Position numbers and translations under genes: made by a program. Positions 1 through 64,000 of a stretch of DNA of 64,000 nt are shown here, piece after piece (the first letter of the stretch is position 1; each line of letters begins with the position of its first letter). The notes under the pieces were generated by a model, which was not told where the DNA came from, searched no databases, and saw nothing but the letters and a program-made list of their open reading frames with translations. The stretch is from a plasmid. The stretch lies in the sequence record NZ_CP128206.1; one strand, given 5' to 3'.

Positions 1-23
1 CGCCCAATCGAGCGCCCTTGAGT

Positions 24-1442
24 TCAGCGAGTTGTTCTGCATCTGCCTTGGTAAGGTAGATTGCATCGATACTGATGCAAATTCTTAGTGATGACCGAAG
101 GTACCTGGTAGAGATTAGCGACGTCTTCATCGTAGTTTTCCAAACCAAGGTCACAGGCGTGAACCACACCATCTTTAAAATCCCACTTTCTCAGTGCATT
201 TGGGTAATCACAACCGACCAACTCCATAGCTTTCGGGAGAGTGGTCGCAACTAATGTTTTTTGGATGGGGCCGTGGCAGAACCAAATGTCCTTCTGACCA
301 CTCTTCGGCTCTTTGAGCGTCCAGCAGTAGGCAATCGCCTCTTTGAAGTCTTTAGTTCGTGCTGTACTTATAGGTTTAGCATTCCCACCGGTTTGTTGAG
401 TTGGGTTAGCCTGAACGGTTGTCCCGTTGGTTGACGGTTGACTTGAAGCAGCAGACGCGACAGATGGTGCCGTCGTTGTTTTATTTCCGGCTTGGGTAGC
501 ACTTTTCATCGTAGCCAGAGCCTGCTCTCTCTTTTCCATGCGATCCATGTAAGTCGGTTGGATTTGCGCGTACTGCTTACTCAGGTTCGGTCGGGGAATG
601 TAGTTGTTAGTATTCGATTGGCTGTATGTAGGCAGTGTTTTAACGCTAGTATCGAAGTTTGCCAACCCTTGGCGGATACCTGCGCTGACCGCTTCACTAT
701 CTCGTTTCTTCTGTTCTGCAACCATCTGGTTGTAGGCTTTAGATGCTTCGGAACTCTTATCTCCTTTGGCTGCCAGGTAAGCAAGTGAGGTATTAACACG
801 CTTAATGGACGCGGCTGTTCGGGATAAATCCGCTTCCTGAAACTGTTCTGGTGTCTTGTGCAGTGAGTCCATAAAGCCCTCACACTTTCTCATCGAAAGG
901 TAGGATGATGACTTGAGGCATGGGTGACTCGATTCAAACCCAATGACAAAGGTAATCTGCTCTTCAACGATTGCGGTTTCCACTTCGTTGGGAAGGTTTT
1001 TCCACGTTCTGTCGATCGTCAATATTGTTGAGCCATCACCAAGGACATATCGCCAAGAGCGAGTCTGAGTGCTGTCCCAACCTCTTCTAAAGTAGTAACT
1101 CACCACGTGTCCACCCGCGACGATAGGGTAGTGCTCCTTCAGAACTTGATCGAACGTACCGATACCGCGTGTCATTGCTTCAAACCAATCTCCTGAACGT
1201 CCCCAGAAATCCCATTGTGTGTTGAACGTAAAGCGGCATGAATTACCTTTCCACGCTTTGGTGGAATCTAGGCAGTACTGTTCCATACGGTTGATAACGT
1301 ATTGAGAGGATTTGGTCATCTCTTCAGGCGTCTCCGTGGGTTCATCACTGTGCCCCCAAATTGCCTGGTGCATCCCATAAGTGCAGCCCGTTAACATTGC
1401 AGTGAGCAATAGTAACGTTGGAAATAGAACCTTATTGGTCAT
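24..1442 (-). CDS. Hypothetical lipoprotein, 472 aa. It has a signal peptide with an LTGC lipobox and a Ser/Thr/Gln-rich linker.
   Basis: Long ORF. N-terminus MTNKVLFPTLLLLTAMLTGC is typical of a lipoprotein signal. No recognisable catalytic motif. Confidence 0.55.
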   Translation of the reverse strand: MTNKVLFPTLLLLTAMLTGCTYGMHQAIWGHSDEPTETPEEMTKSSQYVINRMEQYCLDSTKAWKGNSCRFTFNTQWDFWGRSGDWFEAMTRGIGTFDQVLKEHYPIVAGGHVVSYYFRRGWDSTQTRSWRYVLGDGSTILTIDRTWKNLPNEVETAIVEEQITFVIGFESSHPCLKSSSYLSMRKCEGFMDSLHKTPEQFQEADLSRTAASIKRVNTSLAYLAAKGDKSSEASKAYNQMVAEQKKRDSEAVSAGIRQGLANFDTSVKTLPTYSQSNTNNYIPRPNLSKQYAQIQPTYMDRMEKREQALATMKSATQAGNKTTTAPSVASAASSQPSTNGTTVQANPTQQTGGNAKPISTARTKDFKEAIAYCWTLKEPKSGQKDIWFCHGPIQKTLVATTLPKAMELVGCDYPNALRKWDFKDGVVHACDLGLENYDEDVANLYQVPSVITKNLHQYRCNLPYQGRCRTTR

Positions 1443-1799
1443 CTTGTGAGCTCATCATGTCATTGTTGTTATTGATAGAAAGTATAAATCAGGTAAATCA
1501 ATAAAAAATTATGCATTGGTTTGAATCGGATATGATTTCTGTAGGCCACAGCCAAACCAGAGACTCCTGAAGGTGGTGAATTTGAAAAGTTAGCTGCATT
1601 AGTTGAAGAGTATGAGGAAAAACACTTCCCATTTAATAACTGTAATCCACTTTTGCCCCTTTATGTTTTAACGTACATTCTCAGCGATGAATGACACCAC
1701 CAAATTTTCGATACTTTTTCTCATGACAATCAACATAGGTCATTGACTGTTTAGTATGAAACTTTATTCCTCTCCTACAGTACGGTATCGTAACAAGTC

Positions 1800-2419
1800 T
1801 AAAGGCTGCATTCGTCATATCGCCATTTCTTAAAGTCTTTGGAGAGGGAGAGTGGAAAGTCAAAAAACACGGAAACGAAAAGCGCAGAACATGGCGTAAA
1901 CGGCATCTTGCTGTAGATGTAGATACGCATGAAGTCATCAGTGCTGAAGTGAGCTTGGTTAATGTCGGTGATAGTGAAGTGCTTCCGACGCTGCTTAATC
2001 CATTACGAAGAAAAATAGGTTCAGTCTCTGGCGATGGTGCATACGATACGAAGGGTTGCCATAACGTGTTACAAAGAAAAGGCATTACTCCGTTAATACC
2101 GCCACGTAAAAATGCTAGCTTCTGGGATGATGGACACCCAAGAAACGAAGCAGTAAAAGCGTTAAAAAGTGATACGTTGGCTCAATGGAAAATTAACTCT
2201 GGTTATCACGACCGTTCTCTATCTGAAACGGCAATGTCACGATACAAAGGGCTAACGAGTGGCCAATTGAGCTTAAGGAATTATAATGCTCAAGTAGGTG
2301 AAGCGCTTGCCAATGTCAAAGCCATGAACAAAGTAATAGGACTAGGTATGCCAGTTCAAAACTAATGCTGATAGAACGTAGGCAAGATATGTCCTTCACC
2401 TGATTTGTTCAACAACGCC
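1800..2419 (+). mobile_element. Truncated IS5-family (IS903 group) element. It retains the 3' third of the transposase gene and the terminal IR.
   Basis: ORF 1949-2365 plus upstream out-of-frame residues is about 60 percent identical to the 306-aa transposases at 4221-5141 and 54812-55732. The end at 2402-2419, GATTTGTTCAACAACGCC, matches the IS903-type IR GGCTTTGTTG. Confidence 0.6.
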
Positions 2420-2598
2420 ATGCGACATTACCAAAAGTTGCAGGCTCACTCGTATCCAGAATTACGGATAATTTTCAGATATTGAAACCTGCATCTTCAA
2501 GTTGAATAGGTATAGCCATTGAGAATTGGTCAAAATCACTATTTAATGGGAATAAATTCATATAAACTGATTACTTATTCATATCAAGGAAGAGGACT

Positions 2599-3951
2599 AT
2601 GTCACACATACACGATACTATTGTTGCGTTACAACACAGTAGCCCGGCTCAAAAAGAGTTTTACCAAGCCGTAGAAGAAGTATTAACTTCTCTCGCTCCA
2701 GTCATAGAAAGCAATAATAAATATAAAGAACAAGCGATTATCCAAAGAATCGTAGAACCAGAACGTCAAATCATGTTTCGAGTTCCTTGGGTCGATGACG
2801 CAGGGAATGTGCAAGTAAACAAAGGCTACCGCGTCGAGTTTAACTCCGCGTTAGGTCCATACAAAGGCGGACTGAGGTTCCATCATTCAGTGAACGCGAG
2901 CATCATAAAGTTCCTCGGCTTTGAACAGATTTTTAAAAACGCGCTTACTGGCCTTCCAATTGGTGGCGGAAAAGGCGGTTCAAATTTCGATCCTAAAGGA
3001 AAATCTGACGGTGAAATCATGCGATTTTGCCAATCATTTATGAACGAGTTATACCGCCACATTGGTCCCGTTACCGATGTTCCTGCTGGCGATATCGGCG
3101 TCGGTGCGCGTGAAATTGGTTATATGTTTGGTCAATATAAACGATTGACGGGCCGCTACGAAGGAGTACTTACAGGCAAGAGCCTTCTTTGGGGGGGCTC
3201 ACTTGTTAGAAAAGAAGCAACGGGATACGGAACCGTATATTTTGCGGAATGCATGCTCAATGACCGTAATGATTCACTAAAAGGCAAAACTTGCCTCGTT
3301 TCTGGCGCAGGTAACGTCGCTATCTATGCAATTGAAAAGCTATACCACATGGGAGCAACCCCAGTAACATGCAGCGATTCTAGAGGCACGATTTATCATG
3401 AACACGGTATTGATCTGCAGCTCCTCAAGCAACTAAAAGAAGTGAAAAGAGCAAGTTTAGAAGAGTATTTAGACACTTACCCTGAAGCAGAGTATACGCC
3501 GTTGGGTGACTATCCTAATGAAGGGCATGCTGTATGGCGATATCAAGCTGACGCCGCATTCCCTTGCGCGACCCAAAATGAACTGACGTCAAACGATGCT
3601 CTTGCTCTTATCGATAATGGGTGTGTTTTGATTAGTGAAGGCGCAAACATGCCAACCACTCGTGATGCGGTCAATATCATCGTGGATTCCGAAATGGCTT
3701 ATGGGCCAGCGAAAGCAGCCAATGCAGGCGGCGTTGCAACCAGTCAGCTTGAAATGGCACAAAATGCCAGCATGCAAAACTGGACCTTCGAGCAAGTCGA
3801 TAGCCAGTTGCAGACCATCATGAAAAACATCTTTATTAATGCAAACGAAACCAGTCGAGAGTTTGGTCAACCTGGTAATTTAGTTTTAGGCGCAAACATT
3901 GCCGGCTTTAGAAGAGTCGCTGATGCCATGATCGAGCAAGGCATCGTTTAG
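2599..3951 (+). CDS. gdhA: NADP-specific glutamate dehydrogenase
   Basis: 450 aa. Motifs GGGKGG and KGGLRFHHSVN. Full-length Glu/Leu/Phe/Val dehydrogenase family. Confidence 0.9.
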   Translation: MSHIHDTIVALQHSSPAQKEFYQAVEEVLTSLAPVIESNNKYKEQAIIQRIVEPERQIMFRVPWVDDAGNVQVNKGYRVEFNSALGPYKGGLRFHHSVNASIIKFLGFEQIFKNALTGLPIGGGKGGSNFDPKGKSDGEIMRFCQSFMNELYRHIGPVTDVPAGDIGVGAREIGYMFGQYKRLTGRYEGVLTGKSLLWGGSLVRKEATGYGTVYFAECMLNDRNDSLKGKTCLVSGAGNVAIYAIEKLYHMGATPVTCSDSRGTIYHEHGIDLQLLKQLKEVKRASLEEYLDTYPEAEYTPLGDYPNEGHAVWRYQADAAFPCATQNELTSNDALALIDNGCVLISEGANMPTTRDAVNIIVDSEMAYGPAKAANAGGVATSQLEMAQNASMQNWTFEQVDSQLQTIMKNIFINANETSREFGQPGNLVLGANIAGFRRVADAMIEQGIV

Positions 3952-4166
3952 TTCACAATAGCCAGCAGCCGGACTGCTGGCTTAACACTATTCGGCGATA
4001 CACTGCGCTTTGACAAAGAGCTTCATTTAATCTGCAATAAGCGTCGTCACTTCAGTTTTAACCGAATTGGCGATAAAACAATTCTCATGAGCCATGTGGT
4101 GCATTTTTTCTAATTGAGATCGTGTCGGTTGATTATCACCAGCAAATGTTATCTTAGAGTTTAGTA

Positions 4167-5220
4167 GGCTTTGTTGCGTAATTCAGACGAGAAACCAAAC
4201 CTCCTAAAGTTGAGCGACTTTTATACAATATACGGAGTTTCAGGCATACCAAGCCCTGTAAGTTTGTTCAGTGCTTTGATCATGGCGTAAGTCTCGCCAA
4301 CCTGAGCGTTGTAGTTTCTCAGGCTTAATTTTCCACCTAACAACTGTTTCACCCGATACATTGCTGTCTCTGATAGCGAGCGCTTATGATAGCCATACCG
4401 ATTTTTCCATTTCTTGTTGGAGCCGTAGAGCTTCTGACAACCTACTGCTAAATTGCGAGGGTGTCCTTGTTCCCAGAAGGTAGCTCCTTCTCGTGACGGG
4501 ATAAGCGGAACCGCTCGCTTGAACCGTATAGCATCATGGCAATTCCTTGTGTCATAAGTGCCATCGCCTGATATCTCAATGATTTTATGACGTGTCTGCT
4601 TGAGTAAGTTGGGGAGCACTTCGGCATCAGTTACGTTAGATAAGCTCAGCTCTGCTGCGACTATTTCGTGGGTGCTTGTATCTACCGCGATATGTAGCTT
4701 ACGCCAGACTCTTCGCTTCCCATCAGTTCCATGCTTCTTGACCTTCCATTCACCTTCGCCATAAACCTTGAGGCCAGTGGCATCAATTGCCAGATGTTGT
4801 ATCGCACCTCTGGTTTTGGTTTTAAATGAAACCTCAACTTCCTTAGCTCGGCGGCTTATACAGGTGTAGTGTGGGCAAACAAGCGAGATGTTAGCCAGCT
4901 TAAATACTGAGTCTAAAAAACCTTGCAGCGCTCTCAATGGCATAGAGAAAACGCGTTTCACCATCAGAGCGGTAGTAATGGCTAAGTCGCTGAATCGGCG
5001 AGGTCTACCACGCTTGCCTTGTTTGTTTTGCTTCCACTCGGCTATCGCTTCCTCATCAATCCAAAAGGTCAGAGAACCACGTTTGATTAAGGCTTTATTG
5101 TACTGCTTCCAGTTAGTTGTTTTGTAACGAGGTTTAGGCATGAGGCTACGACGATTGATGGGCGTAACCGCTCAGATCGTAGCTTCTTGATTTAGTTCCA
5201 TCGAATTACGCAACAAAGCC
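4167..5220 (-). mobile_element. IS5-family (IS903 group) insertion sequence, copy 1. Complete, 1054 bp, with terminal IRs GGCTTTGTTGCGTAATTC.
   Basis: Single 306-aa DDE transposase (4221-5141). Inverted repeats at 4167 and 5220. Second copy at 54733-55786 in inverted orientation. Confidence 0.85.
4221..5141 (-). CDS. IS5/IS903-family transposase
   Basis: 306 aa, MPKPRYKTTNWKQYNK... Full-length. Duplicated at 54812-55732 with about 97 percent amino-acid identity. Confidence 0.85.
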   Translation of the reverse strand: MPKPRYKTTNWKQYNKALIKRGSLTFWIDEEAIAEWKQNKQGKRGRPRRFSDLAITTALMVKRVFSMPLRALQGFLDSVFKLANISLVCPHYTCISRRAKEVEVSFKTKTRGAIQHLAIDATGLKVYGEGEWKVKKHGTDGKRRVWRKLHIAVDTSTHEIVAAELSLSNVTDAEVLPNLLKQTRHKIIEISGDGTYDTRNCHDAIRFKRAVPLIPSREGATFWEQGHPRNLAVGCQKLYGSNKKWKNRYGYHKRSLSETAMYRVKQLLGGKLSLRNYNAQVGETYAMIKALNKLTGLGMPETPYIV

Positions 5221-5765
5221 TTCAGTTGGTGAAAGCCAATTCCTGAGACCTGAGATCAGAATTTATTCTACATATCTAAAAGCGAATGATGAAACGCCTT
5301 TTGCTGATAATAAGGACAGTCAACTGAGCTTTGGTATACAGATGGAAGCTTGGTGGTAAGACTCTAAAAATGAATCGGGCAATTCCCCCAATTGTCCGAA
5401 TATTTTGTTGAATGTATTTAAACGCTACACAGAATTTAAACTATTCATCGCTCCTGAAATTAGTCTCTCTAGACATCTTTACCCTTGATTTCTCCCGTAC
5501 TAATTTGTACCAGCTAAAAACGTTATAAGTTGAGTGAGTTTTACATACTTAAAGTAATTCGTGTTTAACTAAATTAAGTAGAAACTCTAACGAGCTTTTG
5601 TCCAAAACCTTCTCAAAATGGTTCAGAAATCTTGTGAACCCGTCATTCCGCAGCCAATTTCAGAATTAAAACAATGTGATCCAGTGATCGTTTACAAATG
5701 TTAGTGCGACAGACCTCTTGACCGCGATCCCCAGTTTTGATCTATTACTGTTATTTAACGGTCAC

Positions 5766-6124
5766 TTTATTATGTCTGCTGCTCAACCTGTCATTAAACG
5801 CCTAGATCACTTAGGGCTGATCGCTGCTTTCTGCCATGAAATCGGCTTACCTGGTATTATTGATCGCGTCATTCCCAAGTACTCGGATCATAACGTTTCA
5901 CATGGCGATGCGGTCTTGGCTTTCACAGCAGAACGCTGCATATGTTTTCTGACTTCTTCGAGACGAAGCCTGTTGCCAAGTTGCTTGCTAAAGATATTGA
6001 AGCTCACCATTTAACGGACGATGTACTCGGACGCACGTTAGATGCTTTATATGAAGCAGATGTCTCCGCACTTTATCAAGCGATTGCAGAGCATGTCGTT
6101 GATAAGCTAGGACTTAAAACGTAA
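5766..6124 (+). pseudogene. Frameshifted N-terminal fragment of an IS4/IS1634-like transposase (DUF4277 N-domain)
   Basis: Two adjacent ORFs (5718-6014, 5942-6124) together match the N-terminal 120 aa of the 200-aa ORF at 33101-33703 (VIKRLDHLGLIAAFCHEIGLP...). Confidence 0.6.
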
Positions 6125-6169
6125 TCGTTCACCAAGGTAACTTGACTCGATATTAACGGGGGGAACAGC

Positions 6170-6960
6170 CTATAGATCAAAGATGTTGGGGTACGGTCTC
6201 TTCGCCACAACAGCCGTGATGATCTCACTCAACACTGACATTGCCGACAAGCCACGTTTTTTGCAGGTTTCGATGAGGGTATGTACCCTACTGCGGAATT
6301 TATCGCCTGCATCCGAGGTCGTTCCGAAGCTGATTTTCCTTTGGATTACAAAACCTCTAATACATCGCTCAGCTTCATTATTGGTTAAGGGGATTGACAC
6401 TTTCTTGAGGAAAACCCACAAGCTCTCTCTATGTTTGAGCAGTAACTTGCATCGCCCCCGATATCGCTTGACCATGACATCAGTCCCTTTGCTCAACCAA
6501 TGATCGAACGATTTCTGCAACCTACGCATTCTTCGTAAGTATAGCGCATAATTTAACTCATCTTGTTCATAACGATGCCGAGTATGGAAAATGGCGTTCG
6601 TCAGCAAACAAAGATGTCTGCCAATATAAGCGGTGTGGCCACCGCCACTATAATCCGCCATTTGCTGAAGGTTACGCTTCACATGTGCCCAACATAACTG
6701 ATGACGGTCTGCGGCTATCCAGTTATAGCTAGGGCACTGGTCGCTGACCACAATGACTGCATAGTCTTCATCAATGACCTTTTTCGCTGATGAGGTCGAG
6801 CGCGAATAAAGTATTTGCTCATAGACAAGGTCATCACTTGCCACTAACCAACACCAGCGAAGGCTTTGTTCATCATTTCTGTGATGAGAGGTCTCGTCAG
6901 CATGAATCAAAGGTGATCTGAACCAGGTCACCGTTGCTACTGGAAAGGTTAGCGATCGTA
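6170..6960 (-). pseudogene. IS66-family transposase, C-terminal fragment
   Basis: Motifs DETSHH, CWAHVKRNL and LTNNEAERCIRGFVIQRKISFGT are typical of IS66 TnpC. The N-terminal 40 percent is missing. Confidence 0.65.
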
Positions 6961-7300
6961 TCGCGCAGAGAAATAATCGGACGATAAAAAAGTTGATCAA
7001 GAAAATGCGATAACCACGCAAACTATCGTGGCAACAACCGTCGCAAGGATCGCATTGTTTCTGGTCCATCGAACTGAGCAAAGGCAATCGAACGGTCTAA
7101 GCCAATTGCCTAGTACCATTTTTGTCCCCAACATTAATAACATGTGAGAACAAGATTTTGGGTTACCCGTTAAGAGTGTAGTCAAACACAGAGCTCTGTT
7201 TACCAACAGCATTCAGCACGGCTTCTTAAGCCTAGGATAATCCGTAACTTTGTCGCCACTTTTAGTAACAGACGACGATGAAGGCAGCAATGTCGTGTTG

Positions 7301-7723
7301 TCACTCATGATCACAGCCACCGCACTCGAGATAGTCGTTTTGACCATGTCGTTCAAAAACGATAAGGTCAGATCCGCGGATACGGTACCGCCCTGCATTT
7401 TTTCGATACAGGAAGCGCGCTGCGCTCTCCAGATTGAGCGCGTTAGCCAGAGACTTGGTCTGGTTAATCAGTTCATCGGCAGAGCCTGTCATCGGCTGGT
7501 TTTTATACTGTTGGGCAATTTTGCTCACACCGCCGGCTTTCTCATCGATGTAGGAGCTGATCATTTCCGCTTGCTCCAATACAAAACTGTTACTTTGAGC
7601 CATAATACTCTTAGTCAAAGAGGTTTTTGCTCGTAGTGGCCAATGCAACGGAGATTGCAACCAGTAAGATAACGGACAATAATAAGGTCCTTTTAATGCC
7701 ATGTTTTTCATTATTTTTTCCAT
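7301..7723 (-). CDS. Hypothetical protein, possibly frameshifted. An alternative frame encodes a signal-peptide segment.
   Basis: ORF only. An overlapping frame gives KRTLLLSVILLVAISVALATTSK without a start codon. Confidence 0.25.
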   Translation of the reverse strand: MEKIMKNMALKGPYYCPLSYWLQSPLHWPLRAKTSLTKSIMAQSNSFVLEQAEMISSYIDEKAGGVSKIAQQYKNQPMTGSADELINQTKSLANALNLESAARFLYRKNAGRYRIRGSDLIVFERHGQNDYLECGGCDHE

Positions 7724-7897
7724 CTCAGATGGTGATTTATGGCAGTACTAACTGGGTATTTTTTATATTAGGAGAGTTTTATATCCAATGGAAATGACCT
7801 AAATCATTTTCTTGGAAAAAGAGAAGCACTCACATTATCTGAGTGCTTAGCTTCTCACGACATCTAGTGAATTTTTATAACCAACAATGGAGAGAAA

Positions 7898-9541
7898 ATG
7901 AGTAGCGATAATGGTGGTGTTCCCCACCCTAGTGGCAAAGCAAACCCAATCGATACGGATTATACCGTTGGTCAGGACAACGTCGTTCTTTCCGTCGGTC
8001 CGTTTGGCCTGGACATTCATAACCGGGTTTTCGCCGTCTCAGGCTTAGCGATTGTCATCTTTGTATTTGCAACCCTAATCTTTCGCGAACAAGTCGAACC
8101 CCTGTTTCTTCACTTAAGATCTTGGCTCACCTCAAGTTTTGATTGGTTCTTCTTGTTATCAGGTAACATTTTTGTTGTCGTCTGTCTCGGACTGGCCATA
8201 TCACCGTTAGGCCGGGTCAGAATCGGCGGTACCGATGCCACTCCGGATTATTCCTATTCAGGATGGCTGGCGATGTTATTTGCGGCCGGCATGGGGATTG
8301 GCCTAGTCTTCTTTGGCGTTTCTGAACCCATGACCCATTTCACTACCGCGCTGGGCGGCACCACACTGGAAAATGGTGTGCGTACCGACTGGGCACCACT
8401 GGGTGGTGCGATGGGTGATACCGAAGCCGCACGTTCGCTCGGTATGGCAGCGACGATTTACCATTGGGCACTTCACCCTTGGGCAATATACGCATTGCTG
8501 GCTCTGGGACTGGCTATTTTCTCGTTCAACAAAGGGTTACCACTGACTATGCGTTCAGTGTTCTATCCGCTGTTTGGCGAACGAGTCTGGGGCTGGACTG
8601 GTCATATCATCGATATTCTGGCAATTGTGGCGACGGTCTTCGGTCTGGCGACATCTCTGGGCTACGGCGCGTCTCAGGCTGCGACCGGGTTAAACTTCCT
8701 GTTTGATATCCCATTGACTGACACCACGCAAATTATTCTGATCATTGTGATCACTGCATTTGCACTGCTGTCTGTACTGGCTGGCCTTGATGGCGGCGTA
8801 AAACGCCTGTCAGAAATGAACATGCTGCTGGCTGCACTGCTGCTGTTTTTCGTGGTAGTCATCGGTCCGACAGCCGCGATTCTGCTCGGATTTTTCGATA
8901 ATATCGGTGCTTATCTGACCAACTTCCCTGCACTGTCGATGCCATTTGGCCGTGAAGATGTGAACTATTCTCAAGGCTGGACATCGTTCTACTGGGCGTG
9001 GTGGATTTCATGGTCACCATTCGTCGGTATGTTCATTGCTCGTGTATCACGTGGCCGAACCGTACGCGAGTTTATCGTCTGTGTGCTGATTGTTCCGTCA
9101 ACCGTGTGTGTGTTCTGGATGACGGCGTTCGGTGGTACCGCGATCAGTCAATACGTCAACGATGGTTATAAAGCCGTGATGGACGCAGACCTGCCATTGA
9201 AACTGTTCGAAATGCTTGAAGTTATGCCTCTGCATGAAATTACATCATTCATCGGTATCGTACTGGTCGTTGTGTTCTTTATCACATCATCGGATTCAGG
9301 TTCGCTGGTTATCGATACCATTGCTGCCGGCGGTAAAGTGGATGCACCGACACCACAGCGCGTGTTCTGGTGTACCTTCGAAGGCTTAGTAGCGATAGCA
9401 TTGCTGCTGGGTGGTGGTTTGGCTGCGGCGCAGGCGATGGCGGTAACAACCGGCTTCCCGTTCACTATCGTCTTGTTGATAGCGACAATATCGCTGATTA
9501 AAGGCCTGATGAGTGAACCGCGGGTTAAGAAAGCCAAATAA
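7898..9541 (+). CDS. BCCT-family betaine/carnitine/choline transporter
   Basis: 547 aa, 12 predicted TM segments. Conserved BCCT segment GWLAMLFAAGMGIGLVFFGVSEP. Confidence 0.85.
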   Translation: MSSDNGGVPHPSGKANPIDTDYTVGQDNVVLSVGPFGLDIHNRVFAVSGLAIVIFVFATLIFREQVEPLFLHLRSWLTSSFDWFFLLSGNIFVVVCLGLAISPLGRVRIGGTDATPDYSYSGWLAMLFAAGMGIGLVFFGVSEPMTHFTTALGGTTLENGVRTDWAPLGGAMGDTEAARSLGMAATIYHWALHPWAIYALLALGLAIFSFNKGLPLTMRSVFYPLFGERVWGWTGHIIDILAIVATVFGLATSLGYGASQAATGLNFLFDIPLTDTTQIILIIVITAFALLSVLAGLDGGVKRLSEMNMLLAALLLFFVVVIGPTAAILLGFFDNIGAYLTNFPALSMPFGREDVNYSQGWTSFYWAWWISWSPFVGMFIARVSRGRTVREFIVCVLIVPSTVCVFWMTAFGGTAISQYVNDGYKAVMDADLPLKLFEMLEVMPLHEITSFIGIVLVVVFFITSSDSGSLVIDTIAAGGKVDAPTPQRVFWCTFEGLVAIALLLGGGLAAAQAMAVTTGFPFTIVLLIATISLIKGLMSEPRVKKAK

Positions 9542-9672
9542 CGGTTTACTTTAAAAGACAATGGGCAGGCTCCGTGTCCGAGTTTGTGTAACGGAGCCAC
9601 TCATTGACAAAGTGACTATTCAGTCTCTCGTCATCAATATGTAAACACATTTCAGGACGAGACACTGATACG

Positions 9673-9707
9673 AAAAAGCCTCGCAGTGATAACTGCGAGG
9701 CTTTTTT
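9673..9707. terminator. Bidirectional rho-independent terminator between the convergent BCCT and MscS genes
   Basis: GCCTCGCAGT-loop-ACTGCGAGGC stem flanked by A and T runs. Confidence 0.7.
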
Positions 9708-9736
9708 ATGTAGCATTAAACGCTAATGGCTGAGCA

Positions 9737-10594
9737 TCAGGCCTTGTTCTGACCCAGCAATTCCTGCGCTTGAGGCTGAGTCATCGTAATGTGCAGATCA
9801 CGTTGCGGGAACGGAATGGTCATACCCGCTTCCTCAATCTTACCTTTCACCTGACGCTGAATGCTCCAGTAGGTTTCCCAGTATTTATCCGTGGTACACC
9901 AGGCGCGTAGTTGCAGATTCACTGAGCTGTCCGCCAGCATCTGAACCATCACCTGCGGTTTCGGATCCAGCATGACTGCTTCATGGCTGAGCGCTAAATC
10001 CTGAAGCACTTTCAGGCCGGTTTCAATTGAATCCTCGTAAGAGATACCTACCACGATTTCCATACGACGACGGCCGTTACGGCTGAAGTTACGAATGGTT
10101 GCGTTCCAGACGGTGCGATTCGGGCTGGAAATATACAGGCCGTCACCGGTTTCAAATACTGAGGTGAACAAACCAATATCTTTTACCGTACCGCTGTAAC
10201 CGGCAAACTCAACGAATTCACCTTTTTTTATCGGTTTCAGGAACAAAATCATAATCCCCGCAGCAATATTGCTCAGGGTATCTTTTAATGCCAGGCCAAT
10301 CGCCAAACCGGCCGCACCGACTAAGGCAACCAAACTGGTGGTATTGACACCAAACAGGTCGAGAATAATGACCAGAGCGAGAATGTAGACAATATAACCA
10401 CCGACTTTAGACATCAGAGACGCGACAATCTCATCACCATTGCTCACTTTCATAATGGCTTTCTGAATACCGGCACGCATCAGTTTTGATGCGATAGAAG
10501 CAATCACTAAAATAAGCAGGGTTAAAATTGAGTTCTGGATGATATCCAGAATCAACGCCTGATGTGTCTCGTAAAAGCTGACGAGTAACTCCAT
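9737..10594 (-). CDS. Small-conductance mechanosensitive channel (MscS family)
   Basis: 285 aa with three TM segments followed by the conserved MscS beta domain. Confidence 0.8.
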   Translation of the reverse strand: MELLVSFYETHQALILDIIQNSILTLLILVIASIASKLMRAGIQKAIMKVSNGDEIVASLMSKVGGYIVYILALVIILDLFGVNTTSLVALVGAAGLAIGLALKDTLSNIAAGIMILFLKPIKKGEFVEFAGYSGTVKDIGLFTSVFETGDGLYISSPNRTVWNATIRNFSRNGRRRMEIVVGISYEDSIETGLKVLQDLALSHEAVMLDPKPQVMVQMLADSSVNLQLRAWCTTDKYWETYWSIQRQVKGKIEEAGMTIPFPQRDLHITMTQPQAQELLGQNKA

Positions 10595-10671
10595 TTTTAT
10601 CTCCGTAACGGGTTATGGATGTTGTAAAACGGTACCCGGATATCTCAACCAGGCACCAGCATTAAGCAGCG

Positions 10672-11215
10672 CTAACCAACACTGCCTTGAATCAAGTAAA
10701 TGTTATAACTTAAATAACACAGAACGAACACTCCCCCTTCCAGGCGGGAAATAGTTTTTGCTTTACCAATTTTTACCGCAGTGAAGAGCAGCAAGGCCGT
10801 ACAGAACAGGACCGATGACCAGTCACGCCAGAAAATTTCCGCTCCAACATCGGAAATCGGCTCAATGGCACCGGCAATACCGACCACGGCCAGCGAATTA
10901 AACATGTTTGAGCCTACCACGTTACCGACAGCCAAGTCATGCTCACCTTTACGCGATGCCGCCAGTTCCGGCAATGAAGTCCCCAGAGCGACAATCGTCA
11001 GACCAATCGTCAGTTCACTGACACCCAGTTCCTGAGCAATATTGACCGCTCCCCACACTAAAATGCGAGAGCTCGCGACCAGCAACACCAAACCGGTAAC
11101 GAGCCAGAAAATAGCGCGGGATAAGGTCATAGATTGCGGCATCACCTGTTGTTCTACTTCAGGCGATAGCTGGCTTTTCCGTGGCATTCGTTCACTGGAT
11201 GAGCAACAACAGAAG
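10672..11215 (-). pseudogene. CaCA-family (YrbG-like Na+/Ca2+ exchanger) gene, C-terminal half. Its 5' end is truncated by the IS3 insertion.
   Basis: Alpha-repeat motif GLTIVALGTSLPELAAS. The ORF N-terminus reads into the IS3 left IR at 11216. Confidence 0.65.
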
Positions 11216-11277
11216 TGATCCGCACCAGCAGTTTTGGACACTGAGTTAAGTGAGTACAATCACTAACGAGGTGAACC

Positions 11278-11559
11278 ATGACAAACAAGAAGAAACGTAT
11301 TATCCATTCTCCTGAATTTAAAGCCGAAACTCTGAAGCTAGCAGAGAACGTGGGAGTCGCTGCGGCAGCAAGACAGCTCTCCTTACATGAATCTCAGATC
11401 TACGCTTGGCGCAAGACTGTAAAGAAAGACACCACAACCAGTCAGCGAGAACAAGAGCTAGCCGCTGAAGTAGCCAAGCTTAAAAGGCAGTTGGCAGAAC
11501 AAGCAGAAGAGCTAGATATCGTAAAAAAGGCCACCTACTTCGCGAAAAATCTAAAGTAG
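11278..11559 (+). CDS. IS3-family transposase OrfA (HTH)
   Basis: 93 aa, MTNKKKRIIHSPEFKAETLKLAE... Slippery A6G site at 11523-11529 for a -1 frameshift into orfB. Confidence 0.8.
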   Translation: MTNKKKRIIHSPEFKAETLKLAENVGVAAAARQLSLHESQIYAWRKTVKKDTTTSQREQELAAEVAKLKRQLAEQAEELDIVKKATYFAKNLK

Positions 11560-12001
11560 ATTGCTATGAATTCATGCTAGAACACCTGCTGTGCTTCAGT
11601 GTTGTCCGCATGGCTAAGGTGTTCAGGGTTTCTCGAAGTGGGTTTTATTATTGGATTAAGCATCGCCACAAGGCTATTCAACGCGAAGCAACTCGCCAAG
11701 AACTTGATACAAAGGTTAAAGATGCTTTTGACAACAGTAAGGGGAGAGATGGTTCAAGGCGCATCCAGAAAGAACAGTCTGAGAACGGTGATAGCCATGA
11801 TGTTAAAACCATTGCAGCCAGCATGAAGCGTCAGGATTTAACGCCGAAAGCGGCACGCAAGTTTAAGTGTACAACGGACAGCAAGCATAAGATGCCTGTA
11901 GCTCCGAACTTGCTAGCTCAGGACTTTAATGCAACGGCCCCGAATCAGAAATGGGCGGGAGATATCACGTATCTTGCCACAAGCGAAGGCTGGTTGTATT
12001 T
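11523..12001 (+). pseudogene. IS3-family orfB, 5' portion. The gene is split by the Tn3-family composite transposon.
   Basis: ...QKWAGDITYLATSEGWLYL stops at the IR at 12002. The matching C-terminal part [14 protein letters not shown]... begins at 32677. Confidence 0.8.
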
Positions 12002-15000
12002 GGGGTTCTAGGGATTTTCCCCTCTAAAGTAACATAGAATGCTACAGGCTTTGTATTATATAGCCTCCAGCTGTGGGTTACTTTCGTTTCCAAGCTTAAT
12101 CATCCACGATTGGCTTCGTAATTTCACTAATATCAGGCAATTTTCCGGTATTGGTGAAGTTATACGTCCCGCTTAAGTTGATATTTTGCCATGCAACGGG
12201 CGAAACAGCACGAGTGATAGCCGCTTTTTCTTCATCACCTGTCGCTTCAAAGTGTCCCAGAAGATGACTCAGTATCGCGGAGTTGAAGTAGATGAGCGCA
12301 TTGGCAAGCAATCTTGCGCATTCATTCCAGATAGCGATTTCAGACTCGTTTTTGCCACGGAACTGATCACCATTCACCGACGCAATGGCTCGTCTAAGGA
12401 AGTGCCATGCTTCTCCCCGGTTCAGGGCACGTTGCACATACTGCCGCAAACTGGCATCGTCGATGTAGTCAAGTAAATATTGCGCTTTAACCAGTCGATT
12501 ATACTCCGTCAGAGCCTGTAATATTGGGTGTCCAGAAGGGTAACCAGACAACTTTCTTACCAGCATTGCTTGTGTCGTCCGCTTTGTCTGAAGTGACAGA
12601 ACAATACGCCTGATATCTTGCCATCCCGTTGTAATAACATTCGTTCTGATAGGCTTCTTTAGCGCCAGTATGGTGCTGCCTTGTTCACTTTCAGTCACAT
12701 CAAACAGATCATTGATGACACTACTGAACTGCGCGTATCGCGGTGCAAAACTGTAACCGCATAGATCCAGTAAGGCGAAGTTAACATGATTGACACCGTG
12801 TGTATCTGTCGAGAGTACGTCAGGTTTGATTTCACTGCTGTTGGATTGTAACAGGTCATAAATATAGTGTGATTCGTGCTCGTTGGAACCGATGATCCGA
12901 GCATTGAGGGCGCTGTGGTTGGCCACCAGTGTCATGGCCGTGATCCCTTTGTTGGTGCCGAAATACTTAGAGGAGTACCGGGTTTTAAAGGTTTCCAGAT
13001 GGGTTTCGAATTTCTGACCATCCGCACTGGCATGCAGCTGGTCCTCCTGAATATGGTAGTGGCGGAAGATGGGTAGCGCTGCAACCGCATTATTGATCAC
13101 GTCGCTGGCGTCATGCAGCGTTTCAGGCCGGATATAGTTGGCCTGCACCGTACTCAGGTGTTCATAGCTTCGATCGGAGATCTGCGCCATGCCATACACA
13201 CCACGGTGAGTGGCGTTGGCAATCAGAATGGCCAGTAAATCATCCTGATGAGTGAACCCTTGTTTTTGTATCGGAAGTACATGAGTCAGACATTTCATGA
13301 ACCCGGTTTCGCGCTCTACATACCGCAGTACATCCGCGATACCGACCGGTTGCATTCGCTTAAAAAAGGGATTGTTGACCAGAGATGTAGCGCTTTTGGT
13401 CGGCAGACGCCAGCGGGTACCGGTACGATTTTTCATGATCACATTTCGATTGTCTCCCTCATCAATATGGAGAGCAACGTCTTTGAGTGCACTTTCCAGC
13501 CGGTGTTGTTTCTCCTGTAACAATAACTCTGCGGGCTGTTTTAGTCTGTCCAGTGTTGATGAGGCCAGCAAGGTATCCTGCGATGTCTGGGGGATCAGGT
13601 CGTCTTCCAGTGCGCGGTATTTGGTAACATTTGGCAAATAAATGCGTCCATTCAGTCGTGAGGTTAACTGCCGGTAGAGCAGCCATTCGTAACGTTGCGG
13701 GTTAACGTTATCCTGTTTAACCAACCATGGGAGGTGCTTTTTCGGGATGAGCGACGTATCCATCGTCTTCAGTGGTCCACCGAATGCGATTTCCGTCTGC
13801 ATCTGTTGAAGTTGGGCGACGACGGCTTCTGAGCCTTTACCGGCCTCACATTCAAGGCACAAGAACACCTGCCTTAACAGTTGCTCCAGGAGATTGCATT
13901 GTTCATCGTAATGTTGCCACTGGTACTCTTCCACGGTCCGTTTCTGTTTTTTCAGGTAAAGGCAGAGGGTCTGGATATCCCTGTCATTCATGACCTTCAA
14001 TGCCTGTTGTCTGACTACTGAGAAGGGTTGATTATCATCAATGTTCTCATCCACAAACAGATGCAGTAACTCTGCCGCTTTCGTGACATTGTCCGCGGCT
14101 GACTGCCAGGACAGGAACACTGCTTGTTGTGCAAAGGTGTTGGCAGCTTCTTGTTGCTTGCGGATATGGTAAATGAACCCATCAGTTAACCGTTCCAGTG
14201 CCAGTTGTATCCGCTCTGTCAGGTGACATAGCAACCATAGATGCTGCTGTGCGCGTTTGAATCGTTTGAGTTTACTACCGTAATAGTTGATGAGCTCACC
14301 GAAGTGTTGTCGATTTTTAAGAGACAGATTAAGCCCATCGATAACGCCATTGATTTGCGTGCGCCATGGCGCTAACTGATGATAAAGGGCAAGCTCTTTT
14401 TTAAGTTCAGGTACGGTCAGACTTTTTGCACCGCCTCTGAGCTGGTTCAGGCTTAGTCCGTCATCAATGGCTGTTATGCTGTCCAGAAAGACGTGAAGTT
14501 CAGGACTGGTGAGTTGATTAAGTTGGTGCGCCAGGTCTTTTCTGACCTGCTGCATCGCTCTGCTTATCAGTCTCTGGAGTACGGTGTACCTAGGGATAGC
14601 AATGCTGTGACTGGTTAGGAATTCAATAGCAGTATCAAAGAGGTAACGCGGCTCCAGCCAGGCATTGCCCACCTGAACAAGGTGGTCGAAAAGAGAATTG
14701 AAGTGCTGACTTTCGTCCCATTTGTGATAACCAGCAAGGTCTAATACTTTTGCGTAGAGTCGATCTTTTTGTTTTTGTGAGGGAGTGAATGGTCTGAGCC
14801 CCTTGCCGCCAAGCAGCTCTTTACTGATGAACATTAAATCCTTAGAAACCTGCGAGTAAGCGATATCTAGGATGACGGGCTTTGATTTGAAGTATCCCAA
14901 AATCGCGACAAAGTAACATCTATGAGCTCTGAGACGAATTGACCGAAAAACTGCCAATTCCGCATCGTTCAGAGAAAAGTACAGACGTTGTTCTTCGATT

Positions 15001-15213
15001 GAAAAAATGGGTGGGGAATAAAGATCTGCCTGTTCTGCTCTCGTGAGAATAGTAATTTCGTTTTTGATGGCCATATCAGGGCTGTTCCGTATTAAATGTA
15101 CGATATTTACCTAATTTGCCACACTTATAAGTAGTAACCCACCTCCGCAGCCATTTATTGGTGTGGTCTACAGAGGATTAAGTCTTTTTAGAGGGGAAAA
15201 TCCCTAGAACCCC
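12002..15213 (-). mobile_element. Tn3-family IS-like element, copy A. 3.2 kb, tnpA only, with 27-bp terminal IRs GGGGTTCTAGGGATTTTCCCCTCTAAA.
   Basis: IRs at 12002-12028 and 15187-15213. Intact 992-aa TnpA. No tnpR or res site visible. Confidence 0.8.
12096..15074 (-). CDS. tnpA: Tn3-family DDE transposase TnpA, intact
   Basis: 992 aa, the typical Tn3-family length. Confidence 0.85.
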   Translation of the reverse strand: MAIKNEITILTRAEQADLYSPPIFSIEEQRLYFSLNDAELAVFRSIRLRAHRCYFVAILGYFKSKPVILDIAYSQVSKDLMFISKELLGGKGLRPFTPSQKQKDRLYAKVLDLAGYHKWDESQHFNSLFDHLVQVGNAWLEPRYLFDTAIEFLTSHSIAIPRYTVLQRLISRAMQQVRKDLAHQLNQLTSPELHVFLDSITAIDDGLSLNQLRGGAKSLTVPELKKELALYHQLAPWRTQINGVIDGLNLSLKNRQHFGELINYYGSKLKRFKRAQQHLWLLCHLTERIQLALERLTDGFIYHIRKQQEAANTFAQQAVFLSWQSAADNVTKAAELLHLFVDENIDDNQPFSVVRQQALKVMNDRDIQTLCLYLKKQKRTVEEYQWQHYDEQCNLLEQLLRQVFLCLECEAGKGSEAVVAQLQQMQTEIAFGGPLKTMDTSLIPKKHLPWLVKQDNVNPQRYEWLLYRQLTSRLNGRIYLPNVTKYRALEDDLIPQTSQDTLLASSTLDRLKQPAELLLQEKQHRLESALKDVALHIDEGDNRNVIMKNRTGTRWRLPTKSATSLVNNPFFKRMQPVGIADVLRYVERETGFMKCLTHVLPIQKQGFTHQDDLLAILIANATHRGVYGMAQISDRSYEHLSTVQANYIRPETLHDASDVINNAVAALPIFRHYHIQEDQLHASADGQKFETHLETFKTRYSSKYFGTNKGITAMTLVANHSALNARIIGSNEHESHYIYDLLQSNSSEIKPDVLSTDTHGVNHVNFALLDLCGYSFAPRYAQFSSVINDLFDVTESEQGSTILALKKPIRTNVITTGWQDIRRIVLSLQTKRTTQAMLVRKLSGYPSGHPILQALTEYNRLVKAQYLLDYIDDASLRQYVQRALNRGEAWHFLRRAIASVNGDQFRGKNESEIAIWNECARLLANALIYFNSAILSHLLGHFEATGDEEKAAITRAVSPVAWQNINLSGTYNFTNTGKLPDISEITKPIVDD

Positions 15214-15544
15214 ATCTCCAAACATATCAAGCGTGTCTGTATCCCACTCTATTGTAAACAAGACATTTTTATCTTTTATATTCAATGGCTTATTTTCCTG
15301 CTAATTGGTAATACCATGAAAAATACCATGCTCAGAAAAGGCTTAACAATATTTTGAAAAATTGCCTACTGAGCGCTGCCGCACAGCTCCATAGGCCGCT
15401 TTCCTGGCTTTGCTTCCAGATGTATGCTATTCTGCTCCTGCAGCTAATGGATCACCGCAAACAGGTTACTCGCCTGGGGATTCCCTTTCGACCCGAGCAT
15501 CCGTATGAGACTCATGCTCGATTATTATTATTATAGAAGCCCCC

Positions 15545-16360
15545 ATGAATAAATCGCTCATCATTTTCGGCATCGTCAACATAACCTCGGACAGTTTCTC
15601 CGATGGAGGCCGGTATCTGGCGCCAGACGCAGCCATTGCGCAGGCGCGTAAGCTGATGGCCGAGGGGGCAGATGTGATCGACCTCGGTCCGGCATCCAGC
15701 AATCCCGACGCCGCGCCTGTTTCGTCCGACACAGAAATCGCGCGTATCGCGCCGGTGCTGGACGCGCTCAAGGCAGATGGCATTCCCGTCTCGCTCGACA
15801 GTTATCAACCCGCGACGCAAGCCTATGCCTTGTCGCGTGGTGTAGCCTATCTCAATGATATTCGCGGTTTTCCAGACGCTGCGTTCTATCCGCAATTGGC
15901 GAAATCATCTGCCAAACTCGTCGTTATGCATTCGGTGCAAGACGGGCAGGCAGATCGGCGCGAGGCACCCGCTGGCGACATCATGGATCACATTGCGGCG
16001 TTCTTTGACGCGCGCATCGCGGCGCTGACGGGTGCCGGTATCAAACGCAACCGCCTTGTCCTTGATCCCGGCATGGGGTTTTTTCTGGGGGCTGCTCCCG
16101 AAACCTCGCTCTCGGTGCTGGCGCGGTTCGATGAATTGCGGCTGCGCTTCGATTTGCCGGTGCTTCTGTCTGTTTCGCGCAAATCCTTTCTGCGCGCGCT
16201 CACAGGCCGTGGTCCGGGGGATGTCGGGGCCGCGACACTCGCTGCAGAGCTTGCCGCCGCCGCAGGTGGAGCTGACTTCATCCGCACACACGAGCCGCGC
16301 CCCTTGCGCGACGGGCTGGCGGTATTGGCGGCGCTGAAAGAAACCGCAAGAATTCGTTAA
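15545..16360 (+). CDS. sul2: Sulfonamide-resistant dihydropteroate synthase Sul2
   Basis: 271 aa, MNKSLIIFGIVNITSDSFSDGG... Recognised Sul2 sequence. High-GC context. Confidence 0.95.
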   Translation: MNKSLIIFGIVNITSDSFSDGGRYLAPDAAIAQARKLMAEGADVIDLGPASSNPDAAPVSSDTEIARIAPVLDALKADGIPVSLDSYQPATQAYALSRGVAYLNDIRGFPDAAFYPQLAKSSAKLVVMHSVQDGQADRREAPAGDIMDHIAAFFDARIAALTGAGIKRNRLVLDPGMGFFLGAAPETSLSVLARFDELRLRFDLPVLLSVSRKSFLRALTGRGPGDVGAATLAAELAAAAGGADFIRTHEPRPLRDGLAVLAALKETARIR

Positions 16361-16420
16361 CTGCACATTCGGGATATTTCTCTATATTCGCGCTTCATCA
16401 GAAAACTGAAGGAACCTCCA

Positions 16421-17224
16421 TTGAATCGAACTAATATTTTTTTTGGTGAATCGCATTCTGACTGGTTGCCTGTCAGAGGCGGAGAATCTGGTGATTTTGT
16501 TTTTCGACGTGGTGACGGGCATGCCTTCGCGAAAATCGCACCTGCTTCCCGCCGCGGTGAGCTCGCTGGAGAGCGTGACCGCCTCATTTGGCTCAAAGGT
16601 CGAGGTGTGGCTTGCCCCGAGGTGATCAACTGGCAGGAGGAACAGGAGGGTGCATGCTTGGTGATAACGGCAATTCCGGGAGTACCGGCGGCTGATCTGT
16701 CTGGAGCGGATTTGCTCAAAGCGTGGCCGTCAATGGGGCAGCAACTTGGCGCTGTTCACAGCCTATCGGTTGATCAATGTCCGTTTGAGCGCAGGCTGTC
16801 GCGAATGTTCGGACGCGCCGTTGATGTGGTGTCCCGCAATGCCGTCAATCCCGACTTCTTACCGGACGAGGACAAGAGTACGCCGCAGCTCGATCTTTTG
16901 GCTCGTGTCGAACGAGAGCTACCGGTGCGGCTCGACCAAGAGCGCACCGATATGGTTGTTTGCCATGGTGATCCCTGCATGCCGAACTTCATGGTGGACC
17001 CTAAAACTCTTCAATGCACGGGTCTGATCGACCTTGGGCGGCTCGGAACAGCAGATCGCTATGCCGATTTGGCACTCATGATTGCTAACGCCGAAGAGAA
17101 CTGGGCAGCGCCAGATGAAGCAGAGCGCGCCTTCGCTGTCCTATTCAATGTATTGGGGATCGAAGCCCCCGACCGCGAACGCCTTGCCTTCTATCTGCGA
17201 TTGGACCCTCTGACTTGGGGTTGA
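16421..17224 (+). CDS. strA: Aminoglycoside 3''-phosphotransferase APH(3'')-Ib
   Basis: 267 aa, MNRTNIFFGESHSDWLPV... Overlaps the strB start (TGATG). Confidence 0.95.
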   Translation: MNRTNIFFGESHSDWLPVRGGESGDFVFRRGDGHAFAKIAPASRRGELAGERDRLIWLKGRGVACPEVINWQEEQEGACLVITAIPGVPAADLSGADLLKAWPSMGQQLGAVHSLSVDQCPFERRLSRMFGRAVDVVSRNAVNPDFLPDEDKSTPQLDLLARVERELPVRLDQERTDMVVCHGDPCMPNFMVDPKTLQCTGLIDLGRLGTADRYADLALMIANAEENWAAPDEAERAFAVLFNVLGIEAPDRERLAFYLRLDPLTWG

Positions 17225-18060
17225 TGTTCATGCCGCCTGTTTTTCCTGCTCATTGGCACGTTTCGCAACCTGTTCTCATTGCGGACACCTTTTCCAGCCT
17301 CGTTTGGAAAGTTTCATTGCCAGACGGGACTCCTGCAATCGTCAAGGGATTGAAACCTATAGAAGACATTGCTGATGAACTGCGCGGGGCCGACTATCTG
17401 GTATGGCGCAATGGGAGGGGAGCAGTCCGGTTGCTCGGTCGTGAGAACAATCTGATGTTGCTCGAATATGCCGGGGAGCGAATGCTCTCTCACATCGTTG
17501 CCGAGCACGGCGACTACCAGGCGACCGAAATTGCAGCGGAACTAATGGCGAAGCTGTATGCCGCATCTGAGGAACCCCTGCCTTCTGCCCTTCTCCCGAT
17601 CCGGGATCGCTTTGCAGCTTTGTTTCAGCGGGCGCGCGATGATCAAAACGCAGGTTGTCAAACTGACTACGTCCACGCGGCGATTATAGCCGATCAAATG
17701 ATGAGCAATGCCTCGGAACTGCGTGGGCTACATGGCGATCTGCATCATGAAAACATCATGTTCTCCAGTCGCGGCTGGCTGGTGATAGATCCCGTCGGTC
17801 TGGTCGGTGAAGTGGGCTTTGGCGCCGCCAATATGTTCTACGATCCGGCTGACAGAGACGACCTTTGTCTCGATCCTAGACGCATTGCACAGATGGCGGA
17901 CGCATTCTCTCGTGCGCTGGACGTCGATCCGCGTCGCCTGCTCGACCAGGCGTACGCTTATGGGTGCCTTTCCGCAGCTTGGAACGCGGATGGAGAAGAG
18001 GAGCAACGCGATCTAGCTATCGCGGCCGCGATCAAGCAGGTGCGACAGACGTCATACTAG
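17224..18060 (+). CDS. strB: Aminoglycoside 6-phosphotransferase APH(6)-Id, full length
   Basis: MFMPPVFPAHWHVSQPVLIADTF... ending ...IKQVRQTSY. The ORF track shows an upstream TTG extension. Confidence 0.95.
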   Translation: MFMPPVFPAHWHVSQPVLIADTFSSLVWKVSLPDGTPAIVKGLKPIEDIADELRGADYLVWRNGRGAVRLLGRENNLMLLEYAGERMLSHIVAEHGDYQATEIAAELMAKLYAASEEPLPSALLPIRDRFAALFQRARDDQNAGCQTDYVHAAIIADQMMSNASELRGLHGDLHHENIMFSSRGWLVIDPVGLVGEVGFGAANMFYDPADRDDLCLDPRRIAQMADAFSRALDVDPRRLLDQAYAYGCLSAAWNADGEEEQRDLAIAAAIKQVRQTSY

Positions 18061-18083
18061 ATATCAAGCGACTTCTCCTATCC

Positions 18084-18160
18084 CCTGGGAACACATCAAT
18101 CTTACCGGAGAATATCGTTGGCCAAAGCCTTAGCGTAGGATTTCGCCCTCTCCCGCAAAC
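18084..18160. repeat. Tn5393-type terminal inverted-repeat remnant downstream of strB
   Basis: The sequence CCTGGGAACACATCAATCTTACCGGAGAATATCGTTGGCCAAAGCCTTAGCGTAGGATT is recognised from memory as the Tn5393 IR. The same sequence follows strB copy 2 and there is cut by ISCR2. Confidence 0.5.
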
Positions 18161-18164
18161 GACC

Positions 18165-18683
18165 CCTATTTGCGGAACTGCGGGCGTGGCGCTGTTGGTG
18201 TTGACACCAAACGCAGCGCTAGATCCTGTCGGCGTCGCAGCGGGCCTGGCGGGGGCGGTTTCCATGGCGTTCGGAACCGTGCTGACCCGCAAGTGGCAAC
18301 CTCCCGTGCCTCTGCTCACCTTTACCGCCTGGCAACTGGCGGCCGGAGGACTTCTGCTCGTTCCAGTAGCTTTAGTGTTTGATCCGCCAATCCCGATGCC
18401 TACAGGAACCAATGTTCTCGGCCTGGCGTGGCTCGGCCTGATCGGAGCGGGTTTAACCTACTTCCTTTGGTTCCGGGGGATCTCGCGACTCGAACCTACA
18501 GTTGTTTCCTTACTGGGCTTTCTCAGCCCGGGGACCGCCGTGTTGCTAGGATGGTTGTTCTTGGATCAGACGCTGAGTGCGCTTCAAATCATCGGCGTCC
18601 TGCTCGTGATCGGGAGTATCTGGCTGGGCCAACGTTCCAACCGCACTCCTAGGGCGCGTATAGCTTGCCGGAAGTCGCCTTGA
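18165..18683 (+). pseudogene. pecM: pecM-like EamA-family transporter gene, 5'-truncated
   Basis: C-terminal about 170 aa of a DMT/EamA protein. It matches pecM associated with tet(A) in Tn1721-type modules. Confidence 0.65.
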
Positions 18684-18714
18684 CCCGCATGGCATAGGCC
18701 TATCGTTTCCACGA

Positions 18715-19914
18715 TCAGCGATCGGCTCGTTGCCCTGCGCCGCTCCAAAGCCCGCGACGCAGCGCCGGCAGGCAGAGCAAGTAGAGGGCAGCGCCTGCAA
18801 TCCATGCCCACCCGTTCCACGTTGTTATAGAAGCCGCATAGATCGCCGTGAAGAGGAGGGGTCCGACGATCGAGGTCAGGCTGGTGAGCGCCGCCAGTGA
18901 GCCTTGCAGCTGCCCCTGACGTTCCTCATCCACCTGCCTGGACAACATTGTTTGCAGCGCCGGCATTCCGATGCCACCCGAAGCAAGCAGGACCATGATC
19001 GGGAACGCCATCCATCCCCGTGTCGCGAAGGCAAGCAGGATGTAGCCTGTGCCGTCGGCAATCATTCCGAGCATGAGTGCCCGCCTTTCGCCGAGCCGGG
19101 CGGCTACAGGGCCGGTGATCATTGCCTGGGCGAGTGAATGCAGAATGCCAAATGCGGCAAGCGAAATGCCGATCGTGGTCGCGTCCCAGTGAAAGCGATC
19201 CTCGCCGAAAATGACCCAAAGCGCGGCCGGCACCTGTCCGACAAGTTGCATGATGAAGAAGACCGCCATCAGGGCGGCGACGACGGTCATGCCCCGGGCC
19301 CACCGGAACGAAGCGAGCGGGTTGAGAGCCTCCCGGCGTAACGGCCGGCGTTCGCCTTTGTGCGACTCCGGCAAAAGGAAACAGCCCGTCAGGAAATTGA
19401 GGCCGTTCAAGGCTGCCGCGGCGAAGAACGGAGCGTGGGGGGAGAAACCGCCCATCAGCCCACCGAGCACAGGTCCCGCGACCATCCCGAACCCGAAACA
19501 GGCGCTCATGAAGCCGAAGTGCCGCGCGCGCTCATCGCCATCAGTGATATCGGCAATATAAGCGCCGGCTACCGCCCCAGTCGCCCCGGTGATGCCGGCC
19601 ACGATCCGCCCGATATAGAGAACCCAAAGGAAAGGCGCTGTCGCCATGATGGCGTAGTCGACAGTGGCGCCGGCCAGCGAGACGAGCAAGATTGGCCGCC
19701 GCCCGAAACGATCCGACAGCGCGCCCAGCACAGGTGCGCAGGCAAATTGCACCAACGCATACAGCGCCAGCAGAATGCCATAGTGGGCGGTGACGTCGTT
19801 CGAGTGAACCAGATCGCGCAGGAGGCCCGGCAGCACCGGCATAATCAGGCCGATGCCGACAGCGTCGAGCGCGACAGTGCTCAGAATTACGATCAGGGGT
19901 CTGTTGGGTTTCAC
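18715..19914 (-). CDS. tet(A): Tetracycline efflux MFS transporter Tet(A)
   Basis: MKPNRPLIVILSTVALDAVGIGLIMPVLPGLLRDL... Recognised class A TetA, 399 aa. The ORF-track extension to 19989 is upstream read-through. Confidence 0.95.
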   Translation of the reverse strand: MKPNRPLIVILSTVALDAVGIGLIMPVLPGLLRDLVHSNDVTAHYGILLALYALVQFACAPVLGALSDRFGRRPILLVSLAGATVDYAIMATAPFLWVLYIGRIVAGITGATGAVAGAYIADITDGDERARHFGFMSACFGFGMVAGPVLGGLMGGFSPHAPFFAAAALNGLNFLTGCFLLPESHKGERRPLRREALNPLASFRWARGMTVVAALMAVFFIMQLVGQVPAALWVIFGEDRFHWDATTIGISLAAFGILHSLAQAMITGPVAARLGERRALMLGMIADGTGYILLAFATRGWMAFPIMVLLASGGIGMPALQTMLSRQVDEERQGQLQGSLAALTSLTSIVGPLLFTAIYAASITTWNGWAWIAGAALYLLCLPALRRGLWSGAGQRADR

Positions 19915-19940
19915 GTCTGGCCTCCGGACCAGCCTCCGCT

Positions 19941-19998
19941 GGTCCGATTGAACGCGCGGATTCTTTATCACTGATAAGTTGGTGGACATATTATGTTT
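19941..19998. promoter_or_regulatory. tet(A)/tetR divergent promoter region with two tetO palindromes
   Basis: TTTATCACTGATAAG and TTTATCAGTGATAAAG palindromes lie between the divergent tetA and tetR starts. Confidence 0.8.
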
Positions 19999-20019
19999 AT
20001 CAGTGATAAAGTGTCAAGC

Positions 20020-20670
20020 ATGACAAAGTTGCAGCCGAATACAGTGATCCGTGCCGCCCTGGACCTGTTGAACGAGGTCGGCGTAGACGGTCTGACGACA
20101 CGCAAACTGGCGGAACGGTTGGGGGTTCAGCAGCCGGCGCTTTACTGGCACTTCAGGAACAAGCGGGCGCTGCTCGACGCACTGGCCGAAGCCATGCTGG
20201 CGGAGAATCATACGCATTCGGTGCCGAGAGCCGACGACGACTGGCGCTCATTTCTGATCGGGAATGCCCGCAGCTTCAGGCAGGCGCTGCTCGCCTACCG
20301 CGATGGCGCGCGCATCCATGCCGGCACGCGACCGGGCGCACCGCAGATGGAAACGGCCGACGCGCAGCTTCGCTTCCTCTGCGAGGCGGGTTTTTCGGCC
20401 GGGGACGCCGTCAATGCGCTGATGACAATCAGCTACTTCACTGTTGGGGCCGTGCTTGAGGAGCAGGCCGGCGACAGCGATGCCGGCGAGCGCGGCGGCA
20501 CCGTTGAACAGGCTCCGCTCTCGCCGCTGTTGCGGGCCGCGATAGACGCCTTCGACGAAGCCGGTCCGGACGCAGCGTTCGAGCAGGGACTCGCGGTGAT
20601 TGTCGATGGATTGGCGAAAAGGAGGCTCGTTGTCAGGAACGTTGAAGGACCGAGAAAGGGTGACGATTGA
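20020..20670 (+). CDS. tetR: Tetracycline repressor TetR, class A
   Basis: MTKLQPNTVIRAALDLLNEVGVDGLTTRKLAERLGVQQPALYWHF... Confidence 0.95.
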   Translation: MTKLQPNTVIRAALDLLNEVGVDGLTTRKLAERLGVQQPALYWHFRNKRALLDALAEAMLAENHTHSVPRADDDWRSFLIGNARSFRQALLAYRDGARIHAGTRPGAPQMETADAQLRFLCEAGFSAGDAVNALMTISYFTVGAVLEEQAGDSDAGERGGTVEQAPLSPLLRAAIDAFDEAGPDAAFEQGLAVIVDGLAKRRLVVRNVEGPRKGDD

Positions 20671-20756
20671 TCAGGACCGCTGCCGGAGCGCAACCCACTC
20701 ACTACAGCAGAGCCATGTAGACAACATCCCCTCCCCCTTTCCACCGCGTCAGACGC

Positions 20757-20787
20757 CCGTAGCAGCCCGCTACGGGCTTTTTCATGC
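20757..20787 (+). terminator. Rho-independent terminator downstream of tetR
   Basis: GCCCGTAGC-AGCC-GCTACGGGC followed by TTTTT. Confidence 0.6.
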
Positions 20788-20842
20788 CCTGCCCTAGCGT
20801 CCAAGCCTCACGGCCGCGCTCGGCCTCTCTGGCGAGGCGGAT

Positions 20843-21127
20843 GTGACGCGGGTGCGCTTCGTGAAATCAGCCCAGCGGCTCGGATTCAGCCTCGACGAGA
20901 TCGCAGAGCTGCTGAGGCTGGATGACGGCACCCACTGCGAGGAAGCCAGCAGCCTGGCCGAGCACAAGCTTCAGGACGTGCGCGAAAAAATGACCGACCT
21001 GGCGCGCATGGAAACCGTGCTATCCGAACTTGTGTTCGCCTGCCATGCGCGGCAAGGGAACGTTTCTTGCCCGCTGATTGCTTCGCTGCAAGGGGAGAAA
21101 GAGCCGCGTGGTGCCGACGCGGTGTAG
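20843..21127 (+). pseudogene. merR: merR 3' fragment (Tn21-type mercury-resistance regulator, C-terminal about 95 aa)
   Basis: [50 protein letters not shown]...CPLIASLQG matches the Tn21 MerR C-terminus, including the metal-binding Cys residues. Confidence 0.8.
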
Positions 21128-21140
21128 CCGAGGGTAGTTA

Positions 21141-21178
21141 CGCCTTAGCGTGCTTTATTTTCCGTTTTCTGAGACGAC
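21141..21178. repeat. Tn21/Tn1721-family 38-bp terminal inverted repeat (the IRmer-type end next to merR)
   Basis: CTTAGCGTGCTTTATTTTCCGTTTTCTGAGACGACCCC is the reverse complement of GGGGTCGTCTCAGAAAACGGAAAATAAAGCACGCTAAG. Confidence 0.85.
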
Positions 21179-21973
21179 CCCTTCATGCCGCCTGTTTTTC
21201 CTGCTCATTGGCACGTTTCGCAACCTGTTCTCATTGCGGACACCTTTTCCAGCCTCGTTTGGAAAGTTTCATTGCCAGACGGGACTCCTGCAATCGTCAA
21301 GGGATTGAAACCTATAGAAGACATTGCTGATGAACTGCGCGGGGCCGACTATCTGGTATGGCGCAATGGGAGGGGAGCAGTCCGGTTGCTCGGTCGTGAG
21401 AACAATCTGATGTTGCTCGAATATGCCGGGGAGCGAATGCTCTCTCACATCGTTGCCGAGCACGGCGACTACCAGGCGACCGAAATTGCAGCGGAACTAA
21501 TGGCGAAGCTGTATGCCGCATCTGAGGAACCCCTGCCTTCTGCCCTTCTCCCGATCCGGGATCGCTTTGCAGCTTTGTTTCAGCGGGCGCGCGATGATCA
21601 AAACGCAGGTTGTCAAACTGACTACGTCCACGCGGCGATTATAGCCGATCAAATGATGAGCAATGCCTCGGAACTGCGTGGGCTACATGGCGATCTGCAT
21701 CATGAAAACATCATGTTCTCCAGTCGCGGCTGGCTGGTGATAGATCCCGTCGGTCTGGTCGGTGAAGTGGGCTTTGGCGCCGCCAATATGTTCTACGATC
21801 CGGCTGACAGAGACGACCTTTGTCTCGATCCTAGACGCATTGCACAGATGGCGGACGCATTCTCTCGTGCGCTGGACGTCGATCCGCGTCGCCTGCTCGA
21901 CCAGGCGTACGCTTATATGGGTGCCTTTCCGCAGCTTGGAACGCGGATGGAGAAGAGGAGCAACGCGATCTAG
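21179..21973 (+). pseudogene. strB: strB, second copy. Its first codon is removed by the Tn21-type IR, and it is frameshifted by a 2-bp AT insertion near the 3' end.
   Basis: 21179-21915 is identical to 17227-17962. At 21913 the sequence is GCTTATATGGGTGCC versus GCTTATGGGTGCC in copy 1. The C-terminus therefore changes to ...YAYMGAFPQLGTRMEKRSNAI. Confidence 0.85.
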
Positions 21974-22058
21974 CTATCGCGGCCGCGATCAAGCAGGTGC
22001 GACAGACGTCATACTAGATATCAAGCGACTTCTCCTATCCCCTGGGAACACATCAATC

Positions 22059-22538
22059 TCACCGGAGAATATCGCTGGCAATGACGCGGTAAACGATGCC
22101 CAGCACCCACCCCATGATCTCGGGCCGGCTGGCAAACAGGAAACGCAGCTGAAACGGGAAGCTCAACACCCACTGACGCATGGGTTGTTCAGGCAGTACT
22201 TCATCAACCAGCAAGGCGGCACTTTCGGCCATCCGCCGCGCCCCACAGCTCGGGCAGAAACCGCGACGCTTACAGCTGAAAGCGACCAGGTGCTCGGCGT
22301 GGCAAGACTCGCAGCGAACCCGTAGAAAGCCATGCTCCAGCCGCCCGCATTGGAGAAATTCTTCAAATTCCCGTTGCACATAGCCCGGCAATTCCTTTCC
22401 CTGCTCTGCCATAAGCGCAGCGAATGCCGGGTAATACTCGTCAACGATCTGATAGAGAAGGGTTTGCTCGGGTCGGTGGCTCTGGTAACGACCAGTATCC
22501 CGATCCCGGCTGGCCGTCCTGGCCGCCACATGAGGCAT
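22059..22538 (-). pseudogene. ISCR2 (IS91-family rolling-circle transposase) 5' fragment, N-terminal 157 aa
   Basis: Identical to the N-terminus of the full copy at 27647-29140 (MPHVAARTASRDRDTGRYQ...). It abuts the Tn5393 IR remnant at about 22075. Confidence 0.85.
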
Positions 22539-22649
22539 GTTCCGCGTCCTTGCAATACTGTGTTTACATACAGTCTATCGCTTAGCGGAAAGTTCTTTTA
22601 CCCTCAGCCGAAATGCCTGCCGTTGCTAGACATTGCCAGCCAGTGCCCG

Positions 22650-22955
22650 TCACTCCGCGGTCTTCACTGCGTGATCGAGTTGATCGACACCCGCCGTGAC
22701 ACGCTCCATGAAGTGCCTGCCTGCGTCTGTTAGCCGAACGCCCCGCGCATGGCGCTCAAATAGCAGGACACCAAGGTTATCCTCCAGCGCTTTCACACGC
22801 GCGCTGACGCTCGACTGGCTGATACCAAGTGCCTTGGCCGCATGCCGAAAATTCAGATGCTCGGCGACGGCGATGAACTGAACAAGGGAAATGAGCGGTA
22901 TCCTGCCAGACAGGATACCGACATTCACGAGGTTTCGATGGTTAGTGCGCCGCAT
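22650..22955 (-). pseudogene. Truncated LysR-family regulator (the usual floR-associated delta-lysR)
   Basis: 101 aa, N-terminal HTH only. Confidence 0.7.
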
Positions 22956-22982
22956 CGGAGCGGGCCTGCTACCAGTCGTCGG

Positions 22983-24197
22983 TTAGACGACTGGCGACTT
23001 CTCGGTGGCAGCCCCACGGAGCCGAAGGAGCACCAGCCCCAACGAAACCAGTACCGCCATCGCCGTGGCGTAACAGATCACGGGCCACGCTGTGTCACCG
23101 TTTAAAAGTGCCACCGCCAATGTCCCGACAATGCTGACTATCAGGCTTTGAACGCAGAAGTAGAACGCGACCGCTGATCCCGCGATGTCGTCGAACTCTG
23201 CCAAAGCGCCGTTCGCGGTAACGGACACCGTGAAGACAATACCGACCGCGACAACCCACATCGGTAGGATGAAGGTGAGGAATGACGGCGAGCCGTAAAG
23301 TTCGCCGATCCCCAACAGGACCGCTCCGCAAACAAGCAACGCCATCCCACGCGCCACGCATCCTGCGATGCCCCATCTGGCGACAAAGGACTTCGCGAAA
23401 CGGGTTGTCACGATCATTACAAGCGCGACAGTGGCGAAGGCAAAGCTGAATCCGATCTCGGAATATTCCGCTTGGCCTATGAGCACACGGGGAGCCGTCG
23501 AGAAGAAGACGAAGTAGGTGCCCATACCGGCGCTAAAGCCGACAGTGTAAACCCAAAAAGCCGGACTCGCGAAGATCGGCAAGACAGATCGGCGCGTCTT
23601 GACTTGATCCAGAGGGCGGGTTTCGTGCCACCTGAAACCCGCATTTAGGAGTGCGAGCATCGCCAGTATAGCCAAAGTAATGAATATCGCCTGCCATCCC
23701 AAGAACTCGCCGATCAATGTTCCGGCGATAGGGCCGAGCGCAGGCACGAACGCCAGCATCGAACTGAAAAGGCCGTAGATGACGACACCCTCAGGACGGT
23801 TGGCATAAACGTCGCGAACCGTCGCGAACGTCGCCACCAGCATGGCCGACGCGCCCACTGCTTGAAGTAGACGGAAAGCGACAAAGGCCGGTGCAGTTGA
23901 AGACCAAGCTGCTCCCAGAGACGCAATGACGAAAGCCGTTGCGCCCGCAAGTAGAATTGGCCGTCGCCCGATTCTGTCTGAGAGCGGACCAAAAATCACC
24001 TGGCCCACGCCGAGCATCACCATATAGAGGCTCAACGTGAGTTGGATCATAGCGGGCGTCGTGTTCAGGATGCCGGGCATCGCTGGAACGACAGGGAGAT
24101 AAATATCCATCGCCAGTGAAGCGAGGATGTCGAAAGGAGCCATCAGCAGCAGTGCTGCCGGCAGCGTATAGGCCCACGCGGGGCGTGTGGTGGTCAT
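22983..24197 (-). CDS. floR: Florfenicol/chloramphenicol efflux MFS transporter FloR
   Basis: 404 aa, MTTTRPAWAYTLPAALLLMAPFDILASLAMDIYLPVVPAMP... Recognised FloR. Confidence 0.95.
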   Translation of the reverse strand: MTTTRPAWAYTLPAALLLMAPFDILASLAMDIYLPVVPAMPGILNTTPAMIQLTLSLYMVMLGVGQVIFGPLSDRIGRRPILLAGATAFVIASLGAAWSSTAPAFVAFRLLQAVGASAMLVATFATVRDVYANRPEGVVIYGLFSSMLAFVPALGPIAGTLIGEFLGWQAIFITLAILAMLALLNAGFRWHETRPLDQVKTRRSVLPIFASPAFWVYTVGFSAGMGTYFVFFSTAPRVLIGQAEYSEIGFSFAFATVALVMIVTTRFAKSFVARWGIAGCVARGMALLVCGAVLLGIGELYGSPSFLTFILPMWVVAVGIVFTVSVTANGALAEFDDIAGSAVAFYFCVQSLIVSIVGTLAVALLNGDTAWPVICYATAMAVLVSLGLVLLRLRGAATEKSPVV

Positions 24198-24413
24198 GAC
24201 GAATCAACCCTCGATTAAGGAATACCGGGCGACGTCTGCTCGTCAGCAATCAGATGAGACTAGCCTTACAGAGCGCCGCAACAACAATACTGGTTGTTGC
24301 GGCTTACTTGTCTGCTGACTTGGAATTTCCCATCTGATTACTCCACGCTTACGAATATGAATTGCTACATTTTATCCGATTATCTTTTGCTTCGCAATGC
24401 GGCATGGGCGCAC

Positions 24414-25298
24414 TCAGCGTTCCAGCCCCCTCTGCCGCCCTAACTGCCACGACACCGACCCGCCCTGCACGATGCCCATAACCTCGCGGCCGAGTTGGCG
24501 GTCGATGATCGGCCGCCACGGGACAAGGGTGAACTCATGGGATTTCTCGACCACGGCGAACTTGCCGCTCGATAGATGCACGGTTCCGGTAAACTTGCCG
24601 CTGACGCTCTCGCCGTCCGTGGCGGCGCGGAACGGCAGGCCCTTACTCAAAGCCATATCCGATCCGACGCCGGCTACCTCGCGCTCCCGCAGGATGGCGA
24701 GAAGGTTGCGCCGGTAGAAGACGCGGCTGTCCCGGCTGCGGGTGGCGTCGCCCTGTTCGATATGGTGCTCGCGGCGCTGGTCCATGGCTTCGCGGACTTG
24801 TTGCCCGAAGCCGGTTGGCGCAAGGTCGGCCGTCTCGCCGTGGATCAGCCGCCGGTCCAGCCAGGTCGCGCCGTCCGATCCGATCTGTTTGTTCAGATCG
24901 ACCGGGGAAAGGACGCGAACGCTGGCCTGACTGTCTCGGCCGGCGTCATGGGCGGCGGCACGGCTGACCAGATCATCGGGGATGCGCCATTGGTCGGCGT
25001 CGATCCGCTCGACGATACCGGCCCGGCGTAGCGCCTCCAGCCGGCGCACATGGGCATCGACATAGCCCTCATAGTCGCCGCCTGGAACGCGGCACGTATA
25101 GGAAGAATAAACGCCCTTTTCACCCAAGTCCAACAGCTTTGGACCGCAGTTGACTCTTTCGACACCCCTGCGATGCAACCCAATCCGGCTGACGGGGAGC
25201 CAGCAACGCTGAAAATTTACCCTCCTCTTTCCCACTAGCGGCTCCTTTTCCGACAACCAGCACGGCGGATCCCTGCCGCGGCGCTGTGAACGCAGCAT
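24414..25298 (-). CDS. VirD2-like relaxase-related ORF commonly linked to ISCR2-floR
   Basis: 294 aa. A 74-aa N-terminal fragment of the same ORF is duplicated at 27392-27616. Confidence 0.6.
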   Translation of the reverse strand: MLRSQRRGRDPPCWLSEKEPLVGKRRVNFQRCWLPVSRIGLHRRGVERVNCGPKLLDLGEKGVYSSYTCRVPGGDYEGYVDAHVRRLEALRRAGIVERIDADQWRIPDDLVSRAAAHDAGRDSQASVRVLSPVDLNKQIGSDGATWLDRRLIHGETADLAPTGFGQQVREAMDQRREHHIEQGDATRSRDSRVFYRRNLLAILREREVAGVGSDMALSKGLPFRAATDGESVSGKFTGTVHLSSGKFAVVEKSHEFTLVPWRPIIDRQLGREVMGIVQGGSVSWQLGRQRGLER

Positions 25299-25328
25299 TT
25301 TGATTGGTATCGTTGGCCTTCAGGCTCG

Positions 25329-26345
25329 TCAGTCAAACAGACCCAGGAGCAGCTCAGCCGGTGGCGCCCGGCTTTCGGGTAACGCCCTGGTCCCGCTGGT
25401 TTCGGCTTTGTGCTTCAGGTGATCAAGGATCTGCTTGATCACTATAGGGTCTTCAATGCAGGCGATGACTTTCATGGCGCCGCCGCAGCCGCTGCAGGTC
25501 TCGATGTCGATATTGAAAACACGCTTGAGCCGTTGCGCCCATGTCATCGACGCTCGCCGTTGTGCTGGTGTTGCCGGTTCATCAGCCACCCTGACCTTGT
25601 TGCCCCTGCCCCGTTTTGCCGGCGTGACCAACGCCCGGTGCCGACTGTTGGGTGCGAACACCCCGTGGAAGCGGGTTAGGTTGACTCTGGGCTTCGGTAC
25701 CAGGGCGGCCAGCCTTGCAATGAAATCCAATGGTTCGAAAATGACGTGCGTGGTGCCGTCCCGGTACGGCGTCTTGAGCTGGTAGCGCACGTTGCCGCCT
25801 CGTGTTAACGACAGCCGCTTCTCGGATACCGCCGGGCGGCTGATGTACCGGCACAGCCGTTCGAGCTTCTTGCGTTCATCGGCCCTGGCCGCCACGCCGG
25901 CGTGCAGGCTGGACCCGGCTACCTTGCCAATCCCGTCACCGAACGGATCACCACTGGTCGGCAGAGTTTGCAAAGTGAACACCTTTCGCCCCGCCTGTGA
26001 ACCGACAGCGATACGGTAAGTGATCGAGTGCCCCAGCAGGGGTGTCATCGGGTCGTCATCCACCGCATCCGAGGCCAGATAGCTGTTTTCGACATCCCGT
26101 TCCAGCAGGCCTTGCCGTTCCAGATAGCGACCCACCCGGTGGGCGATGGTGTGCGTCAGCTGGGTGAGCTCTGGGCTGGTCGGCGCCTTGACCCAGCGGA
26201 AACGCGCTGAGCCGTGGGATTGCTCGACATACACACCGTCGAGAAACAGCATGTGGAAGTGAACATTCAGATTGAGCGCCGATCCAAAACGCTGGATCAG
26301 GGTGACCGCGCCCGTCTTGGCCACTTGGTGGGTATGGCCCGCTTT
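25329..26345 (-). pseudogene. ISCR2 3' fragment (C-terminal 331 aa plus its downstream end)
   Basis: Identical to 27647-28670 of the full copy. It starts about 10 codons after the end of the 5' fragment at 22059-22538. Confidence 0.85.
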
Positions 26346-26359
26346 CTTGACCAGGTGCC

Positions 26360-26706
26360 AATACCCATCTTTGTATCAACTCCCCTTCCTGCCCGGCATC
26401 CCCGCAATTGATGACTTCAGAACAAGATGCTACCAATTTTTCAATAACAGCAAATTGCCTTTTTACTCCATCGTTATCAATTAGTTTAATGCCAAATTTT
26501 TTAGGTACAATTGGCAGATCTTCCAATTTCCAGTATTTCCAATTTTCTTTGTAATCATGGGGTTCATTCAATGTACACAGATGGCCAAAAGTCCAGGTTA
26601 CCCAATAGCCATTTCCTTCATAAAAGCCGTTGTTGCGTTGTTTTGCACCAATTACTTCGGCAATATCTTTTGCCACAGAAGGTTTTTCAGCTATACATAA
26701 AATCAT
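26360..26706 (-). pseudogene. DNA topoisomerase III N-terminal (Toprim) fragment
   Basis: MILCIAEKPSVAKDIAEVIG...VTWTFGHL...DLPIVP...CGDAGQEGELI matches the TopB N-terminus. The rest of the 216-aa ORF is antisense ISCR2 sequence. Confidence 0.7.
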
Positions 26707-26788
26707 AAGGAGGCAAAGTTAGTAAGGTCGTTGAAGTTTTGAAACCGTTACATACAAAACATTTCAACAAAAACAGTAAGTTTTAGAG

Positions 26789-27295
26789 TTATTTACGTGT
26801 ATATTTTTTTATTTCAAAAGCAAAAGCGTGTTTTTCATCAATACCCTGTTTCAGTACAGTTTCACTATTCCACTCAGATTCAGAAAATTTAGGAAAAAAA
26901 GTATCTGCGTCAAACACTCCATCTACTTGTGTGATATACATTTCTTGAAGGATGTTTCGCTGCATAACTTCTGCATAAATTTGTCCCCCACCAATGATGA
27001 AAACAGTTCTTTCGGTTTCATTTTTATAGAACTCTAAACATTCAGTAAGTGAAAAAAAGACATGAGCTCCTGGTGCTTGATAGCCGATTTGGTGAGTTAA
27101 AACGGCATTTTCACGATTTGGCAAGGGTCTAAATTTCTCAGGAATAGATTCATAATTTTTACGTCCGGTTATTACTACATGACCTGTTGAAGTTTCTTTA
27201 AAGAATTTCATATCAGCCGGCAATTTCCATAACAAATCGTTGTCTTTACCAATGCCAAAATTTTTATCCATGGCAACAATTAATGATAGTTTCAT
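26789..27295 (-). CDS. dfrA: Dihydrofolate reductase, dfrA-type (trimethoprim-resistance context). Allele not determinable.
   Basis: 168 aa DHFR fold (LIVAMDKNFGIGKDNDLLWKLPADMKFFKETS...). A low-GC gene inside the high-GC ISCR2 resistance block. Confidence 0.8.
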   Translation of the reverse strand: MKLSLIVAMDKNFGIGKDNDLLWKLPADMKFFKETSTGHVVITGRKNYESIPEKFRPLPNRENAVLTHQIGYQAPGAHVFFSLTECLEFYKNETERTVFIIGGGQIYAEVMQRNILQEMYITQVDGVFDADTFFPKFSESEWNSETVLKQGIDEKHAFAFEIKKYTRK

Positions 27296-27391
27296 AATGA
27301 TCGGTATTGAATAATTAATTTTTTATTTGAGGCATTAAGCACATGCAATAATTTCTCAATTGGTTTTTTCACCTTTTCTTTCAAATGTAAC

Positions 27392-27616
27392 TCATCTGCA
27401 GTTTGAATCATACGTATAGGAAGAATAAACGCCCTTTTCACCCAAGTCCAACAGCTTTGGACCGCAGTTGACTCTTTCGACACCCCTGCGATGCAACCCA
27501 ATCCGGCTGACGGGGAGCCAGCAACGCTGAAAATTTACCCTCCTCTTTCCCACTAGCGGCTCCTTTTCCGACAACCAGCACGGCGGATCCCTGCCGCGGC
27601 GCTGTGAACGCAGCAT
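27392..27616 (-). pseudogene. Duplicated 5' fragment of the virD2-like ORF, part of the ISCR2 downstream region
   Basis: The 74-aa ORF is identical to the N-terminus of 24414-25298. Confidence 0.7.
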
Positions 27617-27646
27617 TTTGATTGGTATCGTTGGCCTTCAGGCTCG

Positions 27647-29140
27647 TCAGTCAAACAGACCCAGGAGCAGCTCAGCCGGTGGCGCCCGGCTTTCGGGTAA
27701 CGCCCTGGTCCCGCTGGTTTCGGCTTTGTGCTTCAGGTGATCAAGGATCTGCTTGATCACTATAGGGTCTTCAATGCAGGCGATGACTTTCATGGCGCCG
27801 CCGCAGCCGCTGCAGGTCTCGATGTCGATATTGAAAACACGCTTGAGCCGTTGCGCCCATGTCATCGACGCTCGCCGTTGTGCTGGTGTTGCCGGTTCAT
27901 CAGCCACCCTGACCTTGTTGCCCCTGCCCCGTTTTGCCGGCGTGACCAACGCCCGGTGCCGACTGTTGGGTGCGAACACCCCGTGGAAGCGGGTTAGGTT
28001 GACTCTGGGCTTCGGTACCAGGGCGGCCAGCCTTGCAATGAAATCCAATGGTTCGAAAATGACGTGCGTGGTGCCGTCCCGGTACGGCGTCTTGAGCTGG
28101 TAGCGCACGTTGCCGCCTCGTGTTAACGACAGCCGCTTCTCGGATACCGCCGGGCGGCTGATGTACCGGCACAGCCGTTCGAGCTTCTTGCGTTCATCGG
28201 CCCTGGCCGCCACGCCGGCGTGCAGGCTGGACCCGGCTACCTTGCCAATCCCGTCACCGAACGGATCACCACTGGTCGGCAGAGTTTGCAAAGTGAACAC
28301 CTTTCGCCCCGCCTGTGAACCGACAGCGATACGGTAAGTGATCGAGTGCCCCAGCAGGGGTGTCATCGGGTCGTCATCCACCGCATCCGAGGCCAGATAG
28401 CTGTTTTCGACATCCCGTTCCAGCAGGCCTTGCCGTTCCAGATAGCGACCCACCCGGTGGGCGATGGTGTGCGTCAGCTGGGTGAGCTCTGGGCTGGTCG
28501 GCGCCTTGACCCAGCGGAAACGCGCTGAGCCGTGGGATTGCTCGACATACACACCGTCGAGAAACAGCATGTGGAAGTGAACATTCAGATTGAGCGCCGA
28601 TCCAAAACGCTGGATCAGGGTGACCGCGCCCGTCTTGGCCACTTGGTGGGTATGGCCCGCTTTCTTGACCAGGTGCGTGGCAATGACGCGGTAAACGATG
28701 CCCAGCACCCACCCCATGATCTCGGGCCGGCTGGCAAACAGGAAACGCAGCTGAAACGGGAAGCTCAACACCCACTGACGCATGGGTTGTTCAGGCAGTA
28801 CTTCATCAACCAGCAAGGCGGCACTTTCGGCCATCCGCCGCGCCCCACAGCTCGGGCAGAAACCGCGACGCTTACAGCTGAAAGCGACCAGGTGCTCGGC
28901 GTGGCAAGACTCGCAGCGAACCCGTAGAAAGCCATGCTCCAGCCGCCCGCATTGGAGAAATTCTTCAAATTCCCGTTGCACATAGCCCGGCAATTCCTTT
29001 CCCTGCTCTGCCATAAGCGCAGCGAATGCCGGGTAATACTCGTCAACGATCTGATAGAGAAGGGTTTGCTCGGGTCGGTGGCTCTGGTAACGACCAGTAT
29101 CCCGATCCCGGCTGGCCGTCCTGGCCGCCACATGAGGCAT
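27647..29140 (-). CDS. ISCR2 (ISVsa3-type) IS91-family rolling-circle transposase, intact
   Basis: 497 aa, with HUH-type motifs and a zinc-finger CxxC...CxxC N-terminus. The two fragments elsewhere together reconstitute it. Confidence 0.9.
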   Translation of the reverse strand: MPHVAARTASRDRDTGRYQSHRPEQTLLYQIVDEYYPAFAALMAEQGKELPGYVQREFEEFLQCGRLEHGFLRVRCESCHAEHLVAFSCKRRGFCPSCGARRMAESAALLVDEVLPEQPMRQWVLSFPFQLRFLFASRPEIMGWVLGIVYRVIATHLVKKAGHTHQVAKTGAVTLIQRFGSALNLNVHFHMLFLDGVYVEQSHGSARFRWVKAPTSPELTQLTHTIAHRVGRYLERQGLLERDVENSYLASDAVDDDPMTPLLGHSITYRIAVGSQAGRKVFTLQTLPTSGDPFGDGIGKVAGSSLHAGVAARADERKKLERLCRYISRPAVSEKRLSLTRGGNVRYQLKTPYRDGTTHVIFEPLDFIARLAALVPKPRVNLTRFHGVFAPNSRHRALVTPAKRGRGNKVRVADEPATPAQRRASMTWAQRLKRVFNIDIETCSGCGGAMKVIACIEDPIVIKQILDHLKHKAETSGTRALPESRAPPAELLLGLFD

Positions 29141-29251
29141 GTTCCGCGTCCTTGCAATACTGTGTTTACATACAGTCTATCGCTTAGCGGAAAGTTCTTT
29201 TACCCTCAGCCGAAATGCCTGCCGTTGCTAGACATTGCCAGCCAGTGCCCG

Positions 29252-29443
29252 TCACTCCCTGTCGTCTGGGCGTTCCTCTGGGCTAAACATCGACATGATC
29301 CGGCGCTTAATATCGCCGTCCTTGTTGACCAGCGTCTTGGTCACGAAGGCCGCGTATTCTTTGGCGTTGTCGTACCCTTTCCAGACCTCGTGGGGGTCAA
29401 GAGCGTAGGCGCAAACCCGCCCAGCGACTGGGATTCTGACCAA
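29252..29443 (-). CDS. Hypothetical 63-aa ORF between ISCR2 and the Tn3-family element
   Basis: ORF only, low GC. May be a remnant of the original target gene. Confidence 0.25.
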   Translation of the reverse strand: MVRIPVAGRVCAYALDPHEVWKGYDNAKEYAAFVTKTLVNKDGDIKRRIMSMFSPEERPDDRE

Positions 29444-29463
29444 GGCGCGTTCTGTCTCAAGGT

Positions 29464-32400
29464 GGGGTTCTAGGGATTTTCCCCTCTAAAAAGACATAAT
29501 CCTCTGTAGACCACACCAATAAATGGCTGCGGAGGTGGTTTACTTTCAGCTTGGAGCCTAATCATCCACTATCGGCCTTGTTATTTCGCCAATATTGGGC
29601 AATTTCCCAGTATTAGTGAAGTTATACGTTCCGCTTAAGTTGATATTTTGCCACGCAACGGGCGAAACAGCACGAGTGATACCCGCTTTCTCTTCATCTC
29701 CTCTCGCTTCAAAGTGTCCCAGAAGATGACTCAGTATCGCGGAGTTGAAGTAGATGATCGCGTTGGCAAGCAATCTTGCGCATTCATTCCAGATAGCGAT
29801 TTCAGACTCGTTTTTGCCACGGAACTGATCACCATTCACCGACGCAATGGCTCGTCTAAGGAAGTGCCATGCTTCTCCCCGGTTCAGGGCACGTTGCACA
29901 TACTGCCGCAAACTGGCATCGTCGATGTAGTCAAGTAAATATTGCGCTTTAACCAGTCGATTATACTCCGTCAGAGCCTGTAATATTGGGTGTCCAGAAG
30001 GGTAACCAGACAACTTTCTTACCAGCATTGCTTGTGTCGTCCGCTTTGTCTGAAGTGACAGAACAATACGCCTGATATCTTGCCATCCCGTTGTAATAAC
30101 ATTCGTTCTGATAGGCTTCTTTAGCGCCAGTATGGTGCTGCCTTGTTCACTTTCAGTCACATCAAACAGATCATTGATGACACTACTGAACTGCGCGTAT
30201 CGCGGTGCAAAACTGTAACCGCATAGATCCAGTAAGGCGAAGTTAACATGATTGACACCGTGTGTATCTGTCGAGAGTACGTCAGGTTTGATTTCACTGC
30301 TGTTGGATTGTAACAGGTCATAAATATAGTGTGATTCGTGCTCGTTGGAACCGATGATCCGAGCATTGAGGGCGCTGTGGTTGGCCACCAGTGTCATGGC
30401 CGTGATCCCTTTGTTGGTGCCGAAATACTTAGAGGAGTACCGGGTTTTAAAGGTTTCCAGATGGGTTTCGAATTTCTGACCATCCGCACTGGCATGCAGC
30501 TGGTCCTCCTGAATATGGTAGTGGCGGAAGATGGGTAGCGCTGCAACCGCATTATTGATCACGTCGCTGGCGTCATGCAGCGTTTCAGGCCGGATATAGT
30601 TGGCCTGCACCGTACTCAGGTGTTCATAGCTTCGATCGGAGATCTGCGCCATGCCATACACACCACGGTGAGTGGCGTTGGCAATCAGAATGGCCAGTAA
30701 ATCATCCTGATGAGTGAACCCTTGTTTTTGTATCGGAAGTACATGAGTCAGACATTTCATGAACCCGGTTTCGCGCTCTACATACCGCAGTACATCCGCG
30801 ATACCGACCGGTTGCATTCGCTTAAAAAAGGGATTGTTGACCAGAGATGTAGCGCTTTTGGTCGGCAGACGCCAGCGGGTACCGGTACGATTTTTCATGA
30901 TCACATTTCGATTGTCTCCCTCATCAATATGGAGAGCAACGTCTTTGAGTGCACTTTCCAGCCGGTGTTGTTTCTCCTGTAACAATAACTCTGCGGGCTG
31001 TTTTAGTCTGTCCAGTGTTGATGAGGCCAGCAAGGTATCCTGCGATGTCTGGGGATCAGGTCGTCTTCCAGTGCGCGGTATTTGGTAACATTTGGCAAAT
31101 AAATGCGTCCATTCAGTCGTGAGGTTAACTGCCGGTAGAGCAGCCATTCGTAACGTTGCGGGTTAACGTTATCCTGTTTAACCAACCATGGGAGGTGCTT
31201 TTTCGGGATGAGCGACGTATCCATCGTCTTCAGTGGTCCACCGAATGCGATTTCCGTCTGCATCTGTTGAAGTTGGGCGACGACGGCTTCTGAGCCTTTA
31301 CCGGCCTCACATTCAAGGCACAAGAACACCTGCCTTAACAGTTGCTCCAGGAGATTGCATTGTTCATCGTAATGTTGCCACTGGTACTCTTCCACGGTCC
31401 GTTTCTGTTTTTTCAGGTAAAGGCAGAGGGTCTGGATATCCCTGTCATTCATGACCTTCAATGCCTGTTGTCTGACTACTGAGAAGGGCTGATTGTCATC
31501 AATATTCTCGTCAACAAACAGGTGAAGTAGCTCTGCCGCTTTCGTGACATTGTCCGCAGCTGACTGCCAGGACAGGAACACTGCTTGTTGTGCAAAGGCG
31601 TTGGCGGCTTCCTGTTGTTTTCGGATATGGTAAACAAACCCATCCGTCAGGCGCTCCAGTGCAAGTTGCATGCGCTCTGTCAGATGACACAGTAACCACA
31701 GGTGCTGCTGTGAGCGTTTGAAGCGCCGCACTTTACTGCCGTAGTAATCAATAAGGCCGCTGAAGTGTTGTCGATTTTTTAGCGACAGATTGAGCCTGTC
31801 CACAACGTCATTTATTTGCGTGTGCCATGGTGCTAACCGGTGGTAAATGGCGAGCTCTTTTTTAAGCTCAGGCACGGTCAGACTTTTGGCACCACCCCTG
31901 AGATGGCTCAGACTCAGCCCGTCGTCTTTAGTAGTGATTATGTTGTCCAGAAAGACGTTAAGTTCATTACTGGTAAGTTGATTCAGTTGGAGCGTCAGGT
32001 CTTTTCTGACCTGTTGCATTGTGCGGCTTATCAGTCTTTGAAGCACGGAGTACTTAGGAATGGCAATGTTATGGCTGGCAAGGTATTCAATGGCCGCATC
32101 AAAGAGGTGTCGAGGCTCCAGCCAGGCATGACCAATGTAAACCAGGTGGTGGCACAGAGCATTGAGGTGCTGTTTTTCATTCCACTTATTGTAATTTAGT
32201 AGACGCAGTATCCTTGAGTAAATACGGTCACGCTGCATTTTACTGACACTGAAAGGCCTGATCCCTTTACCTCTTTGAATTTGGGAGGCAATAAACTGCA
32301 TGTCGATACTGATATCACGGAAACTCGGAGCAATGATCACTGGCTTAGATTTAAAATAGCCCAGAAGCGCCACGAAATAACAACGATGTTTAGTAAGCCT

Positions 32401-32676
32401 GATAGTACGGCATTCGGCCTGTTCTACATCGTTTAGCGAAAAATACAAACGTTGTTCCTCAATAGAAAACTGAGGTGCTGAATACAAGTCTCGTTGTTCT
32501 GCCTGAGTCAGAATCGAGAGTTCATTACTAATTGCCATGATGAATAAACGCCAATATGATTGATGGTGTTTATATAAGATGGCAGAATATTGGAAGGTAA
32601 CCCACCGCCACAGACCATATAATATAATACCTGTAGCGTTCTATGTTACTTTAGAGGGGAAAATCCCTAGAACCCC
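29464..32676 (-). mobile_element. Tn3-family IS-like element, copy B. Same IRs as copy A, a mosaic tnpA with a divergent 5' third, and a 1-bp deletion.
   Basis: IRs at 29464-29490 and 32650-32676. tnpA is split into ORFs 29558-31147 and 31003-32538. A G is missing at about 31050 relative to copy A (TCTGGGGATCAGG versus TCTGGGGGATCAGG). Confidence 0.8.
29558..32538 (-). pseudogene. tnpA: Tn3-family tnpA, frameshifted. The N-terminal third is about 75 percent identical to copy A and the rest is near-identical.
   Basis: See the two overlapping ORFs in the track. Confidence 0.8.
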
Positions 32677-33134
32677 TATTTGGCTGTGATCATTGACCTT
32701 TACTCACGACAAGTAATAGGCTGGTCGATGGATACGAGGATGACGGCAACACTGGTCTGCGATGCATTATCAATGGCTCGTTCCGTCGAGGCTTCCCAGA
32801 GGAAGTTATTGTTCATAGTGATCGGGGTAGCCAGTATTGCTCAAAAGATTATCGAGACCTCATAACTGCTTATAATCTAAAACAAAGTATGAGTAGGAAA
32901 GGAAACTGCTGGGACAATGCTTGTGTTGAGAGCTTCTTTCATTCGATGAAAGTAGAAGCGATTCAATACGAACCGATAATGACGAGAGATGAGATGCGCC
33001 AAACGGTCTTCGAGTACATAGAGGTTGATTATAATCGGACGAGAAGGCACAGTGCTCTTGGATATCTAAGCCCAGTTAACTTTGAACAGCAAAATGTCGC
33101 TTAATGAAGTGTCCAGTCTGGCTGGAGCAGATCA
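32677..33134 (+). mobile_element. IS3-family element, right part (3' part of orfB and IRR)
   Basis: Begins with the TATTT duplication. OrfB resumes as [16 protein letters not shown]... (ORFs 32680-32865 and 32889-33104). IRR ends ...GGAGCAGATCA at 33134. Confidence 0.8.
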
Positions 33135-33703
33135 TCATTGGTGTTACCACTCAGTGCTTGCATGTAAACAGGAATACCTGCTTGGTTTTCACAGATGAGT
33201 TCAAGCACGACTTGGTTAAGCTCTGGCCTATGATCCCGACTATAACCTCTTACAAGCTTAATCACGTTGGTGTTTTCATCTTGTGCATACTCACCATCAA
33301 CGTGGAAGCTAGTGATATCAAGATGAACAGAATCGGTCGTCAAGCCCAGTTTATCAACAACACGCTCAGCAATAACCTGATAGAGCGCTGAGACATCGGC
33401 TTCGTATAGAGCATCTAATGTGCGGCCTAGTACATCATCAGTCAGGTGGTGTGCTTCAATGTCTTTGGCGAGTAGCTTAGATACAGGCTTGGTCTTAAAA
33501 AAGTCCGAGAACATGTGCAGTGTTCTGCTATGAAAGCCAAGTCCATTTAGGAGCATGGCCAATACCGCGTCACCATGAGAAACATTGTGGTCAGAATATT
33601 TTGGGATAACGGCATCTATCATCCGTGGCAGGCCAATTTCGTGACAAAAGGCGGCAATGAGACCAAGGTGATCTAAGCGTTTAATAACAGGATGGGTAGA
33701 CAT
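33135..33703 (-). pseudogene. IS4/IS1634-like transposase (DUF4277) N-terminal fragment, truncated by the IS3 insertion
   Basis: About 190 aa are native. The last 11 residues of the predicted ORF are encoded by the IS3 IR. Confidence 0.65.
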
Positions 33704-33819
33704 ATTTTGAGACCGTCAAATAGCAGTAATAGATCAAAACTGTCGATCGCGGTCAAGATGGTGTCGTAGTTTTTATGAAAAGCTGATCGCCAGATCACAC
33801 TATTTAAATTCTGGAATTA

Positions 33820-33939
33820 GCTGCGGAATAACGGATAGAATGGTCCATCACTGGCATGGGCGGGCAAGATGAATAGCAAGAAAATAATGATTGGGATGGT
33901 CACCCATGGGATGAACCAAGGGAACAAGGGGGTTCTCAT
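33820..33939 (-). CDS. Small hydrophobic protein, 39 aa (MRTPLFPWFIPWVTIPIIIFLLFILPAHASDGPFYPLFRS)
   Basis: Not in the ORF track because it is under 60 aa. A GGAG Shine-Dalgarno lies 7 nt upstream. Single TM helix. Confidence 0.3.
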
Positions 33940-34241
33940 TGTCAGCTCCAGAAAATTTCATAGAGCTAACATGCTAATGATCCCGGTAAGAGCGATTGGC
34001 CAGATAGATGAATGAATCGTGTGTTTTTCTGACTAGCTGTTGTGACCAGTAACAACAGCTAATTTTAACGAGCCAAATTTATGATTGGACCGCTTTGAGC
34101 GAATTGCGGAAATTTCTCTTCGTATCATAGTGCTCATTCAAAAGTATGCTTTGTTTGATATAGCGGGCATTACCTTTTCGGATTTTATTGCCCATAAACT
34201 ACTAAATTAAAACCCGCTTAATGTACCTTACTAATTATCTT

Positions 34242-37200
34242 TTAAAAATGCAGCTCTTCTATCCGACACGGTTTTCCGTATAAATAGCCTTGATAGGTGT
34301 GACACCCCATACTCTGCAATAACGCGCGCTGAGCTTCTGTTTCAACACCCTCAGCTATGACTTGCAGTTCAATTGAGTCGGCTAATGTTATAACTGCCTG
34401 AGCGATGGCCCTATCATTACTGCTATTGATAATATCTCGAACAAACCCTTGGTCAATTTTCAACTGATTTATAGGCAATTGTTTTAAGTAGGATAAGGAT
34501 GAATAGCCTGTACCAAAATCATCGATTGAAAAAGTCACGCCGTGCTGCTGCAACTCTTTCATCTTAGCTTTAACATCAGGAATGTTATTTGCGAGCAACG
34601 TTTCCGTAATTTCCAGCTTTAGCAACTGTGGATTTGCACCTGAGGTTTTCAATGCATTTAAAACAGTCTGAACAAAATTATCTTTGCTAAATTGAACTAC
34701 GCTTATGTTAACCGCAATGCTTAGGTGTTGTTTTTCGGATTCTAAAGACCATTTTGCCAGAGTGGCGCAAGCTTCCTCTAGCACCCACTCGCCAATGGGC
34801 ACAATAAGACCTGTTTCCTCCGCTAATGGGATAAATTGCAGTGGCGACACCATGCCTTTTTCTGGGTGTATCCAGCGTAACAATACCTCAACACCAATAC
34901 ACTGCTTCAGGTGATTGACCTGTTTTTGATAGAAAAGTACAAATTGTTGGCTTTGTATTGCGGAGTATAAATCACTCACAATTGACGCTCTTGAGCTTAC
35001 TGAGACTTGCATTTGCGGGTCAAAAAACTGCACACCATTTCGGCCAGCATATTTAGCCTTGTACATAGCCATATCAGCTTGCTTTAACAAATCTTCTTTG
35101 GGTAGATTTTCACTGTTAAAAAGTGTTACACCAATGCTTGCCGAACTATTGTAAGTTAGACCGTCAAGATTATATTCCCTTGTTAAATTACTCACGATTT
35201 TTTGTGCAAGCCTCTCAGCCTGGTTCGCTGCTAATGTTGGTTCATGACTTAAATCTGATGCAATAATAACAAACTCATCGCCGCCTAAACGCGCTACGGT
35301 ATCACCTTGTCTCACTGAGTTAACAAGACGCTCAGCGACCTGACCCAACAGCAAATCACCTTTATTATGACCAGCACTATCATTAAGGTTTTTAAAGTTA
35401 TCTAAATCAAGAAAAAATAATGCTGAGAAGTTCCTTGTACGAACGCTATGATTTATAGCTTCCGTCAATCTGTCCAACAACAGACGTCGATTAGGTAGCA
35501 ATGTTAATGGGTCATAAAATGCTAACTGGTGAATTTCATTTTCACGTTGTTTACGCTCAGTGATATCCCTGACAACACCGATAAAGTTAACTTCACCAGC
35601 CATTTGAACTTCAACTATACTAAGCTCGATTGGAAACATAGAACCATCTTTGCGCAAGGCCTCAAGCTCACGAATACGCCCAGTAATCTCACTGACACCA
35701 CGTTCTATATAATTTGATAAGTAGCTATCGTGATGCTCTCGATGAGGTGACCCCATCAACATGCTAATATTTTTGCCAAGCGTTTCATCTTCCGTATAGC
35801 CGAAGATTTCCTGTGCGGCTTGGTTAAATGTCAGAATTTTACCACGACCATCAATAGTAATAATGCCATCAAGCAACCCTTCAACAACAGCTTCCATCTG
35901 CCTTGACTTATCACTAAGCGCTTTTTCTGCAATTATTTGGTCATTGATATCAAAGTGTGTACCCAATAACCATAGAGCTTTGCCATCATATATCCTTGAA
36001 GAAATACGCCCTCTGGTGTTTATCCATATCCATTCACCATTTTTGTGTTTCATACGAAGATTGGCTTCATATATGGGTATTAGGCCTGACACGTGCTTTT
36101 CAAGAATAGTTGTACAATAAGCCAGGTCATCAGGATGCGTTAGCCTTTCCCACGTGTATCTGTTTGCAGGTAATAGCTCAGAAAGTGTGTAACCCAGTAA
36201 TGCGGCCCATTTATCATTGATAATCAACTCGCCTGTTTGAATATTAAAATGCCATGTGCCTATATTGTTAGCGTCTATTACGGCCTTAAGTAAATTCTGA
36301 CTGTTCCTTATGAGCTCTTCATCCTGTTTCTCTTTTGTAATATCTGTTTCAATTGCAATATAGCCGCTCAAACTACCACTTTCACTAAACAGCGGGTTAC
36401 AAGCTATTCTCACCCAGTAGGAATTTTGCGCTTTTGAATAATTTACAACATCAACATTAAAGCCGTTCTGTTGAGCAAGCGCATCTCTCATTATTGCAAC
36501 AGTTGCCGGATCAGTGTCTTCCCCTTGTAATAACTCCCCAGGCTTTTTACCCTGCATTTCTTCAATGCTATATCCTGTAAGAAAGGAGAAGGCTTCATTA
36601 ATCCATATAACTCGACCTTTGACATCAGTTATTACCACACCATTGGTTGTCTGCCTTGCAACTTCAGAAAGGCGTCTTATTTCTGACTGCGCTTCAACTT
36701 GTGCAGAGGTATTACGAATGACCACTAATACTTCATTATCATCAATCTTTTTGTATCGGGCTTCGAACGATTGATTTGACTTTTCAAACGTGTAGTTATG
36801 ATGAATCACATCGTTGTTACAAAAGGCTTGCTTGAGGCACTCTACGAGTTGATGACCTAGCTCATTGGGTAGTATCTCATGAACGGTACGCCCCAAAATC
36901 GCTTGTTGAGGTTTAAGTAAGTCAGGATGCTCTTTGCAAACCAAAAAACGAAAGTTTCGGTCAATAACAAATACCATATCAGGCAGTGTTGCCAGTATTG
37001 AGGTTGTTCTTGCCATGCCTTTTAAAAACTGCTCTTGAAGTCGAGCTTGATCTTCTTTGGCAATTTCATACTCAACCATGTCTGCAAATTCGCGCAGTTC
37101 TTGCTGCTCTTTTGCTGAAAAGTCTCTGGCCACGGAGTCAATTAGACATAGAGTGCCGATGGGTTGCCCACTTGTCTCTCGCAGCGGTGCACCCGCATAA

Positions 37201-37535
37201 AAACGAATATGCGGCGCGTGGGTTACTAAAGGATTTGACGAAAAGCGCTCATCTTTTGTTGCATCTGAAACAATTAAAATATCCTCATGCAATATCGCAT
37301 GGCCACAAAATGAGATATCACGGCCTGTTTCACAAGCGTCAAGACCCACTTTAGATTTAAACCATTGCCGGTCACTATCCACCAAAGAGATAAGGCATAT
37401 TGGCACTTTAAATACAGACGCGGCTAATCTTGTAATGCGGTCAAAGCGCTTCTCTGCTGGCGTATCCAGCAAATTACTTCGCTGTAATGCAAGTAAACGA
37501 GCAGCTTCATCAACAGGGAATTCAGGTGCGTTCAA
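34242..37535 (-). CDS. Multidomain c-di-GMP signalling protein: GAF, PAS repeats, GGDEF and EAL
   Basis: 1097 aa. GGDEF motif RLGGDEFVII. EAL-domain motifs (EITETLL, QLKIDQGFVRDI, ELQVIAEGVETE). Confidence 0.85.
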   Translation of the reverse strand: MNAPEFPVDEAARLLALQRSNLLDTPAEKRFDRITRLAASVFKVPICLISLVDSDRQWFKSKVGLDACETGRDISFCGHAILHEDILIVSDATKDERFSSNPLVTHAPHIRFYAGAPLRETSGQPIGTLCLIDSVARDFSAKEQQELREFADMVEYEIAKEDQARLQEQFLKGMARTTSILATLPDMVFVIDRNFRFLVCKEHPDLLKPQQAILGRTVHEILPNELGHQLVECLKQAFCNNDVIHHNYTFEKSNQSFEARYKKIDDNEVLVVIRNTSAQVEAQSEIRRLSEVARQTTNGVVITDVKGRVIWINEAFSFLTGYSIEEMQGKKPGELLQGEDTDPATVAIMRDALAQQNGFNVDVVNYSKAQNSYWVRIACNPLFSESGSLSGYIAIETDITKEKQDEELIRNSQNLLKAVIDANNIGTWHFNIQTGELIINDKWAALLGYTLSELLPANRYTWERLTHPDDLAYCTTILEKHVSGLIPIYEANLRMKHKNGEWIWINTRGRISSRIYDGKALWLLGTHFDINDQIIAEKALSDKSRQMEAVVEGLLDGIITIDGRGKILTFNQAAQEIFGYTEDETLGKNISMLMGSPHREHHDSYLSNYIERGVSEITGRIRELEALRKDGSMFPIELSIVEVQMAGEVNFIGVVRDITERKQRENEIHQLAFYDPLTLLPNRRLLLDRLTEAINHSVRTRNFSALFFLDLDNFKNLNDSAGHNKGDLLLGQVAERLVNSVRQGDTVARLGGDEFVIIASDLSHEPTLAANQAERLAQKIVSNLTREYNLDGLTYNSSASIGVTLFNSENLPKEDLLKQADMAMYKAKYAGRNGVQFFDPQMQVSVSSRASIVSDLYSAIQSQQFVLFYQKQVNHLKQCIGVEVLLRWIHPEKGMVSPLQFIPLAEETGLIVPIGEWVLEEACATLAKWSLESEKQHLSIAVNISVVQFSKDNFVQTVLNALKTSGANPQLLKLEITETLLANNIPDVKAKMKELQQHGVTFSIDDFGTGYSSLSYLKQLPINQLKIDQGFVRDIINSSNDRAIAQAVITLADSIELQVIAEGVETEAQRALLQSMGCHTYQGYLYGKPCRIEELHF

Positions 37536-37627
37536 AACGTTACTCCAATAATTTGCTGCTTAATCGATTATTATCAATTGTACTGCAAGAATACACTGTT
37601 AAATGTTTTAGGCTTTCACTTGAAAGA

Positions 37628-39181
37628 TTACCGCTTAAACCGTACTACCAGTTCATGAAGCTCATCAGCAATCTTGTTCAAATAAATAATCGTCTCTGAA
37701 AGCTGCATCGAGCTGTCATTACTTAAATCGGCAAGCGTTGAAATATTTACTATTTGCCGGTTAATGTCTTCAGCAACATGGGCTTGCTCTTCCACTGCTG
37801 CAGCCATTTGGGTCGACATAGAAGCGATTTGACCTATGGATTCTGAAATACCGCTTAACATTTTGCCGCTTTCAATAACATTAGAGAGTCCCTCTTCGGC
37901 ATCAATAGCGCCTGCATCAGCGATTTTTACGGCATCACCTGCTCGATGAGTTAACTCGGTGACGATACCGTAAATCTCTTTTGTCGACTCCTGAGTACGC
38001 CTTGCGAGATTTCTAACCTCATCTGCAACTACCGCAAAACCTCGCCCCTGCTCACCAGCACGAGCAGCTTCAATAGCGGCATTAAGCGCAAGAAGATTGG
38101 TTTGGTCGGCAATCTGCTCAATCATTTGTGCCGCATTGGCAATACGAGCGGTTTGTTCTGATACACCGCGAACAGAGCTACCAATTTGCTCTACCGTGAG
38201 TTTTAACTTTTGAATAGAGCCCCTGGTTACATTAGCCACCTCATTACCCTTCGAGGCAAGATGATTAGCGGTGTCAGCCTGTATTGCAGTATCACTGACA
38301 TGCTTAGATACTTCAGCAATAGTCGTCGACATTTCGTTCATCGCGGTGGCGACTTGCATCGTTTCAGACTGCTGACTCTCTATATCTTTTCGCGTTTTTG
38401 CTGTGAGCTCCGCGCCTTTTTCAGACTCTTTGGCAACGACAAGCGCTGCACTTTCTATGCGGGTAATCACCGTGCCTAAATGCGCTAACTGACTCAGAAT
38501 AGCCACTTTTAGCTTACCTAAATCACCTGTTTCATCAGTGTAACTTTGTACTGCAAGTTCATCTGAAAATGCAAGATTGAGCATCTCGTTTAATGCATTC
38601 AGGGTTTTCTTTCTATTTAATGAGACCCAAAAGGCAAAGATGATGACAGAGACAAGCAAAGCTAACTCAGAAAGCTCTTTGAAACCGAAGCCAAATAAAC
38701 CAGCACAAATGGCGATAGATAAGATTAAAAAAGCATTTTCAAGTGATATGGGTAAAGCGGCGCGTTTCGTTTTGCCGGCATTGATATCACGATACAGCTT
38801 AGCTGCTCGTTCAACGTCTTGTCTTGATGGACAAGAGCGCACAGACTCATAACCGATCACCTTACCGTTCTGTGTTACTGGCGTAACATAAGCGTTTACC
38901 CAGTAAAAATCGCCATTTTTACAACGATTTTTCACCAAGCCCATCCAAGGTTTTCCAGCTTTGAGGTAATGCCACATTTTTTCATATGCCTCTGAAGGCA
39001 TATCAGGGTGCCTCACCACATTGTGAGGCTGCCCTATTAGCTCATGTTTTTCAAAACCACTGACTTCAACAAAGGCATCATTGCACTCAAGAATAGTCCC
39101 TTGAGTATCCGTGACTGAAATTAACTTAGTATTGCTTCCGAACGTTTTTTCTCTATCAGTAACAGGAAGGTTTTTACGCAT
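37628..39181 (-). CDS. Methyl-accepting chemotaxis protein with an N-terminal PAS (Aer-like) sensor
   Basis: 517 aa. PAS domain, two TM helices, and MCP signalling domain with the highly conserved [31 protein letters not shown]. Confidence 0.85.
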
Positions 39182-39537
39182 GAATGTTCCTTATCGCAAA
39201 GTATTGAAAAACTAACCTAAATTGTAATATGGCGAGTTACTTAAAAATAGATAGTTAAAGCTCAAGATTCTCTGCAGACGCCAACGCACCTTGCCCATCA
39301 ATCCCCAAATAGCGCACCGTACTCTCAATTTTATGAAATAAATTTTTATAGTGGCTTCCCGACATTTTGAGAAACCATGACGTCTGGCCACTTGGTATTG
39401 ATACAAAGCTCTCTAAAATAAAGTTCAAAAAAATACACGAATTGAGGAAGGCTTAATCAGTGAATTCCGCTCTGCAACCGAAAGCTGACGTTCGTTGTGA
39501 AAGACTGAAATGTCAGCAACTGGCACATAAGTAATAT

Positions 39538-39772
39538 TGATCTGCTCCAGCCAGACTGGACACTTCATTAAGCGACATTTTGCTGTTCAAAGTTAACTGG
39601 GCTTAGATACCCAAGAGCACTGTGCCTTCTCGTCCGATTATAATCAACCTCTATGTACTCGAAGACCGTTTGGCGCATCTCATCTCTCGTCATTATCGGT
39701 TCGTATTGAATCGCTTCTACTTTCATCGAATGAAAGAAGCTCTCAACACAAGCATTGTCCCAGCAGTTTCCT
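39538..39772 (-). mobile_element. Partial second copy of the IS3-family element (last about 235 bp with IRR), inverted relative to copy 1
   Basis: 39538-39772 is the reverse complement of about 32900-33134. ORF 39568-39840 is a fusion of the orfB C-terminus with unrelated upstream codons. Confidence 0.7.
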
Positions 39773-39912
39773 TTTCCCCGCTCCGGCATAAGCGAATCCC
39801 TTAACATTATCACCCGCCTGAACCGCATCAATGATGTCATTCATTTCCGGCGTAAGGTTGTGTTCTCCAATTGTTCGTTCTGAACTTTTTATTTCCATAT
39901 ATCACCTGCCTT

Positions 39913-40473
39913 TTAACTTAGTTTTTCTTTATAGCCTTTTATCGATGCGGTTATTGGTATTACCCTCTCTTTGATTGGAATCGATTTTAATGGCTCATGA
40001 GAATGTTTTGAAGCAGCAAGCAGATGAAAGTGTGATTTCATCAAATTCTTAACCACGCTTCGATGAGAATAAAGAACATCTTCCATCTCTTCTATCATCT
40101 CCAATTCCCATTCACGAGCATGTTTGAACTGTGCGCGTTTGTATTTACCCTCCCTCGGTGTTGCAATGGCTTTGACTACGCGAATTGTTTTACTCCCACG
40201 CTTAACAAATTGAACCCTAATCCATCGGCATGTGAATGCAATGCCAGTAAATTCCAAACGAAACTCGTAATTCGTTGATTCAGTCCGTCTGCTGGCATCA
40301 CCTCGACGGCTAAGCTCTCGCTCCGCCACCTTGCGCATCCAGATTGAATGCACAATCTTAGCTCCCTCGTATTCTCTGTCTATCTGTGCGTATATTGCCG
40401 CTTGTATTGCTGCAAATGACATCTTTAAACGATCTCCATTATGCTTAAAGTTGTTTTCAACAAATTTTACCAT
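39913..40473 (-). CDS. Hypothetical basic protein, 186 aa. Possibly a replication or partition-related DNA-binding protein.
   Basis: ORF with good coding appearance. No motif recognised with certainty. Confidence 0.35.
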   Translation of the reverse strand: MVKFVENNFKHNGDRLKMSFAAIQAAIYAQIDREYEGAKIVHSIWMRKVAERELSRRGDASRRTESTNYEFRLEFTGIAFTCRWIRVQFVKRGSKTIRVVKAIATPREGKYKRAQFKHAREWELEMIEEMEDVLYSHRSVVKNLMKSHFHLLAASKHSHEPLKSIPIKERVIPITASIKGYKEKLS

Positions 40474-40924
40474 AACAAATGTAGTAACAAAATGTAGTTA
40501 CATTTTGTACTAACAAGTTAAGGACAAAATAGCATGATTTTTTGTACTATAAGTCATAGGCGACCTTCGACTCGCTTGGTCGGATCGCCAGATGGGATGA
40601 AATGATCGCCAAATCTGGCTTGGTGCTGGTAGTGATAGCTGTCCAAGATGAGGCGTTTTTCTGGTTGGCTACAGAGGTGATGTGTACTGGCAATTTAACA
40701 TAATTACTTATATCTTTGCGATTTTGGAATTATTTTTGATGTGGTAGGATTAATTTAATTCTAATTTATTAATGGATGGATATGTTTATGGAAGGTATAG
40801 TTGTGTTGGTTATTATGTATTTTTGGATGCGATTTGTTTTTAAACTTATCATTCCTCGCTGTAATTCTTTTAGGAAGTTTATTTGGTATTGTATGCTAGG
40901 GATTTTTTAAAATTGAGGTGGAAC

Positions 40925-41173
40925 ATGAGTAAAATAATTCATATTTTTATTTGTATTTTTGCAGTGGTTGTGAATTTTACAACGGCTTTTGCAAGCACAA
41001 ATCTTTTGAGTGATGATGGTGATAAGTTGTTGGTCGAATCAATTGTGTCATCAACTTTTGGTAACTCGGATAACCTATCATCTATCAGTGACTACAATAT
41101 TCATAACGCAAAAATAAAAGCGGCAGAATTTACAGGTGAAGTGAATATGTCGACTCCCGCACTAAGGTTGTGA
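40925..41173 (+). CDS. Small secreted protein, 82 aa. Possibly frameshifted, since a downstream frame continues to 41333.
   Basis: GAGGTGG SD precedes ATG 40925. Signal peptide MSKIIHIFICIFAVVVNFTTAFA. A second frame 41160-41333 encodes a plausible continuation. Confidence 0.35.
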   Translation: MSKIIHIFICIFAVVVNFTTAFASTNLLSDDGDKLLVESIVSSTFGNSDNLSSISDYNIHNAKIKAAEFTGEVNMSTPALRL

Positions 41174-41496
41174 ACGGACGTATTTCTAAGCAACAGGTTA
41201 GAGTCATTTCTTCCAGTTATGTGCGACTCGTCTCATTGGATGAACGCAAAGCGGTAGATGATTTGGGTAATTTTACTCTGACCTCAATTGCTACGTTTGA
41301 GTTAAGAAAATCTGATGTCATGAATCATGATTAAAAGACTTAAAAATGAGGAAGATTTACTTGATAGAATTCAAAGTTTACAATCAAAAAATGATGAACT
41401 TATGTTGATTATTGAACGTCTATCGTCTGGTGTTAATTTTGCTTTTCTAGCACTACCGGTTCGTACACTGCTTCTTCTACCGCTTGGTTTTCTGTT

Positions 41497-42615
41497 TCAC
41501 CAAGCTTGGTTTTCTGTTTCACCAAGATCGAAGCTGAAATCGTCATCGCTGAACGCGAAGTCTGATTCTGGCTCTTCACTGGTTTCAATCGCCGTCTGTT
41601 CAGCCGAGAGAACCGCATCACTGGTCACAGTGGTTTGGTCATCAATGGTTGAATCCCCAAGATCGAAGCTGAAATCATCATCGTTGAACGCGAAGTCTGA
41701 TTCTGGCTCTTTCATTGGTTCCAACGGTCCCGCATTCTGAGGTTCGGATTGAACGCTCGCCATTGCAGGTTGATTGGTTGATGCTTCTTGCAGACTCTTC
41801 ATGAGAGTGAGCAATTTTTCCTTATTTGCCATACGAAACAGTAATCCAGACAGGATGTTGGTTTCGTCAGTGGACAGCTTACCCGCAATCGGCATTTGCT
41901 CTTCGACCTTTTTGATTTCCTGAACAAGTCGAGAAAATCGGCCATTGAGAAACGCTAACCCTTCCACCTTTTCTCGCAATCCGACTAGGCCGTTTACGTT
42001 GGTGCGGTTGGGTGCAATCGCGTCTGTTAAGCTGGATAAAAGCTTATTCGCAGTTTTCAAAATGTCGTCATCAAGAGAATTGCTTAAACCATCGATCTCT
42101 TTGCCCATGCTGATGTCCACAGACTGAACCGCAGCTTGAGCCGATTGCACTTTGAACATTGAGTAGCTTGCTGAGATTTTGCTTTTGACTTCTTGTGCCG
42201 GTGTTAATGCGGCGCGAAGTTTTTGCTCATACTCAGGATACTTTTTAACCCATTCATCTTGGATTAAATCGTGTCGAGAACAATACGCGTCAGCTTCTTT
42301 TTCGTAGTCATGAACAATTTTGCTCAATCCTAACGCCAAAGCATCGGCCTTGGAGGACGGTATCGCATAGCCACCCATAAATCGGATGCCTACACTCAGA
42401 CACAAACGCTCCGCTTGACGTTTCAGGGTATTAAATACCTTGAGGTCTTTGGGGTCAGTTGTGTATTTCGAACCTAAAGAGATGATCTCTTTCGGCGGGG
42501 TTTCCCCACGAAGAGATAAGTCGCTTTCTGCCAACTTTTTCCGACCTGTCCAGGTTGAAAAACGTAAGTGAACGGCGACGACATCGTTTAGAACGTTGAT
42601 GTTTGAATTGCTCAT
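41497..42615 (-). CDS. DUF3150-like protein with a duplicated acidic C-terminal motif EPESDFAF(N/S)DDDFSFDLG
   Basis: 372 aa. Family assignment is from memory of proteins that accompany CobS-like ATPases in SXT/IncC backbones. 60-bp direct repeat in the DNA at 41527-41590 and 41644-41707. Confidence 0.5.
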   Translation of the reverse strand: MSNSNINVLNDVVAVHLRFSTWTGRKKLAESDLSLRGETPPKEIISLGSKYTTDPKDLKVFNTLKRQAERLCLSVGIRFMGGYAIPSSKADALALGLSKIVHDYEKEADAYCSRHDLIQDEWVKKYPEYEQKLRAALTPAQEVKSKISASYSMFKVQSAQAAVQSVDISMGKEIDGLSNSLDDDILKTANKLLSSLTDAIAPNRTNVNGLVGLREKVEGLAFLNGRFSRLVQEIKKVEEQMPIAGKLSTDETNILSGLLFRMANKEKLLTLMKSLQEASTNQPAMASVQSEPQNAGPLEPMKEPESDFAFNDDDFSFDLGDSTIDDQTTVTSDAVLSAEQTAIETSEEPESDFAFSDDDFSFDLGETENQAW

Positions 42616-42886
42616 AATGGTATCTCCAATTTTTGATATAAAAAAAAGGACATACCATTACCCGCTAGGGCAAATGATATGCCCTATGGCGGTGTAGAAA
42701 TGTAGATAAGTCGCGCTAAACGCTAGGACTTATCTTTCTTTTTCAGTGCTTTTTTGCGAGTTGTCTGTCGCACCAAGCGTTGATTTGAGGGGAATAAAGA
42801 GCCACTAAACTGACTATTAATCCACCAGCGATAATCACAAATAAACCATTCATGATGATCTCCTTGTTTATGTTCTATGCCAAATA

Positions 42887-43132
42887 TTACTCTTGTTTTA
42901 ACTTTTTCGCAAAAACAGTGAATACAATACCTGACACGATTAGAGCGGCCATCTTCACATCGATACCCGTTTGGATCGCATAGACGTAGGAGCCAGTGTA
43001 ACCAGCTATGCCTAAATTCCCCACATGAGTACCAATTTCCTTCCGATGGCAAATTATCCAACCTGAACATTTCTTGATTTGTGCAACAAACCAAAGATAG
43101 GCAATCACATAATCGAACATGTATAACTCCAT
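42887..43132 (-). CDS. Small membrane protein, 81 aa, two TM helices
   Basis: ORF between the AAA ATPase and DUF3150 genes on the same strand. Confidence 0.4.
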   Translation of the reverse strand: MELYMFDYVIAYLWFVAQIKKCSGWIICHRKEIGTHVGNLGIAGYTGSYVYAIQTGIDVKMAALIVSGIVFTVFAKKLKQE

Positions 43133-43190
43133 AAATTATTATGGAGTACCTACCCACACGGGATAGATACCCCGCGTGGGTTAAAGCTGC

Positions 43191-44144
43191 TTAGTTGTTG
43201 TTAAAATCAGCACCAAACAACGCTACAGCTAATGTTTGAATAGTTTCACGTTCTTCTTCTTCCGAGCAGCGGTTTAACAATGCACGATCAAGCGCGTAGC
43301 TTAATGCATTGTTTGCTCCTTGGAATCGTTGAGTGAGTATCGCCCAACGAATTAACGTGCGAGTTGAAAAGGTGATCGATAATTCTGAGTCACCTTGCTC
43401 CCCTTTGAAGATAGCGCGAACCTTATTAGCCAGCTCAATCATCTTCTTACGCAGCACTTTAGGAATGTTCGGTGCCAGTTTTTCCAGTACCGCCATTTCC
43501 GTATCTTCGCTGGCGTAATCTTCTTTGATCACCACAAAGCGGTCCATGAACGCCATGTTTAGGCGGTTCACTCCCATGTAGTTGCCGTCACCACCAGATC
43601 CGTTTGAGTTCGATGTTGCAATCAAACGAAATGCGGGGTGAGGTCGTACAATTTCGCCGTTAAGCTGAGTGATCACGAGTGGCGCACCTTCCAAAATGGC
43701 ATTCAGGTTTGCCAATTCCGCCGGATCAACCAAGTCGATCTCGTTCAGAATCAGTACATGCCCTCCGCGCATCGCAGTCGTCAGTACGCCATCCATCCAG
43801 ACAGTATTGCCGTTCACTAATGTGTATTGGCCCACTAAGTCCATGTACTCAGTCGAACCGCCACATGTATAGCTTTGGGCTGGATAATTTAATCTGGCTA
43901 GTACCTGCTCAACCGCTGACGTTTTACCGCAGCCGGTTGGACCGGTGATCATCAAGCCATCGCCAAATGAGCAATCCAAAAACGCCACGATGTCGCGTAA
44001 CGTTTCCCGACGAAAGATGTAGTCTTTCTTGGCCGGAATATTTGGATGTCCACTTGGTGCAAAACCTTCAACCGTAACGTTTGTGCCAGGAAAACCGAAC
44101 ACATCCATTGGGTAGCTTTGCGGAGTTAGAGTTAGAGTAGTCAT
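43191..44144 (-). CDS. AAA+ ATPase of the CobS/MoxR/CbbQ (AAA_5) type
   Basis: 317 aa. Walker A GPTGCGKTS, Walker B HVLILNEIDL, sensor motifs. Confidence 0.8.
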   Translation of the reverse strand: MTTLTLTPQSYPMDVFGFPGTNVTVEGFAPSGHPNIPAKKDYIFRRETLRDIVAFLDCSFGDGLMITGPTGCGKTSAVEQVLARLNYPAQSYTCGGSTEYMDLVGQYTLVNGNTVWMDGVLTTAMRGGHVLILNEIDLVDPAELANLNAILEGAPLVITQLNGEIVRPHPAFRLIATSNSNGSGGDGNYMGVNRLNMAFMDRFVVIKEDYASEDTEMAVLEKLAPNIPKVLRKKMIELANKVRAIFKGEQGDSELSITFSTRTLIRWAILTQRFQGANNALSYALDRALLNRCSEEEERETIQTLAVALFGADFNNN

Positions 44145-44294
44145 AATGTTGTCCTTAATTAATCAATAAAAAAGGCAACTTACGACTCCCCTAGTGGGCA
44201 AGGGCGGGATCGAACTTTAACCACTGAAAATAAAAGACTTTATTTTATTGGGAACTTTTCAAGGTAATCACGATCTGATCATGAAGTTAAAAAT

Positions 44295-45413
44295 ATGAGA
44301 AACTCGTGCATGATTATCATTGAGCAGCTAAAAAAAGTGAAAGATACCCGTTCGCATATCAACCAAGTGTATCCTGTTATGGAAGTGGCTTTCTTGGTCA
44401 TAACCGCCATGATTTGTGGTCAAAATAAGTGGACTGATATTAAGGATTTCGGCGAAGGAAATATCGAGTGGTTGCGTGAGTATCTCCCCTACGACAATGG
44501 TCTCCCCACTCGGCATAATATTGCCGCGATAATGAGAACTGTTGTACCAGAGACGCTCTTGGAAGCGATGGTAGGCTGGGTCAATTTGCACAGAGAAAAG
44601 CATGCTCAGCCCATAATCAGCGTTGATGGGAAGGTTCTAAAAGGAGCGAAAGCAAGCAAACAAGAACACCCTCTCTATATGGTTTCGGCATTTGACGTAG
44701 ATGAAGGTTTGACTCTCACACATCAACCTTGTGACGGTAAAGGTATGGAGCTAATAGCGATAAAAAACATGCTCGACGCTTTGGATGTCAGAGGGTGCTT
44801 ATTAACTGCTGATGCGCTTCATTGTCAGGTTGAAACACTGAATAAAGTGGTTGATAAAGGTGGTGATTTCTTAGTGCAAGTCAAACTGAATCAGCCAAGT
44901 TTGTTAGCAGAGATTGATGCGCAGTTCCAAGACTATTGGGCTTTGCCAGAAGAACAACAGGAATCGTATATCACTGAAGATAAAGGGCATGGAAGAGAAG
45001 AGATTCGTGAGGTTTACGTGCTTCCTGCCTCCTTCAGCGAAGAACTCAAAGATAAGTGGAGTGTTGTAAAAAGCATTGTTGCGGTGGTAAGAGATAGAAG
45101 CGTCAAAGGGAAAGGAAGCTATGAAACATCGTACTACATTTGCACAGACCATTTGTCTTTAGAGTTAGCCTCAAACGCAACAAGGAAACACTGGAACATC
45201 GAGAACCAGCAGCACTGGGCTTTGGACGTTATTTTCAAAGAAGACGAGCAGCGAATTTACGCTGGGGACTCAGCATTGAATATGGCTTGTTGTCACCGAT
45301 TTGTGCAGAACCTCTTCAGGAAGTCAGAAGGGAGCGTGTCTGTACCAAGGAAGATGAATAAGGCTACGTGGGACAAAGATTATAGAGCAAAAGTTCTCTT
45401 TACATCAGCTTAA
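44295..45413 (+). CDS. ISAs1-family transposase (H-repeat-associated type)
   Basis: 372 aa. Inserted in the intergenic region between the exonuclease and ATPase genes, on the opposite strand. Confidence 0.8.
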   Translation: MRNSCMIIIEQLKKVKDTRSHINQVYPVMEVAFLVITAMICGQNKWTDIKDFGEGNIEWLREYLPYDNGLPTRHNIAAIMRTVVPETLLEAMVGWVNLHREKHAQPIISVDGKVLKGAKASKQEHPLYMVSAFDVDEGLTLTHQPCDGKGMELIAIKNMLDALDVRGCLLTADALHCQVETLNKVVDKGGDFLVQVKLNQPSLLAEIDAQFQDYWALPEEQQESYITEDKGHGREEIREVYVLPASFSEELKDKWSVVKSIVAVVRDRSVKGKGSYETSYYICTDHLSLELASNATRKHWNIENQQHWALDVIFKEDEQRIYAGDSALNMACCHRFVQNLFRKSEGSVSVPRKMNKATWDKDYRAKVLFTSA

Positions 45414-45510
45414 CAAAGTACGTTCGCGCCCTTCCTAGTGGGCAGCTTTCAGTTGCCCGATAGGGTTGATATTCATTGAATTAGTCAATCGCTCGACTAA
45501 TTCCCTCTTC

Positions 45511-46743
45511 TTAAAAATGCATGTTTCGTACAGATTTTTCGAAGAAATTACTTGGTGACGTTGGGGTAGCGATCATTGGAATGACCTTGGCGGTTTCTGT
45601 CGGCTCAGGCTCAGTTTTCGGTTGAGTCTCTTCCGGCATTAACGCGCTTGGCGATTTCACCGTCATCACGTTTAACGATTCGGCTTGCACCGGTTCCGTT
45701 GAGTGTTCAGGTTGAACGTTCGCATTGTCGCTGGTTTGAACAGTCGGTGTGATGGTTTCTGGCTCATCAGTTACATTGACTAAGTAGTAAGACGACCCTT
45801 TCTTCGTGTGCTTAGCTAGTAACTCTGGTGGTATCGCCACATTGAGATCCTTCGCCAGCTCATTAAGAACCGCTTGGTAGTCCACACTGCCATTTCGTTC
45901 CACTCGCGTAGCCCGAATACCACCTTTATCGAATGTTTTGACATCACTAGGGATTTGCTCAGTGAAGTAACTTTCAAGCTGATTCACATCGGCCTTGACC
46001 GCATTCATTTTGCGTTCAATCTCACCTAGATACGCTTTTTTCTCTTTCAGTTGCTCCACTCGGCTTAGCCAGGTTGGATCAACTTGAGAAAGTGGCGTGT
46101 CGTACACAACGGTATCGCGGCCTTCCATCATTGGCGGTGGCGTCTTAGTTTGCACCAAGTTCCAGAACCACAATGCTTTTTGTTCCGCTTTTTGGATAAA
46201 CGCATCGTCACGTTTAATGTTTACCGCAATTGAACGTTTACCGCGCAAGTAAAAAAACAAACGACCTTGAGGGCTTCCGGCGCAGTTAAGTTGCCACTGC
46301 ACTTGGGCAGCGTACATCTTGAACGTTGGCGCTTTGGATTGAAGTTCAACAAGTTCGTTGTAGATCTTTTCACAAGGACATTTGATTTCGAGCACTTCCC
46401 GAATGCCTTTAGAGATGGCTTGTAGGCCATCCAAAGACGCTTTGAACAGTGGATTATGGTCTGCTTCTACGCACACTGGCATATACACAATGCCGTATTG
46501 ATCTTCCACGGCGCTTCGCGCTTCCGGCTCTTGCTCGACACCACGTTGAACGTGAAAGTTTTTAGACAGGTCATCTGGTTGTTTATAACCGACTAACTCT
46601 GCCCACAGTCCGTATGGGGTTTGATAAGGTGACAGGCCCATAATCACAGGGATCATGGAGGCTGTAATGCCCGTTTTCCGCCACGCAAACCATTTTTCAC
46701 TACGTTGTACTAAGTCAACAATAGGCATAAGTGCCTCCTTCAT
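45511..46743 (-). CDS. YqaJ-like (lambda-exonuclease-fold, PD-(D/E)XK) recombination exonuclease with a long C-terminal coiled-coil and Pro/Glu/Thr-rich extension
   Basis: 410 aa. N-terminal 200 aa has the YqaJ pattern (VQRSEKWFAWRKTGITASM..., EIKCP). Confidence 0.65.
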   Translation of the reverse strand: MKEALMPIVDLVQRSEKWFAWRKTGITASMIPVIMGLSPYQTPYGLWAELVGYKQPDDLSKNFHVQRGVEQEPEARSAVEDQYGIVYMPVCVEADHNPLFKASLDGLQAISKGIREVLEIKCPCEKIYNELVELQSKAPTFKMYAAQVQWQLNCAGSPQGRLFFYLRGKRSIAVNIKRDDAFIQKAEQKALWFWNLVQTKTPPPMMEGRDTVVYDTPLSQVDPTWLSRVEQLKEKKAYLGEIERKMNAVKADVNQLESYFTEQIPSDVKTFDKGGIRATRVERNGSVDYQAVLNELAKDLNVAIPPELLAKHTKKGSSYYLVNVTDEPETITPTVQTSDNANVQPEHSTEPVQAESLNVMTVKSPSALMPEETQPKTEPEPTETAKVIPMIATPTSPSNFFEKSVRNMHF

Positions 46744-46825
46744 ATTGTGTTCAATAAAAAGGGCGCACTATCCCCTACGGGCAGTGTCGCCCGTTAGGGT
46801 AGATGGATAATTAGGGTACTTTCCT

Positions 46826-47176
46826 TTATAGAGAAACGGTCACGCAGTATTCACGCGAGCCATTGTGGTTCTGGTAATCCGAGCTCACCGTTTTTAATTG
46901 CGCCACTGTGTGCTGACTGCTCAACGTCACCTGTTCGGTGAGAACATCTTGGGTTTGGGCTTGGCCCTTGCCTTCGGTTGTGATGCTTTTCAGTTCCGTT
47001 CTGGCATTCACGGTGGCCCCAAGCTCATGAGAGAGTTGCCCCTTTGCCAATGCCTTTGCGGTGATTTCATCAACCACCGGATTGCCAGTGTCCGGCACAC
47101 AGGCTGAGCCGGTGATCGTCTTTGAGGCCGCGAACTCACTCACCACCAGTAAGCTGACCAACAACAGATATTTATT
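46826..47176 (-). CDS. Small secreted protein, about 117 aa, SPI-type signal peptide
   Basis: Start MNKYLLLVSLLVVSEFAAS overlaps the stop of the upstream gene (ATGA). Confidence 0.55.
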   Translation of the reverse strand, partial: NKYLLLVSLLVVSEFAASKTITGSACVPDTGNPVVDEITAKALAKGQLSHELGATVNARTELKSITTEGKGQAQTQDVLTEQVTLSSQHTVAQLKTVSSDYQNHNGSREYCVTVSL

Positions 47177-48371
47177 CATATTTCCACTCGCTCGATTCTT
47201 TTTCCGGCACCACCACCACACGCGCATCCAGTGAACTGATGCCCTGCAGTTCCGCTTGAGTCACGTTCTTGATGATGACCGGATTGCGATAACGGGAACG
47301 ATGGTCAGCATCTAACATGCGGTTATCTTTGGAGTCATTGGAGAATTGAAGCGCGAAGTTGCTCCCTGCGAAGAAATCGCTTCGGCCACTGATTGGCAAA
47401 TACCCCACTTTGTTCGCCGCTTTAATCTCAATAGCGACTGTATGACCGGACAGGTAATCCAGCAATTCGCCGCTGTAGGGCTTTAATTGTTTATTGCCAC
47501 GGTTATTGTACGAAGGGAACTCAATGGTGTAGGGCGGTGCATGTCGGTCTTTCTCTTTCAGTACCAGATAATTCGACATGACGCTGCGCACCGGTTTCAT
47601 CGGGACATTCCAACGCACCGGAACGTGAATGTTGTACGTTCCGTCAGTGTTCTTTTTGAACTCTGGATTGCCAAGCGAAATCTTTGTTTGGGTTTTTAAG
47701 TAGCCAAATACATCTCGGTTCACGGCCTCTTTCGCCAGGTCGTAGTCTTGTCCATCCAGCATCGCCAGTTGGAAAAGAGTACCCTGCTCGAACACTTTCT
47801 TTGTGGCCGCACGATTGCTATCGAGCTTTGCCAACACCGCGTCACGCTCAGCCAGCAAATCCGTTCGTGCGCCCTCGTTAATCTTGCGGGTTAACTCAAG
47901 CACTTCGCCGCGCAGACGTTGATTGTCTTTCTCAAGTGCGTCCATCTTGGCCTTGCGTTCTGGATCGCTTTTCAGCTTTGCCAACCCATCACGAATGGAC
48001 GCTTTGGACAGCTTTATTTTGGCGTAGGTATCGAGCACGAGACTGCCATTGGCTCCTACTGAACGCTTATCTTCACGGCTTAACACCTCAAGAAACCCTG
48101 CCGTTAACACGCGCACTTGTTGTTTGGTGATGGTTTGGTTTGACACCTGCAGCACCGATTCAATGTAGGTTCCGGCGTAGTCGGAAGCCGATTTCTTGGC
48201 TTGCTCTAGCGTGATTTCTCTGGCACTGGTTAATGTGTCGTTATCACCAAGCACATAACGTTCCGTCACGTTCAGCGTGATGTGGTCCTGATTCTCGGAA
48301 TCCAGCGATACGGCGGCATGAGTAGAGAAAGACAGCCCAACCAGTAGGGCCAGTAATGTTCGATTCATCAT
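47172..48371 (-). CDS. Secreted protein, 399 aa, with a central coiled-coil segment
   Basis: Signal peptide MMNRTLLALLVGLSFSTHAAV. Heptad-rich region KLKSDPERKAKMDALEKDNQRLRGEVLELTRKINEG. Confidence 0.6.
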   Translation of the reverse strand: MMNRTLLALLVGLSFSTHAAVSLDSENQDHITLNVTERYVLGDNDTLTSAREITLEQAKKSASDYAGTYIESVLQVSNQTITKQQVRVLTAGFLEVLSREDKRSVGANGSLVLDTYAKIKLSKASIRDGLAKLKSDPERKAKMDALEKDNQRLRGEVLELTRKINEGARTDLLAERDAVLAKLDSNRAATKKVFEQGTLFQLAMLDGQDYDLAKEAVNRDVFGYLKTQTKISLGNPEFKKNTDGTYNIHVPVRWNVPMKPVRSVMSNYLVLKEKDRHAPPYTIEFPSYNNRGNKQLKPYSGELLDYLSGHTVAIEIKAANKVGYLPISGRSDFFAGSNFALQFSNDSKDNRMLDADHRSRYRNPVIIKNVTQAELQGISSLDARVVVVPEKESSEWKYE

Positions 48372-48382
48372 TTCGTCCTTTG

Positions 48383-48766
48383 TTAGTCAACCCGAAACCA
48401 GTGAGAATCCAACCCCATGCTGGCGCACGCGGTACAAATCAACTCGTTCCCGTTGTTCGTGATGATTATCTCCAAATCTGGCCTGACAACGCCGACGACA
48501 TCTCGGTTATGCATCGTGACCACGATTTTGTTTCCCCTGACCAGAAACGGCTTATCCATGCTGCCAAATTTGCTTGAGAGTGTTGCGGTATCGTGAGTGA
48601 ATTGAAGCGTAGCGTTTTGTTTCGACTCAGAGTATTTGCCCTTGATAAACGCTTTATTGAAGATGTCTGACACATCAGCAGGAGGATAATGAGCGGTATC
48701 AGAATCACACCCTGATACCGCCAATGCGCTCACCAAACACCATTTACTCAGGCTTGATGAACTCAT
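48383..48766 (-). CDS. Lipoprotein, 127 aa
   Basis: Lipobox LAVSGC. 12 bp upstream of the next gene. Confidence 0.55.
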   Translation of the reverse strand: MSSSSLSKWCLVSALAVSGCDSDTAHYPPADVSDIFNKAFIKGKYSESKQNATLQFTHDTATLSSKFGSMDKPFLVRGNKIVVTMHNRDVVGVVRPDLEIIITNNGNELICTACASMGLDSHWFRVD

Positions 48767-49634
48767 ATTTTTTGCCTTGCGTGTAAATGGCGGGTAGCAC
48801 TAAAGCGTAATCTGTGTATGTAGTACCCCCGAATTTAGCTTTTGGTAATGACGGAAGATACAAATAGAAACCTTCCGGTAGGTAGCTAGTCAAACTTTTA
48901 TAGTATTCGCGGAGATCGATATCTCTTTTCATTTCCACACTATACATGAGTGGTGTAGTTGTTTTTGCGAGCATGTTTTTAAGATAATAGTCATTCTGGC
49001 TTACTCCATATGTGTAATACTGACCTTCTCTTTGTTGATCAATAGATCCATTACGTAGCGTCAATAAACCTGACTTTGGTTTATCAAGGTGGAAACCTCC
49101 CATATTGTATTCTTCACCATTGGTATTAACGAAGTAAACTGAGTAACCATCCCTCACATTTTTTTTCTTAGTTTCACCATACTGGCTAAGGGCTTTCTTG
49201 CTGGCGAAATCAATGCGTTCTAGGATATATGATTGTGCTTCAAGTTCATTTGCGAACAAAGAAGAATCAACTTCAATTATCCAATGCGCAGACCCTGCCG
49301 CATGATCTGTATCAGCAAGGTTTGACACGGCTCCACCAGCAACATCAATCAAACCAGTAAGGTCTAATGTGAGCAATTTCAAGCCGCCAAACAGTAGCGA
49401 GGTATCGCCACCATTTCGACTTCGACCAATTGCGTATTTAATTTCGCTTTCTTCCTCTTTTGAGAAATCTCGTAGAGGGCTCTTGTCTCTGGTAAGAATT
49501 GTTTGATTAGCAATGTTCAGTGCATAACTGTTTTTATCTGAGAACGGGACTGGATTTACCGGCTCAGGCTTCGCAACACACCCACTGAGAGCAGTCATCA
49601 TTCCAATCATTGCCGAAATTGTTTTCATGTTCAT
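48744..49634 (-). CDS. Lipoprotein, 296 aa
   Basis: Lipobox MTALSGC. Overlaps the start of the following gene. Confidence 0.6.
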   Translation of the reverse strand: MNMKTISAMIGMMTALSGCVAKPEPVNPVPFSDKNSYALNIANQTILTRDKSPLRDFSKEEESEIKYAIGRSRNGGDTSLLFGGLKLLTLDLTGLIDVAGGAVSNLADTDHAAGSAHWIIEVDSSLFANELEAQSYILERIDFASKKALSQYGETKKKNVRDGYSVYFVNTNGEEYNMGGFHLDKPKSGLLTLRNGSIDQQREGQYYTYGVSQNDYYLKNMLAKTTTPLMYSVEMKRDIDLREYYKSLTSYLPEGFYLYLPSLPKAKFGGTTYTDYALVLPAIYTQGKKYEFIKPE

Positions 49635-49703
49635 AGCTTCTAAATTCCATGTTTTTTAACTAATACTCGAATGTTATCAGTCGTTATTTTTTTCCAAAAT
49701 GCA

Positions 49704-52700
49704 TTATTGGCTGCGACTCCACGCATCCTCATACGCATCGCGGCGAACTTCGTCAGCATCGATATTTTCCATACGCTCTCGATTGGCCTCTAGGACATTA
49801 TTTCTGTCTGTTCCGCCTTGCTGAGTGTTCAAATTGGACCCTTTGCCCGTGAGGGAATCAATATTCACATTCACCATGTCGGTGTAATTCCCCGTACTGA
49901 TGAGTATGCCAATCCATTCATCCAGATTCACTTTATCCCAATCGACTTTATCCAAATCTTGAATGCCGACACCTGTGCAGTTCGGTTTTTTCGCGGTTCC
50001 CCAATTTAAATTCATCTGTGACTGAGCATAAATTTGCTCCATCATGATACGAGATAATGGAGAATCAAATACGCAGTAAGACTGGCGTTTTTCAATACAG
50101 GCACCAAGCACCTCTGTCTTACAATAGGAGCCAATTTTATGCGTTGATAACAGCTCTCGTTTCATCGCTAAATCCAGCTCTTCCTCTTCGCATTCGTAGA
50201 TAACATTGACCAGCAAATTAAACACGACATACGCCAGATATGCGTAATACACATACATCAGGGCTTGTCCGGCTGCGGCCATTTCTGCAGAAGCAGCGAG
50301 CGCAGTTCCTCCACTTTCAATAGCAACTTCTTGGAAAAACATCTGTGCCACCTCTGGACCAAAGGTGTCTATCAAAAACTGGTTGGTGTATTGCATCATT
50401 TGTTGTGCCACTGCGCTCATGAGGCCGTCTTTAGCACCGTTTTTCCCCATTTGCGCCACAATATCCGCCGGTGATATAAATTCACCTTGTACCGCCGACC
50501 AAGCAGATTGAGCCGTGGCACTTCCCCACGTTGATGCGGTTTCCCACACACCAGGATAGTTTTCCAACCCCATGACCTGCCCCGTTAGCGCATCCATCTG
50601 AATCATTTTGGTCGTGAGCGAAATGTAATCAGCAAGCGTGACCGCTACAGGGGATTTACAGCAATTCTGCATCCCCCCCACCGCAATTTTGCATTCGGAC
50701 GCAGTACCTTTGAAGAGTTCGCACGTAACGTTGGTATCTCCCCCGCTACTGGTTGTGACCGACGAGGTGGACATGGTACTCATTGACATCGGCTGAGCAG
50801 TAGAACTTGCTGACGCAAGGCCCATGAGCTGCTGTCTGCCCACTGTCGTCAACGCAATGTTCTTCTGTTGTTCTTCAGCCATAGAAAGGAATTGCTCGGC
50901 TACGTACTGTTGCATCGTTTCTTGCGTCAGTTTGGCTTCCTCTGACCCCTGCAACTCGCTGCTTGCGTTCGCTTTGGGAATTAACGTATCCAGCATGTGC
51001 TCGAACGGCGAAAGAGCCATTGCGACGATTTGTTGGGTTTGAGTCTGAGTCAATTCTACTTCGACACTGTTCAACTCGAACTGTGCGCGAGCATCGGCCA
51101 GCGGCGATGGACCTTTTGACGTACAACGGCCTTCGGCTTCGTTCCAGATAGGATATTGGCTAGGGCATCCGATTTGTGCCGGTTCTTCTCTGCGACATGA
51201 ATCTGTTTTCGGGTCATAAAATGTCCCTTCTGCAGAACATGTCCAGACAGGTGCAGATGACGAGGAACTGACGCATTTATTATTAGCTTTGTCTAAAGTG
51301 TATCCAGCTCCGCAAGATGCTTGTTGGTTGACGCTTATATTTGTACATATCTCATAACTGTATAGAGGTGACTCATGATCTTGAAAACAATAACCATTAA
51401 CTTTTTTACCACTATTTTCAAATCTAGGAGTCGCACCAGTATTGATATATTCATTACTGGCAGAATAATAAGAAACGTTGGTTGTACCACCGCAGTTATT
51501 ACCGTTATATCTAGCTAAATACCACTTGGCTCTGAGTTTTCCTCTCCAGTAATTTCCTTTTAAATGTCGAGCATCAGTTTTCTCGTAGCAAACGTTAAGA
51601 ATGGTATCATACAAACAGAGTCCATTATGATCCCAACTTTCACCACCCAGAAAATTCGATGTATTGTGATATGCAGACGAGTCATTATCCCAAAAACAAC
51701 CAGCTTGCTGCCCTTGACACATGCCATTGATCGGTTGAATGCCATTTGGACACGAGGGAACATTAAATACAATTGCCTCACACATACCAGTGTTCGAATT
51801 GTATGTTTCATTACTACCATTACATTCCGGCGTAGCAGGTACTTCTAACAAGCAGACATCATCATCCACACTCCACGGATCGTTGCCTTCTACCAAGGGA
51901 ACACCATCAGGACACGTTGGTGTCGGCGGTATTTCACAATACCCCGTCTTGGGATTGAGCGTGTGATCAGGACTTGGGCAACCACTCGGTATGACTGGTG
52001 ATTCTGCATTGGTACAGACCTCATAAAAGGTATCAGTCGCCAGTTTTTTCTTTGCCTCACCACATGTATAAGTCACCCCATTTTTCTTCACGGGTATGCA
52101 GGTAGGAACGCTGGCATCATCCACCACCACTTGATTTCCCACCAGCACTTGAATGCCATTGCGCGAGCTCGCGGCATAAAAATCGTTGTCAGAATAGGTA
52201 CAGCCTGTTGGTTTCAAACATTGGTTAGTTTGTTTGTTGTAAACGAACCCGTCAGCACAACTTGGAACGGGAATGTATTGGTCCGGCGGCGCATCTGCAT
52301 CGTATGGGGATTCGGGAATGCCTTGGCAGGTCATGTCAGCTTTTGCGTATTTCAGCATTTCCAGATAGGCATTCACTTTGCCAAAATCTTCATTCGCGCC
52401 ATCACGCGCAGGGCTGTAACAATTCTCGCCAACACACTGAAGTTTGCCGTCACAGCGCAATACCTGCTCTTCTTTCGGCTGTCCCGTTGAAGCCGTGAAG
52501 CCACAATCGTAGGTGTCCTCTTGGACATAACAGTGGCCGGAGCTGCCTTCGGCCCCTTCCACACACTCACTCTTGATATAAGAACACGTAGGGTTCTCTT
52601 CGTATTTTTTACACTGATTGCGATCTACTGTGTCATTATCAAAACAGCGCTCTACCCCATTGAGATCCTTTGAGCAAAATTGGCCTTCGTTAAACCCACA

Positions 52701-54104
52701 GTTGGAAGTCACTTCCACTTTTCGACAAAACGGACTGATGCCTAAACTAGCAAATGGGTTCGATTTGAAATTAGACTCACAGACTTTCACCCCGTTCATC
52801 ACCGTACAACCGGCTGCATCAAGGCTTGGCATGTCGGTACACTGAAACGAGCCGGTACAGTAACCGTCATCGATCTGTTTTTTTACTTGGAAAGCTTTGT
52901 CGATGTTTTCTTGCGTTGTCCAATTGTCACCGTACACGAGATCGTTCATGTTGTAGTACACCAACAAAGAGGAATAGCCTTCCCCTTCCCCCGCTACAGA
53001 GGTGCGAGTTTTAAACGTTATCTCACCATATTCAGGCACACTGGTGAATGAACTGGTGACGTTAATGTTAGGTCGGGTGTCCCAGGAAGTGCTTAACTCA
53101 CATTTCGTCCCGACTTCGGGCGGAAATTCACCGTTCGGGCCGTTGTAGATTTTCACCCCGTTCAAATACACTTGGTGATAATCATCGAACTTCGAGCGAT
53201 CCAGAACGGCATAAGTAATTTTATCCGGCTTCAACACTTCAACGGACATGCTCTCTTCATAAATCGTACACCAGCCTGGCCAGTAATTGTTGCCTACTGT
53301 GCCGATCCAAACCTGTGTGCAGCCATTTCCGCAAGAAACAAGGTTCACCGGACCGCTTTTATGTCTCAAAATGCCGACTTTGTATTCGTGGCTGATGGTA
53401 AATGTCTCTTCGACAACCGGTAGTTTTTCGCACGTTTCGTATTTCGGCACATGGTAATCCTTGCCTGACGAAATGAGCTCAGTCGTGAGTGTGCAGTTGG
53501 CAAAGTCTTTGGTAATGTCGGTGAGGTTGTCGAGTACCTGATCGGTGTTCTTCCACATCGGATCGTTGCTTAAATCCGGCTTTTGAGTAGCAAAAGACCT
53601 CTTCAGTAGATGATAAGCTCGTTCACCGCTTGAATCGGCGGTTTCGAGTGTCTTTTGTTCGTATTTATCTTTCGCTAACTGGCCTTGGATAAGGGTTTTG
53701 GAATCACTGCCATAGGTGTCGGTATCAGCGGGGATGTAATCATTGTCGCGCTGACCCGTGAGCTCCTGTTTCGTCATAATGGCTTTGCCATTGACCATCA
53801 GCGAACCATCTGACGAAAAGGTTGGATTAGAGTGTGCGTTTTTGACAGGTTGTTTAACCTGTGTTTTTTGCACGTTTGCATTGGGTTGTTTCGCCAAAAC
53901 CTTAAAGGTGAAGCGAATCAAGCAGAACGCAAGATAGGCAACCAACGAAACCGTTGCCAGTAGGATAAATGCTGCCACCATCCGAGCTGGATTCTCTGCT
54001 TGGTAAGCAACAAAGGCACCAATAAAACACAAAGCAAAAACCGTGAAGTTTTTGAATGATGTTTTTGGTAGAAGTGTTGATAGGGTTTGAGTTGAAGTGT
54101 TCAT
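49704..54104 (-). CDS. Giant cysteine-rich TraN-like surface protein (mating-pair-stabilisation family C-terminal domain) with an N-terminal two-helix membrane anchor
   Basis: 1466 aa with many Cys pairs. C-terminal block QNCCKSP...SYCKTEVLGACIEKRQSYCVFDSPLSRIMMEQIYAQSQMNLNWGTAKKPNCTGVG...IDWDKVNLDEWIG resembles the conserved TraN C-terminus. GGAGA SD precedes ATG 54104. Confidence 0.55.
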   Translation of the reverse strand: MNTSTQTLSTLLPKTSFKNFTVFALCFIGAFVAYQAENPARMVAAFILLATVSLVAYLAFCLIRFTFKVLAKQPNANVQKTQVKQPVKNAHSNPTFSSDGSLMVNGKAIMTKQELTGQRDNDYIPADTDTYGSDSKTLIQGQLAKDKYEQKTLETADSSGERAYHLLKRSFATQKPDLSNDPMWKNTDQVLDNLTDITKDFANCTLTTELISSGKDYHVPKYETCEKLPVVEETFTISHEYKVGILRHKSGPVNLVSCGNGCTQVWIGTVGNNYWPGWCTIYEESMSVEVLKPDKITYAVLDRSKFDDYHQVYLNGVKIYNGPNGEFPPEVGTKCELSTSWDTRPNINVTSSFTSVPEYGEITFKTRTSVAGEGEGYSSLLVYYNMNDLVYGDNWTTQENIDKAFQVKKQIDDGYCTGSFQCTDMPSLDAAGCTVMNGVKVCESNFKSNPFASLGISPFCRKVEVTSNCGFNEGQFCSKDLNGVERCFDNDTVDRNQCKKYEENPTCSYIKSECVEGAEGSSGHCYVQEDTYDCGFTASTGQPKEEQVLRCDGKLQCVGENCYSPARDGANEDFGKVNAYLEMLKYAKADMTCQGIPESPYDADAPPDQYIPVPSCADGFVYNKQTNQCLKPTGCTYSDNDFYAASSRNGIQVLVGNQVVVDDASVPTCIPVKKNGVTYTCGEAKKKLATDTFYEVCTNAESPVIPSGCPSPDHTLNPKTGYCEIPPTPTCPDGVPLVEGNDPWSVDDDVCLLEVPATPECNGSNETYNSNTGMCEAIVFNVPSCPNGIQPINGMCQGQQAGCFWDNDSSAYHNTSNFLGGESWDHNGLCLYDTILNVCYEKTDARHLKGNYWRGKLRAKWYLARYNGNNCGGTTNVSYYSASNEYINTGATPRFENSGKKVNGYCFQDHESPLYSYEICTNISVNQQASCGAGYTLDKANNKCVSSSSSAPVWTCSAEGTFYDPKTDSCRREEPAQIGCPSQYPIWNEAEGRCTSKGPSPLADARAQFELNSVEVELTQTQTQQIVAMALSPFEHMLDTLIPKANASSELQGSEEAKLTQETMQQYVAEQFLSMAEEQQKNIALTTVGRQQLMGLASASSTAQPMSMSTMSTSSVTTSSGGDTNVTCELFKGTASECKIAVGGMQNCCKSPVAVTLADYISLTTKMIQMDALTGQVMGLENYPGVWETASTWGSATAQSAWSAVQGEFISPADIVAQMGKNGAKDGLMSAVAQQMMQYTNQFLIDTFGPEVAQMFFQEVAIESGGTALAASAEMAAAGQALMYVYYAYLAYVVFNLLVNVIYECEEEELDLAMKRELLSTHKIGSYCKTEVLGACIEKRQSYCVFDSPLSRIMMEQIYAQSQMNLNWGTAKKPNCTGVGIQDLDKVDWDKVNLDEWIGILISTGNYTDMVNVNIDSLTGKGSNLNTQQGGTDRNNVLEANRERMENIDADEVRRDAYEDAWSRSQ

Positions 54105-54187
54105 AATGTGTCTCCATTAGACAAAAAAATGGGACACATTACCCCTACGGGCTTTGTGTCCCGTTTGGGGTTTGAATTAATATCGAC

Positions 54188-54303
54188 CTATTTATCTAGA
54201 TGATACTTTTTGCTGTAGTGCTTGACGACTTGCCATCCGACAATACCAAGTATTGTCACAAAGCCAATACACATACCAAGATAGATTAGTGCGCCAGTAG
54301 TCA
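54188..54303 (-). CDS. Small membrane peptide, 38 aa (MTTGALIYLGMCIGFVTILGIVGWQVVKHYSKKYHLDK)
   Basis: Strong AAGGAG SD 6 nt upstream. Immediately upstream of the TraN-like gene on the same strand. Confidence 0.4.
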
Positions 54304-54354
54304 TATGATTCTCCTTTTCGATAAGTATAACAAAGTGGCGTTTTTTAAACCAAA

Positions 54355-54588
54355 TTATTCCTCTCCATCGCTGTTTTGAACCATATCACCTATCACCAAG
54401 CCCACATCAATAATCACATAGGCGAGCATAAATGCTATACCGACTGCAATTGTGATGACGTTCATTGGGATATTGTCTGCTGTGCTAACTAAGTTGATTC
54501 CTCCTGTGACCATTATACCTGCGCCTATTGCTAGGAACACATTGGCAAACGCTCGAAGAAATGCTTTTTTTATAATATTCATACGCAT
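54355..54588 (-). CDS. Small membrane protein, 77 aa, two TM helices
   Basis: GAGGT SD upstream. First gene of the minus-strand block. Confidence 0.45.
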   Translation of the reverse strand: MRMNIIKKAFLRAFANVFLAIGAGIMVTGGINLVSTADNIPMNVITIAVGIAFMLAYVIIDVGLVIGDMVQNSDGEE

Positions 54589-54732
54589 TACCTCATTTGT
54601 TATTTTGAATATTTAATAACAGAGATAAACGTATGGCCCGTAAGGGATAGTTTATCCCCGTTGGGCTGAACACATCGTCAAAGTAAAAACTTATCGGATG
54701 GTAAAGAGTGACCGTTATTGGTCAATTGAAAA

Positions 54733-55786
54733 GGCCTTGTTGCTTAAATCAATGGAACTAAATCAGGAAGCTACGATCTGATCGGCTACACCCATCAATC
54801 GTCGTAGCCTCATGCCTAAACCTCGTTACAAAACAACTAACTGGAAGCAGTACAATAAATCCTTAATCAACCGTGGTTCTCTGGCCTTTTGGATTGATGA
54901 GGAAGCGATAGCTGAGTGGAAGCAAAACAAACAAGGCAAGCGTGGTAGACCTCGCCGATTCAGCGACTTAGCCATTACTACCGCACTGATGGTGAAACGC
55001 GTTTTCTCTATGCCCTTGAGAGCGCTGCAAGGTTTTCTAGACTCCGTATTTAAGCTGGCTAACATCCCGCTTGTTTGCCCGCACTACACCTGTATAAGCC
55101 GCCGAGCTAAGGAAGTTGAAGTTTCATTTAAAACCAAAACCAGAGGAGCAATACAACATCTGGCCATTGATGCCACTGGCCTCAAGGTTTATGGCGAAGG
55201 TGAATGGAAGGTCAAGAAGCATGGAACTGATGGGAAGCGAAGAGTCTGGCGTAAGCTGCATATCGCGGTAGATACAAGCACCCACGAAATAGTCGCAGCA
55301 GAGCTGAGCTTATCTAACGTAACTGATGCCGAAGTGCTCCCCAACTTACTCAAGCAAACACGTCGTAAAATCATTGAGATATCAGGCGATGGGGCTTATG
55401 ACACAAGGAATTGCCATGATGCCATACGGATCAAGCGAGCTGTTCCGCTCATCCCGCCAAGAGAAGGAGCAGCCTTCTGGGAACAAGGGCATCCTCGTAA
55501 CTTAGCGGTAGGTTGCCAGAAGCTCTACGGCTCCAACAAGAAGTGGAAAAAGCGGTATGGCTATCATAAGCGCTCTCTATCAGAGACCGCAATGTACCGA
55601 GTAAAACAGCTGCTAGGTGGGAAATTAAGCCTGAGGAACTACAACGCTCAAGTTGGCGAGACTTACGCTATGATTAAAGCCCTGAATAAGCTTACAGGGC
55701 TTGGCATGCCTGAAACACAGTATATCGGTTAAGAATTAAGCACAATGGGGCAGGCATGGCTTATCTATGAATTAAGCAACAAAGCC
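54733..55786 (+). mobile_element. IS5-family (IS903 group) insertion sequence, copy 2, inverted relative to copy 1
   Basis: IRs GGCCTTGTTGCTTAAATC at 54733 and ...GCAACAAAGCC at 55786. Transposase 54812-55732. Confidence 0.85.
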
Positions 55787-56569
55787 TTTAATAATATCAA
55801 TTTCGCTGAACCATTCCTGTGTGCTCCAATCGCTCGTATTTTGACTAGTTCGAATCATCACCGTTTGACCAATCATCGTTTGAGCTTTGTTCAAAACTTC
55901 TAATGCAGACTCTTTGTATTTAGTAATACTCATTTTTCTGGTATCGCCTGTACTATTTTTGATGATAATAATTGAACCTACTTTCGATGCTGATACCAGT
56001 GTTCCAAAGTCATTCCACACAAAATTGTTCATTTCTAAAACCTTATAAACGGTTGTACGACTGCATCCTAACTCTTTACTAATAGCATGCTTGTTCATTC
56101 CCTGCTCAGCAAACGCTTCTATGCGTTCATGTAGTTGCTTATCAGGAAATCGTCCGATGTGCCTGCCTTCAGCTTTAGCTCTCTCCCTGCCCTCGTTACA
56201 GCGCTGTAAGATACGTTTTCTTTCCATTTCTGCGAAAGCGGAAATCGTTGTGTAAATGACCCGTCCCACATCACTATTGATGTCTAAATCCCCGAGGTCA
56301 TGAAACACCAGTCCAGCCCCCTTATCTGAAAGCTCATCGGCAATCTTAAGAGCATCTATCGTATTACGTGCAATGCGGTCCACTTTAGTTACATGGATAA
56401 CATCACCTTCACGGGCAAACTCGATCAAGCGAGAAAGCTCTTCACGATCAGCCGACTTTCCGCTGGCTTTTTCCTGGAATACTTTCTCACATCCTATCGA
56501 TTGAAGTTGCTCAAGCTGAACATTCAGAGTTTGGTCGTCAGAACTAACACGGGCATAGCCGATTTTCAT
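55772..56569 (-). CDS. Serine recombinase (resolvase/invertase family) with an 80-aa C-terminal extension
   Basis: MKIGYARVSSDDQ catalytic Ser motif, HTH around residues 150-185, then an extra domain. Confidence 0.75.
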   Translation of the reverse strand: MKIGYARVSSDDQTLNVQLEQLQSIGCEKVFQEKASGKSADREELSRLIEFAREGDVIHVTKVDRIARNTIDALKIADELSDKGAGLVFHDLGDLDINSDVGRVIYTTISAFAEMERKRILQRCNEGRERAKAEGRHIGRFPDKQLHERIEAFAEQGMNKHAISKELGCSRTTVYKVLEMNNFVWNDFGTLVSASKVGSIIIIKNSTGDTRKMSITKYKESALEVLNKAQTMIGQTVMIRTSQNTSDWSTQEWFSEIDIIKGFVA

Positions 56570-56769
56570 GATAGAGGCCTTAAAGTGAACAATAAGATAA
56601 GCAGTAATTAGTGTACATGTTCACTAATAATAATTAAGACTAACTGAACAGTTTTGTGATGGGTGCTTCATTATGTCCATAAAGGTACACCTTTATGGAC
56701 ATTTAGTCATAACATTCGAATAGTTTAAATCGTTCGATTCGTTTATAATTAACCCAAAGGAGAGTAACT

Positions 56770-57015
56770 ATGCAATCATTAACAGCAAATACAGCAAAAA
56801 CCAAATTTGGCGATTTACTGATGAAGGTTCAGCGTGAACCCGTGCAAATCAGTAAAAATGGCTCACCGGTTGCGGTGATGATGTCCTGTGAAGAATATGA
56901 GCAATTAGAAGCACTCAAGATGATGCTGGTTAAATCTCGTTTTGAACAGGCAGAAATTGATATCAGGAATGGCGATCTGGTCGATGGTGATGAATTTATG
57001 AAATCTCTGGCTTAA
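56770..57015 (+). CDS. Type II antitoxin, Phd/YefM family
   Basis: 81 aa. TKFGDLLMKVQREPVQISKNGSPVAVMMSCEEYEQL is typical Phd/YefM. Confidence 0.75.
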   Translation: MQSLTANTAKTKFGDLLMKVQREPVQISKNGSPVAVMMSCEEYEQLEALKMMLVKSRFEQAEIDIRNGDLVDGDEFMKSLA

Positions 57016-57029
57016 GGGTTAATGTTTTC

Positions 57030-57332
57030 ATGAGCAGTTATAAGCTTTCACCTTTAGCCCAGTCTGATCTCACTGATATTCGTCGTTACACCATAGAACA
57101 TTGGGGCAGTACTCAATGGTCCGTCTATTTTAATGAATTACAGGAATCGATGTCATTGCTGGCAAGTAACGAACTGATCGGAATTCAGATCCCGGAAATG
57201 GGAGAGCGATACTACCGTTTTCCTCTGAAGCACCATGTGATTTATTACATCACTCAGGAAGACCATATCGTTATCGTCGCTGTGCTGGGTAAGCATATGT
57301 CTCCTGCAAAACATTTTGCGTCTATTTCTTAA
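57030..57332 (+). CDS. Type II toxin, ParE/RelE superfamily
   Basis: 100 aa, 14 bp downstream of the antitoxin. YRFPLKHHVIYYITQEDHIVIVAVLGKHM is the typical ParE/RelE C-terminus. Confidence 0.7.
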   Translation: MSSYKLSPLAQSDLTDIRRYTIEHWGSTQWSVYFNELQESMSLLASNELIGIQIPEMGERYYRFPLKHHVIYYITQEDHIVIVAVLGKHMSPAKHFASIS

Positions 57333-57931
57333 TTTTTTAATTTCCGGCGAATAATATAATCACGCAATGTGCTCGGTGCTTCATCTATCAACTTTGCCGT
57401 AGGCCGGATACCTAGCCCCATTTTGAGGTATTTTTCGATTTGATCACGTTTAGCGTCCAGCTTTAATTTATTTGCCGGCCCTTTAGGTCTGCCAAGAATT
57501 ACCCCATCCTTTTTGCGTGCCGCCAGTGCTTCTTTGGTCCGCATCGAGATAAACTCGCGTTCAATCTCAGCGGCGAGCCCAAGCACTGTTGCGGTAATTC
57601 TGGCCTGCATAGAGCCGTCCAGCTGCATGTTCTGTTTGGCTATGTACACATCGATTTTTTTCTCCATGCATACTTCCAACACTTCAAGTACCTGTAAGGT
57701 AGAACGGGCGATACGGCTCACTTCGGCAAAAATGAGTTTATCTCCGGATGTCATGCCCTCTATCAGAGCTCCGAGTTTGCGCTCGTGCCATTTTTTCTTG
57801 CCTGTGACGATGTCTTCAACAAAGCAAAGACCGGATAAACCAACTTTGTTGGCGTATTCATAGATACCGTGCTTTTGGTTAGCAACATCCTGGCTGTCGG
57901 AAGATACTCTAAGGTAGGCGTAGTGGGTCAT
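57329..57931 (-). CDS. Serine recombinase / resolvase, 200 aa
   Basis: MTHYAYLRVSSDSQ, with a C-terminal HTH. Confidence 0.75.
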   Translation of the reverse strand: MTHYAYLRVSSDSQDVANQKHGIYEYANKVGLSGLCFVEDIVTGKKKWHERKLGALIEGMTSGDKLIFAEVSRIARSTLQVLEVLEVCMEKKIDVYIAKQNMQLDGSMQARITATVLGLAAEIEREFISMRTKEALAARKKDGVILGRPKGPANKLKLDAKRDQIEKYLKMGLGIRPTAKLIDEAPSTLRDYIIRRKLKN

Positions 57932-58081
57932 GGCAATCTCCTTTTGTTCAGGAGTGTTATAACAATCCCAGACATAAAAAAGGTGTGCGATTACCTGGAT
58001 TGTGACCTTTAAAAAATAAAAAGAAGAAAGAAATGTAATTGTTATTGTTGTGGTTAACTGTGTAAATCTTTGATTTTCCAG

Positions 58082-58090
58082 TTATCCACA
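58082..58090 (+). promoter_or_regulatory. Consensus DnaA box TTATCCACA in an AT-rich origin region
   Basis: Exact 9-mer. Followed by AT-rich CTATAGATCT-type repeats at 58090-58200. Confidence 0.6.
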
Positions 58091-58206
58091 TCAGCTATAA
58101 AGATCTATAGATAACTATTAAAACTATACAGACTATAAATCTATAAGATCTATAGTTTATGTAACGTACTGATTATTAATAATAAAAATAGCATTTATGA
58201 TCCTAT

Positions 58207-58360
58207 TTTAGGTATTTAGATAACACTATTCAGGTTGAAATGATCTTATTTCAGGTGTGGTTGATCACTTATCAGGTGAATAGATGACACATTTCAGGTG
58301 TTAATGATCGTATGTCAGGTGTTTAGATGACAGTTTTTAGGTGTCCGGAAGTCAGATCAG
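58207..58360 (+). repeat. Seven about-22-bp direct iterons (core YAGGTG...AGATGA), the plasmid oriV
   Basis: TAGGTATTTAGATAACACT, CAGGTTGAAATGATCTTAT, CAGGTGTGGTTGATCACTT, CAGGTGAATAGATGACACA, CAGGTGTTAATGATCGTAT, CAGGTGTTTAGATGACAGT and TAGGTGTCCGGAAGTCAGA, at 21-22 bp phasing. Extra inverted copies at 58390-58480. Confidence 0.75.
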
Positions 58361-58540
58361 GCACTTACTGAGCATGGCGGATGTATTACAGCGATTACTA
58401 CACCTGATTTCTGTCTTTGATACCGCTTAAGTATCACATTTTAGGTGGATCTCGTTCTTTACACCTAAAATGTGTCATACATCACGTGGATATACCTTAT
58501 TTATGTCCGTTGTGGGAGATAAGCACCTAAATTATGTCTG

Positions 58541-59635
58541 CTAGTACTCTGGGTTGTTACTGATTTCTGACAGGGTTTCTATCTTATCCAGCAGCGAATC
58601 AACTTCATTCTGAGTGTTTTCTTCTTGTTCTGCTTGTTGCTTAAGGTGACGTTTCGATAAGCTCTCTTCCACTTTGATGGCGTGTTCTTCTTTCCCTATG
58701 TAACGATAAGCAATCGCCAGGGACTCGAGCTCTGCTTTAGAAAGGCGAATGTTGTTTTGCAGCCTTTTAAGCTCAAGTTCCCGAATTGTTTTCAGTGCGT
58801 CATGCTGATTGAGTTCGTCTACAGTGCCGAGCTTTATCCAGCGGAACAGGAACTTGATCCCAGTGATGGTCCGGCCTTTCTTGATCACTTCAAATCCTTT
58901 TTCTCCGCTATCGCTTTCGAGAAATAGAAGTTCTTTTCGGATCTGTGGATGCTCAGAGAGTTCCTTAATGCTTTCACGAATACAGCGCTTCATGAATACG
59001 CTGTTGTTCTTAAAAGAAGTCTTATCCTTTTTAAGCTTCCCTGCTTCATTAAGGAGGCCAAAGACGCCTTTCAGCTCGTCGAGCTTTTGCTGGTGCATTT
59101 CAAAGCCTTTGTCTTTGAAGCGGCTCAGCAGCTCATAAAGGCGCTTGGAGTATTCTTTTTTTACATCAAAGAAATTACGGGTGTTGATCAAGGCAAATCC
59201 CTGATTGTACTCGATGTATTCAGATTTAAGCATGTCGTTAGGAACCATGGTTAATACACCATTTTTATAGGCAATATGCTTAAACAGAGGACGATAGTCG
59301 AACTCTGTATCTCCTTTTCTGGATTCGATTTTGATACCGATTTTACGGCTGGCCAGACGATTAGCTACCGGGCTTAAGTTACTGCCAATGTGTTTGGATT
59401 CAACGCCTAACCATTCTGATAACTGGTGTGAAGTGAATTCGTAATGTGGAGTGTTGGTATCCCAGTCAGCCGCTTTCATATGAGCCACCATCAGCGCAAA
59501 CATATCCGCTTCCCTGGCTGAAAGATCCTGACGGCTGAATACCAGCTGATGACCTTTCTTGATGTGCTTTGGCAGGTTGTCACTGACGACAGGATAGTAA
59601 TATTGTTCTTCGCTCATGGTTTCCATCCAAGACAT
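58541..59635 (-). CDS. rep: Plasmid replication initiator, Rep_3-type (iteron-binding RepA/RepB-like)
   Basis: 364 aa. Adjacent to the iterons and DnaA box. Winged-helix-like central region, coiled-coil C-terminus. Confidence 0.6.
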   Translation of the reverse strand: MSWMETMSEEQYYYPVVSDNLPKHIKKGHQLVFSRQDLSAREADMFALMVAHMKAADWDTNTPHYEFTSHQLSEWLGVESKHIGSNLSPVANRLASRKIGIKIESRKGDTEFDYRPLFKHIAYKNGVLTMVPNDMLKSEYIEYNQGFALINTRNFFDVKKEYSKRLYELLSRFKDKGFEMHQQKLDELKGVFGLLNEAGKLKKDKTSFKNNSVFMKRCIRESIKELSEHPQIRKELLFLESDSGEKGFEVIKKGRTITGIKFLFRWIKLGTVDELNQHDALKTIRELELKRLQNNIRLSKAELESLAIAYRYIGKEEHAIKVEESLSKRHLKQQAEQEENTQNEVDSLLDKIETLSEISNNPEY

Positions 59636-60558
59636 AACTTAGGTTAATTATTACATAATATAGGTGAGCTGAACAAATTAATACCTGGATTGTGTCACAT
59701 AAAATTTGACAGATATATTTCTCTTTTGAGGCGGCGCAAAAACAGGCGTGTAATTGTTTTGATCCTCGCTGTTTAAAGATCAGATCTTCGATCTCAGCAT
59801 GGATCTAAAAGAGATGCATAAATGAAAGTTTTTCCCCCTCAATTATGTCCGGTTCTTACATGCCGGTCGTTACGGGAAAAGACGCCAGCGACAGTAAATA
59901 AATGGGCGGCCATTGTGCTTGTACAATCAAAGAAAATGTAAGTGACAACGTGATGTCGTCTTGACGGGTGACGCCTGAGTTTTGGTTTTAACTTACTCAG
60001 GATAAACAGGTTCTACGGGTGATGATGACCCTGCCTTGCTGTTAGGTTGATTAATTTTTAACACAAACCAGTAAAGGAAACGGAAGAGAGTAACGCCTCG
60101 ACCTGCGATGGAGTGGCGAACCATGTGACTAAGCCCAGCCCTAACTAATCTGTCACAAATTTACGCACCTGATAAAACATCACGAAGAAAAACCAACATC
60201 TTAAATATTCCTGGATGGGAGAAGACAGGGTTGATGCTAACGCTTTTATGTGGCATCACCCAGCCCCGTCATAGACTTCCTATGTGCGAAAAATACGGTC
60301 GTTAATTTTAATCATCTACCCTAATCATCATCACTGTCACTTATCATCCTATTGTTTACCCCTTTCTTTCGATTAAAAACCCGCGACGCTGTGCGAGATT
60401 AACCTGTGTCCCCTGCCCTCCCGGATTGAGACGAGAGCTGGCTCCACTTTGTTCAATATACAACACCATTACATTTTTATTTCGGGTGAGTCGCAGGGAA
60501 TTTGCTCACGCTTTTTTTATTTCTCTTACCTTGTATGTTGTAGCGGTCAGGAAGAAGA

Positions 60559-61283
60559 GTATGCGATTTTTAAAACTTAGAACCGATCATAAACGCCAGC
60601 GAAAAGACGGGTCTCGTTATGTGACACCTTTAATCGTAGATACCCCTCGTCGCTTTGCGCCAAGCCGGGATCGAAAAGAAACCAGCTTACGCCGAACCCA
60701 GTGTCAGCTGATAACCGGTGCGCATGATTCGGGTAAAAGCCGGTGGCTCACCCGCCTGCGTGACAGCCGGCACGAGATCTGGGGCAGTAAACCACAACCG
60801 GTTTTGCTGGAAGGCCTGATGCCGCTTTCCAGCTGGGTGGAAGTGAAAGGGATTGAACAATGGTACGAAAATTGTCACGAAGAAGACGCCTGTTTTACTC
60901 CCTGGAGCAAGCTCAACCTGCAACTCAAAGCGGATTTACTGGCTGATTACCTGGTTGAGACTCAATCGCTGCTGTTCATCGACGATGCTCACAAGCTGAC
61001 AGGACGTAAAGCACAGATAGCGCGTAAATGTCTGCTGTCAGCAAAAACCTGGCTGATGGCCTGCAGTGAAGAAGGACGCTTGCCTCCTTCTATTCGCCCT
61101 ATTGTTGAAAGGCGTGAGCCTCAACGTATCAATCTGGAAAGTGACGTGAGTTACGACACAACGAAAGCCCTGATCTGGTTCATGGTTGCCTTATGTGTCG
61201 TTGCCGGCGCCTGGGAAGCGGGGGCTGTGATTGGGGGGCTTCAGATGTTGGGCAATGGACGGAGGTCTACCCGTGCAGATTAG
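60559..61283 (+). CDS. P-loop NTPase, hypothetical (Walker A GAHDSGKS, Walker B LLFIDDAH)
   Basis: Start chosen at MRFLKLRTDH. The track ORF begins earlier at 60426. Confidence 0.45.
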
Positions 61284-61293
61284 AGCACCCTGG

Positions 61294-62022
61294 ATGTTAC
61301 TTGGGATACTGGCTGTTAGCCAAAGCTATGCGAATGACTGGGGGATCGATTCTCCCTGGAAGGAACCTGTCGCACCTCCTCCGGAAATAAAACCATTCGT
61401 GTTACCTACTCTCACAGGAGAAGCCCCACATTACAACACCCCTGCTCCGGCTTTAAAACCTGCCCCTAAAATCGACCCTGATGTTATTTTTCAAACCGTT
61501 CTGAATTGCTACCCGGAGAAGAGTAAATTTAAGCTGGACTTAAGTCTGGTCGCGGGAATGAAAACCAATCTTGACGAGTACAACAGTGATGACTGGCCGG
61601 AAATCTCCGAGCACTATGTTGGGATTGTCGGCAAGATGCCGCTCTATTCCACGACAGAACAGTCACGGGAACGCCAGTGGGAGTATCAGCGTCGTACCTC
61701 AACCGCAACTTCGGTGGCGGCGTTTGCTCAGGCCCTTGCTGACCGTAATTATGCGTATCGTCTGATGGGACTGTATTTATCTCTCGAGGCTCGCTCACAG
61801 CAGCGTGTGGCTCAGGGGGTGGCAAGCGTTAATGAGCAAGTCGCATTACTTGAAAAGGTCGCGGGCTCTCATCGCAATGTTCTGGCGCATGAAGCCAAAA
61901 TAGTAGAGCACCGGTTAGCACTGGTTGCACTCTGTGAAGACAGCTACAGTAAGAGGGTTAATCAGTACTTGCTGGACTTAGCGTTTCTTCCTCCTCATCA
62001 GGCGGAACATCAAAGCAAATGA
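61294..62022 (+). CDS. Secreted hypothetical protein with a Pro-rich N-terminal region
   Basis: Signal peptide MLLGILAVSQSYA. Overlaps the next gene start. Confidence 0.45.
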   Translation: MLLGILAVSQSYANDWGIDSPWKEPVAPPPEIKPFVLPTLTGEAPHYNTPAPALKPAPKIDPDVIFQTVLNCYPEKSKFKLDLSLVAGMKTNLDEYNSDDWPEISEHYVGIVGKMPLYSTTEQSRERQWEYQRRTSTATSVAAFAQALADRNYAYRLMGLYLSLEARSQQRVAQGVASVNEQVALLEKVAGSHRNVLAHEAKIVEHRLALVALCEDSYSKRVNQYLLDLAFLPPHQAEHQSK

Positions 62023-62492
62023 AGTGGCTCAATCATGGTCTCATCGCTGGCGCTGTTTGTGCCGTTGTCTCGCCACCTCATGTACCCATATGCATTGCAG
62101 GAGCCACCGCTCCAGACTGGATTGAATACGTTGTTAAAGTGTTTGGTCACAATATCAAGCATCGTGGCACTACCCATATTTTTACCCACTGGCTTATCGT
62201 TGCCCTCGTCTTCACATTTGTCTGGGACTATCAGGGGGTAGGAATGGCGTTCGCATGGGGTGGTGTCAGCCATATCCTGACCGATGCCATGACCGTTTCC
62301 GGTGTTCCTTTTTCTCCCTACAGTGACAGACGTTTCCATCTGTTTGGTGGACGGTTCCGGACCGGTGACCCGGTGGAATATGCCATCTCTGCTGGCGTTG
62401 TGATTGTCTGTATCGCTTTGTCTCATATCTCCGGAGGGCAAGGTTTGCTCCATTTTTTTATGACTGGGCCGGTATGTATGAGCGCGGATTAA
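62019..62492 (+). CDS. Membrane-bound metal-dependent hydrolase, YdjM/DUF457 family
   Basis: 157 aa. His-rich TM protein (NIKHRGTTHIFTHW) typical of the YdjM family. Confidence 0.6.
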   Translation: MKWLNHGLIAGAVCAVVSPPHVPICIAGATAPDWIEYVVKVFGHNIKHRGTTHIFTHWLIVALVFTFVWDYQGVGMAFAWGGVSHILTDAMTVSGVPFSPYSDRRFHLFGGRFRTGDPVEYAISAGVVIVCIALSHISGGQGLLHFFMTGPVCMSAD

Positions 62493-62644
62493 TTGATGCT
62501 CTGGAGTGGAAAACAAACCGGTTCAGGCTGATTTAAATGGGCTGAAAGTTGTCAATATTCAGGCTGAATATCTTTTGGTTTTCGCTCCCGGTTCCATTAT
62601 CCTAACCCCTTGGTTGATAAGTTGTTTGCAGTTAGAAGAGTGAG

Positions 62645-63346
62645 ATGGGCATTAATGTTTCCAAATCAAAACTGGTGTCACTGACCGATGCCCATGAGCG
62701 ACTGGTTGTCACCCACCCGGATAAAAATCCGGTGGAGTATAACCTCGGCTTAGAGAAATACCTGACGGCGGTTTTTCAGCGTAAGAAAGCCCGGAACAGG
62801 ACCGGAGACGGTAATCCGCTCATTTACGCACTGAAGAACATGCACAGGTTCCGTATTTCGGATGAAGACAGAGCGTCTCTGTTTGGATTGATGAAGTCCA
62901 TTATTGCACGCCATTATCAGGGGGAAGTATTTGATCGTATTCTGCCTTTGCCCTCTTCAAAACCGGTGGTGTTCTGGGTGGCTCAGGCTTGTCAGGAAGC
63001 CCAGGGCGTGCCGGTTGAGCGTAATGCGTTTGTCAAAGCGACCAATGCCAATGTGCTGGCCCAGCTGCAGCAGGTGGAGAGCCACAAAGAAATTATTGAA
63101 CTGAGGAAGTTACTGGAAGCGCGCAAACCGAATGCGGTTTTTAGTATGAAAGACTTGTCGCAGTTTCAGCGTCAGTTTGTTGAGCCTGTCCGTCTGAACC
63201 CGTTTTTTACGCCCGAAGGCAGAGTGCTTTTGGTGGATGATTTGGTTTCCTCAGGTGCAACGTTTAAATCCGGCTATCGGTCGGTGAAAAACAAACATCC
63301 GGAAGTGGATATAGAATGCTTGTCGTTGCTTGGTCCGGTGACTTGA
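62645..63346 (+). CDS. Hypothetical protein with a C-terminal phosphoribosyltransferase (PRTase) PRPP-binding motif
   Basis: 233 aa. VLLVDDLVSSGATF fits the type I PRTase signature. No N-terminal Zn finger, so it is not ComF-like. Confidence 0.5.
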   Translation: MGINVSKSKLVSLTDAHERLVVTHPDKNPVEYNLGLEKYLTAVFQRKKARNRTGDGNPLIYALKNMHRFRISDEDRASLFGLMKSIIARHYQGEVFDRILPLPSSKPVVFWVAQACQEAQGVPVERNAFVKATNANVLAQLQQVESHKEIIELRKLLEARKPNAVFSMKDLSQFQRQFVEPVRLNPFFTPEGRVLLVDDLVSSGATFKSGYRSVKNKHPEVDIECLSLLGPVT

Positions 63347-63529
63347 CTCGGTAACGCAGGGACGTATAATTGAACATACAGACCGTACATGTGCTCTATG
63401 GTCTTTAAAGAAGATATGAGCGAAAGCTTATGAGCCCGAGCTGCACCCTGAAACGAGGTCAGACCATAAGGGTTGAGTATCGTTTAGTTAGGCATCGGCT
63501 AACACCATTAATTTATTAATGACAACAGC

Positions 63530-63560
63530 GCCCGGTTTATCCGGGCGCTGTTGTATCTGC
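63530..63560 (+). terminator. Rho-independent terminator candidate downstream of the PRTase-motif gene
   Basis: CAGCGCCCGG-TTTAT-CCGGGCGCTG followed by TTGTAT. Confidence 0.5.
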
Positions 63561-63634
63561 AGTTTACCACTCGTTTTATTCTCCGGAATTTTGTCAATAT
63601 TCAGCCTGAATATTGACAAACTCCGCTCTGATAT

Positions 63635-64000
63635 TCATTCATATTTCAAGGTCTTAACCGTTTCTTTTGAGCAGGCGGAGAAGTGACGGGAAAGATCACT
63701 GCGGATACGGTCTGAGGCGTAATACATAGTGTATCGATACTCCAGCCCCGGGCTGAAAGGACGGGTCACTACGTTATCTTTTGGCCACAGATGGGCGTTG
63801 AAAGGATCCAGCAAAGCAAGACAAAGCCCGTTGGCAACCAGACCGTATCCGGACAGCGATCGCTGAGTCGCGAACTGGAAGCGGACATCGATGTTGTGTT
63901 CCTCGAGCATGGCTTTATGCCGGTTCCATTCTATGCCGTCTTCATCGACCAGTTTTAGCAGGTTTTCTCCGTTCAGATCCTGAGGGTTAATCACCTCTTT
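63635..64000 (-). CDS. LysR-family regulator, C-terminal substrate-binding domain. Its 5' part lies beyond the window end.
   Basis: 119 aa of ORF to the window edge. Confidence 0.5.
   Translation of the reverse strand, partial: KEVINPQDLNGENLLKLVDEDGIEWNRHKAMLEEHNIDVRFQFATQRSLSGYGLVANGLCLALLDPFNAHLWPKDNVVTRPFSPGLEYRYTMYYASDRIRSDLSRHFSACSKETVKTLKYE

Follow-up and report, generated by a model that had tools for sequence, protein, structure and literature searches.

On a plasmid of Vibrio furnissii type, a block of resistance genes lies between two related Tn3-family IS-like elements, and the whole arrangement is lodged within orfB of an IS3-family element. This raises the question of whether the block and the elements that bracket it arrived together, as one transposing unit. 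Within the window (the entire 64,000-nucleotide stretch of record NZ_CP128206.1 that was analysed), the unit occupies 12002-32676 (20,675 bp, ~20.7 kb) and carries GGGG...CCCC inverted repeats (IRs) at its ends. The flanking plasmid contains Rep3, TraN, and MobI(A/C), and its backbone matches that of other V. furnissii plasmids at 99.6-100% identity.

The interrupted IS3 element

The following features define the insertion site:

11216-12001, plus strand: left part of the IS3-family element, with IRL (TGATCCGCACCAGC...), orfA, slippery motif, and 5' part of orfB
11278-11559, plus strand: orfA of the interrupted element, matching HTH_Tnp_1
11997-12001, no strand: left copy of the duplication (TSD), TATTT, present singly in the empty site of plasmid L004
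32677-32681, no strand: right copy of the duplication (TSD), TATTT, abutting the outermost IR
32682-33134, plus strand: right part of the IS3 element, with 3' part of orfB and IRR

The terminal IRs of the IS3 element were detected as a pair at 11216/33134, an A6G slippery motif lies near 11527, and the conceptual OrfB scores 341 bits with NCBIfam transpos_IS3 and matches Pfam rve over residues 138-235. When the unit and one TATTT were deleted in silico, the result matched, base for base, an uninterrupted IS3 in plasmids of V. furnissii and V. fluvialis. Four plasmids with a single TATTT at the empty site match the 172-nt reconstruction of the junction at 100% (NZ_CP040989.1, NZ_CP064380.1, and pVFBJ07-1 from V. 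furnissii; pIDH5335-1 from V. fluvialis). The window flanks align to the empty-site plasmid L004 at 11287-12075 and 12069-12528, with an overlap that consists of TATTT plus GG only.

An earlier note on this DNA had proposed that the orfB frame runs through the excised junction (...ATSEGWLYL and onward), as indeed it does, and that excision restores an intact orfB. The latter holds for the element but not for the gene: the uninterrupted IS3 is recreated, yet orfB is not intact because of a separate frameshift near 32785, ~100 bp downstream of the insertion and independent of it. Within the rve core, the HSDRG...CWDNACVES stretch sits in another frame, which extends to 33104. Since the empty-site copies align here free of gaps, they have the same frameshift; this IS3 copy was thus already defective when the unit inserted.

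Structure of the bracketing elements

The two elements and their ends are as follows:

12002-15213, minus strand: copy c1, Tn3-family IS-like element of 3,212 bp, with identical copies in Vibrio plasmids
12002-12085, plus strand: outer left terminal IR, A-type (Y), pairing with 32593-32676 over 84 nt with 87% complementarity
12096-15074, minus strand: c1 tnpA, intact, 992 aa (NCBIfam transpos_Tn3, NF033527, 988 bits; cut-off 500)
15133-15213, plus strand: inner end of c1, B-type IR (ISShfr9), pairing with 29464-29544 over 81 nt (97.5%)
29464-32676, minus strand: copy c2, Tn3-family IS-like element of 3,213 bp, with tnpA split in the window

Both elements have the marks of the Tn3 family, namely a DDE transposase of ~1,000 aa, long terminal IRs starting with GGGG, and a 5-bp duplication. 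No resolvase or recombinase was matched among the scanned ORFs of 12002-32676, the remaining interior being annotated genes. The elements consequently fit the transposase-only Tn3 subgroup rather than unit transposons with a resolution module (Tn3, Tn21, and Tn4430 types). They share with ISShfr9 a transposase of ~990 aa (DUF4158, DDE_Tnp_Tn3), GGGG-initiated IRs, a 5-bp duplication, and the lack of a resolvase; IS1071 and ISVsa19 are transposase-only elements of the same kind. The long canonical ISShfr9 IRs (~81 bp) recall those of IS1071.

In both copies tnpA lies on the minus strand, as had been noticed, but the c2 gene is not uninterrupted. It is split into ORFs 29558-31147 and 31003-32538 (529 and 511 aa), whose products match DDE_Tnp_Tn3 and DUF4158, by a single-G deletion in a homopolymer run that reads GGGG in the window (about 31047-31050). 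In pVCGX2, pHLA-202008, and pVb1504-tet, c2 tnpA is intact (993 aa), and the frameshift, lying as it does in a G run, could be a sequencing error.

The earlier note took c1 and c2 for directly repeated elements with identical 27-bp IRs. Two copies are present, but they are not simple repeats; rather they are reciprocal mosaics, with swapped ends, of two parents, X (ISShfr9, with B-type IRs of ~81 bp) and Y (a relative, with A-type IRs of ~84 bp). The perfect 27-nt repeat GGGGTTCTAGGGATTTTCCCCTCTAAA is common to all four element ends, and its 21-nt core occurs at these four ends only within the 64-kb window. However, it is not the full IR, merely the part over which the A-type and B-type IRs coincide. 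(That all four ends share these first 27 bp counts against an exclusive use of matched A/A ends.) In c1, the Y-type part covers element positions 28-699 and the X-type part 710-3185, with an A-type outer IR on the left and a B-type inner IR on the right. In c2, the order is X (28-299), Y (317-699), X (710-1911), and Y (2026-3186), with a B-type inner IR on the left and an A-type outer IR on the right. The unit is thus Y-type at its two outer ends and X-type at its two inner ends, the sub-terminal ~70-84 bp having been exchanged between c1 and c2. Across 584 informative sites the blocks are clean and reciprocal, and each copy has a single private change.

The X segments (c1 710-3185; c2 28-299 and 710-1911) show complete or almost complete identity to an element with a transposase that PGAP calls 'Tn3-like element ISShfr9 family transposase'. 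The segments that are not ISShfr9 derive from a relative whose identity is ~90% overall and 54-66% at the 5' end of tnpA; over the N-terminal 300 aa of TnpA (X-type in c1, Y-type in c2), X and Y are 63-83% identical. Both copies differ from ISShfr9 in being mosaics with Y, so that neither is pure ISShfr9. Each parent is found in pure form elsewhere: Y (A...A) in pIDH5335-1, where it adjoins the same ATTAC left flank that is described below for pVb1762, and X (B...B) in pSLV18-111K and in a Proteus mirabilis SXT/R391-type element, where the ISCR2/IR junction is the same as that of c2.

The resistance cargo

Between c1 and c2 lies a 14.2-kb resistance region built around ISCR2, which contains sul2, strA, strB, tet(A)/tetR, a strB remnant, floR, an unnamed dfr, and ISCR2:

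15545-16360, plus strand: sul2 (NCBIfam Sul2, 615 bits)
16421-17224, plus strand: aph(3'')-Ib/strA (APH(3'')-Ib, 638 bits)
17224-18060, plus strand: aph(6)-Id/strB (APH(6)-I, 386 bits)
18715-19914, minus strand: tet(A) (Tet(A), 888 bits)
20020-20670, plus strand: tetR(A) (TetR, 305 bits)
21185-21973, plus strand: second, partial aph(6)-Id copy (Pfam APH_6_hur)
22650-22955, minus strand: lysR fragment (HTH_1)
22983-24197, minus strand: floR (FloR, 899 bits)
24414-25298, minus strand: DUF3363/relaxase-like fragment (RlxS C-terminal part)
25329-29140, minus strand: ISCR2 (ISVsa3) module, with two ISCR2 copies, a Toprim fragment, and a DHFR gene
25329-26324, minus strand: truncated ISCR2 (Y2_Tnp)
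26056-26706, minus strand: Toprim-domain fragment (Toprim)
26789-27295, minus strand: dihydrofolate reductase, 168 aa, below every named Dfr cut-off
27647-29140, minus strand: complete ISCR2 transposase (ISCR clade Ia, 671 bits)

The annotation of the matching unit in pVCGX2 agrees on sul2, strA, strB, tet(A), and tetR(A). The tet(A)-tetR(A) pair is inserted between two strB copies, which are seen as repeats at 17227-17526 and 21182-21481; comparison with pVCGX2 reveals a 2-bp indel in the second strB copy (21914-21915) and a small rearranged patch (22080-22132). The dfr segment is bracketed by direct repeats of its own (25094-25393 and 27412-27711). The block sul2-strAB-tet(A)-floR-dfrA is therefore bracketed as previously read, except that the name dfrA falls, since no named Dfr model was matched. 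DfrA36 was rejected because the DHFR scores 227 bits against a DfrA36 cut-off of 360. The arrangement, with a DHFR probably of DfrA36/DfrA20 type beside ISCR2, floR, and sul2, resembles the dfrA36/ISCR2-floR-sul2 context.

Transposition of the whole unit

The IR tip GGGGTTCTAGGGATTTTCCCCTCTAAA lies at 12002-12028 and its reverse complement at 32650-32676, with TATTT directly outside both, whereas the inner flanks (ATCTC after 15213 and AAGGT before 29464) differ from these and from each other; hence neither bracketing copy has a duplication of its own. The readings that TATTT abuts the outermost IRs and that the single copies lack matching pentamers were both borne out, the two outer pentamers being equal on checking. 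A 5-mer would match by chance with a probability of ~1e-3 (the author's estimate from base composition), and the TATTT match exceeds chance, both on these odds and because matching 5-mers also flank the unit at two further sites and a deletion derivative at a fourth.

At two other Vibrio plasmid sites the unit is found with the same end points and 99.8% identity. Matches in pVCGX2, pHLA-202008, and pVb1504-tet end exactly at window positions 12002 and 32676 and are flanked by AAGAA; this AAGAA site is also occupied by the unit in pSLV18-111K, and in pVb1762 the unit is flanked by ATTAC. (The 20.66-kb version is carried by the first four of these and by OK085530; pVCGX2-type copies differ from the unit in the window at ~56 alignment columns.) A single ATTAC marks the empty site in pW6G, and three plasmids match a 400-nt reconstruction of the AAGAA empty site at 400/400, so that empty sites have been recovered for all three full-length insertions (TATTT, AAGAA, and ATTAC). 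In addition, pVFBJ07-1 carries a deletion derivative, flanked by TATAC, that keeps both A-type outer ends, an indication that c2, with its hybrid ends, may be active by itself.

Identical termini at three loci, each with its own 5-bp duplication and empty site, are what is expected of a composite transposon. This evidence supports the earlier proposal that the whole 20.7-kb unit moved as one Tn3-family composite and duplicated TATTT inside the IS3 orfB; its outermost IRs were used, with a 5-bp duplication typical of Tn3-family transposition, and the unit transposed independently at the two other Vibrio plasmid sites as well.

Other routes to the same arrangement can be considered. A single ISShfr9-type element on a ~17.5 kb circle could have inserted replicatively into the IS3 orfB and left an unresolved cointegrate. 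The predicted topology agrees with what is seen (direct repeats, a duplication at the outer ends only, and no resolvase), and ISShfr9 is listed among the Tn3-family derivatives that encode a transposase only (PMC4337579). However, such an event should give identical copies, and c1 and c2 are set apart by hundreds of differences, with X/Y ends that are reciprocal; moreover, the non-identical pair and its inner junctions recur at three sites with three duplications, so that the same asymmetric product would be required each time. A cointegrate is thus strongly disfavoured and very improbable. Slightly less credible still is an arrival by homologous recombination through shared IS3 or backbone sequence, with TATTT coincidental or inherited with the flanks. 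Partners for such an exchange exist, given the near-identical V. furnissii backbones, and pIDH5335-1 shows this backbone recombining or fusing with IncC-like plasmids. Yet within the collection no plasmid has an IS3 element that contains the unit, neither flank seen in the window recurs in the other carriers, the junctions fall exactly at the IR tips, and the duplicated 5 bp are single in the empty site. Least probable is that two elements inserted independently and had their flanks scrambled by later rearrangement (inversion or deletion), in which case the outer pentamers would not stem from one event; intramolecular Tn3-family transposition can part duplications and neither copy has its own, but this is already contradicted by the exact empty site, to which only the unit and 5 bp were added with nothing lost, and by the unit's presence elsewhere with other duplications. 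Taken together, the comparisons make it highly probable that the unit is a Tn3-family composite, mobile as a whole, in which two resolvase-less ISShfr9-type elements surround the ISCR2 cargo.

Relationship to known elements

A composite transposon bounded by ISShfr9 and carrying this gene set has been published for pVb1762 (OK146920) (PMC10434038). It has the same two bracketing copies, A-type outer and B-type inner ends, inner junctions, and gene order (sul2-strAB-tet(A)-strB-floR-ISCR2), but it is without the ISCR2-dfr segment and measures 18,346 bp by our count, as against the stated 18,115 bp (PMC10434038). The duplication in pVb1762 and pVCGX2-type plasmids is ATTAC or AAGAA, in contrast to TATTT in the IS3 orfB here. 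The unit is thus already known, and the window represents a new insertion site; the copy in the window also differs in the 1-bp frameshift of c2 tnpA and the 2-bp change in the second strB.

The earlier comparison with the SXT/R391 resistance cluster was reasonable, since sul2, strAB, floR, ISCR2, and a terminal ISShfr9 are shared. In the Proteus mirabilis SXT/R391-type element, sul2-strAB-ISCR2 is followed by a canonical ISShfr9, single in the ICE stretch inspected, and the ISCR2/B-type IR junction (...GTCTCAAGGT followed directly by GGGG) is identical to that of the right-hand copy. Membership of the rumB cluster itself was rejected: the unit is plasmid-borne, flanked not by rumB but by the IS3 element on a Rep3/TraN/MobI(A/C) plasmid. 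It also differs in having matched Y-type ends and in demonstrably moving whole, with 5-bp duplications.

Proposed origin and mechanism

The mosaic structure can be accounted for if a circle or plasmid with a canonical ISShfr9 (X) and the resistance region recombined with a resident Y element, by way of a single reciprocal crossover at about element position 700-710 and a conversion tract of ~1.6 kb. (This model requires the tract beyond the one crossover.) Such a crossover would leave outer flanks and IRs of Y-type, inner flanks and IRs of X-type, and a middle that is identical in both copies. The entire unit would then amount to a Y element whose natural pair of ends encloses 17.5 kb of cargo. 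Judged from the family, transposition would be replicative and proceed via a cointegrate, which, as there is no resolvase, would presumably be resolved by RecA-dependent homologous recombination of the host. The transposase best suited to the outer A-type ends would be that of c2, whose N-terminal 300 aa are Y-type. Because c2 tnpA is frameshifted in the window, this copy of the unit may rely on the c1 transposase or be crippled, and its present mobility is uncertain.

A more speculative reading, which we put forward tentatively and regard as rather doubtful, is that an ISShfr9-borne resistance circle entered a resident, related element through a single reciprocal crossover and that cognate ends exist only on the whole unit, so that the co-variation of the sub-terminal IR with the TnpA N-terminus would constitute a specificity code. 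The putative cognate pair would consist of the long Y-type IRs and the Y-type N-terminal DNA-binding region of the c2 transposase. If this is true, such a code would oblige the resistance block to move whole, and it would provide a general route by which resolvase-less, IS-like elements of the Tn3 family become large cargo transposons.

Ends of the unit and its target site

The composite transposon at 12002-32676 (20,675 bp) is bracketed by a left copy at 12002-15213 (3,212 bp) and a right copy at 29464-32676 (3,213 bp). The left end of each copy (from 12002 and from 29464) begins with the 27-bp repeat GGGGTTCTAGGGATTTTCCCCTCTAAA, and the right end (to 15213 and to 32676) closes with its reverse complement; in a search of the whole window, the 21-nt core of this repeat is found at these four ends alone. 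The earlier note gave the 27 bp as the inverted repeat (IR) of the elements; the repeat is indeed present at every end, but it is merely the portion common to two longer IR types, A and B. TATTT directly flanks the outermost ends (11997-12001 and 32677-32681), while the inner flanks are unrelated (ATCTC 3' of 15213 versus AAGGT before 29464). Thus, direct inspection of the sequence bears out a duplication that belongs to the outermost IRs and not to the inner flanks; the observation that began this work is confirmed, and its interpretation is supported with the corrections described here.

The flanks of the unit constitute an IS3-family element, with imperfect inverted repeats at 11216 and 33134 an orfA that contains an HTH_Tnp_1 domain, and an A6G slippery motif. 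(A 237-bp piece of its right end is repeated, inverted, at 39538-39774.) In silico deletion of 12002-32681 joins orfB in frame (...ATSEGWLYL/...); the conceptual OrfB matches NCBIfam transpos_IS3 at 341 bits, and the insertion point falls within the rve core. As the earlier note stated, the frame is continuous over the junction, but the restored gene is not intact: the frame changes near 32785, and the HSDRG...CWDNACVES stretch is read in a different frame. Because the alignment to the uninterrupted IS3 copies of related plasmids is gap-free at this frameshift, the IS3 copy was defective before the unit inserted.

The empty site itself is present in those plasmids. The 172-nt reconstructed TATTT junction is found at 100% identity in the Vibrio furnissii records NZ_CP040989.1, NZ_CP064380.1, and pVFBJ07-1 and in V. 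fluvialis pIDH5335-1, and the flank alignments overlap by just TATTT plus GG. The window flanks are 99.6-99.9% identical to NZ_CP040989.1 and 99.9-100% identical to pVFBJ07-1. The backbone is that of a Vibrio plasmid: elsewhere the window codes for a Rep3 initiator, a 1,466-aa TraN, and SXT/IncC-like genes, and the homologous region of NZ_CP040989.1 has an annotated MobI(A/C) gene. Two 306-aa ORFs, at 4221-5141 (-) and 54812-55732 (+), lie in inverted orientation with DNA that is ~92% identical; in related plasmids the counterpart of the former is annotated as an IS5-family transposase.

Mosaic structure of the bracketing elements

The left copy encodes an intact 992-aa Tn3-family transposase (988 bits). 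In the right copy, the tnpA for a protein of this kind is split in the window into two ORFs (529 and 511 aa), since a G run at ~31047-31050 is one G short relative to the 993-aa gene of pVCGX2; this frameshift may reflect genuine inactivation of the gene or a sequencing error in the homopolymer. The ORFs of the unit that were scanned gave no match to a resolvase or any other recombinase, and annotated genes account for the remaining interior. The bracketing elements are thus transposase-only, like ISShfr9, which is among the Tn3-family derivatives that code for a transposase alone (PMC4337579).

By BLAST, the interiors of the two copies are directly homologous, while their terminal 71-84 bp match in inverted orientation. 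The copies were aligned with two pure references: X, the canonical element, taken from pSLV18-111K (both ends B-type; PGAP names its transposase ISShfr9 family), and its relative Y from pIDH5335-1 (both ends A-type). The 584 informative sites partition as follows.

Composition of the bracketing copies (element positions)
Left copy, 28-699: Y-type
Left copy, 710-3185: X-type
Right copy, 28-299: X-type
Right copy, 317-699: Y-type
Right copy, 710-1911: X-type
Right copy, 2026-3186: Y-type

Each copy has one private change, and the two are the same at all informative sites from ~317 to 1911. The outer portions and outer IRs of the composite are Y-type (IR 84 nt, 87% complementary), and the inner portions and inner IRs are X-type (IR 81 nt, 97.5%). 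The earlier description of the copies as directly repeated holds for their interiors, but as wholes they are reciprocal X/Y mosaics with exchanged ends. Within the N-terminal 300 aa of TnpA, where X and Y are strongly divergent (63-83% identical), the left copy is X-type and the right copy Y-type. A site-specific exchange at element position ~72, considered from the terminal swap seen by BLAST, was rejected by the four-way alignment; the exchanged tracts reach ~300, 700, and 1950, which is the pattern that homologous recombination would give.

Movement of the whole unit

When the region and its flanks were used as the query, matches in Vibrio plasmids ended exactly at 12002 and 32676, with 99.8% identity. 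These are:

pVCGX2
pHLA-202008
NZ_CP150904.1 (215,724 bp; coordinates of the match as in pHLA-202008)
pVb1504-tet

The same span is covered in three pieces in pSLV18-111K and NZ_OK085530.1, and at least six plasmid records contain the 20.7-kb version. In pVCGX2, pHLA-202008, pVb1504-tet, and pSLV18-111K, AAGAA lies on both sides of the unit, which adjoins a Qat defence locus; a 400-nt reconstruction of this empty site matched 400/400 in three plasmids. pVb1762 carries an 18,346-bp version without the ISCR2-dfr segment, having ATTAC on both sides, and the corresponding empty site, with ATTAC present once, is found in pW6G. Finally, in pVFBJ07-1 (NZ_CP128202.1, 13710-17373) the first 451 bp of the left copy, with its A-type end, are fused directly to a complete right copy. 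This derivative, which looks like the result of an adjacent deletion from the inner end of the right copy, still has the two outer ends, with a 5-bp duplication, TATAC, around it. (Its location is a stretch of ~5 kb that the window lacks, placed between positions 33914 and 33923 of the window.)

Thus, the three full-length insertions and the one derivative each have a different AT-rich 5-bp duplication, which on sequence comparison argues decisively that the unit transposes by means of its outer ends. The proposal that the whole unit moved as one Tn3-family transposon is upheld by three sites with their own duplications and matching empty sites: the outer A-type ends are used, with 5-bp duplication in AT-rich targets. 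An unresolved cointegrate would have the correct topology, but its two copies are expected to be identical, and the bracketing copies differ; since it also leaves the same asymmetric pair at three sites unexplained, it is rejected. The exact empty site contradicts both import of the unit through homologous recombination and two independent insertions followed by rearrangement.

Single hybrid copies in the Proteus pZA25-tetX plasmid and in Alteromonas pKD02 showed no duplication of their own. A scan of genome contigs for the A-type end gave 8 loci, mostly in marine Alteromonas and metagenome-assembled genomes, with no clean duplication, and added no insertion sites. In Alteromonas antoniana (NZ_JAESDH010000003.1), an A-type left end at 2941 lies 439 bp ahead of another left end, of B-type, at 3380. 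As in pVFBJ07-1, an X-type end here abuts the opening ~440-450 bp of a Y element, so that there are two independent cases.

Cargo

The unit carries the following:

sul2, aph(3'')-Ib (strA), and aph(6)-Id (strB)
tet(A)/tetR(A), an insertion between two strB copies
lysR fragment, floR, and relaxase-like fragment
truncated ISCR2 (ISVsa3), Toprim fragment, 168-aa DHFR, and complete ISCR2

Apart from the tnpA difference, the only structural differences from the pVCGX2 copy are a 2-bp indel at 21914-21915, which cuts short the second copy of strB, and, at the edge of an ISCR2 fragment, a rearranged patch of ~50 bp (22080-22132). The DHFR gene (26789-27295, minus strand), positioned between ISCR2 copies, falls below the cut-off of all named Dfr models (the best, DfrA36, gives 227 bits versus 360). 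Beyond its own 99% cluster, its closest relatives are 64-73% identical, the named ones being Bacteroidota (Fluviicola, Crocinitomicaceae), and it is missing from the resistance-gene predictions for pVCGX2-type plasmids. To judge from sequence, this may be a trimethoprim-resistance gene captured by ISCR2 that has not been given a name.

Origin and mechanism

In the simplest history, a molecule carrying X and the resistance region would have recombined with a resident Y element through a single crossover near position 700-710, and a conversion tract of ~1.6 kb would then have made the middles of both copies identical. pIDH5335-1 (NZ_AP028130.1) contains, at 8165-11378, a pure Y element with A-type IRs at both ends. 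Because this plain Y abuts the same ATTAC left flank as the unit in pVb1762, there is a hint of a possible in situ formation of the composite on the pIDH5335-1 plasmid lineage, with later transposition to other sites. To the right, this Y is flanked by inverted V. furnissii-plasmid DNA that corresponds to window ~33170-33189, which places it ~500 bp away from TATTT. The arrangement in pIDH5335-1 suggests that Y mediated a fusion or rearrangement of an IncC-like plasmid with a window-type backbone; the right flank expected at the reciprocal second junction of a possible Y-mediated cointegrate is absent from the record, which is linear, so that its absence speaks neither for nor against replicative transposition.

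By analogy with the family, transposition would be replicative, via a cointegrate. With no resolvase, it would fall to the homologous recombination system of the host to resolve this cointegrate, using the two 20.7-kb copies. The transposase of the right copy, with its Y-type N-terminus, would be the natural partner of the outer ends. Because this gene is frameshifted in the window, the unit there may be less mobile or may rely on the transposase of the left copy.

Relation to known elements and significance

In an SXT/R391-type element of Proteus mirabilis, a canonical X closes the sul2-strAB-ISCR2 cluster, and the inner right junction (ISCR2...CAAGGT/B-type IR) is identical to that of the unit. 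This supports the analogy with SXT drawn previously as far as the cargo goes, but not for the transposon itself; among the papers searched, none matched a "composite transposon-like" description at rumB of SXT, and the searches gave no formal Tn number for the unit. PMC10311504 cites a further ISShfr9 composite, which carries blaVMB-2. The composite is therefore not new, and the window's contribution is a new insertion site; the duplications with empty sites, the X/Y mosaic, and the unnamed dfr were not seen in the published description of the composite (PMC10434038) and are incremental.

To specialists in resistance plasmids, the biology of the unit is ordinary, with two modest additions to the published description: the reciprocal X/Y mosaic, which would explain the composite's formation, and the unnamed ISCR2-linked dfr. 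The three insertion sites, with an empty site for each, make a clean case and show that ISShfr9-type composites truly transpose as units. As a functioning vehicle, the unit carries six to seven determinants of resistance (to sulfonamide, streptomycin, tetracycline, florfenicol/chloramphenicol, and probably trimethoprim) from plasmid to plasmid in Vibrio species associated with aquaculture and with humans, and the window adds a further recipient replicon, a V. furnissii-type plasmid.

Follow-up and report, generated by a model that had tools for sequence, protein, structure and literature searches.

A probable mosaic remnant of an IncA/C-like conjugative backbone, with a predicted Sfx-type exclusion lipoprotein, on a non-conjugative plasmid of Vibrio furnissii

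Introduction

A run of minus-strand genes on plasmid NZ_CP128206.1 places a giant TraN-like protein beside four genes for secreted proteins or lipoproteins, an exonuclease, an ATPase, and a DUF3150 protein. Is this block what is left of a conjugation apparatus, or is it a system in its own right? An earlier note, made from the sequence alone, had proposed both. In IncC plasmids, surface exclusion depends on the factor Sfx, the specificity of which is set by TraN (Rivard et al., PLoS Genet 2024, PMC11493245). We analyzed the block within a 64,000-nucleotide stretch of the plasmid (the window). With a probability of roughly 0.75, we read it as the mosaic remains of a conjugative backbone of IncA/C-like type (ACL, with a MOBH relaxase and F-type mating-pair formation) on a Rep_3 plasmid of Vibrio furnissii that is non-conjugative and carries multidrug resistance. 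In this reading, the TraN of the block is predicted to be inactive, and the Sfx-like protein is predicted to act in exclusion. The biology involved is mostly known already, and the new points are modest.

Results

The open reading frames described in the earlier note were all found on the minus strand as listed (Table 1), and family searches agreed with its naming of the YqaJ exonuclease, the ISAs1 element, the CobS-like ATPase, and DUF3150. The last gene of the block, which it had left unnamed, encodes MobI. The view that this is one packed gene block held only in part. From traN to the 117-aa gene, spacing is as tight as described (69 bp, a 23-bp overlap, 11 bp, and an 8-bp overlap), whereas exo and the AAA gene are separated by a 1.2-kb insertion sequence and DUF3150 and mobI by a 1-kb gap holding plus-strand ORF remnants. 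Promoter and terminator scans of the block performed no better than shuffles. As noted before, there is no ssb, bet, vWA, or tra gene other than traN in the window.

Table 1. Features of the block and its surroundings, in window coordinates
Feature	Position	Strand	Basis
77-aa two-TM peptide, WP_038152853, backbone	54355-54588	-	ORF call and annotation
38-aa single-TM peptide ORF, backbone	54188-54304	-	ORF call
Chimeric traN, 1466 aa	49704-54104	-	NCBIfam PRK14876, Pfam TraN
Hypervariable core of TraN insertion, aa ~733-1000	51105-51908	-	Alignment
Sfx-family lipoprotein, 296 aa, hypervariable allele	48744-49634	-	hhalign, profile search
127-aa lipoprotein, between sfx-like and 399-aa genes	48383-48766	-	Lipobox VSGC
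399-aa secreted protein, first module gene	47172-48371	-	Unnamed homologues
117-aa secreted protein, second module gene	46826-47179	-	Synteny of homologues
Imported 7-kb segment	46815-53831	-	blastn breakpoints
YqaJ/lambda-exonuclease-family Exo, intact	45511-46743	-	YqaJ, TIGR03033
ISAs1-family IS, transposase 44295-45413	44193-45433	+	99% matches to ISAs1 copies of further Vibrio plasmids
CobS/MoxR-like AAA+ ATPase	43191-44144	-	AAA_5, CbbQ_C
Small conserved hypothetical gene, WP_038152852	42887-43132	-	Annotated in all three relatives
DUF3150 protein, 372 aa	41497-42615	-	Pfam PF11348
Remnant of 399-aa-gene paralogue	41170-41439	+	blastn breakpoints
Candidate oriT stretch upstream of mobI, non-coding	40439-40553	.	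Conservation, inverted repeat
mobI, 186-aa ORF	39913-40473	-	Pfam PF19456

V. furnissii plasmid pVFBJ07-1 matches the window at 99.7% identity, and the FDAARGOS_777 plasmid has the same backbone. Both of these relatives are typed as non-mobilizable, and neither has other tra genes. The FDAARGOS_777 plasmid carries exo-AAA-DUF3150 without traN and without any of the four secreted genes, while a V. aestuarianus element carries secreted genes without traN or exo. A complete counterpart was found in pIDH5335-2 of V. fluvialis, a MOBH/MPF-F conjugative plasmid in which each piece of the block is matched at 85 to 100% identity. These counterparts show that the suggestion of a stripped conjugative backbone was essentially right. 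All pieces thus turned up in the related plasmid, but they lie there in two separate loci: traLEKBVA-traC-trhF-traW-traU-SLT-...-traN-296-127-399-117-209aa at 8 to 27 kb, and 77aa-155aa-recT-exo-AAA-DUF3150 ... vWA ... traFHG-mobI at 54 to 88 kb. Because over 20 kb separates the traN locus from the recT-exo locus in pIDH5335-2, the adjacency of TraN and exo in the window is secondary. The gene order in the block had been likened to that of IncC plasmids, which do have traN-sfx-acaB-...-AAA-hyp-ssb-bet-exo-DUF3150; the likeness stands for the content and not for the adjacency.

Between 46.8 and 53.8 kb the window is 94 to 99% identical to pIDH5335-2, and in blastn comparisons with L002 and L003 the donor-like and backbone-like breakpoints coincide at 46.81 to 46.83 kb and at 53.827 to 53.831 kb, where the right-hand junction holds a 5-bp microhomology, TTAGA. 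The import comprises traN without its first ~56 codons (entering at about codon 92 of the fusion ORF) and the 296-, 127-, 399-, and 117-aa genes up to the stop codon of the last. It stands in place of recT (bet), which occupies this site in L003 and pIDH5335-2, and of the 3' portion of the gene for a 155-aa membrane protein, a gene found intact in L003 and L007. In pIDH5335-2, the 77-aa gene stands upstream of the 155-aa gene; a Logan assembly has a gene call for the 38-aa ORF. The traN segment reached the recT locus by illegitimate recombination. We propose that a backbone locus (77aa-38aa-155aa-recT-exo-AAA-small-DUF3150 ... mobI) descended from a pIDH5335-2-like ancestor and that the event spliced into it 7 kb from a pIDH5335-2-like conjugative plasmid present in the same host. 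The locus has lost vWA, traF/H/G, and all else between DUF3150 and mobI, and ISAs1 was gained later between exo and AAA.

The import also accounts for the odd N terminus of TraN. The 1466-aa protein does have the expected domain (Pfam PF06986, 117 bits; NCBIfam PRK14876, 726 bits against a cut-off of 603). Its codons 1 to ~93 come from the backbone 155-aa two-TM gene, and the remainder is a giant TraN of the IncA/C-like type. The two-helix anchor reported earlier is therefore real in the sequence, but as a product of gene fusion: the import joined the two hydrophobic helices of the 155-aa protein in frame to a TraN lacking its Sec signal peptide, and the anchor is a fusion artefact rather than a new TraN design. 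In the four intact relatives compared, the N termini are signal peptides ending in ...AYAQ. Since intact relatives have a normal signal peptide, the TraN in the window is probably dead. The net charge is +6 past helix 2 but only +2 and 0 on the remaining sides, so the TraN body is predicted, from charge and hydropathy alone, to be cytoplasmic, and a cytoplasmic body would not function as an outer-membrane adhesin. The chimeric protein is probably a passenger in this plasmid. Two plasmids and an additional assembly keep all 1466 codons of its ORF open, which could reflect either use or merely a recent event. An insertion of ~500 aa, at aa ~600 to 1100, falls in a gap of the IncC and pAQU1 TraN in the alignment, and its core (aa ~733 to 1000) is only 25 to 40% identical between plasmids whose TraN base is 98 to 100% identical.

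Directly downstream, the 296-aa protein is the likeliest gene product of the block to matter. The note had counted four inserted secreted proteins as one novelty, a grouping that does not hold, as the first belongs to the Sfx family, a known partner of TraN, and the last two to a separate mobile module. Signal sequences were as described for all four, with lipoboxes in the 296-aa (LSGC) and 127-aa (VSGC) proteins and hydrophobic N termini in the 399- and 117-aa proteins, as read from the sequence. The family of the 296-aa protein aligned with IncC Sfx94 over its full length (hhalign; probability 97.2%, E = 3e-11, 260 columns), a profile search of 1.84 billion proteins retrieved proteins 38 to 47% identical to Sfx94, and Sfx94 itself matched core members of the family by BLASTP. 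Pairwise identity to Sfx94 is only ~21%, all 20 of the 20 family-invariant residues are kept, and the fold has no solved relative. By profile homology, then, the protein is a remote, full-length homologue of Sfx. In six plasmid loci, an sfx-like gene comes immediately after traN. Within flanks that are 99% identical, the 296-aa protein is only 53% identical in pVFBJ07-1 and 41% in pIDH5335-2, and among three plasmids closely related to one another, otherwise near-identical, the sfx-like gene and the TraN hypervariable patch differ together. That the sfx allele and traN patch were later exchanged jointly between the window and pVFBJ07-1 is consistent with selection acting on exclusion specificity; the co-variation could instead mark a hot spot of recombination, with no functional link between the two. 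By analogy with IncC, the lipoprotein would be located in the host's outer membrane and block mating-pair stabilization by donors with a TraN of the matching specificity group.

The 127-aa protein is 96% identical in pIDH5335-2 and 50% identical at the equivalent position in a metagenomic locus (L017); the gene survives as a 59-aa remnant in the V. aestuarianus element and is absent in V. mediterranei. The 399-aa protein has a central coiled coil and 45 database homologues, none of them named; its AF2 model has a pLDDT of 74, and fold searches with it were uninformative. The 117-aa protein matched no family, and its homologues (27 to 54% identity) always directly follow a 399-aa homologue, in six other loci. 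A 399-117-LPP20 module was found in L002, L004, L010, L011, L012, L016, and L017. The third gene, for an LPP20-type lipoprotein of ~200 aa, is missing from the window, and judging from this synteny the 399- and 117-aa genes are two of the three genes in a mobile envelope module of its own. FDAARGOS_777 carries a paralogue of the 399-aa protein (25% identity), of which the window keeps a remnant: relative to that plasmid, the gene is cut by a 4.6-kb deletion that also took an IS21 element and three small genes.

Exo (YqaJ, 3.8e-23; TIGR03033, 5e-54; PHROG match, RecE-like exonuclease) carries a C-terminal extension of ~240 aa and is 99% identical over 405 aa to its pIDH5335-2 counterpart and 32% over 324 aa to IncC Exo. 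ISAs1 sits in the intergenic space that separates the end of exo from the start of the AAA gene, and is absent from this site in FDAARGOS_777 and pIDH5335-2. The ATPase (AAA_5, 4.7e-25; CbbQ_C, 1.5e-13; best named NCBIfam match CobS, below cut-off) is 99.7% identical to that of pIDH5335-2 and 49% to that of IncC, and the small gene at 42887-43132 had no family match. Over 371 aa, the DUF3150 protein (PF11348, 8e-61) matches its pIDH5335-2 counterpart at 100% identity; its identity to IncC DUF3150 is 30%. Its duplicated acidic motif was seen in both copies (EPESDFAF[NS]DDDFSFDLG), and its C terminus ends earlier than that of relatives (372 aa in total, compared with 386 and 396). MobI is a MobI(A/C)-type conjugative transfer accessory protein (PF19456, 4.6e-17) with an intact ORF, annotated in pVFBJ07-1 and FDAARGOS_777 with a start that corresponds to 40422; at the DNA level, the region shares 85% identity with the mobI region of pIDH5335-2. 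Together, exo, AAA, DUF3150, and mobI form a backbone locus of their own, from which vWA and traFHG have been lost.

Upstream of mobI lies a perfect 10-bp inverted repeat (ACAAAATGTA/TACATTTTGT, 40487-40508) within a stretch that also has repeated TAGTACA motifs. This stretch is conserved across the Vibrio clade, in pIDH5335-2, pVA249, and further plasmids, and a 17-bp core (GTTACTACATTTGTTAT) also occurs upstream of mobI in the V. aestuarianus integrative element. We infer that it is a candidate oriT. With mobI and a probable oriT kept, mobilization in trans may be possible.

Discussion

The earlier note had also suggested that the TraN-like giant, the four secreted proteins, and exo/AAA/DUF3150 act jointly as an autonomous envelope system for adhesion or exclusion and DNA-end processing. 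Co-orientation, the tight traN-117 spacing, and the intactness of all ORFs would suit such a system, yet synteny contradicts it: the two halves are widely separated in pIDH5335-2 and were joined here by an illegitimate recombination event that destroyed recT, the anchor comes from an unrelated gene, and an IS lies between exo and AAA. Genes of either half also occur without the other, in FDAARGOS_777 and in the V. aestuarianus element, and no PADLOC defense model matched. We found no support for the proposal and regard it as highly improbable.

A different role for TraN would follow the precedent of SGI1, which is known to encode its own TraN/TraH/TraG, proteins that reshape the IncC mating apparatus (PMC5389848). 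Here the plasmid TraN would swap into the mating apparatus of a helper ACL plasmid, altering recipient range or escaping surface exclusion. The retention of mobI with its conserved upstream repeat, and an intact traN ORF whose variable part was exchanged after the fusion, are in keeping with this idea; but the native signal peptide is gone, the new N terminus predicts a cytoplasmic body, traG and traH are lacking, and a sister plasmid with an equal backbone is wholly without traN, so we consider it improbable. Somewhat less so, though still unlikely, is that the imported genes, the sfx-like gene included, are pure debris, neither expressed nor selected, in a block heading for loss. IS insertions, the 4.6-kb deletion by mobI, the loss of vWA, traFHG, and recT, a module without its LPP20 gene, a variable DUF3150 C terminus, and a relative (FDAARGOS_777) that manages without the segment all point that way. 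Against this, the Sfx-like protein retains its family-invariant residues and lipobox, its allele was replaced after the fusion with ORFs left intact, and orphan sfx genes on mobilizable mobI/oriT islands have been shown to be functional (PMC11493245). We thus favor a mosaic backbone remnant in which the Sfx-like lipoprotein may still act.

Compared with known systems, the likeness to SGI1 (TraN_S/TraH_S/TraG_S, PMC5389848) is a traN homologue with mobilization determinants on a non-self-transmissible element. It is probably superficial because the window has no traG or traH and its TraN no export signal. The region traN-sfx-acaB-...-AAA-ssb-bet-exo-DUF3150 of IncC, and that of SXT/R391, has homologous AAA, exo, and DUF3150 genes, which the complete relative holds with recT, vWA, traFHG, and mobI. 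In the Vibrio clade, however, the traN and recT-exo loci are non-adjacent, ssb was not found, and the window has lost recT and vWA. TraN resembles the medium and long classes described for IncA/C and IncH plasmids (He et al., J Bacteriol 2026, PMC13104618) in its base architecture, its conserved Cys-rich C-terminal domain, and a score above the PRK14876 curated cut-off. Intact relatives are larger, at 1372 to 1625 aa against 880 to 950 aa (TraNM) and 1050 to 1070 aa (TraNL), and the extra ~500 aa do not correspond to the published tip (205 to 354 of TraNM). That tip maps to a part 92 to 100% conserved among these plasmids, and the hypervariable patch lies inside the insertion.

The closest parallel is the Sfx/TraN pair of IncC, IncA, and ACL plasmids (PMC11493245), which likewise has a lipoprotein of ~290 aa adjoining traN. 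Profile homology to Sfx94 is full length, and alleles change with the variable part of TraN, as expected of specificity pairs. The arrangement differs: in the window sfx is co-oriented with traN and follows it by 69 bp, whereas IncC sfx is divergent with its own promoter; no acaB intervenes before the next genes; three or four extra secreted or lipoprotein genes follow sfx in this clade; and the partner TraN is ~500 aa longer and, in the window, without a signal peptide. The orphan sfx genes of MGIVchHai6-type islands offer a further likeness, as they too are accompanied by mobI and an oriT-like region without a working transfer apparatus. Like those mobilizable islands, the plasmid may be mobilized in trans while excluding particular ACL plasmids.

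Gene content of the block

The minus-strand open reading frames (ORFs) described in the earlier note, running from 54588 to 39913, were present as given, and profile searches upheld the accompanying domain calls of TraN, YqaJ, CobS-like AAA and DUF3150. The 1466-aa protein scored 726 bits against NCBIfam PRK14876 (cut-off 603) and 117 bits against Pfam PF06986 (cut-off 23), the conserved Cys-rich C-terminal domain included; the TraN-domain match on which the earlier reading depended is thus present. The exonuclease belongs to the YqaJ/lambda-exonuclease family, and the ATPase matched AAA_5 and CbbQ_C, with CobS as its best named match. The ORF at the lower edge had been left unnamed; its profile match is to MobI.

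Features of the block, with positions in the window
Feature	Position	Strand	Remark
77-aa ORF, hydrophobic	54355-54588	minus	
38-aa ORF, hydrophobic	54188-54304	minus	
1466-aa TraN ORF	49704-54104	minus	
296-aa ORF, lipobox	48744-49634	minus	
127-aa ORF, lipobox	48383-48766	minus	
399-aa ORF, hydrophobic N-terminus	47172-48371	minus	
117-aa ORF, hydrophobic N-terminus	46826-47179	minus	
Exonuclease, 405/410 aa	45511-46743	minus	
ISAs1	about 44193-45433	plus	
AAA ATPase, 317 aa	43191-44144	minus	followed by a small ORF
DUF3150	41497-42615	minus	
186-aa ORF, MobI (PF19456)	39913-40473	minus	lower edge of block

The proteins of 296, 127, 399 and 117 aa had no matches in Pfam, NCBIfam, PADLOC or PHROGs. 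We considered whether these four secreted proteins might be parts of the TraF/TraH/TraG type and rejected the idea, given the lack of Pfam or NCBIfam matches and the annotation of traF, traH and traG elsewhere in the complete V. fluvialis conjugative plasmid pIDH5335-2. An Rfam scan of the region found nothing, and a promoter/terminator scan performed no better than it did on shuffled sequences. Overall, the earlier observation was largely correct.

An IncA/C-like backbone as the source

Sequence comparison indicates that all pieces of the block stem from an IncA/C-like (ACL) conjugative backbone. Between 46.8 and 53.8 kb, the window was 94-99% identical to pIDH5335-2, which carries the genes of a complete MOBH/MPF-F system: mobH relaxase, traD, traL/E/K/B/V/A, traC, S26 peptidase, traW/trbC, traU, lytic transglycosylase, and traN, along with traF, traH, a giant traG, and mobI. 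There, traN is followed by genes of the 296-aa type and of 127, 399, and 117 aa, and then by a 209-aa lipoprotein gene. The series 77aa-155aa-recT-exo-AAA-small-DUF3150 lies at 81-88 kb, apart from the traN locus; a 608-aa VWA protein is encoded between DUF3150 and traF, and the vWA gene, traFHG and mobI come many genes after DUF3150.

The gene order that the earlier note cited for IncC plasmids was indeed found there, where it reads traN-sfx-acaB-...-AAA-hyp-ssb-bet-exo-DUF3150. Proteins of the window were 49% (AAA), 32% (Exo), and 30% (DUF3150) identical to their IncC counterparts, and TraN was about 39% identical over half its length. An MPF-F transfer operon (traC-trhF-traW-traU-traN) surrounds traN in pIDH5335-2, in pVA249, and in three further loci with traN and Sfx-like genes (L011, L012, and the metagenomic L017). 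Neither the window nor its V. furnissii sister pVFBJ07-1 has any tra gene beside traN.

These comparisons bear on the two explanations offered before. That the block is a stripped remnant of a conjugative backbone was right in substance, since every piece belongs to an ACL backbone of the pIDH5335-2 kind. That it forms an uncharacterized autonomous system is unsupported, as the traN and exo loci are not neighbors in the intact pIDH5335-2. We regard the window as part of a non-conjugative multidrug resistance (MDR) plasmid with an eroded ACL recombination and mobilization locus, into which a traN'-sfx-127-399-117 segment was captured secondarily, with loss of the TraN export signal.

Capture of the traN segment and a chimeric TraN

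Against the plasmid of V. furnissii FDAARGOS_777, the window ran colinear as far as 46814 and resumed at 53827, and it matched pIDH5335-2 over 46828-53831; at both ends, the two sets of breakpoints coincide. At the right junction, donor-like and backbone-like sequences share a 5-bp microhomology (TTAGA). Missing from the window are 1.36 kb, present in both FDAARGOS_777 and pIDH5335-2, that comprise the 3' part of a gene for a 155-aa protein with two transmembrane segments (two-TM) and the gene for a 355-aa RecT (Pfam RecT), which lies directly upstream of exo in those two plasmids. No Bet/RecT annealing protein is encoded beside exo in the window; the traN segment occupies its place. Coincident breakpoints, microhomology, and the missing recT thus show that the 7-kb traN-to-117 segment replaced recT by illegitimate recombination. 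This replacement explains why bet had seemed to be missing, and it makes the adjacency of traN and exo derived rather than ancestral.

The reading frame continues across the junction. The 155-aa two-TM backbone protein contributes residues 1-~93, its own N-terminus, and beyond them the sequence is that of TraN, picking up at the position that matches residue ~57 of pIDH5335-2 TraN. Intact TraN proteins from pIDH5335-2, pVA249, a V. mediterranei contig, L012, and L017, as well as those of IncC and pAQU1, have ordinary signal peptides, and an N-terminal Sec signal peptide is missing from the TraN of the window. The two-helix anchor that had been reported in place of a signal peptide is therefore present in the sequence, but it is not a distinct TraN design, as this N-terminus comes from the fused 155-aa protein. 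In the hydropathy profile of the N-terminus, one hydrophobic segment was strong and a second was weaker. Net charge was +2 before the first segment, 0 between the two, and +6 in the 30 residues past the second, a distribution that under the positive-inside rule predicts that the body of TraN stays in the cytoplasm. We infer such a cytoplasmic location for the body of the chimeric protein.

pVFBJ07-1 and one Logan assembly have the exact chimera too, which means that it arose once and has spread. An exotic-looking "membrane-anchored TraN" can thus come from gene fusion, and where pipelines label the chimera traN, as they do in pVFBJ07-1, a plasmid unable to transfer itself is credited with a transfer gene.

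The exo-to-mobI half and the plasmid backbone

The exonuclease is intact, with 99% identity over 405 aa to Exo of pIDH5335-2. The long C-terminal tail, which had been called unusual, is a native extension, and the alignment with IncC Exo spans 324 residues. We rejected truncation of exo by ISAs1: a 164-bp match, together with the alignment to pIDH5335-2 Exo, places the insertion sequence (IS) between genes. ISAs1 probably separates AAA and DUF3150 from transcription that comes from upstream. In the FDAARGOS_777 plasmid (L003, 20892-21055 versus window 45434-45646), an indel of ~61 bp near the 3' end of exo yields an Exo of 364-369 aa; the window and pIDH5335-2 are without it. DUF3150 also varied at its C-terminus (window 41497-41560), measuring 372 aa in the window, 386 aa in pVFBJ07-1, and 396 aa in pIDH5335-2 and FDAARGOS_777; these length differences among near-identical plasmids reflect a small indel past the second acidic repeat.

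No vWA (CobT-like) partner is encoded in the window, and both this partner and traFHG were lost from its locus. Compared with FDAARGOS_777, the window has also lost 4.6 kb beside mobI, a deletion that truncates a paralog of the 399-aa gene. The mobI gene itself is intact (PF19456, 4.6e-17), and its product aligns end to end with MobI of pIDH5335-2. The non-coding stretch upstream of mobI is conserved in the clade and contains a perfect 10-bp inverted repeat. In SXT and IncC elements, oriT lies upstream of mobI. By analogy, the conserved stretch is a plausible candidate oriT, and remarks on mobI/oriT of MGIVchHai6-like elements are consistent with such a position (PMC11493245).

The block was 99.7% identical to the 71-kb pVFBJ07-1 of V. 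furnissii and had a backbone in common with the V. furnissii FDAARGOS_777 plasmid of 76 kb. Both sister plasmids were typed as non-mobilizable, with parAB, toxin-antitoxin genes, and metabolic cargo alongside a Rep_3 initiator. No transfer genes other than traN and mobI were found in either sister or in the remainder of the window.

Several observations concern the rest of the window. A GC-rich (up to 64%) resistance island at 12096-33000 (about 12-33 kb), mostly without counterpart in pVFBJ07-1, contains sul2, aph(3'')-Ib, aph(6)-I, tet(A)/tetR, floR, ISCR2 (an ISCR clade Ia transposase), two Tn3-family transposase genes (tnpA; one truncated), and a 294-aa fragment matching the C-terminus of relaxase RlxS. 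Two inverted copies of a 237-bp sequence (32898-33134 and 39538-39774) flank a DUF4277/EAL-domain/chemotaxis-receptor segment, which stops just below mobI; the pair may represent partial IS ends that moved the enclosed cargo. Two IS5-family copies with 306-aa transposases lie at 4221-5141 and 54812-55732. One of them immediately precedes the 77-aa gene at the head of the block, and an IS5 is annotated there in pVFBJ07-1 as well.

A divergent branch of the Sfx exclusion family

Surface exclusion in IncC plasmids has been traced to Sfx (vcrx085), a 286-aa outer-membrane lipoprotein encoded beside traN (Rivard et al., PLoS Genet 2024; PMC11493245). In recipients, Sfx is necessary and sufficient for exclusion, the specificity of which is set by the TraN of the donor; orphan sfx genes also occur on mobilizable islands that have mobI and oriT and lack traN (PMC11493245). 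In the window, the gene 69 bp downstream of traN encodes a protein of similar size (296 aa versus ~286 aa), whose N-terminus, MNMKTISAMIGMMTALSGC, has a lipobox (LSGC) that we read by eye. An Sfx-like gene directly follows traN in six plasmid loci (the window, pIDH5335-2, pVA249, L011, L012, and L017).

Direct BLASTP of the 296-aa protein against Sfx94, the Sfx sequence of a V. cholerae IncC plasmid, was marginal (E 0.008). The protein belongs to a family of 33 unnamed proteins, mostly from Vibrionaceae, and a profile of 29 sequences (the window protein plus 28 family members) aligned with Sfx94 nearly end to end in hhalign (probability 97.2%, E 3e-11, 260 columns). BLASTP with Sfx94 reached core members of the family (e.g., E 8e-12), and all 20 family-invariant residues are kept in the 296-aa protein. 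When searched against 1.84 billion representatives, the profile found 102 proteins, the weaker of which were 38-47% identical to Sfx94 over their full length. Taken together, profile and residue conservation identify the first secreted protein as a member of the Sfx family. The lipoboxes and hydrophobic N-termini of the four proteins stand; the first of them was not the novelty it had seemed. The window probably carries a functional, fast-evolving exclusion gene of this family.

The divergent Sfx branch is new. It adds to the family described in 2024 a Vibrio branch of about 100 cluster representatives and provides a case of an orphan sfx on a plasmid instead of an integrative island. Entry of conjugative plasmids into V. 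furnissii, V. fluvialis, and V. cholerae bearing MDR plasmids may depend on the Sfx-like gene. Orphan Sfx-like lipoprotein genes were also seen at non-plasmid loci, on the V. navarrensis chromosome (L013, 9001-9978) and in Vibrio sp. S11_S32 (L015, 9001-9906). One orphan gene adjoins the integrase of a prophage-like element carrying RecT, YqaJ, Dam, and UmuDC; another has housekeeping genes on both sides (M23 peptidase, tyrA/aroF) and no sign of a mobile element.

A mobile module downstream of sfx

The 399-aa and 117-aa genes were always neighbors, and outside the window the 117-aa gene was always followed by one for a ~200-aa lipoprotein that NCBI names as LPP20 family and that had weak matches to Pfam LPP20 (E 0.0006-0.04). 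The window lacks this third gene because the imported segment reaches no further than the 117-aa stop codon. In pIDH5335-2, V. mediterranei, and L017, the trio comes after traN and the Sfx-like gene; in L012 it lies 6 kb from them; and a V. harveyi plasmid of pAQU-like type and an island in the V. hannami chromosome have it without either. An integrative element on a V. aestuarianus contig (L010, JAKNYR010000004, 2519-11530) has the order Sfx-like(296)-59-399-118-LPP20(203), with no traN, next to int-alpA-mobI-traI (an integrase, AlpA, MobI, and a TraI_2-domain protein). This element is an island counterpart of the segment captured in the window. The 127-aa lipoprotein is accessory: pIDH5335-2 and L017 have it, V. 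aestuarianus retains a 59-aa remnant, and V. mediterranei lacks it.

In a structure model of the 399-aa protein (pLDDT 74), a long helical hairpin links two mixed alpha/beta domains; the model gave no significant fold match, with a weak Foldseek likeness to Tip-alpha of H. pylori (E 0.06). The 399-aa and 117-aa proteins had no Pfam or NCBIfam match, LPP20/FlgP-type lipoproteins included. A shared LPP20-like domain in the 399-aa, 117-aa, and ~200-aa proteins found no support in hhalign (probability <7% for the 399-aa and 117-aa families against the neighboring LPP20-like family). Profile comparisons did not tie the three module families to one another, and their searches against PDB sequences were empty. 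A further candidate, an SfxAQU1-like Sfx beside the module in pAQU-type plasmids, was dismissed: the adjacent 267-aa protein is not an Sfx, and in the pAQU-type stretches searched around the module tblastn gave no Sfx-like gene. Our best guess, held with low confidence, is that the module is an outer-envelope accessory used by mobile elements alongside exclusion. The mobile 399-117-LPP20 module is itself new.

Joint divergence of Sfx and a giant TraN insertion

Relative to TraN of IncC (931 aa) and pAQU1 (926 aa), the TraN of this clade contains a ~500-aa insertion at about aa 600-1100, and intact members measure 1372-1625 aa. We computed pairwise protein identities among the window, pVFBJ07-1, and pIDH5335-2. 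Identity was 98-100% in the TraN base and 91-96% in its C-terminal part, falling to 25-40% in the core of the insertion (aa ~733-1000) and to 41-53% in the Sfx-like protein. The flanks of the Sfx-like gene and of the TraN patch were 97-100% identical among the three plasmids, so that the two patches diverge together (n = 3); the stretch between them had 94% DNA identity between the window and pIDH5335-2.

In these three plasmids, the joint divergence fits the prediction that Sfx and TraN form specificity pairs. It could also simply reflect a recombination hot spot. The window and pVFBJ07-1 share the dead-looking traN fusion and differ in their sfx/tip alleles, so that the exchange of the allele came after the fusion, in keeping with selection on sfx. 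A giant TraN insertion with a core that changes alongside the Sfx-like gene is new, and the joint change makes this second, hypervariable insertion of the TraN size class a candidate in which exclusion or receptor specificity might be mapped. A homolog search with TraN aa 597-1100 (window 50805-52316) returned two proteins and missed the TraN of the window and its known relatives, an outcome that is no measure of distribution and may reflect a limit of the candidate step for a Cys-rich, repetitive segment.

These elements could be combined into a multi-part exclusion system in the Vibrio ACL clade, an account that we consider unlikely, at about one chance in five. The insertion core would be the specificity determinant, which the Sfx-like protein would read directly or via a receptor; the conserved downstream string of a 127-aa lipoprotein, a 399-aa coiled-coil protein, a 117-aa protein, and an LPP20-type lipoprotein would be a new outer-envelope module working with Sfx; and a non-conjugative plasmid would have captured and later re-allelized the module to control plasmid entry. 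The new points deserve specialist follow-up and are not categorically new. Compared with the TraN size classes of He et al. 2026 (PMC13104618), TraNM (880-950 aa) and TraNL (1050-1070 aa), intact TraN proteins of this clade are longer than both, and the published TraNM tip (205-354) maps to a region that is 92-100% conserved in these plasmids.

What the first reader, a model, noticed from the sequence alone, without database searches (positions are those of the whole stretch)
55772..59740. Iteron-type plasmid replicon with the origin downstream of rep, plus a resolvase-TA-resolvase stability module
A Rep_3-like initiator gene (59635 to 58541) is followed on its 3' side by inverted iteron copies, then seven phased 22-bp iterons. 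Next come an AT-rich block with CTATAGATCT palindromes and a perfect DnaA box, and a resolvase gene. A Phd/ParE toxin-antitoxin pair and a second, C-terminally extended serine recombinase lie next to these. The 12-mer ACCTGGATTGTG occurs on both sides of rep (57990 and 59684). The window therefore contains a complete plasmid maintenance core, implying that the contig is a plasmid or an integrated plasmid. The position of the iterons downstream of rep rather than upstream is atypical for Rep_3 replicons.
Basis: partly seen in the sequence, partly recalled or inferred. Interest (0 to 1): 0.6.

Follow-up and report, generated by a model that had tools for sequence, protein, structure and literature searches.

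The report
Vibrio plasmid replicon, origin after rep
This is the replication and stability core of a Vibrio furnissii plasmid: an ordinary iteron-controlled origin with its Rep initiator gene, whose only unusual trait (the initiator gene points towards its origin) is the normal layout for a large family of marine plasmids.

Summary
Beyond its 3' end lie inverted iteron-like sites, seven phased 21/22-bp iterons (58197-58347), an AT-rich block of 9-bp CTATAAGAT repeats, and the window's only perfect DnaA box (58082). A serine recombinase, Phd/ParE and a second, extended recombinase follow. Region 57900-59800 is 100% identical to complete circular Vibrio furnissii/fluvialis plasmids, so the contig is a plasmid.

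New points:
One copy is in the rep promoter operator, the other at the far edge of the origin.
- rep is bracketed by two equivalent palindromic operators (AGGT-N17-ACCT).
- Iterons 1, 3, 4 and 6 carry in-phase GATC (Dam) sites, conserved across the family.
- About 29 of 45 related loci keep the origin downstream. One subclade has the homologous origin upstream, implying one flip of rep.
- ParAB lie outside the window.
- An IS5-family element replaces the last codons of the extended recombinase.

A downstream oriV is already proven for the Rep_3 replicon of SGI1/IncN2-N3. Verdict: a new member of a known kind, of low to moderate interest.

The parts
54733..55786 (+). IS5-family (IS903-like) insertion sequence; transposase ORF 54812-55732. 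Context only: it abuts and clips the 3' end of the extended recombinase gene.
   Evidence: Pfam DDE_Tnp_1_5 and DDE_Tnp_1. 22-nt terminal inverted repeats at 54730-54751 / 55768-55789. No matching 9-bp flanking duplication. A second, inverted copy lies at 4221-5222.
55772..56569 (-). Serine recombinase, 265 aa: resolvase catalytic domain, an HTH_7 domain, and an extra C-terminal segment of about 80 aa.
   Evidence: Pfam Resolvase 8.6e-38 and HTH_7 1.7e-6. Ordinary homologues stop at about 180 aa. The extension is conserved (71% identity, 260-aa reading) in the Photobacterium gaetbulicola plasmid KC687076. The final GFVA-stop is read from the IS end.
56673..56702 (.). Perfect palindrome ATGTCCATAAAGGT-AC-ACCTTTATGGACAT, about 70 bp upstream of phd. 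Candidate operator of the TA operon (inferred).
   Evidence: I5, 14-nt arms, 100% complementary.
56770..57015 (+). Phd/YefM-family antitoxin, 81 aa.
   Evidence: Pfam PhdYeFM_antitox 2.1e-12; annotated as such in RefSeq.
57030..57332 (+). ParE/RelE-family toxin, 100 aa.
   Evidence: Pfam ParE_toxin 1.1e-15; annotated as such in RefSeq.
57329..57931 (-). Small serine recombinase, 200 aa, next to the origin. Probable multimer resolvase (function inferred from context).
   Evidence: Pfam Resolvase 7.7e-29. The best NCBIfam hit is the Mpi invertase family at 181.8 bits, below its cut-off of 272. It occupies the same position in pFORC54.
57942..57977 (.). Imperfect palindrome TGTTCAGGAGTG-TTATAA-CAATCCCAGACA between the recombinase start and the origin. 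Candidate crossover (res) site (inferred).
   Evidence: I5; I3. The resemblance to the Tn3/gamma-delta res site I is from memory and was not tested.
57988..58009 (-).
   Evidence: PWM score 13. The site is conserved at this position in L002, L003, L006 and L009 and in L004.
58049..58090 (.). Host-factor block: DnaA-box-like TTAACCACA (58049-58057, minus strand), an IHF-consensus match AATCAAAGATTTA (58063-58075, minus strand), and the perfect DnaA box TTATCCACA (58082-58090, plus strand).
   Evidence: The block GTGGnTAACTGTGTAAATCTTTGATTTTCCAGTTATCCACA is almost invariant across relatives. The DnaA box is invariant even in the clade with the origin upstream.
58095..58197 (.). AT-rich presumed DNA-unwinding element: 6.6 copies of a 9-bp CTATAAGAT unit (58095-58154) with two AGATCTATAG palindromes (GATC at 58102 and 58147).
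   Evidence: GC 20-23%; TRF. The CTATAAAGATCTAT...CTATAG motifs align between clades.
58197..58347 (+). Seven tandem iterons with a 21/22-bp period and consensus ATGATCACATTTCAGGTGTTTA. Iterons 1, 3, 4 and 6 contain GATC.
   Evidence: The same count and the same GATC pattern occur in pFORC54, pVIBHAR and the FORC_022 plasmid.
58397..58418 (-). Single inverted iteron-like site.
   Evidence: PWM 13.5.
58430..58479 (.). Operator-like palindrome O2: head-to-head iteron-like sites (CACATTTTAGGTG ... CACCTAAAATGTG; AGGT-N17-ACCT) between the iterons and the rep stop codon.
   Evidence: (I16, 13-nt arms, 100% complementary). The geometry is the same in L002.
58489..58541 (-). Two weaker inverted iteron-like sites; the second overlaps the rep stop codon.
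   Evidence: PWM 9.2 and 12.4; pattern match.
58541..59617 (-). rep: Rep_3-family initiator of 358 aa (the ORF is open from 59635). It has WH1 and WH2 domains plus a C-terminal helical extension of about 90 aa that ends in an invariant Tyr.
   Evidence: Pfam. AlphaFold model with mean pLDDT 77.5. Foldseek finds RepE at 9e-10 and pi at 2.6e-7, with TM 0.63-0.70 relative to the target. 153 homologues; invariant Y358.
59645..59699 (.). Operator-like palindrome O1 in the rep promoter region (ACATAATATAGGTG-N-ACCTGGATTGTGT), with the same AGGT-N17-ACCT geometry as O2. Its right half is the second 12-mer (59683-59694).
   Evidence: In relative L016 this site is a perfect palindrome with 14-nt arms, ACACAATCTAGGTG/CACCTAGATTGTGT.
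59761..59805 (.). Cluster of five GATC sites 125-170 bp upstream of rep. Candidate Dam/SeqA-sensitive control region (inferred).
   Evidence: It is the densest 60-bp GATC window in all 64 kb, Poisson P 4e-6. GATC clusters occur at the same place in L002 and L003.
60162..60183 (-). Conserved isolated iteron-like site GTGATGTTTTATCAGGTG, about 545 bp upstream of rep.
   Evidence: PWM 14.4; present at the equivalent position in L002 and L003.

Best explanation
This is the theta-type, iteron-controlled basic replicon of a Vibrio plasmid, flanked by accessory stability genes.

Initiation (inferred by analogy with RepE, pi and pPS10 RepA). Rep monomers bind the seven in-phase iterons. Host DnaA binds the box at 58082, and perhaps the imperfect box at 58049. 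IHF bends the DNA at 58063-58075. The adjacent AT-rich 9-bp-repeat block (58095-58197) melts and the host helicase is loaded.

Control (inferred). Rep dimers bind the palindromic operator O1 in the rep promoter and repress rep. The equivalent palindrome O2 and the outlying single sites titrate Rep or pair origins (handcuffing). The in-phase GATC sites in iterons 1, 3, 4 and 6, in the AT-rich block, and in the cluster upstream of rep couple initiation and rep expression to Dam methylation and SeqA sequestration.

Layout (shown). The origin has the textbook internal order: DnaA box, then AT-rich block, then iterons. Only the rep gene is inverted, so it is transcribed towards the iterons.

Stability (inferred). 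The 200-aa serine recombinase next to the origin probably resolves multimers. Phd/ParE gives post-segregational killing. Partition is provided elsewhere on the plasmid.
For: - Rep identity: Rep3_N and Rep3_C hits. The AlphaFold model matches RepE, pi and the pPS10 RepA WH1 domain.
- Origin anatomy and its non-random nature.
- It is a real plasmid replicon. The region is 100% identical to circular V. furnissii plasmids of 71-76 kb. In pVFBJ07-1 this is the only rep annotated. It is also the only rep seen in the roughly 9 kb of the 32.6-kb pFORC54 that was examined.
- A family member (59% identity) is needed for maintenance of pMEGA: antisense silencing of its rep cured the plasmid (PMC11858219; identity).
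- Conservation across about 29 related loci: the same order rep-stop, inverted sites, 5-7 GATC-bearing iterons of 21/22 bp, AT-rich block, DnaA box.
- Co-divergence. The iteron core changes with Rep clade (TTTCAGGTG, GCCATAAATATGATCA, CACCAGTTTTGTGATCA, AAGTTTGCTT). The DnaA box and the CTATA/GATCTAT repeats stay fixed.
- The same origin module sits upstream of rep, in the canonical position, in a monophyletic subclade. The module is therefore the origin, not an accessory array.
- Precedent: oriV lies immediately downstream of a Rep_3 repA in SGI1, where it was shown by cloning. Its cis elements are conserved downstream of repA in IncN2/N3 plasmids.
Against: - Nothing here is experimental for this plasmid. 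No initiation site, Rep binding or autonomous replication has been shown.
- The rep promoter could not be placed. The sigma-70 consensus scan found no more sites than in shuffles (8 against 7.1).
- No intrinsic terminator separates rep from the iterons. How read-through into the origin is handled is unknown.
- A single perfect DnaA box is not significant on its own.
- The roles of O2, the outlying sites, the GATC sites, the recombinase and the candidate res site are inferences from position and analogy.
Confidence: 0.85

Rival explanations
1. The downstream repeat array is a copy-control or incompatibility locus, like P1 incA or F incC. The true origin lies upstream of rep, in the 790-bp intergenic region that holds the GATC cluster (59636-60425).
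For: - Iteron-like sites occur on both sides of rep.
- The upstream region holds the densest GATC cluster in the window, and GATC clusters are typical of origins.
- In the textbook Rep_3 replicons the origin is upstream.
Against: - The upstream region has no DnaA box even at one mismatch and is not AT-rich: GC is 33-48%, against 20% downstream.
- It holds only single or paired Rep sites, not a phased array.
- The downstream block has the full order DnaA box, IHF site, AT-rich block, iterons.
- That block aligns base-for-base with the block occupying the canonical upstream origin position in the sister clade.
Confidence: 0.07
2. The Rep_3 replicon is a silent passenger or remnant, and the plasmid replicates from another replicon elsewhere, for example one linked to its IncA/C-like or pAQU-like backbone remnants.
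For: - The plasmid is mosaic, carrying MobI(A/C), TraN and other IncA/C-like genes.
- A 370-kb V. fluvialis plasmid carries the same replicon as one part of a much larger molecule.
- A non-Rep_3 Vibrionaceae replicon (VBR1) was recognised only recently.
Against: - rep is intact and under conservation.
- It is the only rep annotated in the 71-kb complete relative.
- The same replicon occurs on small 31-33-kb plasmids.
- The PLSDB gene table is incomplete, so a second replicon is not strictly excluded.
Confidence: 0.05
3. Replication is rolling-circle, with Rep acting as a nicking initiator, as speculated in the literature for the related plasmid pMEGA.
For: The pMEGA papers describe their RepB (PF01051) as an RCR initiator.
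Against: - The protein has WH1 and WH2 Rep_3 domains and a RepE/pi fold.
- No other Pfam family is hit.
- It sits beside phased iterons, a DnaA box and an AT-rich block, which is the signature of theta initiation.
- Plasmids of 30-370 kb are not typical RCR replicons (general knowledge).
Confidence: 0.02

Closest known systems
F plasmid RepE/ori2, R6K pi/gamma ori, pPS10 RepA (prototype Rep_3 iteron replicons)
   Same: - Two winged-helix domains; the best structural matches are RepE 9e-10 and pi 2.6e-7.
- Phased iterons of about 22 bp.
- DnaA box and AT-rich block next to the iterons.
- An inverted-repeat operator at the rep promoter.
   Different: - Only 16-19% identity, with no sequence-level hit to any solved structure.
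- rep is inverted, so the origin lies at its 3' end.
- The protein has an extra C-terminal helical segment of about 90 aa.
- GATC sites are built into the iterons.
SGI1 RepA/oriV and the IncN2/N3 plasmid replicons
   Same: A Rep_3-family initiator with a functional oriV (iteron-like repeats, an inverted repeat, DnaA boxes, an AT-rich region) immediately downstream of the rep stop codon, shown by cloning and EMSA (PMC7826253).
   Different: - SGI1 has four GC-rich 16-bp repeats, against seven AT-rich 22-bp iterons here.
- The hosts are enterobacterial.
- Sequence relatedness to this Rep was not tested here.
pMEGA RepB of Pseudoalteromonas haloplanktis TAC125
   Same: - The same Rep family: 59% identity over residues 10-323.
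- Antisense silencing of rep cures the plasmid.
- Related Pseudoalteromonas loci also carry 21-bp GATC-bearing repeats just after the rep stop.
   Different: - Different iteron core (CACCAGTTTTGTGATCA).
- Its authors assumed rolling-circle replication and did not define an origin.
Vibrio cholerae chromosome 2 origin (RctB, 11/12-mers)
   Same: - Initiator sites that each contain GATC, a DnaA box and an IHF site, in a Dam-dependent host (PMC2865523).
- RctB domains 2-3 are a weak structural match to this Rep (5tbf, E 1e-3).
   Different: - RctB is a much larger, four-domain protein.
- Methylation dependence of binding is shown for RctB and is only a hypothesis here.
- Here only 4 of the 7 iterons carry GATC.
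P1 RepA (oriR/incC + incA) and F (ori2 + incC)
   Same: Initiator-binding sites on both sides of rep, consistent with titration or handcuffing control (general knowledge).
   Different: In P1 and F the origin array is on the 5' side of rep and the control array on the 3' side. Here the array with origin features is on the 3' side.

Membership tests
Rep_3 (RepE/pi/RepA-type) iteron replicon | N-terminal WH1 domain (Pfam Rep3_N, PF01051) | tested here: met
   E 3.7e-23, 82.9 bits against a cut-off of 22.4; residues 25-171 cover the whole profile.
Rep_3 (RepE/pi/RepA-type) iteron replicon | Second winged-helix domain WH2 (Pfam Rep3_C, PF21205) | tested here: met
   28.8 bits against a cut-off of 21.1; residues 185-264.
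Rep_3 (RepE/pi/RepA-type) iteron replicon | Three-dimensional fold like the solved initiators | tested here: met
   AlphaFold model with mean pLDDT 77.5. The top 42 Foldseek PDB hits are RepE, pi, the Rep-iteron complex 8aan and pPS10 RepA WH1, with target-normalised TM 0.63-0.72.
Rep_3 (RepE/pi/RepA-type) iteron replicon | Tandem direct repeats (iterons) in helical phase close to rep | tested here: met
   Seven copies with a 21/22-bp period. The pattern is enriched over shuffles and conserved in relatives.
Rep_3 (RepE/pi/RepA-type) iteron replicon | DnaA box and AT-rich unwinding region adjoining the iterons | tested here: met
   TTATCCACA at 58082; GC 20-27%; both conserved.
Rep_3 (RepE/pi/RepA-type) iteron replicon | Inverted half-iteron operator in the rep promoter for autorepression | tested here: inconclusive
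   The palindrome O1 lies 10-65 bp upstream of the start and is conserved, being perfect in L016. The promoter itself could not be located and binding is untested.
Rep_3 (RepE/pi/RepA-type) iteron replicon | Rep-dependent autonomous replication of the rep-plus-ori fragment | not testable with these tools
   Needs cloning. The only indirect support is the curing of pMEGA by silencing a 59%-identical rep.
Rep_3 replicons with downstream oriV (SGI1, IncN2/N3 type) | oriV located just beyond the 3' end of rep | tested here: met
   The iteron array starts 194 bp after the rep stop, with Rep sites filling the gap.
Rep_3 replicons with downstream oriV (SGI1, IncN2/N3 type) | Sequence relatedness of Rep and iterons to SGI1/IncN2-N3 | not tested
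   No SGI1 or IncN2/N3 sequence was compared. The iteron consensus reported there (GGGGGHRATTATGCGY) is unrelated to the one here.
Type II toxin-antitoxin, Phd/YefM-ParE | Adjacent small antitoxin and toxin genes with the two family domains | tested here: met
   PhdYeFM_antitox 2.1e-12 and ParE_toxin 1.1e-15; the genes are 14 bp apart on one strand.
Small serine recombinases (resolvase/invertase) | N-terminal resolvase catalytic domain, with a C-terminal HTH | tested here: met
   Both proteins hit PF00239 (8.6e-38 and 7.7e-29). HTH_7 is detected only in the 265-aa protein.
Mpi-family master DNA invertase (NF009949) | Score above the NCBIfam equivalog cut-off | tested here: not met
   181.8 bits against a cut-off of 272 for the 200-aa recombinase. 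It is similar but not a member.
VBR1 replicon of Vibrionaceae (vrp1AB + oriV) | Two non-Rep_3 genes, vrp1A and vrp1B, plus a 570-bp oriV | tested here: not met
   VBR1 proteins have no similarity to known Rep proteins, whereas this initiator is a clear Rep_3 protein. The V. furnissii plasmids matched here are not mentioned in the paper's main text.

The most novel reading that the evidence does not exclude
This marine Rep_3 family may have a modular, orientation-free rep cassette. rep is bracketed by two equivalent palindromic Rep operators, so recombination between them can flip the gene without loss of autoregulation or origin function. That would explain why one subclade has the homologous origin upstream and all the others have it downstream.

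In addition, the GATC sites are kept in the iterons of every clade even though the Rep-specific core changes. This would make initiator binding or origin sequestration Dam-dependent, as for RctB at Vibrio chromosome 2. The family would then be a plasmid-borne counterpart of that cell-cycle-coupled control.
Probability: 0.25. Interest if true: 0.5.

Novelty: new member of a known kind. Interest (0 to 1): 0.27.

Why it matters
- It gives a base-level map of the origin for a replicon that about 140 sequenced Vibrio, Photobacterium, Pseudoalteromonas and Shewanella plasmids share. These include shrimp-pathogen (AHPND-associated) and fish-pathogen plasmids and, in this window, a floR/tet(A)/aph(6)-Id resistance plasmid.
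- These plasmids are poorly typed. MOB-suite assigns no replicon to the V. furnissii plasmids. A published study of a family member assumed rolling-circle replication.
- A defined rep-ori unit would help plasmid typing, incompatibility prediction, curing strategies and the design of marine shuttle vectors.
- The finding that the same origin works with rep in either orientation is a small but clean example of modular replicon evolution.
- None of this changes how iteron plasmids are understood.

Tried and rejected
- Sequence searches of PDB with the Rep protein and with a 58-sequence profile found no initiator. Only the fold search did.
- The sigma-70 promoter scan and the intrinsic-terminator scan of 57300-60700 gave nothing above shuffles. 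Neither placed the rep promoter or a terminator between rep and the iterons.
- Rfam on 55500-61000 gave only two sub-threshold chance hits, so there is no sign of a known antisense-RNA copy control.
- Literature searches for an experimental description of this family's origin (pVIBHAR, p09022, pVA1, Vibrionaceae Rep_3) found none.
- The VBR1 paper looked promising but describes an unrelated replicon.
- I considered that the Mpi-like recombinase might actively invert rep. I rejected this because every close relative has the same orientation, the flip separates clades about 50% identical in Rep, and the upstream-origin clade has no such recombinase next to the origin in the one locus examined, L040.
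- I considered that the recombinase extension was a read-through artefact caused by the IS. I rejected this because the extension is conserved at 71% identity in another plasmid.
- The Rep matches a PHROG family end to end, which suggested a phage-plasmid link. No phage record encodes it.
- One alignment mixed orientations for three loci. Only its correctly oriented rows (window, L005, L013, L016, L020) were used.

Full report
**1. What is there**

The ORF on the minus strand from 59635 to 58541 encodes a protein with both Rep_3 domains. Rep3_N scores E 3.7e-23, and Rep3_C scores 28.8 bits against a cut-off of 21.1. RefSeq and all homologues start at the third ATG, giving 358 aa (58541-59617).

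Neither the protein nor a 58-sequence profile matches any solved structure by sequence. An AlphaFold model built on that alignment has mean pLDDT 77.5. Its best PDB matches are F-plasmid RepE (E 9e-10), R6K pi (2.6e-7), the Rep-iteron-ssDNA complex 8aan and the pPS10 RepA WH1 domain. TM-scores are 0.63-0.72 relative to the targets, over about 245 columns.

Residues 266-352 form three extra helices. The last residue, Tyr358, is invariant in 58 homologues.

**2. The origin**

On the plus strand, moving away from the rep stop codon, the features are as follows.

| Feature | Coordinates | Source |
|---|---|---|
| Two weak inverted iteron-like sites, the second over the stop codon | 58520-58541, 58489-58510 | |
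| Palindrome O2, two head-to-head sites with 13-nt perfect arms, AGGT-N17-ACCT | 58430-58479 | |
| Single inverted site | 58397-58418 | |
| Seven direct iterons, cores spaced 22/21/21/22/21/22 bp | 58197-58347 | |
| AT-rich block, GC 20-23%, with 6.6 copies of a 9-bp CTATAAGAT unit and two AGATCTATAG palindromes | 58095-58197 | |
| The window's only perfect DnaA box | 58082-58090 | |
| IHF-consensus match | 58063-58075 | |
| One-mismatch DnaA box on the other strand | 58049-58057 | |

TRF scores the iteron array 110 at period 43 and 67 at period 22. A degenerate iteron pattern finds 7 matches in the 64-kb window against 1.2 expected. None of 100 shuffles reaches 7, and six of the matches lie in 58219-58541.

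The internal order of the origin is therefore the textbook one: DnaA box, then AT-rich block, then iterons. What differs is that rep follows the iterons in the opposite orientation.

**3. The 12-mer and the operators**

The reverse complement of ACCTGGATTGTG is CACAATCCAGGT, two bases away from the iteron core CACATTTCAGGT.

The copy at 59683-59694 is the right half of a palindrome O1 (59645-59699). O1 lies just upstream of rep and has exactly the AGGT-N17-ACCT geometry of O2. In relative L016 this site is a perfect palindrome with 14-nt arms, ACACAATCTAGGTG/CACCTAGATTGTGT.

The copy at 57993-58004 marks the far edge of the origin. It is conserved there in L002, L003, L006 and L009 and in L004.

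rep is therefore bracketed by two equivalent operator-like palindromes, and the DnaA/IHF/AT-rich core is bracketed by Rep sites of opposite orientation.

**4. Dam sites**

Iterons 1, 3, 4 and 6 begin with TGATC, while iterons 2, 5 and 7 have GATA or GATG at that position. This pattern is identical in pFORC54, pVIBHAR and a V. parahaemolyticus plasmid.

Six GATC sites lie in 58095-58310 against 0.9 expected (P 3e-4). The four in the iterons are spaced 43, 21 and 43 bp, that is, in helical phase.

Five more GATC sites at 59761-59805, 125-170 bp upstream of rep, form the densest 60-bp GATC window of the whole 64 kb (P 4e-6).

Every clade of the family keeps GATC in its iteron consensus although the rest of the iteron differs. 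In V. cholerae, the RctB sites of chromosome 2 all carry GATC and need methylation for binding (PMC2865523). A similar coupling here is an inference only.

**5. It is a plasmid, and the replicon is widespread**

Region 57900-59800 is 100% identical to three complete circular V. furnissii plasmids (76, 76 and 71 kb) and to a 370-kb V. fluvialis plasmid. The rest of the window is a variant of these that carries a floR/tet(A)/aph(6)-Id resistance island.

In pVFBJ07-1 this is the only rep annotated. ParA/ParB lie about 9 kb beyond rep, outside the window.

The Rep has 153 cluster-level homologues, nearly all 350-380 aa. It also has homologues on 140 PLSDB plasmids of Vibrio, Photobacterium, Shewanella, Pseudoalteromonas, Aliivibrio and Salinivibrio. 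These include pVIBHAR, pPHDD1, pMEGA and AHPND-associated plasmids.

For pMEGA (59% identity), antisense silencing of rep cured the plasmid. Its authors assumed rolling-circle replication (PMC11858219), which the fold and the iterons contradict.

**6. Comparative test of the origin**

I fetched 45 related loci.

In about 29 of them the block downstream of rep has the same layout. It consists of inverted sites, then 3-7 tandem repeats of 21/22 bp containing GATC, then an AT-rich block. In most, a perfect DnaA box lies 290-575 bp after the stop.

The iteron core differs between Rep clades:
- ACACCTAAAAT...GATCA in the window's clade
- GCCATAAATATGATCA
- AGCCAGATAAACGATCA
- CACCAGTTTTGTGATCA

The DnaA box and the CTATA/GATCTAT repeats do not change. 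This is the pattern expected of cognate Rep-iteron pairs combined with fixed host-factor sites.

In seven loci (L038-L043, L048; 49-58% Rep identity) the array lies upstream of rep, in the canonical order DnaA box, AT-rich block, iterons (GATCAnATAAGTTTGCTTTGT), rep. L040, the one locus whose ORFs were listed, has parA and parB after rep.

The origin modules of the two groups align in the same orientation. The invariant stretches are TTATCCACA, CTATAA-GATCTAT and CTATAG. The modules are therefore homologous, and it is rep that is flipped.

In a neighbour-joining tree the upstream group is monophyletic and nested among downstream lineages. This indicates one flip, but the rooting (a 37%-identical outgroup) is weak. 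In the upstream group too, rep is flanked by inverted-repeat pairs, at -47/-37 and at +20 to +45. Recombination between the palindromic operators is therefore a plausible but untested route to the flip.

**7. Mechanism**

The best explanation is standard theta initiation at an iteron origin, with rep transcribed towards the origin. Control would come from autorepression at O1, from titration or handcuffing through O2 and the outlying sites, and probably from Dam/SeqA sequestration.

Shown here:
- The protein family and fold.
- The anatomy of the origin.
- Its conservation and its co-divergence with Rep.
- Its plasmid context.

Inferred: every binding event and every regulatory role.

Rival readings are ranked low:
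- The true origin lies upstream, in 59636-60425. That region lacks a DnaA box and is not AT-rich.
- The replicon is a silent passenger. It is the sole annotated rep in the 71-kb relative, and it occurs on 31-33-kb plasmids.
- Replication is rolling-circle. This conflicts with the fold and the origin type.

**8. The stability module**

Phd (56770-57015) and ParE (57030-57332) are confirmed. A perfect palindrome with 14-nt arms at 56673-56702 is a likely operator for them.

The 200-aa serine recombinase (57329-57931) resembles Mpi-type invertases but scores below that family's cut-off. An imperfect palindrome around TTATAA (57942-57977) between its start and the origin is a candidate crossover site. 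The resemblance to Tn3-type res site I is from memory.

The 265-aa recombinase has a genuine extension of about 80 aa. Ordinary homologues end at about 180 aa, but a 260-aa form with 71% identity across the extension exists in a Photobacterium gaetbulicola plasmid. An IS5-family element (54733-55786) supplies its last four codons and its stop. There is no flanking target duplication, which suggests a rearrangement.

The recombinase-TA-recombinase set recurs next to this replicon in pFORC54, pVIBHAR and others. It is replaced by other cargo in the FORC_022 plasmid, so it is accessory.

**9. Comparison and novelty**

This is a member of the Rep_3 iteron replicons by every testable criterion.

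A downstream oriV is not new for Rep_3. It was demonstrated for SGI1, and its cis elements are conserved downstream of repA in IncN2/N3 plasmids (PMC7826253). A repA with a downstream oriV is also reported for PIME elements, although that preprint's passages do not state the Rep family (bioRxiv 2026.01.12.698999).

I found no paper that defines the origin of this marine family. The sequence itself is already in RefSeq with rep annotated.

The finding is correct but ordinary. The added value is the precise origin map, the reinterpretation of the 12-mer, the family-wide GATC-bearing iterons, and the single flip of rep relative to a conserved origin module.

Noticed in passing
window 59761-59805: Five GATC sites within 45 bp, 125-170 bp upstream of rep, form the densest 60-bp GATC window in the whole 64 kb. 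Smaller GATC clusters sit at the same place in pFORC54 and pVIBHAR. This could be a Dam/SeqA-sensitive control of rep expression.
   Followed up: partly
window 60561-62492 (+), also L002 6557-8533 and L003 7272-8536: A conserved operon diverges from rep. It encodes two proteins with no family hits (240 and 249 aa; only a weak AAA_22 hit when the first is read from an upstream start) and a YdjM-type membrane hydrolase. It travels with this replicon in several plasmids, and its function is unknown. A conserved iteron-like site (60162-60183) lies in the 790-bp spacer between it and rep.
   Followed up: partly
window 58541-58830 (Rep residues 266-358): The Rep has a C-terminal three-helix extension of about 90 aa that is absent from RepE and pi. 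It ends in an invariant tyrosine after a ...PxY-like tail, conserved in all 58 aligned homologues. This may be a docking or dimerisation element.
   Followed up: no
window 54733-55786 and 4221-5222: Two copies of an IS5-family (IS903-like) element lie in inverted orientation (94% identity over 1 kb), 49.5 kb apart. The copy at 54.7 kb has no target-site duplication and clips the recombinase gene. Recombination between the two copies could invert most of the window.
   Followed up: partly
window 12000-31400: The resistance island (floR, tet(A), aph(6)-Id, Tn3-family and ISVsa3-like genes by similarity to pAQU-type Vibrio plasmids) contains several exact direct repeats of at least 300 bp. Their spacings are 2.3, 4.0, 6.6 and 17.5 kb, typical of IS-mediated assembly.
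   Followed up: no
window 49704-54104 (-) and upstream: A 1466-aa TraN homologue, together with MobI(A/C), DUF3150, AAA ATPase and YqaJ-recombinase genes seen in the close relative pVFBJ07-1, look like remnants of an IncA/C- or pAQU-like conjugative backbone. The plasmid is typed as non-mobilizable.
   Followed up: no
L038-L043, L048 (loci from Vibrio coralliilyticus, V. europaeus, V. ouci and others): A sister clade of the Rep family has the homologous origin upstream of rep. Its iterons are GATCAnATAAGTTTGCTTTGT. In L040, the one locus whose ORFs were listed, parA and parB follow rep. In L039 the AT-rich block is an exact six-fold tandem of GATCTATT.
   Followed up: partly
window 58541-59617 (Rep protein): The protein matches PHROG family phrog_16861 end to end (626 bits), yet no record in the 50,697-genome phage collection encodes a homologue. 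The PHROG family probably derives from a misclassified plasmid or prophage-region sequence.
   Followed up: yes
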